From: a virus
Taxonomy: Duplodnaviria > Caudoviricetes
Reading direction: 5' to 3' (one strand)
Length of the DNA: 43,708 nucleotides
IMG/VR virus record: IMGVR_UViG_3300021066_000028
Span: 1 to 43,708 of that record
Shown: one piece after another, positions 1 to 43,708 of the stretch
How the letters are laid out: each line of letters begins with the position of its first letter
Numbering within the stretch: position 1 is the first letter of the stretch
The notes under the pieces: generated by a model
Seen by the model: only the letters and a program-made list of their open reading frames with translations
What the model was told of the DNA's origin: nothing
Database searches by the model: none
Translations under genes and position numbers: made by a program

Positions 1-206
1 ACATCGGTCAGCACTGCGCCTGTAGCAAAATCCCAACTTACACCGTTTTTTAAGAGATTTGTTCCTGAATATTCACCTGGTGAGACAAAAATCGTCTTCC
101 CGGTGATGGCGCCTGCTTTTGCGGTCTCTAGAACCCCTGCGGAGGATCCTGGGACAATGATCGTGTTAACGCCAAGTCCGACGTCGTATCGAGAGGTTGC
201 GCTCAT
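1..206 (-). CDS. Virion/tail-spike-like protein, N-terminal part (truncated by window edge)
   Basis: ATG at 206 overlaps the stop of the upstream gene; frame open to the edge: MSATSRYDVGLGVNTIIVPGSSAGVLETAKAGAITGKTIFVSPGEYSGTNLLKNGVSW (beta-helix-like 'TIFVSPGEY'). Confidence 0.5.
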   Translation of the reverse strand, partial: MSATSRYDVGLGVNTIIVPGSSAGVLETAKAGAITGKTIFVSPGEYSGTNLLKNGVSWDFATGAVLTD

Positions 207-607
207 TAGGGTGGCACCACTGGGGTGTCGTAGGCTACCAGCGCGGAGCCTGCGGTGATCGTGTAGTTGATTGTAACGGATGAAACCGCGCCATCGTAGC
301 CACCTCCGCTCACCGAGGCACCGACGGGCACCGTTGCGCCCTCCACAGCCACCGTGCCGGATAGAGCCGTGATGCTCCAACCAAGCACACCCTGCGGAAT
401 GCTTCCGTTGGTCGTAGCGTTCGTGATCGTGCTGGAGTACTGCGTTGCTGTTCCCGCAGACGACCCCGCGTCGATCACCTTCAGCGCCACCTCGCCAGTC
501 TCTGACTTGCCTAGCGGCAGCGCCGCCAGCGTCATCATCGACTGTCCGTTTACCGTGGCAGACGTCGAGTTATTGCTCGTGTCTAGGATTTTACTGACGT
601 CGGACAT
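206..607 (-). CDS. Putative virion structural protein (133 aa)
   Basis: Likely start MSDVSKILD at 607, just after the upstream stop; Thr/Gly/Ser-rich beta-type composition; lies in the structural operon. Confidence 0.55.
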   Translation of the reverse strand: MSDVSKILDTSNNSTSATVNGQSMMTLAALPLGKSETGEVALKVIDAGSSAGTATQYSSTITNATTNGSIPQGVLGWSITALSGTVAVEGATVPVGASVSGGGYDGAVSSVTINYTITAGSALVAYDTPVVPP

Positions 608-611
608 GAGA

Positions 612-1040
612 TTACAGCCCGGTCGTCGTGGAAGTGTTGACCGGAGTAAGGGTGAGGAGGAGTGTCGTGACGCCTGCGCCGTTCGGAGTTCCGCCCTGTT
701 TGTAATACAGGTCCGTGTCCGCGGTGAGCCGATACTTACCAACGGCGTTTGCCGCTGGCAGGAACGTGCCACCGGTCGCGGCCGTCGCGGTAGACGCCCC
801 GTTGATGATCTGAGTTGCCGTCGCATCGACTCCGACGCTCATGGTGGGAGTGGTTCCGCCGTCCGCGGTGCTGACGCAGATCTGCGCCTCCACGATGACT
901 GGGCGATCTGTGCTGGCTTGGACTCGCGCGAACTTCGCCGCGACCGTAGAACTGGTCCCAGACACGACAAACGTCAGCGCAACAGGAATGTCGCACAGCC
1001 GACCATATGCCGGCCCTTGGATTTTTGTAGCCGATCCCAT
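612..1040 (-). CDS. Putative virion structural/head protein (142 aa)
   Basis: Immediately downstream of the major capsid gene; Thr/Gly/Ala-rich. Confidence 0.55.
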   Translation of the reverse strand: MGSATKIQGPAYGRLCDIPVALTFVVSGTSSTVAAKFARVQASTDRPVIVEAQICVSTADGGTTPTMSVGVDATATQIINGASTATAATGGTFLPAANAVGKYRLTADTDLYYKQGGTPNGAGVTTLLLTLTPVNTSTTTGL

Positions 1041-1052
1041 GTGCGTAATCGG

Positions 1053-2030
1053 CTACGTTCCTGCGGCGACCATGCCGCGATAGTGCTTGTCCCAGCCGAC
1101 GCCGAACTGCGTGCGGCAAGTCGTGACGTAAGCGTGCGGATTGATCGGACCAACTGCGGCGAGTGGCGTAACGCTGTAGTCCTCAAGGTTCAGGAGGCGC
1201 AGCGGGTAGCTCTGCTCACCGGTGGGAACAATGATGAACCACTTGGTGGTGCTGGTCAGCCAGTTCAGTGCGACGTGACGGAGGCGAATGTTCGCGCCCT
1301 TGAGCACGTTCGTGGCGCGGTTCGCCGTGTCTGGCCGATCGACGCTCATGCAGATTTCATCCGCGGCCATGCCGTAAGCTGGGTTGGCTGTCGGGGTGAC
1401 GATGATGAACTCGGGGCCGTAGCTGACAAAGTTCGTGTTCGCGAAATCCTTCAGTCGGCGCAGGTACTGATTGATGATCAGGTAGACCGTCTCCGGATTC
1501 GGGGGCACACCGACGTTGTAGTAGTTGCTGAAGGTGCCGGACCCATCCTCGTAGTAGTGGCCCGTGGAGAACGGCGCACGCGCGGTACCGTCGAACTCGG
1601 TGATGTTCGTGGTGAGCCCGTTCGTGAACCCATTGTTGAAGCCGAGGTCGATCGCCGTCTTATCCTTCAGGCTCACGGTGGAGCGCATCATGTCCCGCGC
1701 GTTGTCGAGCGGTTCCTTGTAGACCGCCGTCCGCATGAAGGTCTCTTCGATGGACACCTGCGAGCGGTAGCTCTTGACGTAGATCGTGCTCTTGTAGCCT
1801 TTGGTGGGCGCAAATTGCGGCGCCGGCTCCTGGTCGCGGTTGAGCCGCGGGAAGCTCAGGCCCTGGATGGCCTGGCGCTCGTTGGTGAGGCGGTCGGTCG
1901 CTTCGACGCGCGCGATCTGGCTGTGCTCGTTCGGGCTGTCGCGGAAGATATACCGCTCCATGCTCTGTAGGTTGCGGTTGTAAGCTTCGACGTAGCCCTC
2001 GACCACGATTGGTGATTGTCCGTTTGCCAT
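1053..2030 (-). CDS. Major capsid protein (HK97 fold, 325 aa)
   Basis: Size, position after the scaffold, and capsid-like segments (FDGTARAPFSTGH, LNWLTSTTKWF, C-terminal FGVGWDKHYRGMVAAG). Confidence 0.8.
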   Translation of the reverse strand: MANGQSPIVVEGYVEAYNRNLQSMERYIFRDSPNEHSQIARVEATDRLTNERQAIQGLSFPRLNRDQEPAPQFAPTKGYKSTIYVKSYRSQVSIEETFMRTAVYKEPLDNARDMMRSTVSLKDKTAIDLGFNNGFTNGLTTNITEFDGTARAPFSTGHYYEDGSGTFSNYYNVGVPPNPETVYLIINQYLRRLKDFANTNFVSYGPEFIIVTPTANPAYGMAADEICMSVDRPDTANRATNVLKGANIRLRHVALNWLTSTTKWFIIVPTGEQSYPLRLLNLEDYSVTPLAAVGPINPHAYVTTCRTQFGVGWDKHYRGMVAAGT

Positions 2031-2068
2031 ATGGTAAGTCGGTTAGGTGTTGTGGCTGGGTTGGTGAA

Positions 2069-2614
2069 TTACTGGATTCCGGCTTCGATCACCTTGACGA
2101 GCACACGCCCATTGAAGTCGTCCGACGCATCGCCGTCCGGATACTTGGTGCTCACGTAGGTATCGACTACCTGGAACATGTTCTTGGCGGCCGTGCCGCT
2201 GTCCGAGGCGTCGAGCGCCACACAGCCGGTATCGACGCTCGCCAGATAGCGGGCAGAATACTTGGTGCCGACCGTGACGTTCCCGATCGTGGTGCTGCCA
2301 GAGCCGACCGTGCCGGACCCGTCGGTGATGTTCATAATGAACAGCGTGCCTTCGCTCGGATCGATGACGCTGTGCAGCTCGTTCCACGGCGCTGTGTAGG
2401 GCTCCGAGGTCGAAGTGTGGCTATCATCCGGCGTGAGGCCGTAGATTCCGGTATCGTCGGCGACATAAGCGGCGAGATTGCCGCTGGACATTTTGACGAA
2501 TTGGCCACCCGTGAAGGTGTTGGATCCGTCGCTCTGTTGAGGCCGGGTTTTGATGTAGGCCGCACCCGGCGCTGCGAAAACGCGCGGGCGGCTAATGGGT
2601 GCTTGGACTGCCAT
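2069..2614 (-). CDS. Putative capsid decoration/cement protein (181 aa)
   Basis: Directly upstream of the capsid gene; 'TFTGGQFVKMSSGNL...GIYG' and C-terminal 'GRVLVKV' pattern typical of such proteins. Confidence 0.55.
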   Translation of the reverse strand: MAVQAPISRPRVFAAPGAAYIKTRPQQSDGSNTFTGGQFVKMSSGNLAAYVADDTGIYGLTPDDSHTSTSEPYTAPWNELHSVIDPSEGTLFIMNITDGSGTVGSGSTTIGNVTVGTKYSARYLASVDTGCVALDASDSGTAAKNMFQVVDTYVSTKYPDGDASDDFNGRVLVKVIEAGIQ

Positions 2615-2620
2615 GGTAGT

Positions 2621-3055
2621 TTATCGGTCGGTGGTTTGGATTGATTCGGTGAGTTCCGAGCGCAGGGAGAGCATGCCGCTCGCATCCATGCGGTTCTTCA
2701 GATCGCCCGCCTCAAGGAACGTCCGGCACACTTCGGTGCTCTCGGCGGCCTCCTTCGCGGTCTTCTGATCGGCGAGTTCCTTCGGGCAAACCATCTCGCG
2801 CAGCGTTACGCCGGCATACTTGATGTCGTGCGTCTTGCCGCCTTTTCCCTTGAACTCTTCGTACTTCAGGAACTCGCGGCCCATCGTTCCAACGGGAATA
2901 CCCGTATTGGTGAGCTCATCCACGGTCGGCCAGCGACCATCGGTGTCACCGTCGACTGCCGCCCAAATGACCGACTTCTGCGACAGGTCGGCCTGCGGCT
3001 TGAATCGGCCATAGGCTTGCTGGGCGCGCGGTTTTGCGTCTGTTGCGAGTGCCAT
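2621..3055 (-). CDS. Hypothetical head-module protein (144 aa)
   Basis: Tightly packed between the scaffold and decoration genes. Confidence 0.55.
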   Translation of the reverse strand: MALATDAKPRAQQAYGRFKPQADLSQKSVIWAAVDGDTDGRWPTVDELTNTGIPVGTMGREFLKYEEFKGKGGKTHDIKYAGVTLREMVCPKELADQKTAKEAAESTEVCRTFLEAGDLKNRMDASGMLSLRSELTESIQTTDR

Positions 3056-3058
3056 GTG

Positions 3059-3874
3059 TTAGGATTGCTGTTGCTGAATTGGAATGCCGGTGTACTGCGC
3101 CATATCGGCGGCTAGTTTGTCGGCTACTGGGTTTGCGGGTCTCTGGGTAACTGCCGGTGCGGGGCGGAACCCCGTCGACTGCGGCCCAAGGAGGCCCGGG
3201 AAATTGAAATGCTGCGTAGGCTGGCTTGGCTGTCCTGGTTGTTGCGCGGCCCATGGTTTGTGTTTGTCCATGTAGGCGAGCTTCGCGATCTCGACCGCAT
3301 ATGCGGGATTCACTAACTCGGGTTGGCCGCTGAGGGCTGCCTGTTGGAGTGCTTGATGCACCTGTGTCTGCACGTCGGTGTCGGCAAACAACATCCCGTA
3401 ACCGGGATCTGCCATCGCGCTTTGAAGAACATGCGAGGTCTGCGTTGTCGCTTGGAGTGTCTGCTGCGCCGCATGCAACTGCTGCATGAGCGGCTGAGTC
3501 TTCCGATTGACGTAGTCAACCATCGCTCGCGCGTCCTTCTCGTCGTAGCCTTGTCCGACCCAATACTTCACGTCTTCTGCGACAGGGTCGGCTTGGGGCT
3601 GCTGGGCTCCTACGACCGCGCGGAGCTGTTGCTGCGCTTTGTCGAAGTTGCTTTGATAGAAGCGCGCGCTTTCTGCGTTCTTCTTCGCCTCCGCTTCGAG
3701 TGTGGCTAGCTTCTGCTGAAGTTCCGCGAGTTGCGGGTTTTCCTGCTTTGGCTGCTCGCCCAGTGCGGGCGGTGGCGGTGGCGTATTCGGGGCCTGTGGT
3801 TGTCCCGCTGGCGCTGGATTCCCCGATTGGGGTTGACCCTCGCTAGGCGGAAGCCCGGCTGCTTGTGTGCTCAT
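3059..3874 (-). CDS. Capsid scaffolding protein (271 aa)
   Basis: Pro/Gln-rich N-terminus, coiled-coil middle, position between portal and capsid. Confidence 0.65.
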   Translation of the reverse strand: MSTQAAGLPPSEGQPQSGNPAPAGQPQAPNTPPPPPALGEQPKQENPQLAELQQKLATLEAEAKKNAESARFYQSNFDKAQQQLRAVVGAQQPQADPVAEDVKYWVGQGYDEKDARAMVDYVNRKTQPLMQQLHAAQQTLQATTQTSHVLQSAMADPGYGMLFADTDVQTQVHQALQQAALSGQPELVNPAYAVEIAKLAYMDKHKPWAAQQPGQPSQPTQHFNFPGLLGPQSTGFRPAPAVTQRPANPVADKLAADMAQYTGIPIQQQQS

Positions 3875-3919
3875 TGCGTTATTTATTAAGACATGTCAAC
3901 CTTTTCTTTTGCGCCGGGT

Positions 3920-4162
3920 TCACTTCGGCGTGATCGCCTGTTGGGCGACAAACTCGTTCACTGCATCCACAACACTAGGGATGCCCTTCTCCCAAAATTG
4001 GATTTCCGCCTGGAGTTCCTTGATCCTCATCGCCTCCATCGGATTCGCCTCCTTCAGTTGCTTTACCGCCTTGGCGGATCGCTCAGCGCAGAGGGCGCGA
4101 AACCCGGACTGCCATCCTTCGCGCACGAAGGCCGCCAACGTGGATTTCTCGGGAACGATCAT
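3920..4162 (-). CDS. Hypothetical protein (80 aa)
   Basis: ATG at 4162 in an ATGA overlap with the upstream stop; helical. Confidence 0.5.
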   Translation of the reverse strand: MIVPEKSTLAAFVREGWQSGFRALCAERSAKAVKQLKEANPMEAMRIKELQAEIQFWEKGIPSVVDAVNEFVAQQAITPK

Positions 4163-4515
4163 GCCGCCACCTTTCTCCGCTCGTTTTCCACCATGATTTC
4201 CAACTCTGCCTTCGGTAAACGGCACAACGTGCGACCCTGAAACTCGAAGTTATCCCCCGACGTCCCGGTGTAGATCACTTCCGTTCCAGCCGGCAGATAA
4301 CCAAAGCGGTGTGGGCGGAACTCGTAGCCGTCACACACCACCATCGCGTTGTTGCTTGCCTCCTCGGGGCGCCAGAGATCACCGCGGTTCCCGAATGGAG
4401 CAAACTCCACAATCACGAATCCCGGTATGGCTTTCGGTCGCGGCACCGGTGGAATCCAGTTCGACTTCCACTTTTCGTAGGCCTCGTCCGGTTTGCTTCC
4501 TTGCTGGTAGTCCAT
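4159..4515 (-). CDS. GroES/Cpn10-like co-chaperonin (118 aa)
   Basis: Start MDYQQG at 4515, right after the portal stop; KAIPGFVIVE..GDLWRPEE..AMVVCDG..LPAGTEVIY..GDNFEFQGRTLCRLPKAELEIMVE follows the Cpn10 strand pattern. Confidence 0.55.
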   Translation of the reverse strand: MDYQQGSKPDEAYEKWKSNWIPPVPRPKAIPGFVIVEFAPFGNRGDLWRPEEASNNAMVVCDGYEFRPHRFGYLPAGTEVIYTGTSGDNFEFQGRTLCRLPKAELEIMVENERRKVAA

Positions 4516-4517
4516 GG

Positions 4518-6875
4518 CTAACCTTGCGCGTTCTGGCTGAGTTGACCGGCGTTCGCAGCGGGCTCCCGCTGTTTGCCGGGCTGATCTTGTTGTTGCGGGG
4601 GATTCAGAAGCTGTTGCTCGGCGATCTGCTGCTGCAGTTGCATCATCTGCTGCTGCACCGAGAGGTGCGTCTGCCACATGATCCGCTGTTGCATGAGCGG
4701 CATGTTTTGCGGGGCGTGCTTTTGCCAGTAGGGGTCTTTCAGCGCGCCGTTGAACACCTGCAGGTAAATCTCGTGCGGGTCGTCGGGTGTCGGCGGAGTC
4801 AGATTTCCATCGCCAAGAATCTGGCTGACGATCTGCATTCCTTCGTCCGTCGCCTTCTGCATCCCGCCATCCGGCACGCGGATGTCCGTAATGCCCATCA
4901 TGGGCAGCAGCTTGTTCCAAAGCTGCGGGCGAACCGCCTGCATCGCGGGGTCGTTCGCGCTCGATTCAAGGATGTAGCGAATGTTCTGTTGAGCCGCTAG
5001 TTTGGCGAAGAACTCCTTCCCGACGGCGGTGAACATCCGCACCTTCCCGAAATACTCCCGACCCGTGACCCGCCGGATGTAATCGCGATCGCCAAATAGC
5101 TCGAGGTTCCGGAGCGCCTTTCTCGCCCATCCACCCATCATCTGCCGGTTGAACCGGTCGGTCATCAGGACGAGCGGGTTCTTGGCTGCTTCGGTCGCCT
5201 CGCCGACCTCCAGAGCTGAACGACGGCCAGCCGCTAAGAGTCCCTGAAGAGTCGGCGTGACGCCGAAGATTTGCTCGATCTGATCCTCCTTGCGTTGGAT
5301 CTGCGGGAGAAGAGTAACGGTCTCGTCGTATTGGCCTGCGTCGAAACGCTCGATTTCCCGCGGGTCGCTCTCGTAGGTGACCTTGAGGTTTGGGGCGTTG
5401 AAGTCCTGGATCTTCCCAGCTGGACTGTCCTCCTTCACCTTCGTGCCGCGGTAGACGACCTTGTTCTTGCTGTCCTCGAACTGAGTTTCGCACGTCGTCA
5501 GTTGCTCCGTGGCGATCAGCGCGATTTCCGACTTCGACATCGGAATACTGGTCGAATCGTCTTCGATCAGATCAGCCGCGTTGAGCAGCGGAATCGTGAA
5601 GCCGGCCGGGAACTCCTGGATGCGCAGGCACACGGCGCCCGTTGCCATGCCGCCGTAGAAGTCGACGAAGTATCGCTTCAGCGGCAAATACACGCGCCCG
5701 GTGCCCTGACACGTCGGACAGGTGATCGCCGGCGCGAACTGGCCGGTAGGCGTGCGTTGCGTGAGCTTGCCCGTTCCTTCGCAATGCGGGCATTCGACAC
5801 CTTCATTCTTCGCATCCAGCGTGCCATCAGGCCCGATGCGCAGGAGCGGGAAAGCGCGCCAGAGTTGCCGAACCCGCTGGGTGCGCCAACCCCCGCCAGT
5901 CTGGTCGCTGATGTTATAGCGATTCTTCAGCCGGTCGCGCAGCGGACCTTCGTCCTGTTGCGAAAGCGCGTAGTGATTCTTGGTCTCCTGGATGGCCAGA
6001 TCAACGTTTTGCCAGCCGAACGGATTCGCCTCTTCGTCGTACCGGTGATCGAGCAGTTCCGCCTGGGTGATGTGCTGCCGCACGATCGGGCAGGGCTGGC
6101 GATCGACCGGATTCACCGGAACGAGCGGGTCAACCAGAACATCATCCACGGCCAGCGGGATGAAGTGCGTCTTCATCTCGGCAACGCGCCGCTCCGGCAT
6201 CTGCATCATGCCAGGCGCGACCATCTGCGCGGACGGGAACTGTTGCAGAACCGCTTGCGCCTGCATCTCGTCCTCAACCATCCATTGCGCGACGACGTTC
6301 TCGTAGCGCATCTCAAAATCCGTCAGCGCCCATGAGAGTCCATATTTTCCGAAGCTACCGGCGCTCCGTCGATATCCGCTGCGGAGGTCGATTTCTTCCG
6401 CGGTCGTGCGGAGAATGGTGTTCGCCGCAAGACAGCTTTGCTCCGTCGGGCGGTAGAAATCGCCCTCGATCACGTCCTCTGGAACTTCCGCGCGGACCGG
6501 CAAGCCGTCCTCCCACGAAATCTGCTCCATGATGTTCGTGATGGCGTGCATCTGCTGGAACGGCTTCACGCTCTGGCCGCGGGCCGATTTGCCATCCAGC
6601 AGCGCCGGGTTGACGGTCTGAAGGCTCTGCTTCGTCAGGTTCGGCATCACCAAATCCCGCGCCGCAAACCTGGCCCGCCACATGTTGTCGATCTGGCGCC
6701 AAGTGTTCCAAAACGGCTGCGCCAAGTAGAGCTGCGGATACCAAAACTCCTGCGTCACATACTGCGTGACCGCAGCCGCAAGCTCCTCGTTATCAGCCAG
6801 ATTAGGTCCGATGACGACGCGGCTTTCATCCGTCGCTGGACGAATCTCCGGGTCCGGAATCGCTGTGGCCGTCAT
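4518..6875 (-). CDS. Portal protein (P22-like size, 785 aa) with an internal CxxCxGxG Zn-finger
   Basis: Follows the terminase; portal-like segments (DVLVDP, IEQIFGVTPTLQG..RRSALEV, DDPHEIYL), Gln-rich C-terminal tail. Confidence 0.8.
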   Translation of the reverse strand: MTATAIPDPEIRPATDESRVVIGPNLADNEELAAAVTQYVTQEFWYPQLYLAQPFWNTWRQIDNMWRARFAARDLVMPNLTKQSLQTVNPALLDGKSARGQSVKPFQQMHAITNIMEQISWEDGLPVRAEVPEDVIEGDFYRPTEQSCLAANTILRTTAEEIDLRSGYRRSAGSFGKYGLSWALTDFEMRYENVVAQWMVEDEMQAQAVLQQFPSAQMVAPGMMQMPERRVAEMKTHFIPLAVDDVLVDPLVPVNPVDRQPCPIVRQHITQAELLDHRYDEEANPFGWQNVDLAIQETKNHYALSQQDEGPLRDRLKNRYNISDQTGGGWRTQRVRQLWRAFPLLRIGPDGTLDAKNEGVECPHCEGTGKLTQRTPTGQFAPAITCPTCQGTGRVYLPLKRYFVDFYGGMATGAVCLRIQEFPAGFTIPLLNAADLIEDDSTSIPMSKSEIALIATEQLTTCETQFEDSKNKVVYRGTKVKEDSPAGKIQDFNAPNLKVTYESDPREIERFDAGQYDETVTLLPQIQRKEDQIEQIFGVTPTLQGLLAAGRRSALEVGEATEAAKNPLVLMTDRFNRQMMGGWARKALRNLELFGDRDYIRRVTGREYFGKVRMFTAVGKEFFAKLAAQQNIRYILESSANDPAMQAVRPQLWNKLLPMMGITDIRVPDGGMQKATDEGMQIVSQILGDGNLTPPTPDDPHEIYLQVFNGALKDPYWQKHAPQNMPLMQQRIMWQTHLSVQQQMMQLQQQIAEQQLLNPPQQQDQPGKQREPAANAGQLSQNAQG

Positions 6876-6953
6876 CCGGGCGGACCATGCGACCTCTATT
6901 TACTTAGGTCAAGTGTAATATCACGTTACATTGATTTTCAATGTCTTTGATAT

Positions 6954-8897
6954 TCAAGCTGCTCGCCTGGATCGGAGTTCGTTCGGATCGACCCACTTGA
7001 GCTTGCTGCAGCAGAGGTACCCCAAGCAGTCGGGGATCTCGTCCGCTCTCCGGTCTGGTTTGCCGGTTGGTTCGCCCTTGTAGGCGCCGGTCGTCTTCTG
7101 CTCCCACAGATAACGCTCAAGAACCGTGATCGTCTTCGGGCAGTCCATCGTGACGTAGAGGCGGTAACCGTAAGGGTGATCCGCCGTCCGTTGCGCCGGG
7201 TTGAGGTGCTGCCGGGTCATGTCTGGGCGGAAAAGGCCGTTCACAAAGTCACAGCGCGCTTCCGGCATCGCGTTGCTGGCACGCTCCAGCTTCAGCCCTT
7301 CCCGGGCGTAATTGTCGACCCACGAATCAAGCGGGTGGTTCGGATCCCGGCGGAAAATCTTGGAGTCCGCAAAGGTCTTCCGGATGAACATGCGGACCAT
7401 CTTTTCCCGGTGCCGGCGCACCTTGTTCCCGGTCGCCTCTTCGCGCTGCCGGTCCTTCAACAGGTCGGGCGCATACTGCGCGGCGAGCTCGTAGGCCTCT
7501 TCCGTGACCTTGTCGACCGCATGCAGCACCGGCTCTCGCTCGTTTCCGCTAAAGGCAATGATCCGCTGGCAACGCTCCGGAATGCTGGCGTTGCTCTCCA
7601 GGTATTCCTTAAAGACGACGTATTCACCGGTCCTGAGGATCGCAGCCCAGAGACAGCCCGTCGGATGGGCAAGCCCCTCGTCAAATCCGCGGATGATGTT
7701 CGCGTCCCGAAAGACCTCCATCCACGACTGATTCGGGACTGCCTTTCCTTCGATCGCATCGAGCACGTCAGCGCCAGTGATCGGAAGGACATGGCGATCC
7801 CGTTTAAAGGCGCTGAACACCGCAGGTGAAGAATCAAAGAACCCACCCTCCAGCGACACCCGGCCGAGTTCGCCCATCCTCTCCGCGTTCTGCCGGCGGA
7901 TCTCCTTCATGGTTTTATCCATGATGTAGTCCGGCGTATCGAGTGTTTTGGAGAACAGGAACTTGGTCTTCCCAACCAGGTTCCGCTCTCCGTAGTAGAC
8001 ATCCCGGGCGATCTGCGCGCGCTCAGCCACGTTAGCGGCCTCACGGGGCGTGTATGCCCACATGATCATCCGTGAACGCATGATGATTTCCTCGAGTTTA
8101 TCAAGCGGCGGCCCTTCATCCAGCAGGGCGAGGAACACTTCTTCGCCCGACCAGCTCTGCACATCGGAGTTGTAAAGCTTCCCTGAAAGTCGCGTGTCCC
8201 AAACCGTCTCGAAGTATTTGTCCGAGATGGACCACTTGTATTCCTTCCCCTGCCGCTTGACGTACTTCAGCGGCATCAGTCGGCGATAGGTGCGATCGAG
8301 TTTGTTCTTCCAGTGGTCCTCGTCGACGCATCCGTGCCAGATGTTCTTTCCAGAAACGGGCGGCTCGTCGTCGCTGTAGACCAGCCGTTGATTTCGCTGC
8401 CAGTAGTCCCAAATCGGCCGGCGAAAAATGCGATACTTGCCGCGGCCCAGGTGATCCTCGTGCTCCTGAAAGATCGGCCAGTCTGAAGTGTTCGGCACCA
8501 TCCAGAGCACCGCGCTCATCAGTGTGGCAAACGTCTTGTTCGACCGCATGCCTCCGAAGTTGCACACGCTCTGGTAACCCATCGGAGCCACGTCCGGCTC
8601 ATACTCCGGGCTCCATGCGTTCATCATCTGCGCCTGCTCATAGGTCGGAACAAAGAACGCAATCGGACAATCGCCGCGGGCCTGGTCGATCACTTTTTGC
8701 TCTACGACTTCGATACGGTCAGTGAGCTCCTGCAATATCTTCAGGTCCTCGTTTAGCCGGTGCGGATGCGCTAGAACCAACTCCTCGAAACGCTCCCGCT
8801 CCTGGATGAGCGCCGAAAGCGGCTTCTTCTTAAGCCCATCCTTCCACGACCGCCGGTAAGCGGCCATCTCTGCCAGTTCGGCGTCCCGGTCAACCAT
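6954..8897 (-). CDS. terL: Terminase large subunit (647 aa)
   Basis: Walker A-like GGMRSNKT, Walker B ALLDE, coupling motif YTP, nuclease GFDEGLAHPT and DEIPDCLGY. Confidence 0.85.
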   Translation of the reverse strand: MVDRDAELAEMAAYRRSWKDGLKKKPLSALIQERERFEELVLAHPHRLNEDLKILQELTDRIEVVEQKVIDQARGDCPIAFFVPTYEQAQMMNAWSPEYEPDVAPMGYQSVCNFGGMRSNKTFATLMSAVLWMVPNTSDWPIFQEHEDHLGRGKYRIFRRPIWDYWQRNQRLVYSDDEPPVSGKNIWHGCVDEDHWKNKLDRTYRRLMPLKYVKRQGKEYKWSISDKYFETVWDTRLSGKLYNSDVQSWSGEEVFLALLDEGPPLDKLEEIIMRSRMIMWAYTPREAANVAERAQIARDVYYGERNLVGKTKFLFSKTLDTPDYIMDKTMKEIRRQNAERMGELGRVSLEGGFFDSSPAVFSAFKRDRHVLPITGADVLDAIEGKAVPNQSWMEVFRDANIIRGFDEGLAHPTGCLWAAILRTGEYVVFKEYLESNASIPERCQRIIAFSGNEREPVLHAVDKVTEEAYELAAQYAPDLLKDRQREEATGNKVRRHREKMVRMFIRKTFADSKIFRRDPNHPLDSWVDNYAREGLKLERASNAMPEARCDFVNGLFRPDMTRQHLNPAQRTADHPYGYRLYVTMDCPKTITVLERYLWEQKTTGAYKGEPTGKPDRRADEIPDCLGYLCCSKLKWVDPNELRSRRAA

Positions 8898-9231
8898 GAG
8901 TGCCCAGTCTTCGCCGCTGATCTCCCGCCATCTTCCAGAATTCGTTACTCACGAGAATCCGGGCCTCATGGTCTTCGGCGTATCTGAGACTATAGCAATT
9001 CTCTGGGAACGATGGTGCGTTCTCTCCTAACTCATGGCCGAATTCACGTTTGATCCAGCCAGGATTATCAAACCGGAAAACGTCGCCATTTCTAAGAATC
9101 GCCACGCCACCCATCGGAGAGCTGTGATAGTATATGGCCGTAACATCGGCGCGCCTGGGGTGACGCGGGATGGCAGTCCCGGTGAGCGGGGCTAAAAGGA
9201 TTGCGAGGAAGGAGCGTCTACTTGTTTTCAT
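8890..9231 (-). CDS. Hypothetical protein with a twin-Arg-like leader (113 aa)
   Basis: MKTSRRSFLAILLAPL N-terminus; overlaps neighbours at both ends. Confidence 0.45.
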   Translation of the reverse strand: MKTSRRSFLAILLAPLTGTAIPRHPRRADVTAIYYHSSPMGGVAILRNGDVFRFDNPGWIKREFGHELGENAPSFPENCYSLRYAEDHEARILVSNEFWKMAGDQRRRLGTHG

Positions 9232-9838
9232 TGGAATGCGAGTCTAGCGCCTTTGCGATCAGTTCCGGATTGAGCCCCTTCGCTAGCAACCGCTGCGCAA
9301 CATTGCTGCCGCCCTCTTTCTCCCTGTCCGCGCGGTTTTGGATGAGGATTTGCACTGTGCCGACGTCGACATGGTTAGTCGTTCCGCCGGCAACTGACTT
9401 GTTATCCAGATTCAGCGCGTTGTCGGTCATACCCTTCGCGATCGCGAGCTTGGTCTTCGGATCCATCTTTGCCGCCTTCATGGGGTCGTTGAGGTCATCC
9501 ATCAGCCCGTCGAGCGCCGCATTCGCGATCACGAGGGACTTCGTGCCCATCATCTGCCGCGCATCCTCGATGGTCACCTTTCCCATGTTGTAGCAGCGGG
9601 TGACATCACCAAACGGGATTGCCCATCGCGCAGCAATCTTCGTCTGCGTCTCCTTCGTCGCCTTCCGCATCACGAGGTCACCGAGTACGCCTTCGGCCTG
9701 CCAACGCTCGATGCCGAGCTTCGACATGATCGCTTCTACCGACTCGTTATAGGTCGGCGGCTTCGCGTCCCGGAGGTCGAACCTCGGCGATGGATGGGAG
9801 ACGATTTCAGCGTCTGCTGTTTGTGTATCTTTGCTCAT
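9218..9838 (-). CDS. Putative terminase small subunit (206 aa)
   Basis: Start MSKDTQ at 9838; HTH-like segment (TQTKIAARWAIPFGDV), helical body, upstream of terL. Confidence 0.45.
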   Translation of the reverse strand: MSKDTQTADAEIVSHPSPRFDLRDAKPPTYNESVEAIMSKLGIERWQAEGVLGDLVMRKATKETQTKIAARWAIPFGDVTRCYNMGKVTIEDARQMMGTKSLVIANAALDGLMDDLNDPMKAAKMDPKTKLAIAKGMTDNALNLDNKSVAGGTTNHVDVGTVQILIQNRADREKEGGSNVAQRLLAKGLNPELIAKALDSHSNENK

Positions 9839-9972
9839 CGCCACAAAATTCCAATGAGAGTGATAATCACCGCTGCGGCCTGTAGTAAGATTCCGGCTAA
9901 CATGATGTGCCGGGTCTTTCGGGAATACGCCATTTCCTCTTGATGCCGTCGTTCGATCTCGTCGTAAGTCAT
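9835..9972 (-). CDS. Small membrane protein (45 aa)
   Basis: MTYDEIERR...LAGILLQAAAVIITLIGILWR; ATGA-type overlaps at both ends. Confidence 0.45.
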   Translation of the reverse strand: MTYDEIERRHQEEMAYSRKTRHIMLAGILLQAAAVIITLIGILWR

Positions 9973-10199
9973 TCTCCAAGGTCGATGTGGACGCCGCAGC
10001 ACACGCAATCGAGCCGGCCTGCCTTGAATTGCTCCATCTCGTGTCCGCAAGCTGCGCAGACGTGCTCGGGGTCGGCAGCCGATGTTCGTGGCCACGCAAG
10101 GAAACAGGTAATCAGATTCACCGTCCCGTAACTCAGTCCGAGTCGATTCGGAATATTGCCGAACCCGCTTTGAGGATAGGCTAGCTGCGCCGTGTCCAT
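9969..10199 (-). CDS. Small Zn-ribbon protein (76 aa)
   Basis: CAAC...CVCC pair; AT-rich upstream region. Confidence 0.45.
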   Translation of the reverse strand: MDTAQLAYPQSGFGNIPNRLGLSYGTVNLITCFLAWPRTSAADPEHVCAACGHEMEQFKAGRLDCVCCGVHIDLGE

Positions 10200-10243
10200 A
10201 TTTTGTTAATGCGTCTTTACTATCCGATTGTCAAGGTGGTTGA

Positions 10244-10477
10244 TTATTTCCCCTTCCGCTCCCGATAATGTGGCACCGGGTAGAGCCGCTGCCCCGACCA
10301 GATGCGGAAGTTGCGGAGTTCCATCTCGCCATCTTCGACCGCGTCTCGAAGGCGCTCCCGGGTCTGCGCCGCACGTATCCCCCACTTCCGCGCCCACTCC
10401 CGGGCGGTGAACCATCCTTTCGGGACGATTTCGTCCTCGCGGCTAAGGGCCTCCGATAGTTTGACGAGCGTGTTCAT
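10244..10477 (-). CDS. Small winged-HTH-like protein (77 aa)
   Basis: VPKGWFTAREWARKWGIRAAQTRERLRDAVEDG pattern; coupled to the phosphoesterase stop. Confidence 0.5.
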   Translation of the reverse strand: MNTLVKLSEALSREDEIVPKGWFTAREWARKWGIRAAQTRERLRDAVEDGEMELRNFRIWSGQRLYPVPHYRERKGK

Positions 10478-11202
10478 ACCTCCAGCACGTCGGTCGCGCA
10501 CAGGAACCGGTTATCCACCCGCTCAGCCTGCCAGACATGAAAGGTACCTTTGCGTTCATCGATAACCCCGTAGGCCCAGCCATGAGCATGTCGAAGGCTG
10601 GCGATGTGCGCCCTCGAATACTCCATATTCAGTTGCGCCAGGCACCCCACCGAGCGCGCCATCGTTTTATCGATCCGCTCCAGTGTGACGTGATCGATCG
10701 AGTGAACGTGCCCGAAAAGGCAACTTCCATAGGTCAGCGCATGCTTCCGGGCGGCACCGATTCCCACGGAGTAGCCGTGCAGCATCTTCAACGAGCCAAT
10801 CTTCAGGACACCGGCCCGCTTGTCGTAGGGCTGCATCCTGCATTTGATCGCCTTGCATTCCTCGTTCACTTCACCGACGAGCCGGCGTGCCAAGTCGCTG
10901 ACTATCCCCTTATCCTGTTCCGCCAGATCCCAAAGACGCTCATCGTGATTCCCGCGGAGAAAGTATTGAGGAGCATACTCGGTCAGGAACTGTAGCCCGT
11001 CCGCATAGTCCCGAAGCATGGAGTCCCGCTTCTCCTCTTCGTCGGCCTTCTTCCGCATTGCTCGGAAATCCCACAGATCGCCGCCGAACACCTTGATCTG
11101 CGGTTTCCACGCTTTACAGAACTTCAGAAACGCTGCGACTGCCTTCCTGTCATGGCGATCACCATGCAAGTCAGAGCAGAAGACGAAGCGGCGGTAGCTC
11201 AC
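10474..11202 (-). CDS. Calcineurin-like metallophosphoesterase (242 aa)
   Basis: Motifs SDLHG, GGDLWD, GNHDER, LHG, FGHVH. Confidence 0.88.
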   Translation of the reverse strand: MSYRRFVFCSDLHGDRHDRKAVAAFLKFCKAWKPQIKVFGGDLWDFRAMRKKADEEEKRDSMLRDYADGLQFLTEYAPQYFLRGNHDERLWDLAEQDKGIVSDLARRLVGEVNEECKAIKCRMQPYDKRAGVLKIGSLKMLHGYSVGIGAARKHALTYGSCLFGHVHSIDHVTLERIDKTMARSVGCLAQLNMEYSRAHIASLRHAHGWAYGVIDERKGTFHVWQAERVDNRFLCATDVLEV

Positions 11203-11402
11203 TCAGTCGCTCCTCCGCTGTTAGTGAAGTCATTGAAGGAGTCTACCATACCCTTCGCGGCGAAGTAGTTTCCCGACCAGGCACGAACCATCTCCGTCTC
11301 ATCGCTCTCAGACCATGATGCGAGAATCACCACCGATTCAAACTGCTCGCCGAGCCTGTCGGCGGCCTCCTGCACGATACGGTGGCCGTCCTCCTGCGTC
11401 AT
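11199..11402 (-). CDS. Hypothetical protein (67 aa)
   Basis: Start MTQEDG at 11402 is coupled by ATGA to a 23-aa hydrophobic ORF (11399-11470). Confidence 0.45.
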   Translation of the reverse strand: MTQEDGHRIVQEAADRLGEQFESVVILASWSESDETEMVRAWSGNYFAAKGMVDSFNDFTNSGGATE

Positions 11403-11460
11403 CGTTTCGGAAACATGAGGATGATGGTCAGCAAACCCATACATCCGATTGCCGGACCCA

Positions 11461-11634
11461 CTACGCCCATTTCTCACCCTCCTTGGGTTTAAGCTGCGGC
11501 AGCTTCGGCGGGACCGGAACCATCAGGATGTAACGCTCGATGTGCTTCTCGATGACCCTAACGGGCTGAATCCTGACAACCTCTCGGGTCGCGCAGCCGG
11601 TGCAGAGAAGGAGGAGTAGCAGGGCGGGTTTCAT
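11461..11634 (-). CDS. Small lipoprotein (57 aa; not in the ORF track), possibly o-spanin-like
   Basis: MKPALLLLLLCTGC lipobox; Pro-rich C-terminus (VPVPPKLPQLKP). Confidence 0.5.
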   Translation of the reverse strand: MKPALLLLLLCTGCATREVVRIQPVRVIEKHIERYILMVPVPPKLPQLKPKEGEKWA

Positions 11635-11819
11635 TCGTCCATATCCTCAGCCGCTTCGGCGATGGCATCGCGAATTTGTTCTATGGACCCAAGGATGGGT
11701 ACGTCTAATCGCCCCTCTTTCGCACCGTCGCCGCCTGCGAGAACGTCGAGGGAAGCATTCACGGCATCCACTGGTAGCGTAACGGTTCTAATAACCGTAG
11801 AGAGCAGGTTGCCGAACAT
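11631..11819 (-). CDS. Hypothetical protein (62 aa)
   Basis: Operon-packed ORF MFGNLLSTVIRTVTLPVD. Confidence 0.5.
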   Translation of the reverse strand: MFGNLLSTVIRTVTLPVDAVNASLDVLAGGDGAKEGRLDVPILGSIEQIRDAIAEAAEDMDE

Positions 11820-11822
11820 AGC

Positions 11823-12014
11823 TTACTTCTGTTTCGCAAACGACCGATCCAACTTCACGACGCTCTTCCCGTCGCCGCGGAACTTGTTCGGGAGCGTTCC
11901 AGACAAGCCGATAGAGGCGTTGCCGTTCTGGTCGAGGGTTAGGCTCAGGTTGCAGCCGGTCAGTCCGAGCGGGATGACTGCCATCAGGCAGAGTTTGAGA
12001 ATGCCGAGTTTCAT
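11823..12014 (-). CDS. Small lipoprotein (63 aa)
   Basis: Signal peptide with LTGC lipobox. Confidence 0.55.
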   Translation of the reverse strand: MKLGILKLCLMAVIPLGLTGCNLSLTLDQNGNASIGLSGTLPNKFRGDGKSVVKLDRSFAKQK

Positions 12015-12022
12015 TTGAAAAC

Positions 12023-12096
12023 TGGTTGCTCCGCTGGGAATCGAACCCAGATCGCAAGGTTATGAGCCTTGCATGCTACCGTTGCACCACGCAGCT
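12023..12096 (-). tRNA. tRNA with CAT anticodon (Met/fMet or Ile2)
   Basis: Cloverleaf: D arm GTGC/GCAT, anticodon arm CAAGG-CTCATAA-CCTTG, T arm CTGGG-TTCGATT-CCCAG, encoded CCA; acceptor stem has A1:A72 and G5:G68 mismatches. Confidence 0.85.
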
Positions 12097-12142
12097 ACCT
12101 GCGCCCATACGCTTCCGTGATTCTTTATGCAAGCGAAATAGT

Positions 12143-12170
12143 TTGACGACGGTGTGTTCGATGGTAGAAA
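12143..12170 (+). promoter_or_regulatory. Putative sigma70-type promoter overlapping TGACGACGGTGT box 1
   Basis: TTGACG-16 nt-TAGAAA; the box at 12144-12155 recurs at 13416 (reverse) and 33384. Confidence 0.5.
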
Positions 12171-12178
12171 CGGCGTAG

Positions 12179-12270
12179 GTTCGCTGAGTAAGAGCGAGCA
12201 AACTGTTTGGAGCCCTCCTGTTCCAACACTTGAAGCTCGTCGTGCTTACTCCACGGCGGGCTTCTTTGCT
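12179..12270 (+). ncRNA. Kissing-loop leader/attenuator, copy 1
   Basis: Hairpin TCGCT-GAGTAAG-AGCGA, then terminator-like AAGCTCGTCGTG-CTTACTC-CACGGCGGGCTT + T-rich tail; the two loops are complementary. Confidence 0.6.
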
Positions 12271-12272
12271 TT

Positions 12273-12491
12273 ATGACCACACAAAAGGAAAAGGAAGTGA
12301 CCGCGTTCCAGATGCTCAGAGCCTTTGCTGGCATTCTGGTCTATATCGGTACCTGTATTCTTCTGGCGCGCGTTGGCTGGGATATTGGTCAGCTTCTACG
12401 CCAAAGAGAGAAGGTCGCGGCGCTTGAGGCTGAGGTGAGGGCCCTGAGGGCTGGCGCGCCGGTCGTCATCACCAACGGAGGGCGGAAGTGA
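12273..12491 (+). CDS. Small membrane/coiled-coil protein (72 aa)
   Basis: One hydrophobic segment followed by a coiled coil; first gene of the + strand island. Confidence 0.5.
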   Translation: MTTQKEKEVTAFQMLRAFAGILVYIGTCILLARVGWDIGQLLRQREKVAALEAEVRALRAGAPVVITNGGRK

Positions 12492-12691
12492 AGCTTCTGC
12501 CCGCTGATATTTCAGCCACCACATGGAAGCGATGGTTTATGGGTGTGACCTGTGAGTTCAATCGGCCATGGCTGGTTGAGCCGACATCGCTATTTGGTTT
12601 TGCCCGCATCTACACCCCGCCCTTCCGCCTCAAGAACCTCCCGCCGATCGACGCGCCGAAGCGCAGGTTGGCGGATGAGCCTATGCCATGA
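12488..12691 (+). CDS. Hypothetical protein (67 aa)
   Basis: GTGA/ATGA coupling with both neighbours. Confidence 0.45.
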   Translation: MKLLPADISATTWKRWFMGVTCEFNRPWLVEPTSLFGFARIYTPPFRLKNLPPIDAPKRRLADEPMP

Positions 12692-13092
12692 CCGCCGACC
12701 TTTTCCGAGACACTTTCCTTCGCTTCTTGGCAGAAGGCATGACGCACGCTGAGGCGCTGGCCGAGTTTAACCGCGGCGAGTGGAACGAGGCGATGAACGC
12801 CGAGATCATGGAGGGTGGATCAAATCGTTCCGACTCCCTGCTGGACCTTGCGGCAAAGGCTGGATTCGAGGAGCGCAATCTTCGCGACTTGGACCAAGCA
12901 ATCGAGCTTTGGCAGGCAGGATGGACCAGCGAAGACCCTAATCCTCAGCGCGATCACTCGTGCTTCTGGAGCCAGAGCCAAGTGATGAGTTGGTATTGGC
13001 GGGCTCCAAGCAAGCGACCGGGTAAACCGGGCCGTCGCTACCTTTCAACAAATCAGGCTTTCAACGCCATGAAGAAGGCCGGCCAGCAATGA
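12688..13092 (+). CDS. Hypothetical protein (134 aa)
   Basis: Coupled ORF, Trp-rich C-terminal half. Confidence 0.55.
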   Translation: MTADLFRDTFLRFLAEGMTHAEALAEFNRGEWNEAMNAEIMEGGSNRSDSLLDLAAKAGFEERNLRDLDQAIELWQAGWTSEDPNPQRDHSCFWSQSQVMSWYWRAPSKRPGKPGRRYLSTNQAFNAMKKAGQQ

Positions 13093-13170
13093 AACGCCTC
13101 CGCCTCTTCAACTGGCGCGGCTACTGCAAGAACTGCGGTTGGCCCAAGAGTCTTTGCGGGTGCAGGTGAT

Positions 13171-13371
13171 ATGAGAAAACCATACCTGGTCGAGCTGATG
13201 AAGCAGTTCGGGACTTCAGGTCTAGGATCCGTGCAATCCGACCAACCGAAGCCGCTAAGTGCACGAAAGTGCGTGAAAACGCACACATGGACCACCAAGA
13301 AGTTCAACCGCCGCTGCTCTAAGTGCGGCGTCGAGGAGGATTTTAATTCCAGGACAAGAGAGTGGGAGTGA
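13171..13371 (+). CDS. Hypothetical Zn-binding protein (66 aa)
   Basis: C..H.W...RRCSKCG; preceded by a 26-aa four-Cys micro-ORF (13089-13169). Confidence 0.4.
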   Translation: MRKPYLVELMKQFGTSGLGSVQSDQPKPLSARKCVKTHTWTTKKFNRRCSKCGVEEDFNSRTREWE

Positions 13372-13390
13372 ATAGGCCTACAGTCTTTAG

Positions 13391-13427
13391 TTGACACACC
13401 TTAATCTTTTCCGCTACACCGTCGTCA
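13391..13427 (+). promoter_or_regulatory. Putative promoter with TGACGACGGTGT box 2 (reverse orientation)
   Basis: TTGACA at 13391, TACACC at 13415; ACACCGTCGTCA at 13416-13427. Confidence 0.5.
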
Positions 13428-13515
13428 GTTCGCGAGTTCAGCCGCGATGCAGCTTTCCGGGGAGACCCATTAAAGCCCGCCTTGTGGCTGAACTCACAGG
13501 CGGGCTTCCTCGTTT
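13428..13515 (+). ncRNA. Kissing-loop leader/attenuator, copy 2
   Basis: TCGCG-AGTTCAGC-CGCGA, then AAGCCCGCCTTGTG-GCTGAACT-CACAGGCGGGCTT; the two loops are complementary. Confidence 0.6.
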
Positions 13516-13532
13516 AGAGGGTGTTCTTTGAG

Positions 13533-14063
13533 ATCAGCAATGAAAGGGAGCGCAGACCGTAAGCGTTCGTCGTGGTCCGGCCGCGTAGCGACGACTCCCG
13601 ATGCTAACCTACCGAGCCCTTCGGTGGTCGAAAGCTGCCGCATCCATTGCTGATTTCAGAGAACCAAAGCCCACAAGCCGCGGAACGTAATCACTGGCGC
13701 AGGAGAGTAGCCGAAAGGCGAAGCACCCACGGGACCGGCGCTCAGGGAAGAACACGGGGGAAGAGTCTGGTCACGCGGACTCGGCGACACGGTGGTTCTT
13801 GGCCGGCACGAAGCCCGGTTTTGCTGCCAGTGCTGCCAGTGCAGATGGGTATGCGCAGCGTCCCGCCTCACCTCGAGGAACAGGACACCCGACATTGCAG
13901 GATCAGCCCTGCTATCCGCCGACATCTCCTCTGTTATGTCGGTTGTGGGGGCGTGTTATTGCGCGGTCACGTTCGCTTCCTCGGCGCCCGATTCGTCGCT
14001 TGGCTGACTTTTGGGTGATCGAACCAGTCAGACCGCGTTAGATAATAGAAACTATACGCCCCC
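13533..14063 (+). ncRNA. Putative structured non-coding RNA(s)
   Basis: No credible ORF; nested helices ATCAGCAATG/CATTGCTGAT (13533/13654), GGGGGCGT/ACGCCCCC (13947/14063), CGCGGTC/GACCGCG, CTGACT/AGTCAG, GNRA-capped GCCGAAAGGC. Confidence 0.45.
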
Positions 14064-14539
14064 GGCCTGGGCGAAAGGGAGGGGCGGGGCCGGCCAGGTG
14101 GTCGCCCAAACGTCACGCATTCCTTGCTCTCGCACGCGCGCACGTAGATTCGAGTCCAGATCTGCGCCGAACCTAGAGACGATCGGTAGGTTTCGCGTCA
14201 GTCGCAACAAGGTGTCGCAAGAAGGGAAATTTATGTGAGAGGGCAAAGTGGCAAACTGCCGATTGACAAGCACTTACGAAGACGAGCGCGCCACAACATC
14301 AACCAACACTCAAAAGTTAAAATAGCGATTTACGCAGCCTTGATGCGATGTGGTTGGCTATCGATCTGCAGGCCTCGAAATGCGGTGCGATTGCACGCAT
14401 GCGCGATGGGTTGGCGCTGTTGTGCTAGTCTTCCTGCCTTCTCCCATTCTCCCCTGCTTATCGCGTCACACTCGTGACATACTGCCGCTTACCCGTGACG
14501 CCACCCCGCAAGAGGTATGACGACGTCGTGTCGATGCGC

Positions 14540-14842
14540 TTATTGCCGCGGGGCCTGAATAGCCGCTCGAATCTCCTCTACCTCAATCACCTCGTCGGCC
14601 TTCTTCACGCGCACCCAATTCGGGTTCTGCGGGTGCCGCTCAAGGATGCCGCGCAGTTCGGCGTATTCAACAATCTCGGATAAAGCCGATTTCGTCTCCT
14701 CGTCGTACGCCACGTCTCGCCACCCATCCTCGACCAGTTGCTTGTCCGGCACATTGCAGCCGATCGACTCGATGTCGCTGAAAGCCCTTTCGTCGGCGAG
14801 TTTGATTGCGAGAGCGATGGTCTTGGGCGTGAGAGGATTCAT
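14540..14842 (-). CDS. Hypothetical protein (100 aa)
   Basis: Last ORF of the leftward replication operon; likely start MNPLTPKT. Confidence 0.5.
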   Translation of the reverse strand: MNPLTPKTIALAIKLADERAFSDIESIGCNVPDKQLVEDGWRDVAYDEETKSALSEIVEYAELRGILERHPQNPNWVRVKKADEVIEVEEIRAAIQAPRQ

Positions 14843-14944
14843 GCCGCGACTCAATCCTGCCTCCCTGCCGTGTTCAAGCGTCCGAATGGTCGCCAGCGAT
14901 GCTCCGACGCGACCACGGGCGCTTTAGAGCGATTGCGGGCCTGT

Positions 14945-16183
14945 TTAGCGGGTCCTCGCCAAGTCCGCGAACTGGAAGTGCTCGCCAACGTAAGCCACTT
15001 GGAGTTCTACACCGCTTCGACCGTTGCGTTGAACGAGCCGCAGCTTGCGGACACCGGGATCGTCCGCGAACTCGATGAAGACCACGGTGGTTGCATCCAT
15101 GCCGAGTGACCGCGATTCCCGAAGTTTGCCGTCGTCGTTCACCTGTGAAAGCAGGACAATGCAAATCTGCTGCTGCATGGACAGCTTGCGCAGGGTTCGG
15201 CTGATGATGGCCACCTCGCGCTCCCGGCTCTCGCCGCTGTGACCAACACCCAGGAGTTGCGCGTAGTCCACGAAGATCGCGAACAGGTCCGGGAATGCGG
15301 CTTTCATCTGCCGGGCGGTGCCGATCAGTTCCGCGAGGTCGAAGATGTCGTCCCGAAACATGATTGGCGCCGGCGCGAGCTTGGCTGCGGCTTGGGTTAG
15401 GTTCGGGAAATCTCGCTCGTTAAGGGTGCCGTCACGGGCCGCAGAGGCTGAGATGCGGCCGACCTGGCAGATCAATCGCTCCACGTTCTCCACGCTCGGC
15501 ATTTCGAGCCCGAAGAAGGCGCAACGTTTGTTGTGGGAGACGGCCAAGGAAGCGAGCAGCGTGGCCGCCAGCGAGCTTTTGCCGCCCTTGGCTGGCCCGG
15601 CGATCACCCATTGCGAGCCTTGGCGCAGACCGCCGGTCTCCCGATCGAGCGAGGGAATGCCCGTGGAGACTCCCGCCTCGTCCTGGTCATACCGCTTTTG
15701 CAGCCGGCCAATCGCTTCCTGCACGAGCGCCTTCATGGTCGGGGTTTTCTTTCGCGCGCGGTCCTGGCCGATCTCCTCAATGCCCGCCATCACGTCCGAG
15801 AGCGTTTTCGACACGTCGCAGCCGGGTCCCTGGATCTCGGCGAGCTTATCCCGCAGGAGCGCCGTGGCGCGCCGTTGGGCCGCCTTGTCCTTCACGGCCC
15901 GAACGTGCTCGTTCAGCGTGGCCGGCATGCTCGATTGCCCGAACAGCGTGGCGAGACGCCCTGCGCCCCCGGCGTCCTCGAGCTTCTGCTTATCCCGCAG
16001 CCGCCCGATGACGGAGGGTAGGTCGAAGTCCTGCCCTTCGCTGAACAGGCCCAGGATTTCCCGGTAAACGACGGCGTTGGGCGCGCTCAGGTGATCCGGG
16101 CGAATCTCGGAGCAAACGTAGGGTGTCGATTGCGCTGGAAAGGCCAGCAGGCTGGAAATGATCGCGTCTTCGTTTTCGGTCAT
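14945..16183 (-). CDS. dnaB: DnaB-like replicative helicase (412 aa)
   Basis: N-terminal DnaB domain (EDAIISSLL), VSTGIPSLD, Walker A AGPAKGGKS, FFGLEM, VDYAQL, LLSQVN, LRES. Confidence 0.9.
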   Translation of the reverse strand: MTENEDAIISSLLAFPAQSTPYVCSEIRPDHLSAPNAVVYREILGLFSEGQDFDLPSVIGRLRDKQKLEDAGGAGRLATLFGQSSMPATLNEHVRAVKDKAAQRRATALLRDKLAEIQGPGCDVSKTLSDVMAGIEEIGQDRARKKTPTMKALVQEAIGRLQKRYDQDEAGVSTGIPSLDRETGGLRQGSQWVIAGPAKGGKSSLAATLLASLAVSHNKRCAFFGLEMPSVENVERLICQVGRISASAARDGTLNERDFPNLTQAAAKLAPAPIMFRDDIFDLAELIGTARQMKAAFPDLFAIFVDYAQLLGVGHSGESREREVAIISRTLRKLSMQQQICIVLLSQVNDDGKLRESRSLGMDATTVVFIEFADDPGVRKLRLVQRNGRSGVELQVAYVGEHFQFADLARTR

Positions 16184-16905
16184 AGGAATGGGACTCCGGC
16201 GGTTCCTGGGATGCGCGGTGCGGAGTCGATCGGGATCATTTCATCCTCCCACCGCCGGGCATTCAGCCAAGAAGCAGGGAGCGGGATGTATTGACCTCCA
16301 TCCTTCAGCCAGTCCGGCGACTTTCTCTGCAAAGCGATGGCGTTGAGGATGACTGTGATGTCCACGCCTACTTTCTTCCACGCCTTCTCAGCATCAGCCT
16401 TGGCCCGCTTCTTCGGATAGGCTTGCCAGAAGATATCGAACTCCAAGGCCGACCTCCCCCGCCGACGAGTGTCGGGATCGTTGTCGGGATCGTTGTCGGT
16501 ATCGGTATCGGAGTCGGGAGCATCTGTATGCGGCTGCGTACAGATGTTTGCAGATGTTTGCGTCTGTAAACAAGTGCTCGCAGGCGGCGGGTCAGGGCAT
16601 TTGCTTGTAATCGCTCTACCTTGTTCCCATTTAGCCATTTGCAGGTATGCCTTGCCGTCAACGACGTAGAGACGAAGGAGCCCGGCTTGCTCGCAGTCAT
16701 GCAGCAAACGTGACACATCGGCCTCTCGGACCTGTTCTAGCTTTAATGGGAATAGTTTTGCGCGAAGGATCTTGGGGTGTGCTTCAATACGCCCAAAGTC
16801 GTCTACTTTTACGAGCAAGCGCGTCCAGAATGCCTCACCAATCCAACTCAGGGAATTGACGCGCTCGCTCTCAATGTAAGATTCTCGAAGGTATCGGTTG
16901 GGCAT
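16180..16905 (-). CDS. Phage replication initiator (241 aa)
   Basis: N-terminal MPNRYLRES..LLVKVDDFGR HTH region, low-complexity linker, C-terminal FDIFWQAYPKK..GQYIPLPASWLNARRWEDE; coupled to the helicase. Confidence 0.85.
   Translation of the reverse strand: MPNRYLRESYIESERVNSLSWIGEAFWTRLLVKVDDFGRIEAHPKILRAKLFPLKLEQVREADVSRLLHDCEQAGLLRLYVVDGKAYLQMAKWEQGRAITSKCPDPPPASTCLQTQTSANICTQPHTDAPDSDTDTDNDPDNDPDTRRRGRSALEFDIFWQAYPKKRAKADAEKAWKKVGVDITVILNAIALQRKSPDWLKDGGQYIPLPASWLNARRWEDEMIPIDSAPRIPGTAGVPFL
16471..16575. repeat. Iteron-like repeats inside the initiator gene (candidate ori)
   Basis: GTCGGGATCGTT x2 plus degenerate copies; CAGATGTTTG x2 (16541-16560) with an inverted CATCTGTA (16521). 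Confidence 0.45.
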
Positions 16906-16906
16906 A

Positions 16907-17056
16907 TTATTTCCAGGGGATGCCCGCGGCTTTCGCTAGGGCCTTGTGTTTTGCTTCAGCTTTGCGCCGAGCCTCACGCCATGCCTCTTCAGACGGCCAG
17001 CCGTGCGCCTTCCATGCCGGCACTGGCTCTTTTGGTTTGGGCTTTCGATCGCTCAT
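16907..17056 (-). CDS. Small basic protein (49 aa)
   Basis: MSDRKPKPKEP... fills the gap between neighbours. Confidence 0.4.
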   Translation of the reverse strand: MSDRKPKPKEPVPAWKAHGWPSEEAWREARRKAEAKHKALAKAAGIPWK

Positions 17057-17063
17057 AATCCTC

Positions 17064-17396
17064 TCACTCCTCTCTCCCCACCCGTTCGAACGCGCGGAGG
17101 GCTGCGCGCGCTTTGGCCCATTGCGCCGGTGCTCGGCTGGCGAGGTAGGGCAATGCGGCCTCCAGCGCCTCGTGCATTTGGCCCAGCAGGCGCTCCAGCT
17201 CCTCAGTACGCTCCTTGAGCCGTGTGAGGTAAACCAGTTGGTCAGCGGCCTCCTGCTGCGCGTGCTCGGCCCATTTGGAGGCAGGGAGTTGGTTATCGGC
17301 GACCGTGACGCCATACTTGGCGATGCCGAGCTGTTGGCGCTGGGCAATCAGTCGGCAGGCTTCCGCCTCGGTTCCGGTGGGCAGCGGGTCAGTCAT
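17064..17396 (-). CDS. Hypothetical protein, possibly MazG-like nucleotide pyrophosphohydrolase fold (110 aa)
   Basis: R..LG..KYG....W..HAQQEAAD..VYL helical pattern. Confidence 0.4.
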   Translation of the reverse strand: MTDPLPTGTEAEACRLIAQRQQLGIAKYGVTVADNQLPASKWAEHAQQEAADQLVYLTRLKERTEELERLLGQMHEALEAALPYLASRAPAQWAKARAALRAFERVGREE

Positions 17397-17892
17397 GGCG
17401 AAGGGTGATGGTCTGGCCGAGGTTCGCGGCCTTGAGGGTTTCAGCGTTCTCGATTCCGTAAGCGACGAGGCAGATAGGTGCGCCCGAGTTGAACGGCGCC
17501 CTTGTTCCGTCCACGTAGTGAAAATGCGGCCTGCCCTTCACGAAACACACCGCGGTCGCCTTCGGCCAAACATGCTCGAAAAACATGCGGGTTTCGGTCC
17601 GGGCTGGAATCAGCGCGATGCCGTTCCCGTGTTCAGCTAGCTTTGCCAACCACTTTGCGGCCTCGCTGCCGAACGGCGGGTTGCACCAGACACGCCCGGT
17701 CCATTCTTTACTCAAGCCGTCTTCAGCGATCGTAAAGTGATGCAGCGCCGTCGGCCATGGGCGCTTGATTGGCGCGCAGGGGTCCAGAACGAAGTCCCCC
17801 AGCGGCTTCAGGATCTCCGGCGGAGTCAGCCACTCGTCATTCTTCATCCGGGCTGATTGATGGCCCGAAAGGCTCTTTCTCGCCTCACTCAT
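17389..17892 (-). CDS. Phage DNA N6-adenine methyltransferase (167 aa)
   Basis: DEWLTPP, LDPCA, DGLSKEW..VWCNPPF, LIPARTET. Confidence 0.88.
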   Translation of the reverse strand: MSEARKSLSGHQSARMKNDEWLTPPEILKPLGDFVLDPCAPIKRPWPTALHHFTIAEDGLSKEWTGRVWCNPPFGSEAAKWLAKLAEHGNGIALIPARTETRMFFEHVWPKATAVCFVKGRPHFHYVDGTRAPFNSGAPICLVAYGIENAETLKAANLGQTITLRHD

Positions 17893-18964
17893 TCGCCGGG
17901 CCTCCCGATGGCTGAGATTGCGGCTTGGATGAACTCCGCGGCGACTTGCGGAACGATTGCATTGCCGTAGCCCCGCAGGAGTCCCACGCGGCCGGGTATC
18001 CCATGAGCCAGCGGGAATGAGCCGGGTTCAACGCGCCGCGCTTTTCCGTCGGTACAGTGGACGAGCTCGCAGGCACTCCAATGACCATGACCGCCTGCTG
18101 TGAGAGCGGGACGCCCGTGTCGGTTGGTCGCGGCGGCTTGTCGCCCCTGCTGTGGTCCTGTGCTGTTGGCGACACCCATCCCGCAAGTTTCATTGTCTTC
18201 CGGCTCGAGTCCGTGTTCCCGGCCGGATTGTAATCCTCCGTTCCCGCATTGCCCGCCATCGGTGTTGGCCACCCCGCCAATGCCGCATCCGCTGGCAACG
18301 CTCCTCCCGCTTGGTTCGGCCCACCGTTGCTGCCGTCCGTTGCTCTCGGCGTGTTCCAGCCGCACAACGTCGCTGCATCTTGGAGATTCACCGAGTGCCC
18401 GCCCGCCTTGCGCTTCGCTGGATCTTGCGGTCCTCCCCGGGTGTTCGTGTCCGGTGTCGGCCAACCCACTAATTGCGCTGCAATCTGCAAAGGCATCCCC
18501 GCTCCGTTCCCGTTCCCATGCTTCGCCTTCAGCTCCGTCGCTCGCTCCTGCCAAGACTCGAGCGATTCGCCCAAGTTCATGGCATTCGCGTCCGGAGTAG
18601 GCCAGCCAGTAGAGCCGTTGTCGGATGTGCGGAGCGCCGAGGCCCGCAGCGCAGAGATCGGCTGCTGCCCTTCGATAGCCCATTCCTTCCAGGTCAGCGA
18701 ATACTCCGGCGAGCCATAGGCGGCCATCCTTGCTCGCAACCTGCTCGCCAAACAAGATTGCAGGTCGTCGGGCGTCGATGAGTCGCGCGAAGCTCGGCCA
18801 AAGGTGCCTTTCGTCCCGCATCCCTTGGCCTTTCCCCGCCGCGCTAAACGGCTGACAGGGACAGGAACCAGTCCAAACCGGAACGCTGTCTGGCACGCCG
18901 GCGAGTCGGAGGGCGTAGCTCCAGCCGCCGATCCCGGCGAAGAAATGGCATTGAGTGAATCCAT
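17885..18964 (-). CDS. Overprinted C5-methyltransferase beta subunit/TRD (359 aa, alternate frame)
   Basis: Five GW(P/N/V)(T/S)P repeats and motif IX-like LNPAHSRWLMGYP, in a different frame within the alpha gene. Confidence 0.7.
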   Translation of the reverse strand: MDSLNAISSPGSAAGATPSDSPACQTAFRFGLVPVPVSRLARRGKAKGCGTKGTFGRASRDSSTPDDLQSCLASRLRARMAAYGSPEYSLTWKEWAIEGQQPISALRASALRTSDNGSTGWPTPDANAMNLGESLESWQERATELKAKHGNGNGAGMPLQIAAQLVGWPTPDTNTRGGPQDPAKRKAGGHSVNLQDAATLCGWNTPRATDGSNGGPNQAGGALPADAALAGWPTPMAGNAGTEDYNPAGNTDSSRKTMKLAGWVSPTAQDHSRGDKPPRPTDTGVPLSQQAVMVIGVPASSSTVPTEKRGALNPAHSRWLMGYPAAWDSCGATAMQSFRKSPRSSSKPQSQPSGGPANE

Positions 18965-19103
18965 GAAGGTCAGTCGGTGAGATGTCGGTAATCGATCGCT
19001 CGTCCACGACGCCGGGAGCGATCAGCCCGGCCTTGATGAGTTCCCTGAGCCAGGCGGCCGCTTTCGGGTCGTTCTCGTTGTAGAAAGCGACCAGCTCGCT
19101 CAT
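17889..19103 (-). CDS. DNA C5-cytosine methyltransferase, alpha subunit (404 aa)
   Basis: Motif I FFAGIGG, IV GSCPCQPFS, VI EQV, VIII HIRQRLY, X GNAIVPQVA; no motif IX in this frame. Confidence 0.88.
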   Translation of the reverse strand: MSELVAFYNENDPKAAAWLRELIKAGLIAPGVVDERSITDISPTDLHGFTQCHFFAGIGGWSYALRLAGVPDSVPVWTGSCPCQPFSAAGKGQGMRDERHLWPSFARLIDARRPAILFGEQVASKDGRLWLAGVFADLEGMGYRRAAADLCAAGLGAPHIRQRLYWLAYSGRECHELGRIARVLAGASDGAEGEAWERERSGDAFADCSAISGLADTGHEHPGRTARSSEAQGGRALGESPRCSDVVRLEHAESNGRQQRWAEPSGRSVASGCGIGGVANTDGGQCGNGGLQSGREHGLEPEDNETCGMGVANSTGPQQGRQAAATNRHGRPALTAGGHGHWSACELVHCTDGKARRVEPGSFPLAHGIPGRVGLLRGYGNAIVPQVAAEFIQAAISAIGRPGE

Positions 19104-19261
19104 TTACTCCCTTCCATGCGGGCTAGGAGCCAGCGCATCAGCTTCAGGAGGGACCGCTTCCATTTCGGAATGGCCAACTCAGCTTTCGCGGCTTCATTTT
19201 GCTCTTCGTTATAGACGCCGGCCTTTCCGTCCGGGTCGATATATCGGTCTCCGTCTTTCAT
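19100..19261 (-). CDS. Small hypothetical protein (53 aa; not in the ORF track)
   Basis: MKDGDRYIDPDG...ARMEGSK, ATGA-coupled to the MTase start. Confidence 0.4.
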   Translation of the reverse strand: MKDGDRYIDPDGKAGVYNEEQNEAAKAELAIPKWKRSLLKLMRWLLARMEGSK

Positions 19262-19283
19262 AAGTGTTATCCAGCGAGCTCGC

Positions 19284-19574
19284 TCATCTCTTCTCCTCCG
19301 CGCGCGTGAGATAAATCTCGGCTAATGGTTTGAGGAATTGGATGTCACCTAGGCGCGTCAGATCGACATTTGCAGGAATGGCGATCCTTAATGATTCTTT
19401 CTGGATCGCCTCAACCGCAGACGCATATTTGCCATCCGCCCATCCTTGCTGCGCTGGAGTGATCGCGAGGTTGATGGCCGCCGCCTCAGGCAACGTGAGA
19501 TTGAACTGCTTCTTGATGTCCAAGGCGCGCATGTAATCCCCTCCAGGGGCCGCACACTTTTGTTCCCCGCTCAT
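19284..19574 (-). CDS. Hypothetical protein (96 aa)
   Basis: Coupled early-region ORF. Confidence 0.5.
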   Translation of the reverse strand: MSGEQKCAAPGGDYMRALDIKKQFNLTLPEAAAINLAITPAQQGWADGKYASAVEAIQKESLRIAIPANVDLTRLGDIQFLKPLAEIYLTRAEEKR

Positions 19575-19885
19575 CCCGCCGCCTCCTCTTGCGTTTCAGT
19601 GCCCGCGCCGGGTTCGCTCTCATCGGTCGGTAAGTGAGCGTCGATTAGGTCGCGGATTTCATCGTTCGCCACATGGTCTCGCGCCTCCCGCATGATGCAC
19701 TCCATGCCGCTTTGCATCTGTTGAGAGTTACGGAGAGCGCGGCGAAGTGACTTCACAAGTTCGGCGCACTCGGTCGCCGCCTGATGCCAAAACAGAATGG
19801 CAGCCTTCATATCATCTTTATAGACCGTGTTGGTCGTGCCTCGCTGGCACCTGCCAACGATTCGCAATGCTTCGTCCTCGCTCAT
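19571..19885 (-). CDS. Hypothetical protein (104 aa)
   Basis: ATGA-coupled. Confidence 0.5.
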   Translation of the reverse strand: MSEDEALRIVGRCQRGTTNTVYKDDMKAAILFWHQAATECAELVKSLRRALRNSQQMQSGMECIMREARDHVANDEIRDLIDAHLPTDESEPGAGTETQEEAAG

Positions 19886-20112
19886 GCCCTTCCCTCCGGC
19901 TGGTTGGCGCTCTCGGCGACGGTGCGTTTCGCGACCGCGCTAGGAGATGTGCTCTTCCAAAACGCCAAGACTTCACCGCGGAAGCCGTGCGCCACATGAT
20001 ACCCCCTGTGTCCATGTGGGCGCGTGCAAAAGAAGCCGTTTCTATGTCGGCACTCATTAGCGATGCTTCGGGCTTGATCGACCATCTCGCGAATTGTTGG
20101 CTGCGTGCTCAT
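19882..20112 (-). CDS. Hypothetical Cys/His protein (76 aa)
   Basis: C..FCTRPHGHRGYHVAH motif; ATGA-coupled. Confidence 0.5.
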   Translation of the reverse strand: MSTQPTIREMVDQARSIANECRHRNGFFCTRPHGHRGYHVAHGFRGEVLAFWKSTSPSAVAKRTVAESANQPEGRA

Positions 20113-21200
20113 TCGTTTGGCTCAATGGCTGCCGCCTGACATTCGCGACAGAGGGTTTCAGTGTCGTTGTGGGTGAGTTCGCTAATCGCGAACTGCTTGC
20201 CGCATCCCGAGCAGTCGCCTTCCTCTTTGGCGCTCTCGGCGGATGCGGAGAGGGCGGCTACCCTGTCGATTGCAACCCGGAACTGTTTCCTCCACTCTTT
20301 CACCCATCCCGCTTCGTCGTTAGGGTCCGCATCCTTAACGGCTTCAAGAGTGAGTGCGTCGATGTCTACGTCTCCCAACCCCTCAAAGATGCGCTCATCA
20401 GCCATCCAGTCGAGCCGCTTCCCATCCGCCTCCAACTCCTTCACCCGCTCACGCTCGGAGGAGAGTTCGGCGCGGAGGGTGTCTATTTGTTCCAGTGCTT
20501 CGGCATGATTGTCCTGCCACGCTTTCGATGATGTCGCCCACCGCTCCACTTCCGCCCGTAGTTCCTCGACGATGGTGGCGGATGGGGTGGAGAGGGCTTG
20601 GTCAGCGGCCTTCAGCACGTCGTCGTAGCCACACGAGCATGCTTTCGGATGGAGGTTGAACCGTTCGCATCCATCTTTGTGGCGAGACTGATAGATGAAC
20701 TTTCGTGCAACCGTTAGCGCCGCCCGCATCACCGCCTCCCGGCTCAGCGCCTCGTCTCGTTCCTGAATCAGTGCCTTTACGCGGGCAGCGGCCTCCGTAG
20801 TGCTCTCGCTGCCGGGAACGCCAAGGGCGTCTGTTATCGAAAGCGCCTCTTTAATCGCTCCACTGGCTTTAGAGAGTGCCGCCCTCGCCTCGTCGCGCTC
20901 TCGCGTGACGGTGGAGAGTTGGGCTTCGCTGTCTCGATTCGCGATATTCAGCCGCTCAATCTCGCGGTCAGCGCGAGTGAGACATTCGTTCGCCTCCTCC
21001 AGCCGCTTCGCGAGGTCGTTGCGCGAGCGTTCGAGTTGGCGGGCAAAGGTGGCGCTTACTTTCTGGAGATGAGGAAGCGTGTGATGCTGTGCAGTTCTCC
21101 CAATTTCGGTATCGGTCTCCGGCGTGTCGCTTGTGCTCATGGCGGGCGAAACACCCATTGCGGCCAGTTCGTCGTTACTGTGCGGGTTGAAGGTGCTCAT
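20109..21200 (-). CDS. Coiled-coil accessory (Ead/Ea22-like) protein (363 aa)
   Basis: SDTPETD...FARQLER N-terminal motif, repeated RERDEA coils, KRLDW, C-terminal CxxC...CxxC. Confidence 0.55.
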   Translation of the reverse strand: MSTFNPHSNDELAAMGVSPAMSTSDTPETDTEIGRTAQHHTLPHLQKVSATFARQLERSRNDLAKRLEEANECLTRADREIERLNIANRDSEAQLSTVTRERDEARAALSKASGAIKEALSITDALGVPGSESTTEAAARVKALIQERDEALSREAVMRAALTVARKFIYQSRHKDGCERFNLHPKACSCGYDDVLKAADQALSTPSATIVEELRAEVERWATSSKAWQDNHAEALEQIDTLRAELSSERERVKELEADGKRLDWMADERIFEGLGDVDIDALTLEAVKDADPNDEAGWVKEWRKQFRVAIDRVAALSASAESAKEEGDCSGCGKQFAISELTHNDTETLCRECQAAAIEPNE

Positions 21201-21218
21201 AGTCGTTCGTTCCTCGGT

Positions 21219-21494
21219 TTACTTGCTCTCGGTGGGCACGGCTTCCGGCTCATGCGTCCACTCCAGCCCGATTTTGCGGGCACAGCCGTTTCCTATCTCA
21301 TGAGACAACATGTCGCCGGAATCGGGCACGTATTTAGCCTCGTCGTCGGGATGCGGGATTTGCCCGCCACCTGCTATGATGTGGATGCGGCGCTTTGGCG
21401 GCCCAGTCAGGTCTTTCTGGCAGAGCACGCAGGCCCGGTCGGTTTTCGAGCGGCGGCGTGATTCGTAGTCGCAAGGAATGGTGCGCAGTTTCAT
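21219..21494 (-). CDS. Hypothetical protein (91 aa)
   Basis: CVLC...IGNGCARKIG Zn-like motif. Confidence 0.5.
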   Translation of the reverse strand: MKLRTIPCDYESRRRSKTDRACVLCQKDLTGPPKRRIHIIAGGGQIPHPDDEAKYVPDSGDMLSHEIGNGCARKIGLEWTHEPEAVPTESK

Positions 21495-22024
21495 GGCTTG
21501 CTCTCGGTGGGTGGCGGGGGAAGGGGTTGGTAGTATTCACCGCTCAGAATCCTCCCAATCGATCGCTTGCTGATTCCGTGCACGCGGCCAAGCGCCTCCC
21601 AAGAGACTCCGCCCTGCGCGTATTCACTCCGAATCGCCGCCACAGCAGAATCGCTCAGTTTCGCCGAGGGAGACCTTTTTCCCTTCCAGGGAGACGCCAT
21701 CCGGCCAAGGGATGCTGCATACCGAATATTCTCTCCCTGGGTGCACCATTCCAAATTGGAAACGGTGTTGTTCGCCGGGTTGCAATCGAGATGGTTAACA
21801 CAGGTCTTACCATCGCTGCGCGGAATGAATGCCTCCGCAACCACGCGATGAACGCGGACAATCCTCCTCGGGCCGGACAGCCTCGCCAGAACGTATCCCT
21901 GATCATTCCTATACAACCCGATCGACTGCCCGGTTTTCTTGCGAAGTCGGCCGGCGTCCGACACTTCATACCTGCCCTCGTATCCGGCCACGGGTTTCCA
22001 GGTTTCTGAGATGTTATCGATCAT
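21491..22024 (-). CDS. NUMOD4/HNH homing endonuclease (177 aa)
   Basis: ETWKPVAGYEGRYEVSDAGR (NUMOD4), VHRVVAEAF..VNHLD.NPANN.VSNLEW (HNH_3), C-terminal HTH. Confidence 0.88.
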   Translation of the reverse strand: MIDNISETWKPVAGYEGRYEVSDAGRLRKKTGQSIGLYRNDQGYVLARLSGPRRIVRVHRVVAEAFIPRSDGKTCVNHLDCNPANNTVSNLEWCTQGENIRYAASLGRMASPWKGKRSPSAKLSDSAVAAIRSEYAQGGVSWEALGRVHGISKRSIGRILSGEYYQPLPPPPTESKP

Positions 22025-22827
22025 GACTTCTGGCCTCCCTTCGGACTCGCCTCCCGCGGTGTGGTGGCGCGGCGGTTCCAGATTTCCCGCAATTGATCCT
22101 TCACCCCCTCCATCGCAGGAAACATCAGCAACGTGGAGCAGCCACATTGCGCAGACTCACACGCGATATACTGGCCGCCGAAGTTCTCTCCATCCGGCAC
22201 CTCTCCGAACGCCGCAGGACCGCCGCATAGCGGGCACGGCTTCAGCGCCTCCCGCGCTGGGGTGGAGCGGCGGTTCTGACGATGCGGACAGTCCACCGCA
22301 TGCGCCCACGGCCTGCCGTCATCGGGATAACGTAGCCCTTGGTCGTAGCACCACTGGCAGAAGTAATCCTCCGGCTTCAGCGCCTCACCGTCTGGCGTCT
22401 GCCCAACGGGAGAAGGCTCCAATGCCTTGCGCTGCTCAAGCGTGTATCCGCTCACTCGTTTGGTGGCGGCTTCAATCGACCGCTTCGCGCTTTCCGGCAG
22501 TTCGTTGATTTGCTCCTTGGCCTTCTCGCTGTTCCGGTCGAGCGCAGCCATCATCGCTGCACTGATGCTCGTTCCGGGCACGAGTCCTACGCTGACATCA
22601 CGGAGCACCTTCGCCGTGTCGGGATTCTCGCCCTCGGTCTGGGCGGGTTCGCGGGTGGCGTCTGGTTTGTGAACCTCGCAGAAGTTGAAGGTTGCAACGT
22701 TCACCACTGCTGGGCGGGAGCAGTGCAGGGAGCCATCGCAACGAACTGATGGCTTGCGGCATTCGTCGCAAAGCAGGTCGGGGCCCGTGCGTTTGTTCTT
22801 CACGCAGTTGATGCAATTCGTGCTCAT
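22021..22827 (-). CDS. Multi-Zn-finger protein with a C-terminal Lar (restriction alleviation)-like domain (268 aa)
   Basis: LKPCPLCGG..YIAC...CG......WNRR. Confidence 0.6.
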   Translation of the reverse strand: MSTNCINCVKNKRTGPDLLCDECRKPSVRCDGSLHCSRPAVVNVATFNFCEVHKPDATREPAQTEGENPDTAKVLRDVSVGLVPGTSISAAMMAALDRNSEKAKEQINELPESAKRSIEAATKRVSGYTLEQRKALEPSPVGQTPDGEALKPEDYFCQWCYDQGLRYPDDGRPWAHAVDCPHRQNRRSTPAREALKPCPLCGGPAAFGEVPDGENFGGQYIACESAQCGCSTLLMFPAMEGVKDQLREIWNRRATTPREASPKGGQKS

Positions 22828-22975
22828 AGTCTCTTGCCTTCTGGCGGTGTTGGGTCGGTGGTCATAGGTCAGTTCGGCCAGTATTTAAGGAAGATAGCCC
22901 AAGCCTTGAGTGCGCCTTTAGCTGTTGCCTCGGGTCTGCGCTTTGGTTTCTGTTTGCGGGGTTTCTTGGTCATGG

Positions 22976-23404
22976 CTATTTCTTCAGCGTTAGGTAAAGC
23001 GCCTCGGCGCGCTGGCGGGCGCTGGCGGAAACGAACTTGCGACGGTCCGCACTAGATGAGTTGTCGTAGTCGAAGATGCCGCAATGCAGGCCGGTCACTC
23101 CGGCCCATAGGCGCACCCGGAACAGCTTGTGCTGAACCTCGTCCAGCGTTGCTTCGACCGAAGCGCAGGCGTTCAGGCAGCCGGTGTAGTTGGGTGGCGC
23201 TTGCGTTCTGCTTCCAGGCCCAACCGGAACCCCCGGAGGATGCATGCCGAGTTCGGGGCGCTCATTGAGCCCATAGCTCTGATGCTCGAAGGTTTTTCCG
23301 CCCTGGCGATATGTCTTTGGATACCGTGTGCGGTTCCAGCCCAACGCTTCCGCCAGCATCACATTCAGCCTCTCGTCCGGCACGTCTTTTAGGTCGGTGG
23401 TCAT
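22976..23404 (-). CDS. Phage hypothetical protein (ABA-sandwich-like, 142 aa)
   Basis: LNVMLAEALGW...PNYTGCLNAC...ASARQRAEA pattern. Confidence 0.5.
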   Translation of the reverse strand: MTTDLKDVPDERLNVMLAEALGWNRTRYPKTYRQGGKTFEHQSYGLNERPELGMHPPGVPVGPGSRTQAPPNYTGCLNACASVEATLDEVQHKLFRVRLWAGVTGLHCGIFDYDNSSSADRRKFVSASARQRAEALYLTLKK

Positions 23405-23408
23405 GGGG

Positions 23409-23588
23409 TTAGCCTTTCCTCCGACGCTCCATACGCTCTTGTTTCATTTCCAGGCGCTCGCTTTTACGCTCCCACATTTTGCCGCGACGGATGTGATGCG
23501 CCCGCTCCGGCAAATCTTGCCAGCATCCATGCCGGTTGTTGATCGCAATACCTCGGTAGCACTGCTCAATTTTCTGTTCGATTGTCAT
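23409..23588 (-). CDS. Hypothetical protein (59 aa)
   Basis: Start MTIEQKIE at 23588, after the upstream stop. Confidence 0.4.
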   Translation of the reverse strand: MTIEQKIEQCYRGIAINNRHGCWQDLPERAHHIRRGKMWERKSERLEMKQERMERRRKG

Positions 23589-23592
23589 AGGC

Positions 23593-24174
23593 TTAGCCTT
23601 TGGTGAGGGCGCGGGATTTCGCGGCGTCGATGGCTTCTCGCGGAGTTCTGCCATATCCCAATTGGCGCTCGTAAGGTTTCGCCATGTGATACTCGACGAC
23701 CTGCCAAACAATCTCGGTGTCATCCCCTCCGGTTGGCTCATCTACTGGAATGAGACCCCAGCAGTTTGCCTCAAGGGCCTTCAGCCGTTCCTTATCCTTC
23801 CGCAGTTCCGCGTTCTCCGTCGCCAGCCGCTCCTTCTCCTTCGTCTCGGCTTCTAGCGCATTGATAAGGAACTTAGTTGAAAGGGCCAGTTCAGTTTTTG
23901 CTAACTCGTAGACATCACTGCCGATCGGCGTGGAACAGGCGTCCTTGTAAGCGGCGCGCACCTTCGCAATCAGCTTTTCGTTGGCGGATTGGGTCGGGGT
24001 CGCGGGGGCTGGATCAGCGTTTGCAAATCCGTCGATGTCGCCCACGTAAGCGCCATGAGGGTTGAGAATCTGAGCGAGGTCGGTCAGCCTGCGGGACGCG
24101 CTCTCGATGTTTTCAGCAACCAGTTCGATTTTGAAGCGCAAGGGAGCGCCGTTCGGCTCGGGGTCGGGGTGCAT
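23593..24174 (-). CDS. Hypothetical protein (193 aa)
   Basis: Coiled coil and C-terminal TPREAIDAA motif common in phage early genes. Confidence 0.5.
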   Translation of the reverse strand: MHPDPEPNGAPLRFKIELVAENIESASRRLTDLAQILNPHGAYVGDIDGFANADPAPATPTQSANEKLIAKVRAAYKDACSTPIGSDVYELAKTELALSTKFLINALEAETKEKERLATENAELRKDKERLKALEANCWGLIPVDEPTGGDDTEIVWQVVEYHMAKPYERQLGYGRTPREAIDAAKSRALTKG

Positions 24175-24176
24175 GG

Positions 24177-24476
24177 CTAGTCCCTCCCGGTTTGCGGCCA
24201 CCATTCCTTGAGCCATTTCCGAACCGCGTTGATGCTCGGCAGAATCTCGTCCGAGTAGGTGACGCAGTAGCGTGAAAACTGCGCCCTGATATTCCCGGCA
24301 CGGTCGCGATAGACGTTAAGAGCGCCGCTGTCCCCAGCAGTGGATGCGCCGACTGTTTTTTCCGGTTCCTTGAGACATTGGATGACTTCGGCGGGGGAGC
24401 TTACTGCCGTGAGTTTGGTTTTTCCCTTCCTTCCCGGAAGGTCCGTCATAGTCCATTTGTGGTGTTTAGTGAGCAT
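24177..24476 (-). CDS. Hypothetical protein (99 aa)
   Basis: Operon-packed ORF. Confidence 0.5.
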   Translation of the reverse strand: MLTKHHKWTMTDLPGRKGKTKLTAVSSPAEVIQCLKEPEKTVGASTAGDSGALNVYRDRAGNIRAQFSRYCVTYSDEILPSINAVRKWLKEWWPQTGRD

Positions 24477-24536
24477 ACTTTGACGCAGGTTCAGTGGTTG
24501 CTTTGGAAAAGATTCGTCTCCTTCGTTGCTCGGGGA

Positions 24537-24959
24537 TCAGGCGGGGCGGGCGGGTTCCTCGATGTCGTCCACTTGCGAGAGGAACGATTCGAGCATGTCG
24601 GCGACTTCGGTGGGGGTGGCGTTCGGGTCGCAAACAGGCAGCTTCAATCTCCGAATGAAGTGCGCGCCAGCGGTAAACAAGTCCTCCGATACATACTCAT
24701 TTAGCCCGAATATGATCGCGCCAGCCTTCACATACGAAGTGAGCCCATCCACCTCTACTCTGATGCCCTCGTCGCACCTTTTGTATTTTGCAAACTCGGG
24801 AAAGATGTGCGGGGTATGGCCAATCACGCATCCAACTGATCCACACTCGTCCTTCGCGATGGTGTTGTAATCAAACCGCTCCGGCGGCAACTCCCGCAGA
24901 TACGCAATCATCCGCTGCATCCGCTCGCGGCCTAGTTTGGTGATTAGTTTCGGTTTCAT
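24537..24959 (-). CDS. Hypothetical protein (140 aa)
   Basis: FDY...ECGSVGCVIGH..ATPTEVA phage-type motif. Confidence 0.55.
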   Translation of the reverse strand: MKPKLITKLGRERMQRMIAYLRELPPERFDYNTIAKDECGSVGCVIGHTPHIFPEFAKYKRCDEGIRVEVDGLTSYVKAGAIIFGLNEYVSEDLFTAGAHFIRRLKLPVCDPNATPTEVADMLESFLSQVDDIEEPARPA

Positions 24960-24964
24960 GGGAT

Positions 24965-25192
24965 TTAGCGGGCGCGAAGCATTGCATCGGCAGCCTTGTA
25001 TGCCTCCCGAGCAAGTGTCTGGTAGTCCCTGTAACCGCCCAACATGTGCTCAGGGTCACGGGAGATGCTTGCCTGCATCGCTTTCGCGGCGAAGTAGTCG
25101 CGGAGGGTCATGCCCTGCGTGCGGACGGTCAGCGTTCCCATGTCGTCAATGGTCTGCGGAAAGGCCGGTGGATTTTCGGGTTTCTCGTTCAT
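24965..25192 (-). CDS. Conserved phage protein (75 aa)
   Basis: PAFP...GMTLRDYFAAKAMQ...AYKAADAMLRAR signature. Confidence 0.75.
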   Translation of the reverse strand: MNEKPENPPAFPQTIDDMGTLTVRTQGMTLRDYFAAKAMQASISRDPEHMLGGYRDYQTLAREAYKAADAMLRAR

Positions 25193-25447
25193 CGGTGTTC
25201 GGGTTCGGGTTCGTCTTCGGTCAATGATTTCAGGTATTCGGCTCGCTCCTCAGCCTCCGCTTCAGCCGCTGCCTGCTCCTCAAGCCATTCGCGGTAGCAT
25301 TCGTAGTCTCGAACGCTGGCGCTCACGGCCTCCGCAGCCAGGAGACCAAGCCAGCCACTGCGATCAATGCCGCGCAGAACGCGACCGGCAGCAGCACGCG
25401 GTAAAGGCGGCGATGGCTCCAGGCGTAGGATTGGGGTCTGTGAGGGT

Positions 25448-25996
25448 TCATGGTTGGATTCGGGCGTATTCGAGGAGCAGGAGCGCATCCGCGTTCTTCA
25501 AAGTGACAGTCAGGCCGGGGAACCGGCGTTGCGCCTCGGCCTTCAGCTTGTTTTTCCAGTCGCGGACGATTGCGCCGTTCTTCGCCTTGATGGCGCGGAT
25601 CTCGTCAGCGTGTTCGACTCGCCATGCCTTCTTTGCGGCTTTGTCTAAGCCCCGCGGCGGAGAAGGGACCTTTTGCTTGCCAGTTCCGCCAAGGCTAAGC
25701 GCCTTCTGCCAATCTTTCGGCGAAACCTCGATGAGCCGAACGCCTAGCGTTTCTAGGATGCAGCCGACCCGCTCGACGTTCTTCCCAAACTCAAACATCT
25801 GCGCCGCGCCACCGTCCGGAATCCAGCCGTTGATTTTCTCGATGTAGGCGACCGCTCCAGGTTCGGCGATTTGGCGAAGTAGCGCGATGGCATCCCCGCG
25901 GGTCTCCGGCATGTTCTCCACGGCGGGCGTTCCGCCTTGCGGGAGCCATGCGATTGCCCCGGAGGCTCCGGGGTCTACAGCGATGAGAGTCTTCAC
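25448..25996 (-). CDS. RuvC-like Holliday junction resolvase (182 aa)
   Basis: IAVDPG.SGAIA, AYIEK, FEFG, VSPKDWQK, ADALLL. Confidence 0.8.
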   Translation of the reverse strand: MKTLIAVDPGASGAIAWLPQGGTPAVENMPETRGDAIALLRQIAEPGAVAYIEKINGWIPDGGAAQMFEFGKNVERVGCILETLGVRLIEVSPKDWQKALSLGGTGKQKVPSPPRGLDKAAKKAWRVEHADEIRAIKAKNGAIVRDWKNKLKAEAQRRFPGLTVTLKNADALLLLEYARIQP

Positions 25997-26352
25997 TTAA
26001 CCTCCCTCGGCTTCAGCATTAGCGCCAGTGAAAGCTGATTCGGGTCGTGCCTCAGTGCGCGCGCCGGTCGTAAGTCAGGCACTTCACTCGGGGGAATCTG
26101 ACGGCGGTTCAGGTCGTCTGCGTATTCCTGAATCGACTTCTCGGCAGTCGGTCCGGTCAGCTCGTGGTATGACTTACCGATAACCCGCGGCCCATTGTAG
26201 CGAGTATCTCCAGGCTTCGGGAAAAACCAGTGCCCCCACACGAGCTGGCAGTGGATCGTATTATCCATGCGGTCTGTCCGCTTGTTGAAGACCGACGAAA
26301 CCTCCTTCCGGCAGAGCCAGGAGTCCTGAGTTGTGGTGATTTGTTCGCTCAT
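25993..26352 (-). CDS. Hypothetical protein (119 aa)
   Basis: Coupled to the resolvase. Confidence 0.5.
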   Translation of the reverse strand: MSEQITTTQDSWLCRKEVSSVFNKRTDRMDNTIHCQLVWGHWFFPKPGDTRYNGPRVIGKSYHELTGPTAEKSIQEYADDLNRRQIPPSEVPDLRPARALRHDPNQLSLALMLKPREVK

Positions 26353-26395
26353 AATAAGCTCGGTTGCGAGTGTGAGTTTCTGAGGATGGTTTGCA

Positions 26396-27025
26396 TTAGG
26401 CGGCTAGCTTTTGGGGTTTTATCCGCTCCAGCGCGGCGTCGAAATCGCGGTAGAACCTCGCGAGGCATTGCCCGATCTTATCCATCCACTGCTCGTCTCG
26501 CTTGATGACGAGGTGGAACGGCGGCAGCTTCCGGCAGTAGGACAAGAAGTGCCACTCCGCGCGGCCGGTGACGTAGAGGCTCCCGTAGACCTGGCACCAA
26601 TACTCGTTCGGCAAGGTGCCGTTCAGGAGATACTTGATATGGGTCTCCGGATTCGGGCACTTGATTTCCAGCCCGGAGTCTTCGCCTATCAGCGCGTCTG
26701 GAGAGCATCCACAGCGGCCATCGTCGCCGACCACGAAGCCGACTCGATACGTCTCAAGGTCGAACTCCATCTCAAAGAACGGGATTGCCTCCTCCTCCAT
26801 GACGATACCCTGTTCCGTGGCGCGGCTCGTGAATCCCGGGAGCGGGCCCCAAGTCACTTCGGCGAGCTTCTTCGCAAGGTACGTCTTTGGCATCTCGCCG
26901 GTACGCGGTTCGAAACTGTTCGTCATGAAGTCGGCGAACCCGCTCGCGGTGGGACGGCCAAGGTGCAGCCGCATCCACTCACTTGAGCCCTGCTCGGCTT
27001 CTTGCTCGGAGTAGACCTTAGGCAC
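26396..27025 (-). CDS. YqaJ/lambda-exonuclease family recombination nuclease (209 aa)
   Basis: EQGSSEW..LHLGRPTAS, G...EEEA, GCSPDALI, LEIKCP, Y.CQV. Confidence 0.9.
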   Translation of the reverse strand: MPKVYSEQEAEQGSSEWMRLHLGRPTASGFADFMTNSFEPRTGEMPKTYLAKKLAEVTWGPLPGFTSRATEQGIVMEEEAIPFFEMEFDLETYRVGFVVGDDGRCGCSPDALIGEDSGLEIKCPNPETHIKYLLNGTLPNEYWCQVYGSLYVTGRAEWHFLSYCRKLPPFHLVIKRDEQWMDKIGQCLARFYRDFDAALERIKPQKLAA

Positions 27026-27764
27026 GGGCCTTAGCCTCCCGCTCCTTCAGCTTTGCGTCGGCTCGCTCCCAATCGCTGGCGCGGATGCTTTCGAAGCCGG
27101 ATGCGCCGAGCCAGCGGCAGAACTTCGCCATGTCGGTGCTGGTTTCCTCGCACCGAAGCCGCAAGTCGGCAGCCTGCTCCTTCGTAATGGTGTCGCCGCT
27201 GTCGGCATCGCGACCATCTGAGTCCTGCTCGACGACGATGTTTAGCGCTGCGCACAGGGCAAACCGCTTGGCATAGGTGGTCGCCGCTCCGTCGCCTTGA
27301 GCCTCACTGGATCCTGGCGGGCCTTTGCCGATGCGGGCGCCCTGCTTATTTGACCGAGAGTGTCCGCTGCGGTGGATCAGCGTGCAGGTAACCTCGACAC
27401 GGGGTTCCTTGATTTCCGTGTCGAAGGTCACAGCGAAGCCATGCCGTGCGAGGAAAGGCTGCACCTGCCGCATGATCTCTTCGTAGGGAGCATATCTATA
27501 GCGCACCTCGTCTTGCCGACTACCCGGCACGATCTTTTTAGCCTCAATCTTTGGCATTTCAGCCTGGAGATCGGCGAAGGCATCTGCGAACAAGCGCTCC
27601 GCCTCGCGTTTGTCCTCGCGCTCCTTCAGCGCAACAATGCGCTCTAGAACATCTACGTTCTGCCCAGTGATGCCGCCCTGCACAACGGCGGCGAGAAGCT
27701 GTCCGGTGCTGGGCGTGACCTGCTGTTGCGGTTCAATGACCGCGAGTGGTTGAGTGGTGTTCAT
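27018..27764 (-). CDS. erf: ERF-family single-strand annealing protein (248 aa)
   Basis: YRYAPYEEI...L..HG, TLIHRSGH, G.A.TYAKRFALCAALNI..EQDSDG. Confidence 0.85.
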   Translation of the reverse strand: MNTTQPLAVIEPQQQVTPSTGQLLAAVVQGGITGQNVDVLERIVALKEREDKREAERLFADAFADLQAEMPKIEAKKIVPGSRQDEVRYRYAPYEEIMRQVQPFLARHGFAVTFDTEIKEPRVEVTCTLIHRSGHSRSNKQGARIGKGPPGSSEAQGDGAATTYAKRFALCAALNIVVEQDSDGRDADSGDTITKEQAADLRLRCEETSTDMAKFCRWLGASGFESIRASDWERADAKLKEREAKARA

Positions 27765-27767
27765 AGG

Positions 27768-28208
27768 TTAAAATGGTTCGTCCCGAACGACTGCGTCCAA
27801 GTCGGGGTCAGCCTGCGGTCTGGGCGGTGCTTTCGGTTGCGGCTTCGGCTGCTGAGCTGCCGGCGGCCGGTCGTCCTTCCCGCCGAGAAGCTGCATCTGG
27901 TCGGCGACAACCTTCATCTTCGACCGCTTCGTGCCGCTCTGTTTATCGTCCCACGTTTCGAGCTTCAGGCGTCCCTCAATGAAAACCGGCTTACCTTTCT
28001 TCACGTATTCGCCGATGATTTCGGCGAGTCGGCCCCATGCCTCGATGTCCACGAAGGTGACCTCTTCACGCTTCTCGCCAGCCTCCGTCTTGTAGCTGTG
28101 ATTGATGGCGAGACCGAACTGGCAGACGGCCTTTCCGCTCGGGATGAACTTAACCTCTGGCTCCCTGGTGCAATTACCAATGAGCATTACTTTATTTAGA
28201 TTTGGCAT
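27768..28208 (-). CDS. ssb: Single-stranded DNA-binding protein (146 aa)
   Basis: NKVMLIGN.TREPE, VFIEGRL..ETW.DK, acidic DEPF tail. Confidence 0.95.
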   Translation of the reverse strand: MPNLNKVMLIGNCTREPEVKFIPSGKAVCQFGLAINHSYKTEAGEKREEVTFVDIEAWGRLAEIIGEYVKKGKPVFIEGRLKLETWDDKQSGTKRSKMKVVADQMQLLGGKDDRPPAAQQPKPQPKAPPRPQADPDLDAVVRDEPF

Positions 28209-28232
28209 GTTAAAAGTGCTGACTCGAACGTG

Positions 28233-28577
28233 TTAAGCCGCGAACGCCATTGGCGGAACGTTGGCTTTGGCGACAGCGGTTGGCGGCTCAACGCCAGTAA
28301 TCCGGATGTTCACGCCATCGACGACCTTGCTCCAGTGGACCCGGCCACCGGCTTCCTCAGAGGTCCACGAGTCGCGTCCGAAAATGGTCCCGGCTTCGCG
28401 GATGATTTCTCGGCGGCGACTGAACGGAATGTCCGCCACGATGACGAAGGTCAGCGATTCCGGGTAGAAGAGCCCGAGAGACTCGGGCACCTGATGGGAC
28501 CATTTGCGCGCCCAGGCGTCCGCGATTTCAAATCGAGTGCGGAGTGCTTCCAGTGGTTGAAGAATTCGGAGGTTCAT
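28233..28577 (-). CDS. Hypothetical protein (114 aa)
   Basis: ATG with A-rich upstream sequence; precedes ssb. Confidence 0.5.
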   Translation of the reverse strand: MNLRILQPLEALRTRFEIADAWARKWSHQVPESLGLFYPESLTFVIVADIPFSRRREIIREAGTIFGRDSWTSEEAGGRVHWSKVVDGVNIRITGVEPPTAVAKANVPPMAFAA

Positions 28578-28672
28578 AGGTTTGGTGTTTTATTTCTTCA
28601 CAGGGCTCACCGCCGGGTCCGTGGCCCTCCCCGGTCGGTGGTTCCCCATCTCGTCTGCTACATGAAGGAGGT

Positions 28673-28822
28673 GCGAGCGGAGCGGCTATCTCGGGTCGTT
28701 GCGGCTTTGGAGACTGCGACCCTATCCGTAGTTGCCGGAACCGATACTTTGTTGGGCGTCGCGCTTGGAAAGCGGTTAGCCTTGGTCAGAACGCCGCGCA
28801 TCTGCGCTGCTGGTCCGCTCGC
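28673..28822 (-). ncRNA. Putative structured RNA module
   Basis: Closed by a 9-bp GCGAGCGGA/TCCGCTCGC helix; internal GGGTCG/CGACCC and GCGC hairpins. Confidence 0.4.
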
Positions 28823-28831
28823 GTTTAAAAA

Positions 28832-29054
28832 GGTGACAGCGGGCCGGACGCTAACCCGGCTATTTGAGACCTTCAGCAGTGGGCGCAGTCTCTTCGTGCC
28901 TTGGCTATACGCCGCAGTGTGCCGGACCAAATCGCTCGCACCAACAGGGGCTAAGTCTTTCAGCCAATCCCCATGCGCACGATCCAGATACCCGGTAGTA
29001 ACCCCGGAGTTCCCACACTTCCGAGCGTGGCAGCTTTCCACGCATCCGCTGTCA
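28832..29054 (-). ncRNA. tRNA-like RNA with a long insert replacing the anticodon arm
   Basis: TGACAGCGG/CCGCTGTCA acceptor-like stem followed by CC; D-like GCGTGG-AAAGCTG-CCACGC; T-like GCCGG-GTTAGCGT-CCGGC; begins 1 nt after the tRNA-Arg CCA. Confidence 0.55.
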
Positions 29055-29055
29055 T

Positions 29056-29133
29056 TGGCGTCAACGGCAGGACTCGAACCCGCATCTTTCCGAGGTAGAA
29101 TCTCGGTGCTCTCTCCGGTTGAGCTACGCTGAC
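29056..29133 (-). tRNA. tRNA-Arg (TCT)
   Basis: Acceptor GTCAGCG/CGTTGAC, G73, CCA; D arm GCTC/GAGC with GGA (A20); CCGAG-ATTCTAC-CTCGG; GCGGG-TTCGAGT-CCTGC. Confidence 0.85.
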
Positions 29134-29139
29134 AAATAG

Positions 29140-29259
29140 TAGCCACGCGCTCAGCCCCAACACGGAGCCGACCGCCGCCCTGTTTTGCGATCCGATCGGT
29201 CAAGATCAGACAGGGCAACTCCTCGGTAGGGAGCGGGAAAATTGTGGTTTTCATGGCTA
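29140..29259 (-). ncRNA. Putative structured RNA module upstream of tRNA-Arg
   Basis: Closed by TAGCCATG/CGTGGCTA (its G-U pair is valid only on the minus strand); internal GCCCTGT/ACAGGGC. Confidence 0.35.
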
Positions 29260-29559
29260 GTCTCCGTATCGCTCTTCGTATTCCTCGTTCGTGATGAGCG
29301 TTGCGACGCCGGGAGCGAGGTTGATGTCTGGGAAGCCTGTCTTCTGAAGTTTGCGCGCCATCTCAGCGTATTCTTCGAGTGAGCCCATCGGGTCTCTGGT
29401 AATTCCGCCCAGCTTGAAGCGGATGCCTGCGAGGTCGCTGGGGTCTTCACAGAAGCCCGGGGCCTCCAATATGATAGTCACGCTTTTCTCGTCGTAATCG
29501 ACGAGGCAGCCGAGGAGGGAATGCTTGCCAGTCAGCGGAGTAGTTATCTTCTCGCTCAC
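29257..29559 (-). CDS. Hypothetical protein (100 aa)
   Basis: Coupled early ORF. Confidence 0.5.
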   Translation of the reverse strand: MSEKITTPLTGKHSLLGCLVDYDEKSVTIILEAPGFCEDPSDLAGIRFKLGGITRDPMGSLEEYAEMARKLQKTGFPDINLAPGVATLITNEEYEERYGD

Positions 29560-29756
29560 TTCGCACCTCCGTTCAGCGGCTTCCAGCGGAAGGCCCGCTC
29601 GTGCTTCTCATTCAGGTAGTATTCGGCGTGGCCGGTTTCGACGGCGCAGCGTTCAGACTCATGGCGAGCCTGTCGCTTTCCTGATTCGCAACTAATGTCG
29701 CCAACTATTAGGCACGCGCCAACAAGCACGCAAAGACTGGCGAAGAAGCCGCTCAT
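29556..29756 (-). CDS. Small membrane protein (66 aa)
   Basis: N-terminal hydrophobic segment; AVETGHAEYY..FRWK motif. Confidence 0.5.
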   Translation of the reverse strand: MSGFFASLCVLVGACLIVGDISCESGKRQARHESERCAVETGHAEYYLNEKHERAFRWKPLNGGAK

Positions 29757-30145
29757 CGCGCATCCTCCGTGACGGTGCAGGGGTGCCAGGTGACTCGGTC
29801 GGTGGAGTATCTTACCGTGTCGATCTGGCTCCAAAGCCAAGTAGCGATCATGTCTAATCCGGCGTATTGAATGCCGCGGCTATCAAAACCAATCACCATT
29901 ACGTCGCCTCCAGGGAGCCTTAGCCAGCAAACCGGCCCCGGCACATCCTCCGGCTTGCTCCACGCCCGCGTCACCGGCTTCGGCGCGATTCGGTAGTCGA
30001 AGCCGAGGGCCCAGTCCGGCGCTGAGGTCAGATGCCATGGGTCGCCAGTATCGCCAGTATCGCCGTGAATGCGATATTCAACATCGGCTCCATTGGCATA
30101 CGCCTCGATAATCGGCAGCAGTTCTTTCGCTCGGGTTCGGGTCAT
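29753..30145 (-). CDS. Hypothetical phage protein (130 aa)
   Basis: LLPIIEAYANG..VEY...PDW...YRIAPKP pattern. Confidence 0.6.
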   Translation of the reverse strand: MTRTRAKELLPIIEAYANGADVEYRIHGDTGDTGDPWHLTSAPDWALGFDYRIAPKPVTRAWSKPEDVPGPVCWLRLPGGDVMVIGFDSRGIQYAGLDMIATWLWSQIDTVRYSTDRVTWHPCTVTEDAR

Positions 30146-30146
30146 G

Positions 30147-30410
30147 TTAGCGGGTGGGTTGGGCGGCTTGGGTGCTGACTCGCTGCTTCGCGGCGTCCAG
30201 ATCGACGCCCCAGAACAGGCTCACAAACTCCCGAGCGTCGTTTTCGGTGAGTCGCAGCCCGCGTATCCCCCGCCGACGAATCGGGACAACCAGCGGTTGC
30301 TTGCGCCCGGGCAGGAAGTTCGGTTTCTCCGCCTCATTGATCGCGGCGTAGATGACCGACGGTGTCTTGCCGGTGATGTCCACAAGTTGCGGAACGCTGT
30401 AGAAGCTCAT
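30147..30410 (-). CDS. Excisionase-like winged HTH (87 aa)
   Basis: FYSVPQLVDITGKTPSVIYAAI...RRGIRGLRL; second gene of the leftward operon near attP. Confidence 0.55.
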   Translation of the reverse strand: MSFYSVPQLVDITGKTPSVIYAAINEAEKPNFLPGRKQPLVVPIRRRGIRGLRLTENDAREFVSLFWGVDLDAAKQRVSTQAAQPTR

Positions 30411-30414
30411 GGGG

Positions 30415-30585
30415 TTATCGGGTGGATTTCTGTTTCCTCGGCACAGCGGCGCGGCGACCGAGGTGTTTGCGGATCGCGCGGCGGTAGATGTCAGACACCG
30501 AAAGCCCCTCCTCTTGTGCCTCCTCCTCTAGGGCCTTCAGCCATGCGTCCGGAATCCGGAACCGCGCTTCAGCGTCGTATTGCAT
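30415..30585 (-). CDS. Ribbon-helix-helix regulator A (Cro-position, 56 aa)
   Basis: ARFRIPDAWLKALEEEAQEEGLSVSDIYRRAIRKHL, a CopG/Arc pattern. Confidence 0.75.
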   Translation of the reverse strand: MQYDAEARFRIPDAWLKALEEEAQEEGLSVSDIYRRAIRKHLGRRAAVPRKQKSTR

Positions 30586-30688
30586 GTCACACGATGTATT
30601 ACAACGTAAGACGGCGTGCAACACCTTTTTGTTACTTCGGTGAAATTTGTAATTCCAAACCTAGAAAATGTGTCACAACGTGAGACAC
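30586..30688. promoter_or_regulatory. Divergent promoter/operator region
   Basis: Two related 18-mers, TGTATTACAACGTAAGAC (30595) and TGTGTCACAACGTGAGAC (30669); leftward TTGCAC-17-TACATC ends 7 nt before the ATG. Confidence 0.55.
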
Positions 30689-30907
30689 GTGAAGAATCAA
30701 AAGAAACCCGAAGCGAAGAGGGTGACAATCAACGCGCGAATCCCGAAGGATCTCTATGACGAGTTCCTTGCGTGCGCGATGGATGAGGAGGAGCGCGACA
30801 ACGATTCGCTCTTGCTGAGGAGGGCGCTCCGAGTGTTCATCGACAGTCGAGACCCGAAGAAAGTGCGCGCTGCTGAACTCAAGAAACGGAACGAGGAAGC
30901 GATTTGA
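30689..30907 (+). CDS. Ribbon-helix-helix regulator B (CI-position, about 72 aa)
   Basis: KRVTINARIPKDLYDEF..CA......SLLLRRALRVFI; GTG start at 30689 (alternative ATG 30668). Confidence 0.65.
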   Translation: MKNQKKPEAKRVTINARIPKDLYDEFLACAMDEEERDNDSLLLRRALRVFIDSRDPKKVRAAELKKRNEEAI

Positions 30908-31037
30908 GCGTCAGGCGCGTTCTGCGCGCCTTGGCGAATTGGATCATGACACGGATCGCAAGCACGTCCGGCTTGCACCCAAAGCGATCCGCCAGCTTGA
31001 GAAGCTCCCGCGGAATGCGGACAGATTTTGTTTTCAT
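30879..31037 (-). CDS. Ribbon-helix-helix-like protein C (52 aa; not in the ORF track)
   Basis: MKTKSVRIPRELLKLADRFGCKPDVLAIRVMIQF. Confidence 0.45.
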   Translation of the reverse strand: MKTKSVRIPRELLKLADRFGCKPDVLAIRVMIQFAKARRTRLTLKSLPRSVS

Positions 31038-31152
31038 ACCTGGAGGCAATTTCGCAGCTTCAGCCCCGCTTGAGAACTGTACGCAGTGTCACACTGGGTG
31101 TGTCGGTGTACACCTCGCTTGTGAATAACTTTCCCGCAGACCATAACTCCGC

Positions 31153-31512
31153 ATGGCCAAACGTGTCGCAATCACCCTCTCCGACGATCTTTTCGAGGTC
31201 ATGGAGATCCTCCGCAAGCGCCGAAAATACCGGACGCCGAGCGAATACATCCAGGGCCTGATCCGCTACGACGGCCAGTCCCAAAAGGAGCACCACCTCA
31301 CGGCAGAATGGGCGGCGATAACCGGATACGAGCGGGATCGATTGGACGCCGGCATTTTGAATCTTGTCAAAACCGGCAAGGGGCGACTCGGCTCGTGGCT
31401 CGAAGCGCGAATCGAGGCGATCGTGAAGGAGCAACTTGCGGCCGGGAAGACGCCAACCAAAAAGGCGGTTGCTCAGGCTCTCGCGGAAGAAATCGCGAAA
31501 GACGCGGACTAG
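31153..31512 (+). CDS. Ribbon-helix-helix regulator D (119 aa)
   Basis: MAKRVAITLSDDLFEVMEILRKRRKYRTPSEYIQGLIR. Confidence 0.7.
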   Translation: MAKRVAITLSDDLFEVMEILRKRRKYRTPSEYIQGLIRYDGQSQKEHHLTAEWAAITGYERDRLDAGILNLVKTGKGRLGSWLEARIEAIVKEQLAAGKTPTKKAVAQALAEEIAKDAD

Positions 31513-31675
31513 GGGTTTCCGGGCACGGGGAGACGCGGGGGAGGAGTGAGGTATTTTCATGCGGAACCCCAGGGTTCGCAGCAAGGAACACGCGCGCAGC
31601 ACAGAAAGTTTTCGTTATCGCGCGCCTATTTCTACGTAGGTGAATACCCGCCCATTCATTTGCGTGAACGACTTC

Positions 31676-31908
31676 AGCCCCATTGTAAGCCCCACGTTTC
31701 CCATTGAATGCTGCATTCAACAGTGTTCCACAGCCATGCGTCAATAGACTCAAAATCTGGTGTCCCGAAAGGACGTGTGGGTTCGAGCCCCTCCGTCGGT
31801 ATCATATCCTCCGGTGCGCCTCTTGTGAAATTGGCTTGAGGGTTGCGCGAGTGTCCGGAGCGAGTAATAAGTCCAGCATGGAATCGCCAGCCCCACGCCA
31901 GCCCCACG
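31676..31908. repeat. Integrase arm-type repeats flanking the att core
   Basis: AGCCCCA(T/C) at 31676 and 31688; tandem CCAGCCCCACG at 31887 and 31898. Confidence 0.55.
31746..31804 (+). mobile_element. attP core = 3' half of tRNA-Leu(CAA)
   Basis: AGA-CTCAAAA-TCTGG, long variable arm GTCCCGAAAGGAC, T arm TTCGAGC, acceptor 3' strand CGTCGGT-A; no 5' half present; directly upstream of the integrase. Confidence 0.85.
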
Positions 31909-33026
31909 CTAGACAGAAGCGAACGGAGCCGTCGAAGGTCAGATTTCACGGACGAGACTACCCGCTCCTCTTCGAGCCTCAAGGCTGGCGGCTCCGGTCA
32001 CGGGCCAAAACACACAGAGCCGATTACCGCACCGGCACATGCAGCCTGATGATCGCGAAGGAGCGCGCTCTGCAATGGCTCCAGGAACATGAAGGCGTTT
32101 CTGAGCCAAAGAAGGGTGGCGGGAACTTGGATGCGCTGACACAACTCTACCTCTCCGCCCCGAAAACCGCGGCAGATCGCGCCGCAAAGGTGAACGTCTA
32201 TCGTCTTCGGACAATCTGCCGCAAGTCGCTCGGACGCGAGCTCGATGCTGTCACGGCGCGAGAAGTCGGGCCCGACCTTTGGGTCGCGTACCAGCGCGCC
32301 TGCATCACGGACCTCGGCGGCAAGCTCGATTACGCCACGCGGCGCCGGGAGAACATCACGATCAACTCTGCGATTCGCCTTGCGCGATCGATCTTCATTC
32401 CTCCGCTCATCCGCATCTACGAAAAGGCCGGCTTCAGCTTCCGGAGCGATTGCAACGAAACCGTGATGCGCCTACCGGAGCCAGAGATTACGCCGGCTAA
32501 GATTGATGACACGTCGATGCTTACGGCCTGGGCGAAGCTGCGCAAAGCGGATATCGCTCTTTGGCTGGTCGTCGGAATCGCTCGCTTCGCCGGCCTACGT
32601 CGGGACGAAATCAAAGCATGCCGGGCCGGCTGGCTTGAGGGCGGAGATATCGTCTTGCGCGATCGGCCGGAGGAGGGTTTCCAAACCAAGACGGGCAAAA
32701 GCTGGCGGGCACCAGTCATCAACCCTGAACTGCGCGCCTATCTCGAGGATTTTGCGGCGACCAATCCGCCAGACACGCCCGTCGTTCCGGATCCAAAAAT
32801 GCAGATGCGCGCATGGTGGTTTGAACGGGTTCCACAGGATTGGTTGAAAAAGCACGGCATTATCGACCAGAAGCCGCTCCATCGACTCCGCAAGCTCTAC
32901 GCCGACCACCAGCGCGAACTGATGCACGAATTGCTTGATCGCGAAGCGAAGGGCGTGAAGGCCGCGCAAGATGCCCTCGGGCACACAACTCCAGCGACCA
33001 CAAAGCGCAGCTACCTTTCGCGCTGA
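31878..33026 (+). CDS. int: Tyrosine integrase (382 aa)
   Basis: AGLRRDEI (R), TKTG (K), HRLR, LGH, C-terminal Y; ATG at 31878 downstream of attP. Confidence 0.92.
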   Translation: MESPAPRQPHARQKRTEPSKVRFHGRDYPLLFEPQGWRLRSRAKTHRADYRTGTCSLMIAKERALQWLQEHEGVSEPKKGGGNLDALTQLYLSAPKTAADRAAKVNVYRLRTICRKSLGRELDAVTAREVGPDLWVAYQRACITDLGGKLDYATRRRENITINSAIRLARSIFIPPLIRIYEKAGFSFRSDCNETVMRLPEPEITPAKIDDTSMLTAWAKLRKADIALWLVVGIARFAGLRRDEIKACRAGWLEGGDIVLRDRPEEGFQTKTGKSWRAPVINPELRAYLEDFAATNPPDTPVVPDPKMQMRAWWFERVPQDWLKKHGIIDQKPLHRLRKLYADHQRELMHELLDREAKGVKAAQDALGHTTPATTKRSYLSR

Positions 33027-33376
33027 TGCCCTACGAACCCGAAAAGCAGAAGGCGTATCTGAAGGCCTACTACGAGCGCCGGAGGAGTGATCCAGCGTTC
33101 ATCGCGGCGAGGACGGCAAACAAACAGGCGCAGCGGGCCACGCCAGAGGGTCAGGCGAGAGAAATCGAGATCGACCGCAAGCGCCGGGAAAGGAAGAAGC
33201 CGACGCACGCATTCCGCCGCTTCAACCTCGACGACGAGACCGACGCAGCCGCCTACCTCGCCTTTCTCCGGCTTCTCACCGCCGGCTCCGTGAAATACAC
33301 CGAGCGAGTCCGGGGAACGAATGTTACAGTGACCGTTCTCAAGGTCGACATGGCCCGGCTGCAAAGAAAATCTTGA
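33026..33376 (+). CDS. Hypothetical basic protein (116 aa)
   Basis: TGATG coupling to int. Confidence 0.55.
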   Translation: MPYEPEKQKAYLKAYYERRRSDPAFIAARTANKQAQRATPEGQAREIEIDRKRRERKKPTHAFRRFNLDDETDAAAYLAFLRLLTAGSVKYTERVRGTNVTVTVLKVDMARLQRKS

Positions 33377-33400
33377 CCCGGTTTGACGACGGTGTAGAAG
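33373..33400 (+). promoter_or_regulatory. Putative promoter containing TGACGACGGTGT box 3
   Basis: TTGACC-16-TAGAAG with the box at 33384-33395. Confidence 0.5.
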
Positions 33401-33406
33401 AAAGAC

Positions 33407-33493
33407 GTTCGCAACTGCTACTGCGTTCAACGATTTCGCTCAAAGAGAAGCCGCTGGATCGAAGGTAGCAGTTCGCCAGCGGCTTTTCGCTTT
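33407..33493 (+). ncRNA. Kissing-loop leader/attenuator, copy 3
   Basis: CGCA-ACTGCTAC-TGCG, then AAGCCGCTGG..GTAGCAGT..CCAGCGGCTTTT; the two loops are complementary. Confidence 0.6.
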
Positions 33494-33518
33494 GGCAAGC
33501 GGGCGAGTTCTTTGAGTT

Positions 33519-33735
33519 CAGTTGCGGTCGAGGCAGCACTCGGTTCACGATACGGTGCGGGTGCAAGGTGTCCAAATGAGTATGATAAGCTCCTTGGGTG
33601 CTGCGTAAAACGTAGGCGTCGCCACACGCCAATTGCCCGCAACTGAACTCAGAGAGCCGCAGCGCCCCACAGTGAGGGGGATCATTGGTTAGGCGAACCG
33701 GATGCGGAATCCGTTGCCTGCCCCATGCCAATGAG
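33519..33735 (+). ncRNA. Putative structured RNA upstream of the HNH gene
   Basis: CAGTTGCGG/CCGCAACTG, GCAGCACTC/GGGTGCTGC, GGCGT/ACGCC; second module TCATTGG/CCAATGA with CGGAT/ATCCG. Confidence 0.45.
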
Positions 33736-33749
33736 AACAACCCAACCAC

Positions 33750-34421
33750 ATGAGCGACAGGAGAAGAATTTACGAAGCCTATTTGCTTTCCGCACATTGG
33801 GCGAACCTACGCGGGCAATCGTTCGCAATCGCAGGAGGACGCTGCGAGGCATGCTACTCAAAGGAGAAGCTAGTCGGCCATCACATCACCTACCGCGAAC
33901 CGTTGGAATCATGCACGCCAGAGGACATCATGTGCCTCTGCGCTCCGTGTCACGACGGGCTGCATGCATGGCTCGACGAGACGAAGAAAAAGCCGTGGTA
34001 TTTCTCGCGCGAGGCCACAGTGGACAAGATTCGAGAGATGCAGGCTTGCAAGCCGAAGGCGAAGAAGAAAGAGGCGGCTCCGAAGAGCGTCGCGCCAGAG
34101 TTCGAGGAATGGATGAAGGAACTGACCGCGGCCGAGATCGCGGATTACCGGCACTTCTTCGCAAAGTCACCTGCCGGAAACAGCAAGCAGCGCCACAACT
34201 ACGCGCTGAAGCGTGTTCAGAAGATTCACAAACGCCAATTGAAGCATCTCCGCTACAGCGGTAAGAAGCTGGCACCCACTGAATCCATGCGTGCCGTACC
34301 ATCACAGCCCGGTGAAAGCCTGGAACACCGCCTCGCTAAGGTGGAGGCCATTGCGCAGCGTTACGCCGAGCGCATCGCACACCTTGAGCAGGAGATTCAC
34401 CTGCTGAAGAATGCCGCCTGA
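33750..34421 (+). CDS. HNH endonuclease with a long C-terminal extension (223 aa)
   Basis: YEAYLLSAHW..LR....RCEAC....GHHITY....LCAPCHDGLH. Confidence 0.75.
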   Translation: MSDRRRIYEAYLLSAHWANLRGQSFAIAGGRCEACYSKEKLVGHHITYREPLESCTPEDIMCLCAPCHDGLHAWLDETKKKPWYFSREATVDKIREMQACKPKAKKKEAAPKSVAPEFEEWMKELTAAEIADYRHFFAKSPAGNSKQRHNYALKRVQKIHKRQLKHLRYSGKKLAPTESMRAVPSQPGESLEHRLAKVEAIAQRYAERIAHLEQEIHLLKNAA

Positions 34422-34436
34422 ACGATTGTTCCACAT

Positions 34437-34784
34437 ATGAAACCGCCAACACTCATCGGAGTAATCGCCCAAGCGCGCCGACTCCATCAACACTACAGCC
34501 AACCGGACGCGGACACGTCGCAGATTGCGAAAGACCTCAGCGCCCTGATCAAGCAACTCGAAGGTCTCGAAAGCGGACGAGAACTGCTCGCCCGCCAATT
34601 ACAGGACATTGCCGACTTTGAAGAGAGCAACCCGACGGACGCCGCGCTCGCTCGCGAAGCCGTCGGAGAAATGATCCAGGACTTCGCCGCTGAACAGAAG
34701 TCCAAGGCGGCGAAAAAGTCATTCCCCACTGTCCCCGCAACCGGCCGCCCGATCACGCAAGAGGAGATCGACGGGGGGCAATAG
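34437..34784 (+). CDS. Hypothetical protein (115 aa)
   Basis: Helical ORF in the accessory operon. Confidence 0.5.
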   Translation: MKPPTLIGVIAQARRLHQHYSQPDADTSQIAKDLSALIKQLEGLESGRELLARQLQDIADFEESNPTDAALAREAVGEMIQDFAAEQKSKAAKKSFPTVPATGRPITQEEIDGGQ

Positions 34785-34824
34785 CAGCCTCGCCCCACCC
34801 GTGCCGGAAGATTAGGATGACGCC

Positions 34825-35016
34825 ATGTTTCAGTTCGTCACAGTTTACGACTACAAAGAGCCATCGGATTACCCCGATGCTCGTGCGATGAGCACTGATG
34901 ACCTGATTGCCCTCTGGCGAGCGTGGGATGGCGTTTCCCTGCTTCATCCGGTCTCGGCAGAGGCCGCGTGCCACATCCTTTCCGAGCGCGGAATCAATGC
35001 GCTCGATATCGACTGA
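34825..35016 (+). CDS. Hypothetical protein (63 aa)
   Basis: ATG start, globular composition. Confidence 0.45.
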   Translation: MFQFVTVYDYKEPSDYPDARAMSTDDLIALWRAWDGVSLLHPVSAEAACHILSERGINALDID

Positions 35017-35044
35017 CCAGCCCTAACCCCGCGCGCCAATTCGC

Positions 35045-35335
35045 ATGAACGCAAAAGACTGGAACCCGCCTTTCTGGAGAATACTCATTCCATTTCCGCC
35101 GCCCTTCGTATTCGAGAAAATGTCGAAATACCGGGTGGTCTGGCAGATCGCACTTGTGCCGCTGATTGCATTACAGACCGTCGGGATTACCCTCGGAGCT
35201 TGGTTGATCTGCACCATTGGGCTGGTGTTCTTTCCGTTCATTTGGCTTATCGATAAATGCGAAGAATGGGAGCAGCGCCGAGTGAAGCGCCAGCAGCCTC
35301 GCTGGATTCGCCGCATCTTCTTCAAGGCGACGTAA
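35045..35335 (+). CDS. Small membrane protein (96 aa)
   Basis: Long hydrophobic stretch followed by a basic tail. Confidence 0.5.
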   Translation: MNAKDWNPPFWRILIPFPPPFVFEKMSKYRVVWQIALVPLIALQTVGITLGAWLICTIGLVFFPFIWLIDKCEEWEQRRVKRQQPRWIRRIFFKAT

Positions 35336-35339
35336 CTCC

Positions 35340-35555
35340 ATGCCCGACACCTGCATCATCCGCCCGAGACCGACCAAGGACGGCTACGAGATCCAATGCG
35401 GCACGCTGAAGCTCTGGTATCGTTCTTTCGAATACGCGCTCAGCTACGCGACCGACTGTCTCAAGGAGACCGAGATTGTGATTTACGACGCGGATGGAAA
35501 CGAGACCGGACGCATTGCTCCGCGTGGCATCACGCGGCGGCTTGGAGATGGGTGA
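35340..35555 (+). CDS. Small protein, DUF2188-like (71 aa)
   Basis: IRPRP..DGYEI.......ALSYA......EIVIYDADG pattern. Confidence 0.45.
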   Translation: MPDTCIIRPRPTKDGYEIQCGTLKLWYRSFEYALSYATDCLKETEIVIYDADGNETGRIAPRGITRRLGDG

Positions 35556-35843
35556 GGGTCGGCGCCATGGATCAGTTTGGCTCAACCGCGGTATTACGGA
35601 GCGAGTGTCACGGTTGTCACGAGTGTCACAGGCGTCTAATCCGGTTTTTAGATTTTGAGAACGAGCTTACCCATCAGCGCAGTGGAGGGATCCGCGTTTT
35701 TTGAGTTATTCATCGGTGCGATTTTGTTTGCCGCGCACCGTGGTTCTGCTAAGCTTCCGCGAAGTCTTGAATCATCGCGCAGGCTCGCTAGCTCCCACGG
35801 CTGGCGGGCCTGTTGCTTTAGGCGATAACATCGACGCGGTCGC

Positions 35844-36167
35844 TCAGGCGTAGAATCCGCGAACTCGCAAACCGCGAATCTTCGCCCCGGCCGCTTTGAT
35901 CTGACGGAGAACCGTGTGCCAGTGAACGCCGCAGGAGCGGCCAATACTGCGGACGCTCTCGCCAGCCTCGTAGCGTTTCTTCCACTCCGGCGCACGTTCG
36001 ACCATTGATGGTGCTCCTGGGCGCAGCTTCACGCCGAACGCCCCAAGGTGCTTCAGCACGGTTGATCTCGCCCTCCCATCCGCCCGAGCGATCGCCATCG
36101 CGGTCTGTCCGGATTGGAACTGTTGCAGCCAGGCCAAAGCCTGAGCGGGAGGAATGCGGGGGCGCAT
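35844..36167 (-). CDS. Tandem HTH DNA-binding protein (107 aa)
   Basis: Two repeats: FQSGQTAMAIARADGRARSTVLKHL..GV.LR and YEAGESVRSIGRSCGVHWHTVLRQI..G..IR. Confidence 0.7.
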   Translation of the reverse strand: MRPRIPPAQALAWLQQFQSGQTAMAIARADGRARSTVLKHLGAFGVKLRPGAPSMVERAPEWKKRYEAGESVRSIGRSCGVHWHTVLRQIKAAGAKIRGLRVRGFYA

Positions 36168-36309
36168 GGATGCGGAATAGCACGAGCGGGCCGGTATTCA
36201 AGGACGTTGACAATGAATGATGTTCATGTTTGGGTCTGCATTCATGAATGCGGCTCACGGTCTGTCTTCCCTCGCACCCAGTGGCATCCAATCATCCGAT
36301 TCAGGGGGT

Positions 36310-36504
36310 ATGCACATCGAAAAACTTACCCCAATTCAGTACAAGATCGTGGAGCAGATCGTCGAAGCCATCGACCATCTTGGCGGAAAGAACGACCTCA
36401 CGGTGGCCCTGACCTCTTGGGGCGACACACTTCCGGAGAAGGATGTTCTCCAGATGCTTACCGAGTGGAATGAGGCTGCTAAAAATCAACCTGCTCTACG
36501 ATAA
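36310..36504 (+). CDS. Hypothetical protein (64 aa)
   Basis: AGGGGG RBS-like sequence before ATG 36310. Confidence 0.5.
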   Translation: MHIEKLTPIQYKIVEQIVEAIDHLGGKNDLTVALTSWGDTLPEKDVLQMLTEWNEAAKNQPALR

Positions 36505-36799
36505 CATCGATGCAGGTGCTTTGCTGAGAATGATTTTCCCAAGTGTGCCACTCGCCATCCTGGACGACCACGTCTGACAATGCGGAGAGGAAAAGGCAGC
36601 GCCAATTGTTTCTGCCATCCTGAGTGATCGGTCCCTTGCTCGACATCCCACCAAACTGGAAGAACAACGCTCGTTCGGTGCCGTCTTTGTAACCGAGAGC
36701 GTGCGGGCACAGCTCGCGCCGCAGGTTGTCGTAGGTCGCAATGACTTGCTGCCGATTGCGGATCGCGTTGCGGATGATCTCGAATAGGGGACTTGGCAT
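36479..36799 (-). CDS. Stand-alone WYL-like domain protein (106 aa)
   Basis: IRNAIRNRQQVIATY...RRELCPHALG......QFGG.S....WRCLFL..LSDV. Confidence 0.6.
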   Translation of the reverse strand: MPSPLFEIIRNAIRNRQQVIATYDNLRRELCPHALGYKDGTERALFFQFGGMSSKGPITQDGRNNWRCLFLSALSDVVVQDGEWHTWENHSQQSTCIDVIVEQVDF

Positions 36800-36903
36800 A
36801 CTGCCGCATAAGACACGATCAACAAGAGGTGTAAAGCCCTCCGCGCGCAGGACCCCGCACCCAAATGATTTGACCTTCGGCCTGCGTGCGGTAGAGGCGC
36901 GGT

Positions 36904-37095
36904 ATGCGCCGATTTCTCCGAGACATTCAGCGCTGGATCATGACAGACACGCTCCACTTCTGCGGCACTGCCGCTATCGTGATTGCTGTTATTGTGGGAT
37001 TCACATTCTGCGATGTCCCACGGCAAAACTTAACGCCGCGCCAAAAAGAAAAACTTGAGGAAAACCTGTATCTCCAGGGGAAATACGGTCACTGA
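36904..37095 (+). CDS. Small membrane protein (63 aa)
   Basis: Single TM segment; convergent with the virion operon. Confidence 0.4.
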   Translation: MRRFLRDIQRWIMTDTLHFCGTAAIVIAVIVGFTFCDVPRQNLTPRQKEKLEENLYLQGKYGH

Positions 37096-40000
37096 TCAGC
37101 CTTTGCCGCGATCTCTTCCCGACGCTGCATTAGTCTGCGTGCCGTAGCTTGGTATTGCTCGACAGCCCGTTCCTTTACCGCCGGAGCGGCGTCTGTGTTT
37201 GTGACGCGGCGCAGAATTCTTCGAGCCTCGGAAAACTCCCTCTCATTTTCTCCCAGCGCCCTACGAATGAGGCTCTTTTTCGATACCTCCATGACGGAGT
37301 CTCCCAAAAGACCGCGGATTGCAGTCCCCGGTGTTTCGCGGCGCCCAGTGCTCGGGTTTGTGATTCCAAGCGACCCATCTTCGTTCGGCGTGAATGCGTC
37401 AATGAGCTGCTGTCCGCGGTAGTTCGGTCCGACAACACCAGGAATGCCAGGGAACCAATTCGGCAGTGCTTGTTTTAGGATTGGACGCGTGTATCGGTCG
37501 ATGCCGGTGTTCTCGCGACCGCTGTAGGTATCTCGCCCCTGCACAAGCTCAGAGATCATGTTAAGCGCCGGCGAGCTCTGCATTGATGCAACGGGGTTGC
37601 GGTCAGCGGCCGCCTCAAAATCGCCAGATAGTAGGTTTTTGGCGAACACCGTGAAGTCGCCAGCCGGAAGCCACGGCGCAAGGTTTCGGAGCCGCATACG
37701 CCCTGTCTCTTTGTCATAGTCCACCGGAGAATTAATCCTCGCGCGCAGCTGCGGTGGAAGCATCTCTAGGATTTCGTTCAGCGCCTTTCGCCCCTCTTCA
37801 TCCAAGTTCACCTCCGCGGTGGCGCTCTTGATCACGCCACCGAGACCGAACAGAGAAAGCAGCGCAACAGTGGACGGAATCCGCCGCCCGTTCTCGTTCG
37901 TCACCACATCCTGGGCGAGGTTTTTAATGATCCGCGTAAGTTCAGCGGAGTACGTCAGGAAGGGCGAGAACAACGGGATGTTTCGAGCCACGCCAACGAG
38001 TTGTGCCACGTTGCTGTAATTCATCGTGTACCGATTAGTCGCCTCGATCGCGTATCGCCGCGCTTCCGGCATCGGCATCCTCTTGGCGATACCTTCCTCG
38101 AGGAACTTCACGTAGGTTGCTCCGCGAACGTATTGGTCCGGCTTTCCGTATCCGGCCTTCACCTTGTCGTGGATTGCGCCGGGAATCCTACGCCACCACG
38201 GCTTGAGCAACTGGTCAAAGTTGTCGGCTTGTCGACGAAACTCCCCTGCCCCGAAGTGGGCGTCTAGAATTCCATCTTCGCGGGCCATCCTCATCCATGT
38301 TGGGCTCGTCTTGAGCTTACGATAGTTCTTCACCAGGGAGACCGGGTCAACGCCCGCGCTCACTGCTTGCAGCGCGGTCTGCGCGTAGTTTCTCAACCAG
38401 GAACCCGGATTGTATAGCGTCATCGACGCCTTCGGCATCCGATTGAGTTTCGCCATCGTTCCAAGGATGCCATCCTCCCAATCGATTCCGGCGTGACCTG
38501 GACCAGCGCGAAGTGCATCGAGAACTTGGCGCTGCACGAACATCGGCTGTCCGTCCTTAATTCCTGCGACTTCACCGAGTCCGCCTACGCCTTGTCCGGA
38601 CGGCGCTCGGGTGTAGCCCTGAAGCTCTTTGAGCTTCGCACTATCGCCCGCTGCTTCAGCAGCATCGTGCGCTGCCTTCCACTCAGCCTCCGTCATGGCG
38701 AACCTGGCACCCTTGCTGTCGGGCAGCTTCATAATGTCGCCAATCGCTTTCGCGGTGACGGCAGACTTCGCCAGTTTCGCCACGGATAGAATCTCGCGCT
38801 CGAATGGATCCTCGATCTCGCCAAGAATCTTCTTAACTGCCGGAGAAAGAAGCTTCCGCTCCTTGTAGAGGGATTGCGAGATGCGCGACTTTCCTTCGTT
38901 CGCCATGCGCGAAAAATCGCCATCGAAAGCCGCGACTTCCTTCAGCCAATCTTCCGCATCCTTGCGCACAAGGGCTTCGTCTGAATTGGCCATGATGCGG
39001 CCGCCCATGCGCTCCTGAACAACGCGATCCAGCAGCTTGCGATCTGGTCGCCACTTCTCGGGCTGAACGTAAGCGCGGTACTGTTGTGTTTGCCACAACC
39101 CTAGGCTGTCGTTGATCAGCTTGATCTTCTCCGGATCCCGCTCCCCGGAAGCGACAACCTTCTGCAGTTCGCTCTTGATCCCACTCGCCTTCACGAGCGC
39201 GTCTTTGACGTTCTCCGGCAGAGGGGATGCGCGCAACATGAGTTCCGCACCAGGGCTGCGGTCGGACTTAAGGTAGGAGTCCACAAACGATCGCTTGATC
39301 GGGTCGAGCGAAGCTACATTGGCGGCGGCGCTTTTGAGTGCTGCCGCTGTGTCGGAAGTCAGCGTTTCGACCGTGCCGCGCGACTGCTCAAGAATGGTGT
39401 CGAGGCGGGTGTCGCGACCAAGCTTCGCGTTCTTTTCGAGAAAGCGGACCATCCCGCCAAGCGGCGTGCGATCCCCGATCATTTGCGCACGCGCTGCCTC
39501 TTCCGCCTTAGGGGCGAGTCGCATCAACGATCGACCTCCTTTTAGTGTGCCCGCGCCGATGGCTGCGCCAAGGAGCGCGCCACGGGCTGGGTTATCGTCG
39601 TCTGATACTCCTCCAATCCCCGCCCCGGCGAGCGTTGAGCCAAGATACTGCACGGGCACTGTCGACGCAGCGCCAGCTTCCGATTTACGAAGCGGTCGAA
39701 GTTTGCGAGGCTGTATCGATGTTTCGGGTGAGAGAGCGATCGAATCAGGCACTTGCCCTGCTGGCGTTACCACTCCTTGTGCTGTGGGGACTGTGGCGTT
39801 TGGTGATATGGATTCCGCAGGCGATAGGAGACGCCTGGTGGCGACGGAAGAATCGAGCAAGCGCCGCGGTGGATTCCAGCCCGGCACATATCCACTCAGC
39901 CCGGCAAAAACATCCCCCTCGGCGGCAGGAATCGTAGCCGTGTTATCCGGAGTCACTGACTCCATACGGAATCGGCGAGGAGATGGAGGGGAAAAGCTTG

Positions 40001-40907
40001 AGAAAGCCGCCTCGGGATCAACCACGCTGGATTGCGAAGGAGCTGCCGAAGAAGCGCCAGTGACCGGATACTGGACCTCTCCCTTGAACTCAGCTCGGCC
40101 AGAGGGAGTCTCGATCGTGGTTGTGAACGTCCCGTCTCCGTTATCGACGGAATCGATTACTCGCCAATTCTCTGGAATCTTCGGGGCTTCCTGCTGAATA
40201 GCCTGAGCCGGCTCTTTTCTGCGGAGTAGCTTGCGCCCTGTGACGCCAAACACTTCCTGCGCGGCTGGGAGCGCGCTCATCACGCCGATTTGCGTCAATG
40301 CCTCCTTCGACGTGAGGTCGCGTCCGCGGGCTGCTTGGCCAGCGGTGGCGATGGAGGCACCCGCAGCGACGTTGGCTGCACCGCGCATGAATGGCCGCAG
40401 CGGGGCTGCCATTTGACCAACCGCACCGAGAGCCCCGAACTCGGCAGCCTGGGCGGCAGACTCCCCTCCAGAATGACGGGCGCCAGACATAGCCCCAAGC
40501 GCAGTATCGCCCGCGATCGTGGCACCGCGCGCTCCTAGGCCTGCGAGTCTTGCGCCACCTCGAAGTAATCCACCGCCACCCAGGAGAGTTGGGATTTCCG
40601 GTGCGATACCTTCTAGGAGAATATCAGTAGCAACATCTCCGCCGGTCGTTGGAGCGCCTACCTCAAAAGTCGTGTAATCGCTTGGCGAAGTATTTCCAGA
40701 TTCAACGCCAAGCAAAGAAAGCCCTCGCTCTGGAAGCGATGCGAGAGTGTCCGCAGCAACCCCTAGTATGCGAGCTGGTAAATTGCCGCCCTGGCGAAGT
40801 AGTCGCCGCCCTCCAGTAATGTTTTCAGTAGGCTCTGCGCTGGGCGCCTTCGGCGTGGCGAACTTATGCCGAAGTTCCGCCAACCGCATTCTCTCTTCGA
40901 GCGTCAT
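37089..40907 (-). CDS. Large internal virion/DNA-ejection protein (1272 aa)
   Basis: Gly/Ala-rich N-terminus, helical C-terminus with TMNYS..PLFSPFLTY; last of three consecutive ejection-like genes. Confidence 0.65.
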   Translation of the reverse strand: MTLEERMRLAELRHKFATPKAPSAEPTENITGGRRLLRQGGNLPARILGVAADTLASLPERGLSLLGVESGNTSPSDYTTFEVGAPTTGGDVATDILLEGIAPEIPTLLGGGGLLRGGARLAGLGARGATIAGDTALGAMSGARHSGGESAAQAAEFGALGAVGQMAAPLRPFMRGAANVAAGASIATAGQAARGRDLTSKEALTQIGVMSALPAAQEVFGVTGRKLLRRKEPAQAIQQEAPKIPENWRVIDSVDNGDGTFTTTIETPSGRAEFKGEVQYPVTGASSAAPSQSSVVDPEAAFSSFSPPSPRRFRMESVTPDNTATIPAAEGDVFAGLSGYVPGWNPPRRLLDSSVATRRLLSPAESISPNATVPTAQGVVTPAGQVPDSIALSPETSIQPRKLRPLRKSEAGAASTVPVQYLGSTLAGAGIGGVSDDDNPARGALLGAAIGAGTLKGGRSLMRLAPKAEEAARAQMIGDRTPLGGMVRFLEKNAKLGRDTRLDTILEQSRGTVETLTSDTAAALKSAAANVASLDPIKRSFVDSYLKSDRSPGAELMLRASPLPENVKDALVKASGIKSELQKVVASGERDPEKIKLINDSLGLWQTQQYRAYVQPEKWRPDRKLLDRVVQERMGGRIMANSDEALVRKDAEDWLKEVAAFDGDFSRMANEGKSRISQSLYKERKLLSPAVKKILGEIEDPFEREILSVAKLAKSAVTAKAIGDIMKLPDSKGARFAMTEAEWKAAHDAAEAAGDSAKLKELQGYTRAPSGQGVGGLGEVAGIKDGQPMFVQRQVLDALRAGPGHAGIDWEDGILGTMAKLNRMPKASMTLYNPGSWLRNYAQTALQAVSAGVDPVSLVKNYRKLKTSPTWMRMAREDGILDAHFGAGEFRRQADNFDQLLKPWWRRIPGAIHDKVKAGYGKPDQYVRGATYVKFLEEGIAKRMPMPEARRYAIEATNRYTMNYSNVAQLVGVARNIPLFSPFLTYSAELTRIIKNLAQDVVTNENGRRIPSTVALLSLFGLGGVIKSATAEVNLDEEGRKALNEILEMLPPQLRARINSPVDYDKETGRMRLRNLAPWLPAGDFTVFAKNLLSGDFEAAADRNPVASMQSSPALNMISELVQGRDTYSGRENTGIDRYTRPILKQALPNWFPGIPGVVGPNYRGQQLIDAFTPNEDGSLGITNPSTGRRETPGTAIRGLLGDSVMEVSKKSLIRRALGENEREFSEARRILRRVTNTDAAPAVKERAVEQYQATARRLMQRREEIAAKADQ

Positions 40908-41911
40908 AGTCCGAGCGCGGCCCGTTTCTCAAGCGCCTGCCATTCGGCGTAATCTGGCGTTGGCTCGTAGCCTTGGGGATTTCCTCCAAGCGCAAACTGC
41001 GTGGCCCCAAGCGCAGTATTTGCGGCTTCTCCCGCGCCGCGCTGCATGCTCATCTGCATGGCGGCTTGCCTCGCCATGCGTTGGCGCTCCATGTCGTCAT
41101 GCGTTCTGAAGCCCCACTGTAGAGCCATGAGATCGCGCATACGGTTGCGAGCTTCCGCCGGCAATGGAATCTGTTGCGCTGGCTGCTGGATTGGCATGCC
41201 AGTGGTGGGATTCACTCGCGTGGTGCCCGGGATATGCACCACTTGAGCGACCGGGTCATAGCCCGATTTTCGATCAGCATTGAAATCGCTGGCCGCGAAG
41301 ATCGGATTAAATCCATGGCTCGCTTCTACTCCAGCAAGCTGCTGCGCGGCCTGTTTCGCCATTTCCGGCATCTGCCGACGCTGCCGCACGTCCCCCACAG
41401 TCATATTACCGCCGAGTTGATCCGCGAAAAGGTCTTCGTCGAGGTCGACACCGTAGATGTGCCGGTAAAGCTCGCGCTGCTCGTCTTCGGTCAACTGCTG
41501 GAATCTCCGGTCTGCCAAAAGCTTCCGCTCCTTCGTGCCGGCGGCGAGATTGCCCTTCAGGCGATTGAGAAACATGTTCTGCGTTGCCTGTTGAGCGGCA
41601 TCCCGAAGGGCGTTTGGGTTCTCTCCCTCGCGCAGCGGACGCCAAGAGCCGTTATCGAGGACTTCGTTGCCGGCCATCGCGAAGCTCGGAGCCTTCTGCT
41701 GGTATTGCTGCATCATGGCCTGAACGGCTGCCCGGCGATAATCGGGCTCCTGATCCTCGCGCTGCAGTGGCTGCATTGCAGACTGGCGGTTCCAGTCAGC
41801 GATTTGCTGCTGCAGCATGTCCTGTCGCGCCTGCGCGTATGGACTCGGGGCGCCGATGTCGGCAAACCGAGCTGTCATCCGGCCCTCGGAATTGTAAAGG
41901 TCTTCGATCAT
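40904..41911 (-). CDS. Putative internal virion protein (335 aa)
   Basis: Gln/Ala-rich helical ORF, coupled to neighbours. Confidence 0.55.
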   Translation of the reverse strand: MIEDLYNSEGRMTARFADIGAPSPYAQARQDMLQQQIADWNRQSAMQPLQREDQEPDYRRAAVQAMMQQYQQKAPSFAMAGNEVLDNGSWRPLREGENPNALRDAAQQATQNMFLNRLKGNLAAGTKERKLLADRRFQQLTEDEQRELYRHIYGVDLDEDLFADQLGGNMTVGDVRQRRQMPEMAKQAAQQLAGVEASHGFNPIFAASDFNADRKSGYDPVAQVVHIPGTTRVNPTTGMPIQQPAQQIPLPAEARNRMRDLMALQWGFRTHDDMERQRMARQAAMQMSMQRGAGEAANTALGATQFALGGNPQGYEPTPDYAEWQALEKRAALGL

Positions 41912-42645
41912 AGGAGGTTGAGGAGTCGATTCTGGATCGCGCTATTGCGCATGTTCTGCTGCTGCGCGGCATGATACTGAGGCGCCCCGCTCAAGAGGTT
42001 CCCGCGGTTGTCCGCCGTCCAGGAGTAGGACTTTTGCGGCATCTGCATTGCGAGTTGCAGCGCCTGCAGTTGGTTGTTGTGCGCCTGGTTCTGCTTGTTG
42101 AATGCGAGCGTTTGTCCGAACTGGCTGGAGTTCTGTGAAAGCGACCGGTCGAACTGCGACCCCTGCTGAGAAAGGTTGCGATCGAACTGGCTTCCCTGCT
42201 GTTGAAGTTGCGCATTGAACTGCTGCCCCTGCTGCGCCCGATTGAGCGCGGCGTTCTGCCAATCCGCCAGCATGCCCTGCTGGGTTTGACGACGGCCTGC
42301 CATCTCGCCAGCGATGGATGCGCCGAGTTGCGCGCGGCTCCCCGACGCCTGAAGTTTCAGTTGAGCGAGGTTCGCCAGCGATTCCGCCTGCTGACGGTAG
42401 GCCGGCATCATTGCCTGACCCGCGGCAAAGGAGGCTGCCACCTGCCCTCCGGAACGGCGCGCCCGATTCTGCGCTGCCGCAGCCATCGCCCCAGAGCGCG
42501 CCCGGGCGTCGTTCAGCATGAAAGCATTCGCGTTGCCGAACGAGCTTTCGATGCCAGATGTGTCGAATGCCTTGTCGAGTCCGGCGTATTCCGAGGCAAG
42601 CTCGGCCATCAGCGGTGATTTAGAGAGCCAGGATGGAATCGCCAT
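41908..42645 (-). CDS. Putative DNA pilot/ejection protein (245 aa)
   Basis: Gln/Ala-rich with 11-aa QQGSQFDRxLS repeats. Confidence 0.55.
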   Translation of the reverse strand: MAIPSWLSKSPLMAELASEYAGLDKAFDTSGIESSFGNANAFMLNDARARSGAMAAAAQNRARRSGGQVAASFAAGQAMMPAYRQQAESLANLAQLKLQASGSRAQLGASIAGEMAGRRQTQQGMLADWQNAALNRAQQGQQFNAQLQQQGSQFDRNLSQQGSQFDRSLSQNSSQFGQTLAFNKQNQAHNNQLQALQLAMQMPQKSYSWTADNRGNLLSGAPQYHAAQQQNMRNSAIQNRLLNLL

Positions 42646-42676
42646 GTTGGTATTTAACTTGTCTTAAGTGTTCTGT

Positions 42677-43057
42677 CTAGCTTTGGACGAGGTGAATATT
42701 CCGGAATAGAGCGAGCATGCTATTAATCGCTGCCGCGCAGGATGCCGCTGTTGCTGCGCCGCCAGTCGGAACGTCTGCTATGGTCACCACCGAATCCGCC
42801 ATGTGCATCGGGATCGTGACAGCGCGCCGGTTTCCTTGCGCATCCGACATCGCCAACTCGAGAAAATACTGCGGCCCCAGCCGAACCGTTGCATCGGCCT
42901 CTTTCCCGCGCGGAATCGTGTTTCCCTTGATGCCCTGCACCACAGTTCCGCGGTTGAGTTGCGACTCAAGGTCCGCATTCGCCTGCTGGATCTTCGCTGG
43001 CAGATTCTCCGCACGGGTACCGGTGAAGTTCTTCAAGATCGATTTGCCCCGTCTCAT
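42677..43057 (-). CDS. Putative tail/virion protein (126 aa)
   Basis: Start MRRGKS at 43057 in an ATGA overlap with the upstream stop. Confidence 0.5.
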   Translation of the reverse strand: MRRGKSILKNFTGTRAENLPAKIQQANADLESQLNRGTVVQGIKGNTIPRGKEADATVRLGPQYFLELAMSDAQGNRRAVTIPMHMADSVVTIADVPTGGAATAASCAAAINSMLALFRNIHLVQS

Positions 43058-43708
43058 GAGTTCCCGAGTTTGATGGTGAAGTCGGAGAGACTGTATGCCG
43101 CGTAACTCACCTCGTGAATGTCGACGCCGAACGATGGCATGATCAGCGCAGTCGGCGAAAACGCCTTCCACCGATAGCTGTTATTCCCGCTCGTGATATC
43201 CTGGGCGAGTGTGACCGCCGCAGTGATCAGACTGTTATACTCGAAGTTGTAGCGCGCCACGGGCGATCCGTTCTGCTGCGTCAGCCATATCTCCGCGTGC
43301 CGCTTGGGTTTCTCCGGCGAAGAAGCCGTAAAGTAACGGCCAGCGGTGCAAAGTGTGGCGCCGACCCACACTGTATAAGCACCACCCGCGATTTGCTCAT
43401 GCTCGCCGGTATCGATATTGAACCCGCGCGCGGTGACATCCTCCGAGGCCGGTTGAACTCGCATCACCACCAGATTATTCGTAAACTCAAGAAACCCTAT
43501 GGTGTCGAAGTAGGTGCTGACGTATCGTCGCTGCGTGGCGATCTGGGAATCTTCAGTGGTATAGACCAGCGTGCAAGGGAGCGTCGTATAGTCCTCGACC
43601 AGAAAAAAGCTGCCTTCGTAGGTTCCATCTGCGACAGATGTCGCGAAACCGAACTCGCCATCGCTGTTCTCAAAGATGCGGACGGATGTGTTGAAGGTCG
43701 TTCCGGTC
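43054..43708 (-). CDS. Virion/tail protein, C-terminal part (truncated by window edge)
   Basis: Frame stays open from 43054 to the window end; Thr/Ser/Tyr-rich beta-type composition. Confidence 0.55.
   Translation of the reverse strand, partial: TGTTFNTSVRIFENSDGEFGFATSVADGTYEGSFFLVEDYTTLPCTLVYTTEDSQIATQRRYVSTYFDTIGFLEFTNNLVVMRVQPASEDVTARGFNIDTGEHEQIAGGAYTVWVGATLCTAGRYFTASSPEKPKRHAEIWLTQQNGSPVARYNFEYNSLITAAVTLAQDITSGNNSYRWKAFSPTALIMPSFGVDIHEVSYAAYSLSDFTIKLGNS

Follow-up and report, generated by a model that had tools for sequence, protein, structure and literature searches.

Three phage leader RNAs with mutually complementary hairpin loops as candidate kissing-loop attenuators

The question raised by this phage DNA is why two hairpin loops of what looks like one leader RNA should be exact complements of each other at three separate places, each time in different letters. 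The initial annotation had put these elements at 12179, 13428 and 33407 on the plus strand of the window (the whole stretch of DNA analyzed, 43,708 nucleotides), a placement confirmed on re-reading the sequence, and its loop pairs are indeed exactly complementary in all three copies. The layout is the same each time (Table 1), with a promoter-like site, a 5' hairpin (hairpin 1, loop L1) and a long terminator-like hairpin (hairpin 2, loop L2) whose loop is complementary to the first over 7-10 nt; the Watson-Crick runs are 7 nt in copy 1, 10 nt in copy 2 and 9 nt in copy 3, and the fold z-scores are -4.6, -4.1 and -2.5, respectively. The bare two-hairpin architecture is not rare, because a loose descriptor of it gives 2.24 matches per shuffled window. 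With a T-rich tail added the figure is 0.36 per shuffle, and three or more matches were reached in 1 of 288 shuffles. A strict descriptor, whose thresholds were set post hoc with the elements already known, finds three matches in the window versus 0.02 per shuffle, and when combined with a promoter-like site it matched in none of 294 shuffles. The GTTCGC start by itself is not enriched (48 observed, 44 expected).

Table 1. Features of the three elements and their surroundings (positions in the window)
Feature	Position	Strand	Remark
Copy 1 promoter-like site, TTGACG, 16 nt, TAGAAA	12143..12170	+	ends 8 nt before RNA start
Operator-like 12-mer TGACGACGGTGT	12144..12155	+	over copy 1 -35 region
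Copy 1 hairpin 1, L1 GAGTAAG at 12186-12192	12179..12199	+	fold, loop-pair analysis
Copy 1 linker hairpin	12204..12228	+	fold
Copy 1 hairpin 2, 13 bp, L2 CTTACTC at 12245-12251, T-rich tail	12232..12272	+	terminator-like
Four small ORFs downstream of copy 1, first starting at 12273	12273..13371	+	opposite to lytic direction
Copy 2 promoter-like site, TTGACA, 18 nt, TACACC	13391..13420	+	ends 7 nt before RNA start
Operator-like 12-mer, reversed	13416..13427	-	between copy 2 -10-like box and +1
Copy 2 leader: hairpin 1 with L1 13434-13443; hairpin 2 13473-13507 with L2 13486-13495	13428..13515	+	weak tail
Copy 2 downstream: small hairpin, boxA-like GTTCTTTGAG 13523-13532, 19-bp stem around ~100 nt non-coding	13508..13664	+	z -5.2
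Operator-like 12-mer, two-mismatch copy	14518..14529	+	exact at corresponding place in L150
Copy 3 promoter-like site, TTGACC, 16 nt, TAGAAG	33373..33400	+	ends 6 nt before RNA start
Operator-like 12-mer	33384..33395	+	inside copy 3 promoter-like site
Copy 3 leader: hairpin 1 with L1 33413-33421; hairpin 2 33447-33486 with L2 33465-33473	33407..33493	+	tail
Copy 3 downstream: small hairpin, boxA-like GTTCTTTGAG 33507-33516, ~19-bp stem around ~110 nt	33486..33657	+	z -5.9
HNH endonuclease-like gene, first ORF after copy 3	33750..34421	+	PHROG 144 and others, best E 3.5e-9

Homologues in other phages bear most directly on whether the loop match is kept under selection. Of 41 loci from a pattern blind to the loops, one reached a complementarity of 7 nt, compared with 10 of 1624 mismatched pairs; this locus, in the phage G003, carries a fourth, different loop pair, has its own hairpin 1 and promoter-like site, and is followed by the sequence found downstream of copy 2. 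A fifth loop pair lies upstream of a DNA (C5) methyltransferase gene in the phage G002, on the strand of that phage's own lytic genes, although this member is not an independent test because its descriptor demands complementarity. The three phages thus have five loop pairs, all different, and the claim that complementarity is kept while the loop letters change holds. Only the stem ends are common to the members, the loops having no sequence in common; hairpins 1 and 2 are also alike at their stem ends, and in copy 1 and G002 the complementarity is restricted to the loops, with differing flanks. In the locus G001 hairpin 2 is absent, and a weak hairpin that covers the start codon of an endonuclease VII gene holds a 7-nt complement of L1, a match that, judged post hoc, 1% of random 60-nt windows would give. 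The exact loop match, kept with other letters in two further phages, makes it likely that the elements are real RNA gates.

Wider searches added little to this set. Descriptor scans of nine terminase-related metagenome or viral loci besides the relative L150, of 25 SSB-related viral loci (367,755 bases) and of 20 further stretches of ten SSB-related phages (273,175 bases) gave no convincing member, the few matches listed being coding-looking or without a promoter-like site, and an exact-pattern search of 21 SSB-related records gave two chance-looking matches. When viral contigs were scanned for a first loop of fixed 10-nt length (44 of 64 parts), one of the 119 matches listed reached 7 nt; this candidate, L042, was rejected by eye, its match lying in an arm and not in a loop. 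A scan for the operator-like box plus GTTCGC gave 24 loci, of which G001 alone was relevant, a genome-contig scan gave a single weak and unrelated locus, an integrase query retrieved no relatives, and the copy 2 region had no match in a distant blastn search of INPHARED phages. A model of six sequences (R1, MAFFT alignment, with the kiss left out) added only plain terminators over 927,342 bases. Rfam 15 had no match for the elements at gathering or E-value thresholds, so that they belong to no named family there, and the initial annotation had recognised none; the Rfam matches in the window are to tRNA only. Literature searches, in which few subscription journals were covered, turned up no description of a two-hairpin kissing-loop element and no "zipper-type" attenuator.

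All five members have a TTG-16/18-TA arrangement that ends 6-8 nt ahead of the RNA start, as is true of 0.43% of window positions; the candidate -10 hexamer described earlier is therefore present, although at this distance and not at 7-10 nt. A strict sigma-70 scan of the window listed none of the three copy promoters, because their -10-like hexamers are without the usual last T, a letter that is missing also at the sites before the tRNA-Met and a cro-like gene. The copy 1 site is kept in L150 with a changed spacer, and that of copy 3 is retained in G001. A 12-bp operator-like box is common to all three window promoters and suggests a second, protein-level control of initiation by a putative binding protein; a 116-aa protein that ends at the copy 3 promoter had no family match. 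This box, the boxA-like stems and the guanidine-IV precedent discussed below do not figure in the initial annotation and are additions of the present analysis.

Hairpin 2 of copy 1 was called terminator-like by the tool used, but those of copies 2 and 3 were not. The 8 nt after the last G-C pair hold five T in copy 1, four in copy 2 and five in copy 3; four of the five members, G003 included, thus have 4-5 T, and G002 has seven. The loops of hairpin 2 are 7-10 nt long and its stems are bulged, and the basal stem in copy 2 and G003 has the sequence of plain U6-tailed terminators found at gene ends in three SSB-related phages. Between the hairpins, the copy 2 linker holds a small GNRA hairpin, and the changes that separate L150 from copy 1 sit in the linker hairpin, where they strengthen the stem from -7.9 to -13.9 kcal/mol. 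All three window copies are oriented opposite to the lytic genes; the four small ORFs after copy 1 have no PHROG or Pfam match.

Downstream of copies 2, 3 and the G003 member, the order of a small hairpin and then a shared 10-mer recurs in all three cassettes, followed by a stem of 18-21 bp around an insert of ~100 nt. The 10-mer resembles boxA and may be an element of that kind. The enclosed inserts differ in all three cassettes and matched no Rfam family, the entire copy 2 cassette is replaced in one relative, and a scan for relatives of the boxA-like stem gave G003 only.

We propose, at about an even chance, that each element is a promoter-proximal leader RNA acting as a ligand-free, cotranscriptional kissing-loop attenuator. 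In this proposal L1 would pair with L2 once L2 emerges from RNA polymerase, and the kiss would delay the stop hairpin so that polymerase passes the weak U-tract and goes on into the genes or the non-coding cassette beyond it; the control point would be the availability of L1 or the speed of polymerase. We infer transcription from the promoter-like sites, termination at hairpin 2 and the direction of the effect. In a nested model, the probability of the L1:L2 pairing while the 3' arm is not yet made is 0.93-1.0 in all five members, and at full length, in the same nested model, the terminator wins in four; in copy 2 the minimum-energy fold is an extended L1:L2 duplex and not the terminator. By a rough estimate the linker reach is 59-106 Å against a coaxial span of 70-78 Å, so that the kiss and a complete hairpin 2 could coexist in four of five members, and any effect of the kiss would therefore have to be kinetic. 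Since the loops are perfect and variable the device is probably ligand-free, and loop letters that differ wholly between members argue against a conserved ligand pocket. A designed antiterminator rod was rejected, since shuffled stems tie up the 5' arm at least as well as the native ones do (fractions 0.10-0.90 against 500 stem-shuffled controls per member). Counted against the attenuator are the weak U-tracts, the -10-like boxes without their last T and the failure of copies 2 and 3 to be called terminators. Neither the trans-partner nor the enclosed-RNA comparisons identified an input signal.

Those comparisons also bear on the earlier interpretation. A leader RNA that is conserved, and whose loop pairing is under selection, is supported by the out-of-sample G003 member and the lack of an Rfam match, and the earlier attenuator reading would be plausible; an antisense target of the P4 CI or P1 C4 kind finds no support, as the enclosed RNAs show no leader complementarity above shuffles. 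In 27 comparisons, in which the three enclosed RNAs were set against six leaders and three stretches downstream, the smallest shuffle fraction was 0.07, and a 7-nt match of the G003 insert to its own L1, considered as a CI/C4-like antisense, was equalled by 86% of shuffles. The best trans partners elsewhere in the genome, judged without a computed null, were unremarkable and chance-looking within the window, beyond which lie ~6 kb of the phage (a 49,527-base contig). On the minus strand, from which a pT181-type countertranscript over the 5' hairpin would have to start, two 9-of-12 candidate promoter sites lie behind copy 3 at 33609 and 33574, where 1.2 are expected in the region, and none near copies 1 and 2. 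The loop pairs had been called orthogonal, and the cognate duplex is the strongest in every row and column for the five pairs, but independent drift would give the same result and addressing is not needed to explain it; copies 1 and 2 cross-pair in part, at -6.7 and -5.1 kcal/mol compared with -9.0 for the copy 1 pair.

That the product is instead the short terminated RNA itself, of ~85-90 nt, seems unlikely. Such an RNA would suit the rough geometry, in which a linker reach near or above the coaxial span lets both stems and the kiss coexist in four of five members, the terminator state favoured at full length in four of five, the orientation of the window copies against the lytic genes and the example of IsrK, a phage leader able to be an sRNA (PMC4825925); yet all five members stand directly before genes or a structured cassette and none stands alone, the G002 member shares the strand of its lytic genes, and a decoy or sRNA would be expected to keep a conserved surface, when only the stem ends are common. 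It is distinctly unlikely that the terminated leader, or a hairpin-2 fragment, shows its L2 in trans to a new L1, blocks the cis kiss and so promotes termination, as an address-coded feedback switch by which each operon, on reaching a naive cell, would be expressed briefly and then silenced without regard to the other two. Loops orthogonal within a single genome would fit such feedback, as would the methyltransferase and nucleases downstream, for which transient expression seems plausible, and there are precedents in IsrK, whose short leader isoform acts in trans on its own read-through transcript, and in the antisense-driven termination of P4 CI (PMC4825925). Unrelated 7-mers are, however, orthogonal by default, copies 1 and 2 partly cross-pair, a terminated RNA that stays intact can pair its own two loops with each other, and no separate antisense RNA was found in the enclosed RNAs.

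The opposite sign, in which the kiss would favour termination by ordering the large terminator loop in advance, and the gate would open once a phage protein or RNA captures L1, we regard as very unlikely. Loops of 7-10 nt, bulged stems and weak tails may need such help, and a kissing loop gives the off state in cobalamin riboswitches (PMC10907184), but the sole characterised kiss onto a terminator's own loop, in the part of the literature available to us, acts the other way (PMC11611296), and in copy 2 the L1:L2 pairing extends so far as to destroy the terminator. Chance, or an origin of hairpin 2 as an inverted duplicate of hairpin 1 that left the loop pairing without function, could draw on the ~2 loose matches per shuffled window and on the like stem ends of the two hairpins; the strict null of 0.02 per window, the new loop letters of the out-of-sample G003 member and the loop-confined complementarity with unlike flanks in copy 1 and G002 make it scarcely credible.

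For the attenuator reading, the closest working precedent is, by analogy, the guanidine-IV riboswitch (mepA leader), in which a loop that kisses the terminator loop impedes the terminator, with read-through as the result (PMC11611296, PMC10907184). As there, the loop of a 5' hairpin would kiss that of a putative intrinsic terminator further along the leader, here deduced from the sequence of five loop pairs, and kiss and terminator are predicted to compete during transcription. Unlike guanidine-IV, the present elements match no family model in Rfam 15, have no conserved ligand-binding nucleotides, would kiss perfectly over 7-10 bp and precede small ORFs, non-coding cassettes, HNH and C5 methyltransferase genes rather than a guanidine exporter gene; and whereas steric exclusion is proposed for guanidine-IV, the linker here, by the rough estimate, has the reach for both states to coexist in four of five. 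In rrn-type leaders, a long processing stem follows boxB and the NusB-NusE-binding boxA. The two adjacent stem-loops of HK022 put bind RNA polymerase and give processive antitermination. Perfect kissing loops of 5-7 bp generally form without ligand (PMC10907184), and the succession of small hairpin, boxA-like 10-mer and stem after copies 2, 3 and G003 resembles the boxB-boxA order of the rrn-type leaders (PMC8632103).

Other systems share single parts of the design. The P1/P7 c4-a1b1 leader likewise has a short hairpin at +1, ~7 nt behind the -10, with stem ends of the GUCGC...GCGAC type, but there a second small hairpin abuts the first, whereas here, by eye, a linker of 17-32 nt leads to a long terminator-like hairpin (PMC2864571); the C4 family RF01695 gave no match. 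As in P4 CI, copies 2, 3 and G003 have a stem-enclosed RNA farther along the same predicted transcript (PMC4825925), although L1 and L2 here pair together, and not both with a third RNA as in P4 CI and P1 c4. IsrK of Gifsy-1 resembles the design proposed for our elements in its phage promoter, its short leader with an intrinsic terminator and its partial read-through downstream, and differs in acting on orf45-anrP translation through a long complementary stretch, an ORF pair without counterpart here; the available part of its description mentions no kiss onto a terminator loop (PMC4825925). In pT181-type attenuators, as proposed here, the 5' leader hairpin loop is a recognition site with a terminator downstream and loop letters that set specificity, but the partner loop sits on a separate antisense RNA instead of the terminator's own loop, and the first hairpin carries an antiterminator sequence, when the corresponding rod here is not above shuffles (PMC3753616).

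A kiss onto the terminator's own loop is described for guanidine-IV, where it is ligand-driven (PMC11611296, PMC10907184). That this topology recurs, with three copies in this phage and one in each of two others, while the loop letters vary freely, points to a ligand-free control element absent from Rfam. The three natural versions of ~90 nt, which are mutually non-pairing, would serve as ready-made orthogonal parts for RNA circuits, and lend themselves to loop swaps that would show directly which way the kiss acts on termination and if it can also act in trans. There is a slim chance that phages carry a class of ligand-free, address-coded attenuators whose terminated leaders feed back in trans on like-coded transcripts; were this so, each operon would have its own RNA timer, related phages would fall into RNA-level compatibility groups, and no protein or separate antisense gene would be needed.

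The three elements reported by the initial annotation are present on the plus strand of the window, and in each the loop of hairpin 1 (L1) has its complement in the loop of the terminator-like hairpin 2 (L2), over 7 nt in copy 1, 10 nt in copy 2 and 9 nt in copy 3. Because G-U pairs occur in the stems, the plus strand is fixed as the folded one. Chance could produce loose versions of this layout, as 2.24 were found per shuffled window, but the figure falls to 0.36 once a T-rich tail is required, and only 1 of 288 shuffles then reached three. A strict descriptor, with thresholds chosen after the elements had been seen, gave 3 in the window versus 0.02 per shuffle, and a match together with a promoter-like site occurred in 0 of 294 shuffles; we regard chance as a very improbable explanation. 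The copies alone gave nothing close to the Rfam gathering score, and the only Rfam matches in the window are two tRNAs, so that the proposed check assigns the elements to no named family. The literature search, with most subscription papers and bioRxiv supplements out of reach, turned up no account of a phage element of this kind. We take the elements to be real and uncatalogued in Rfam, with a function that is predicted.

Positions of the elements and of other features in the window and in related viral loci
Feature	Sequence	Position	Strand
Copy 1	window	from 12179	plus
Copy 2	window	from 13428	plus
Copy 3	window	from 33407	plus
G003 element	L176	2001-2086	
G002 element	L202	985-1101	minus
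G001 element	L133	3024-3110	
Site before tRNA-Met	window	12103-12131	minus
Site before cro-like gene	window	30592-30620	minus
Cro-like gene, ribbon-helix-helix (PF01402)	window	30415-30624	
Immunity region	window	30415-31512	
Integrase	window	31704-33026	
116-aa arginine-rich protein	window	33026-33376	
tRNA-Arg(UCU) and structured stretch	window	28600-29135	minus
G/C-rich motif	window	14054-14095	
Start of copy 2 enclosed sequence	window	13542-13557	
Ribosome-binding region behind G002 element	L202	963-978	minus
GC-rich stretch behind copy 2 stem	window	13665-14020	
GC-rich stretch behind G003 stem	L176	2240-2970	
Tandem 42-nt repeat	L239	15919-16034	

By gene content the 43,708-base window reads as a temperate phage. 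Its minus strand carries the replication, recombination and virion genes, and all three copies thus run opposite to the lytic direction. The immunity region, common to the related phage G003, seems to rely on small ribbon-helix-helix-like proteins, with repeated GTGACA words, and not on a lambda-type repressor. Within the early operon, tRNA-Arg(UCU), the sole Rfam match there, is followed by ∼450 nt that are structured and apparently non-coding. A G/C-rich motif of ∼25-40 nt, located upstream of the late genes, is kept in terminase relatives down to ∼44-52% protein identity (L148, L150, L151, L156 and L158); its role may be that of a late promoter, a packaging site or a terminator.

Each copy is preceded by TTG and TA with a spacer of 16-18 nt, and 6-8 nt separate the end of this site from GTTCGC; 0.43% of window positions have such a layout. 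The -10-like hexamers of all three lack the last T, and a strict promoter scan therefore lists none of them. That T is likewise missing from the sites ahead of tRNA-Met and the cro-like gene; its absence may be characteristic of the host, as though the polymerase there could do without it. The window holds three exact copies of the 12-mer TGACGACGGTGT, one per element promoter, that of copy 2 being in reversed orientation; given that 7 12-mers occur three times in the window versus 0-5 in shuffles, it is the placement in promoters and not the three-fold occurrence that counts as evidence. The box is kept in the related phage G001 and in L150, and is absent from G002 and G003. The ribbon-helix-helix proteins are not its obvious binders, since tblastn of their genes against G001 gave no match. 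An arginine-rich protein of 116 aa, for which no family was found, is 90% identical in G001, its stop codon overlapping the -35 box of copy 3; it is a candidate binder of the box or of RNA.

Retention of the loop pairs was assessed in related viral loci. In L150, the terminase of which is 98% identical, copy 1 has unchanged loops and differs in the promoter spacer and in the linker hairpin, which is stronger; the copy-2 cassette is missing, with ∼900 other bases in its place. Among viral sequences, 41 loci matched a pattern in which GTTCGC and the hairpin-2 base were the only fixed parts. One of them, in the complete phage G003, has a 7-nt loop complement in new letters (GGTCTCA/TGAGACC), a length reached by 10 of 1624 mismatched pairs from the same set. 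Hairpin 1 and a promoter-like site are also present in this element, and what follows it is the downstream sequence of copy 2; G003 and the window have cro-like, cI-like, Erf and SSB genes in common, and not virion genes. Complementarity is thus kept in a homologue found blind to the loops, the sole out-of-sample test, which it passed. The complete phage G002 (terminase 49%) holds a variant whose loops form a fifth pair (CTTGCAC/GTGCAAG). Its tail has 7 T in 8, and a C5 DNA methyltransferase lies directly behind; as the descriptor that found it required complementarity, the variant adds variety and not an independent test. G001 retains hairpin 1 of copy 3 together with its promoter, lacks hairpin 2, and has the element joined straight to an endonuclease VII gene, where a 7-nt complement of L1 lies in a weak hairpin over the start codon (a post hoc observation matched by 1% of random 60-nt windows); this arrangement is possibly a translation-level version of the switch. 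Descriptor scans of ∼0.64 Mb from SSB-related phages and of nine other terminase-related loci gave no convincing member, and the family is hence sparse among the sequences searched. In one SSB-related phage, a 42-nt unit that forms a hairpin with a self-complementary loop is repeated in tandem. A likeness of ∼15 nt between the start of the sequence enclosed behind copy 2 and the ribosome-binding region behind the G002 element may be accidental or point to shared ancestry.

That hairpin 2 is a terminator is partly supported. In copy 1 it is called terminator-like, and the extra matches of the covariance model, found in three related phages, are plain gene-end terminators that have the basal stem of copy 2 and G003, 3-4-nt loops and six T; the tail has only 4-5 T in 8 in copies 1-3 and G003. 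Nested folding gives the L1:L2 helix a probability of 0.93-1.0 in 5 of 5 members while the 3' arm is unmade; once the RNA is complete, the terminator prevails in 4 of 5, and an extended duplex in copy 2. An antiterminator rod made by arm swapping between the hairpins was rejected, as native stems did not outperform shuffled ones (fractions 0.10-0.90). Loop pairing is the only feature shown to be selected. By a rough estimate, the kiss and a complete hairpin 2 can coexist in 4 of 5 members.

Among known systems, guanidine-IV is closest in expression logic, although the elements are not members; there, read-through is favoured by a kiss onto the terminator loop (PMC11611296; PMC10907184). According to PMC10907184, perfect 5-7-bp kissing loops generally form unaided, and the ligand dependence of the cobalamin riboswitch kissing loop is due to a bulge. 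In the present elements the loops are perfect and have no letters in common between members. On this analysis it is an even call that the elements are ligand-free kissing-loop attenuators, in which L1 would capture the newly emerging L2, the pairing would slow the closing of hairpin 2, and polymerase would pass the weak U-tract. The opposite polarity, with the kiss promoting termination, is the least likely of three functional rivals; the guanidine-IV kiss acts the other way.

Of the remaining two rivals, we consider it unlikely that the product is a stable short RNA, and somewhat less likely still that the terminated leader feeds back in trans. The first hairpin is like that of c4-a1b1 (supplement 5 alignment of PMC2864571), and the layout is like IsrK and P4 CI (PMC4825925), but the elements fail the defining antisense test of all three; 27 comparisons found no CI/C4-like antisense in the enclosed RNAs, and inspection of the best matches found none elsewhere in the window; the suggestion that the loops are antisense targets gained no support. 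The elements differ from the pT181 attenuators, as described in PMC3753616, in having the partner loop in cis. The pairs had also been called orthogonal: the cognate duplex is indeed the strongest in every row and column of the loop comparison, but addressing is not established, because orthogonality is expected of any unrelated loops, and those of copies 1 and 2 partly cross-pair.

Behind copies 2 and 3 and the G003 element, the sequence continues with a small hairpin, a shared 10-mer that we take to resemble boxA, and an 18-21-bp stem round ∼100 nt of unrelated sequence (fold z of -5.2, -5.9 and -7.0, respectively). The order is that of the rrn leader (PMC8632103). Behind the stems of copy 2 and G003 lie several hundred bases that are GC-rich, foldable and apparently non-coding. 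They match nothing in Rfam and may be arrays of additional small RNAs. Given that stem-enclosed non-coding cassettes follow copies 2 and 3 and the G003 element, the putative gates would control non-coding cassettes besides genes.
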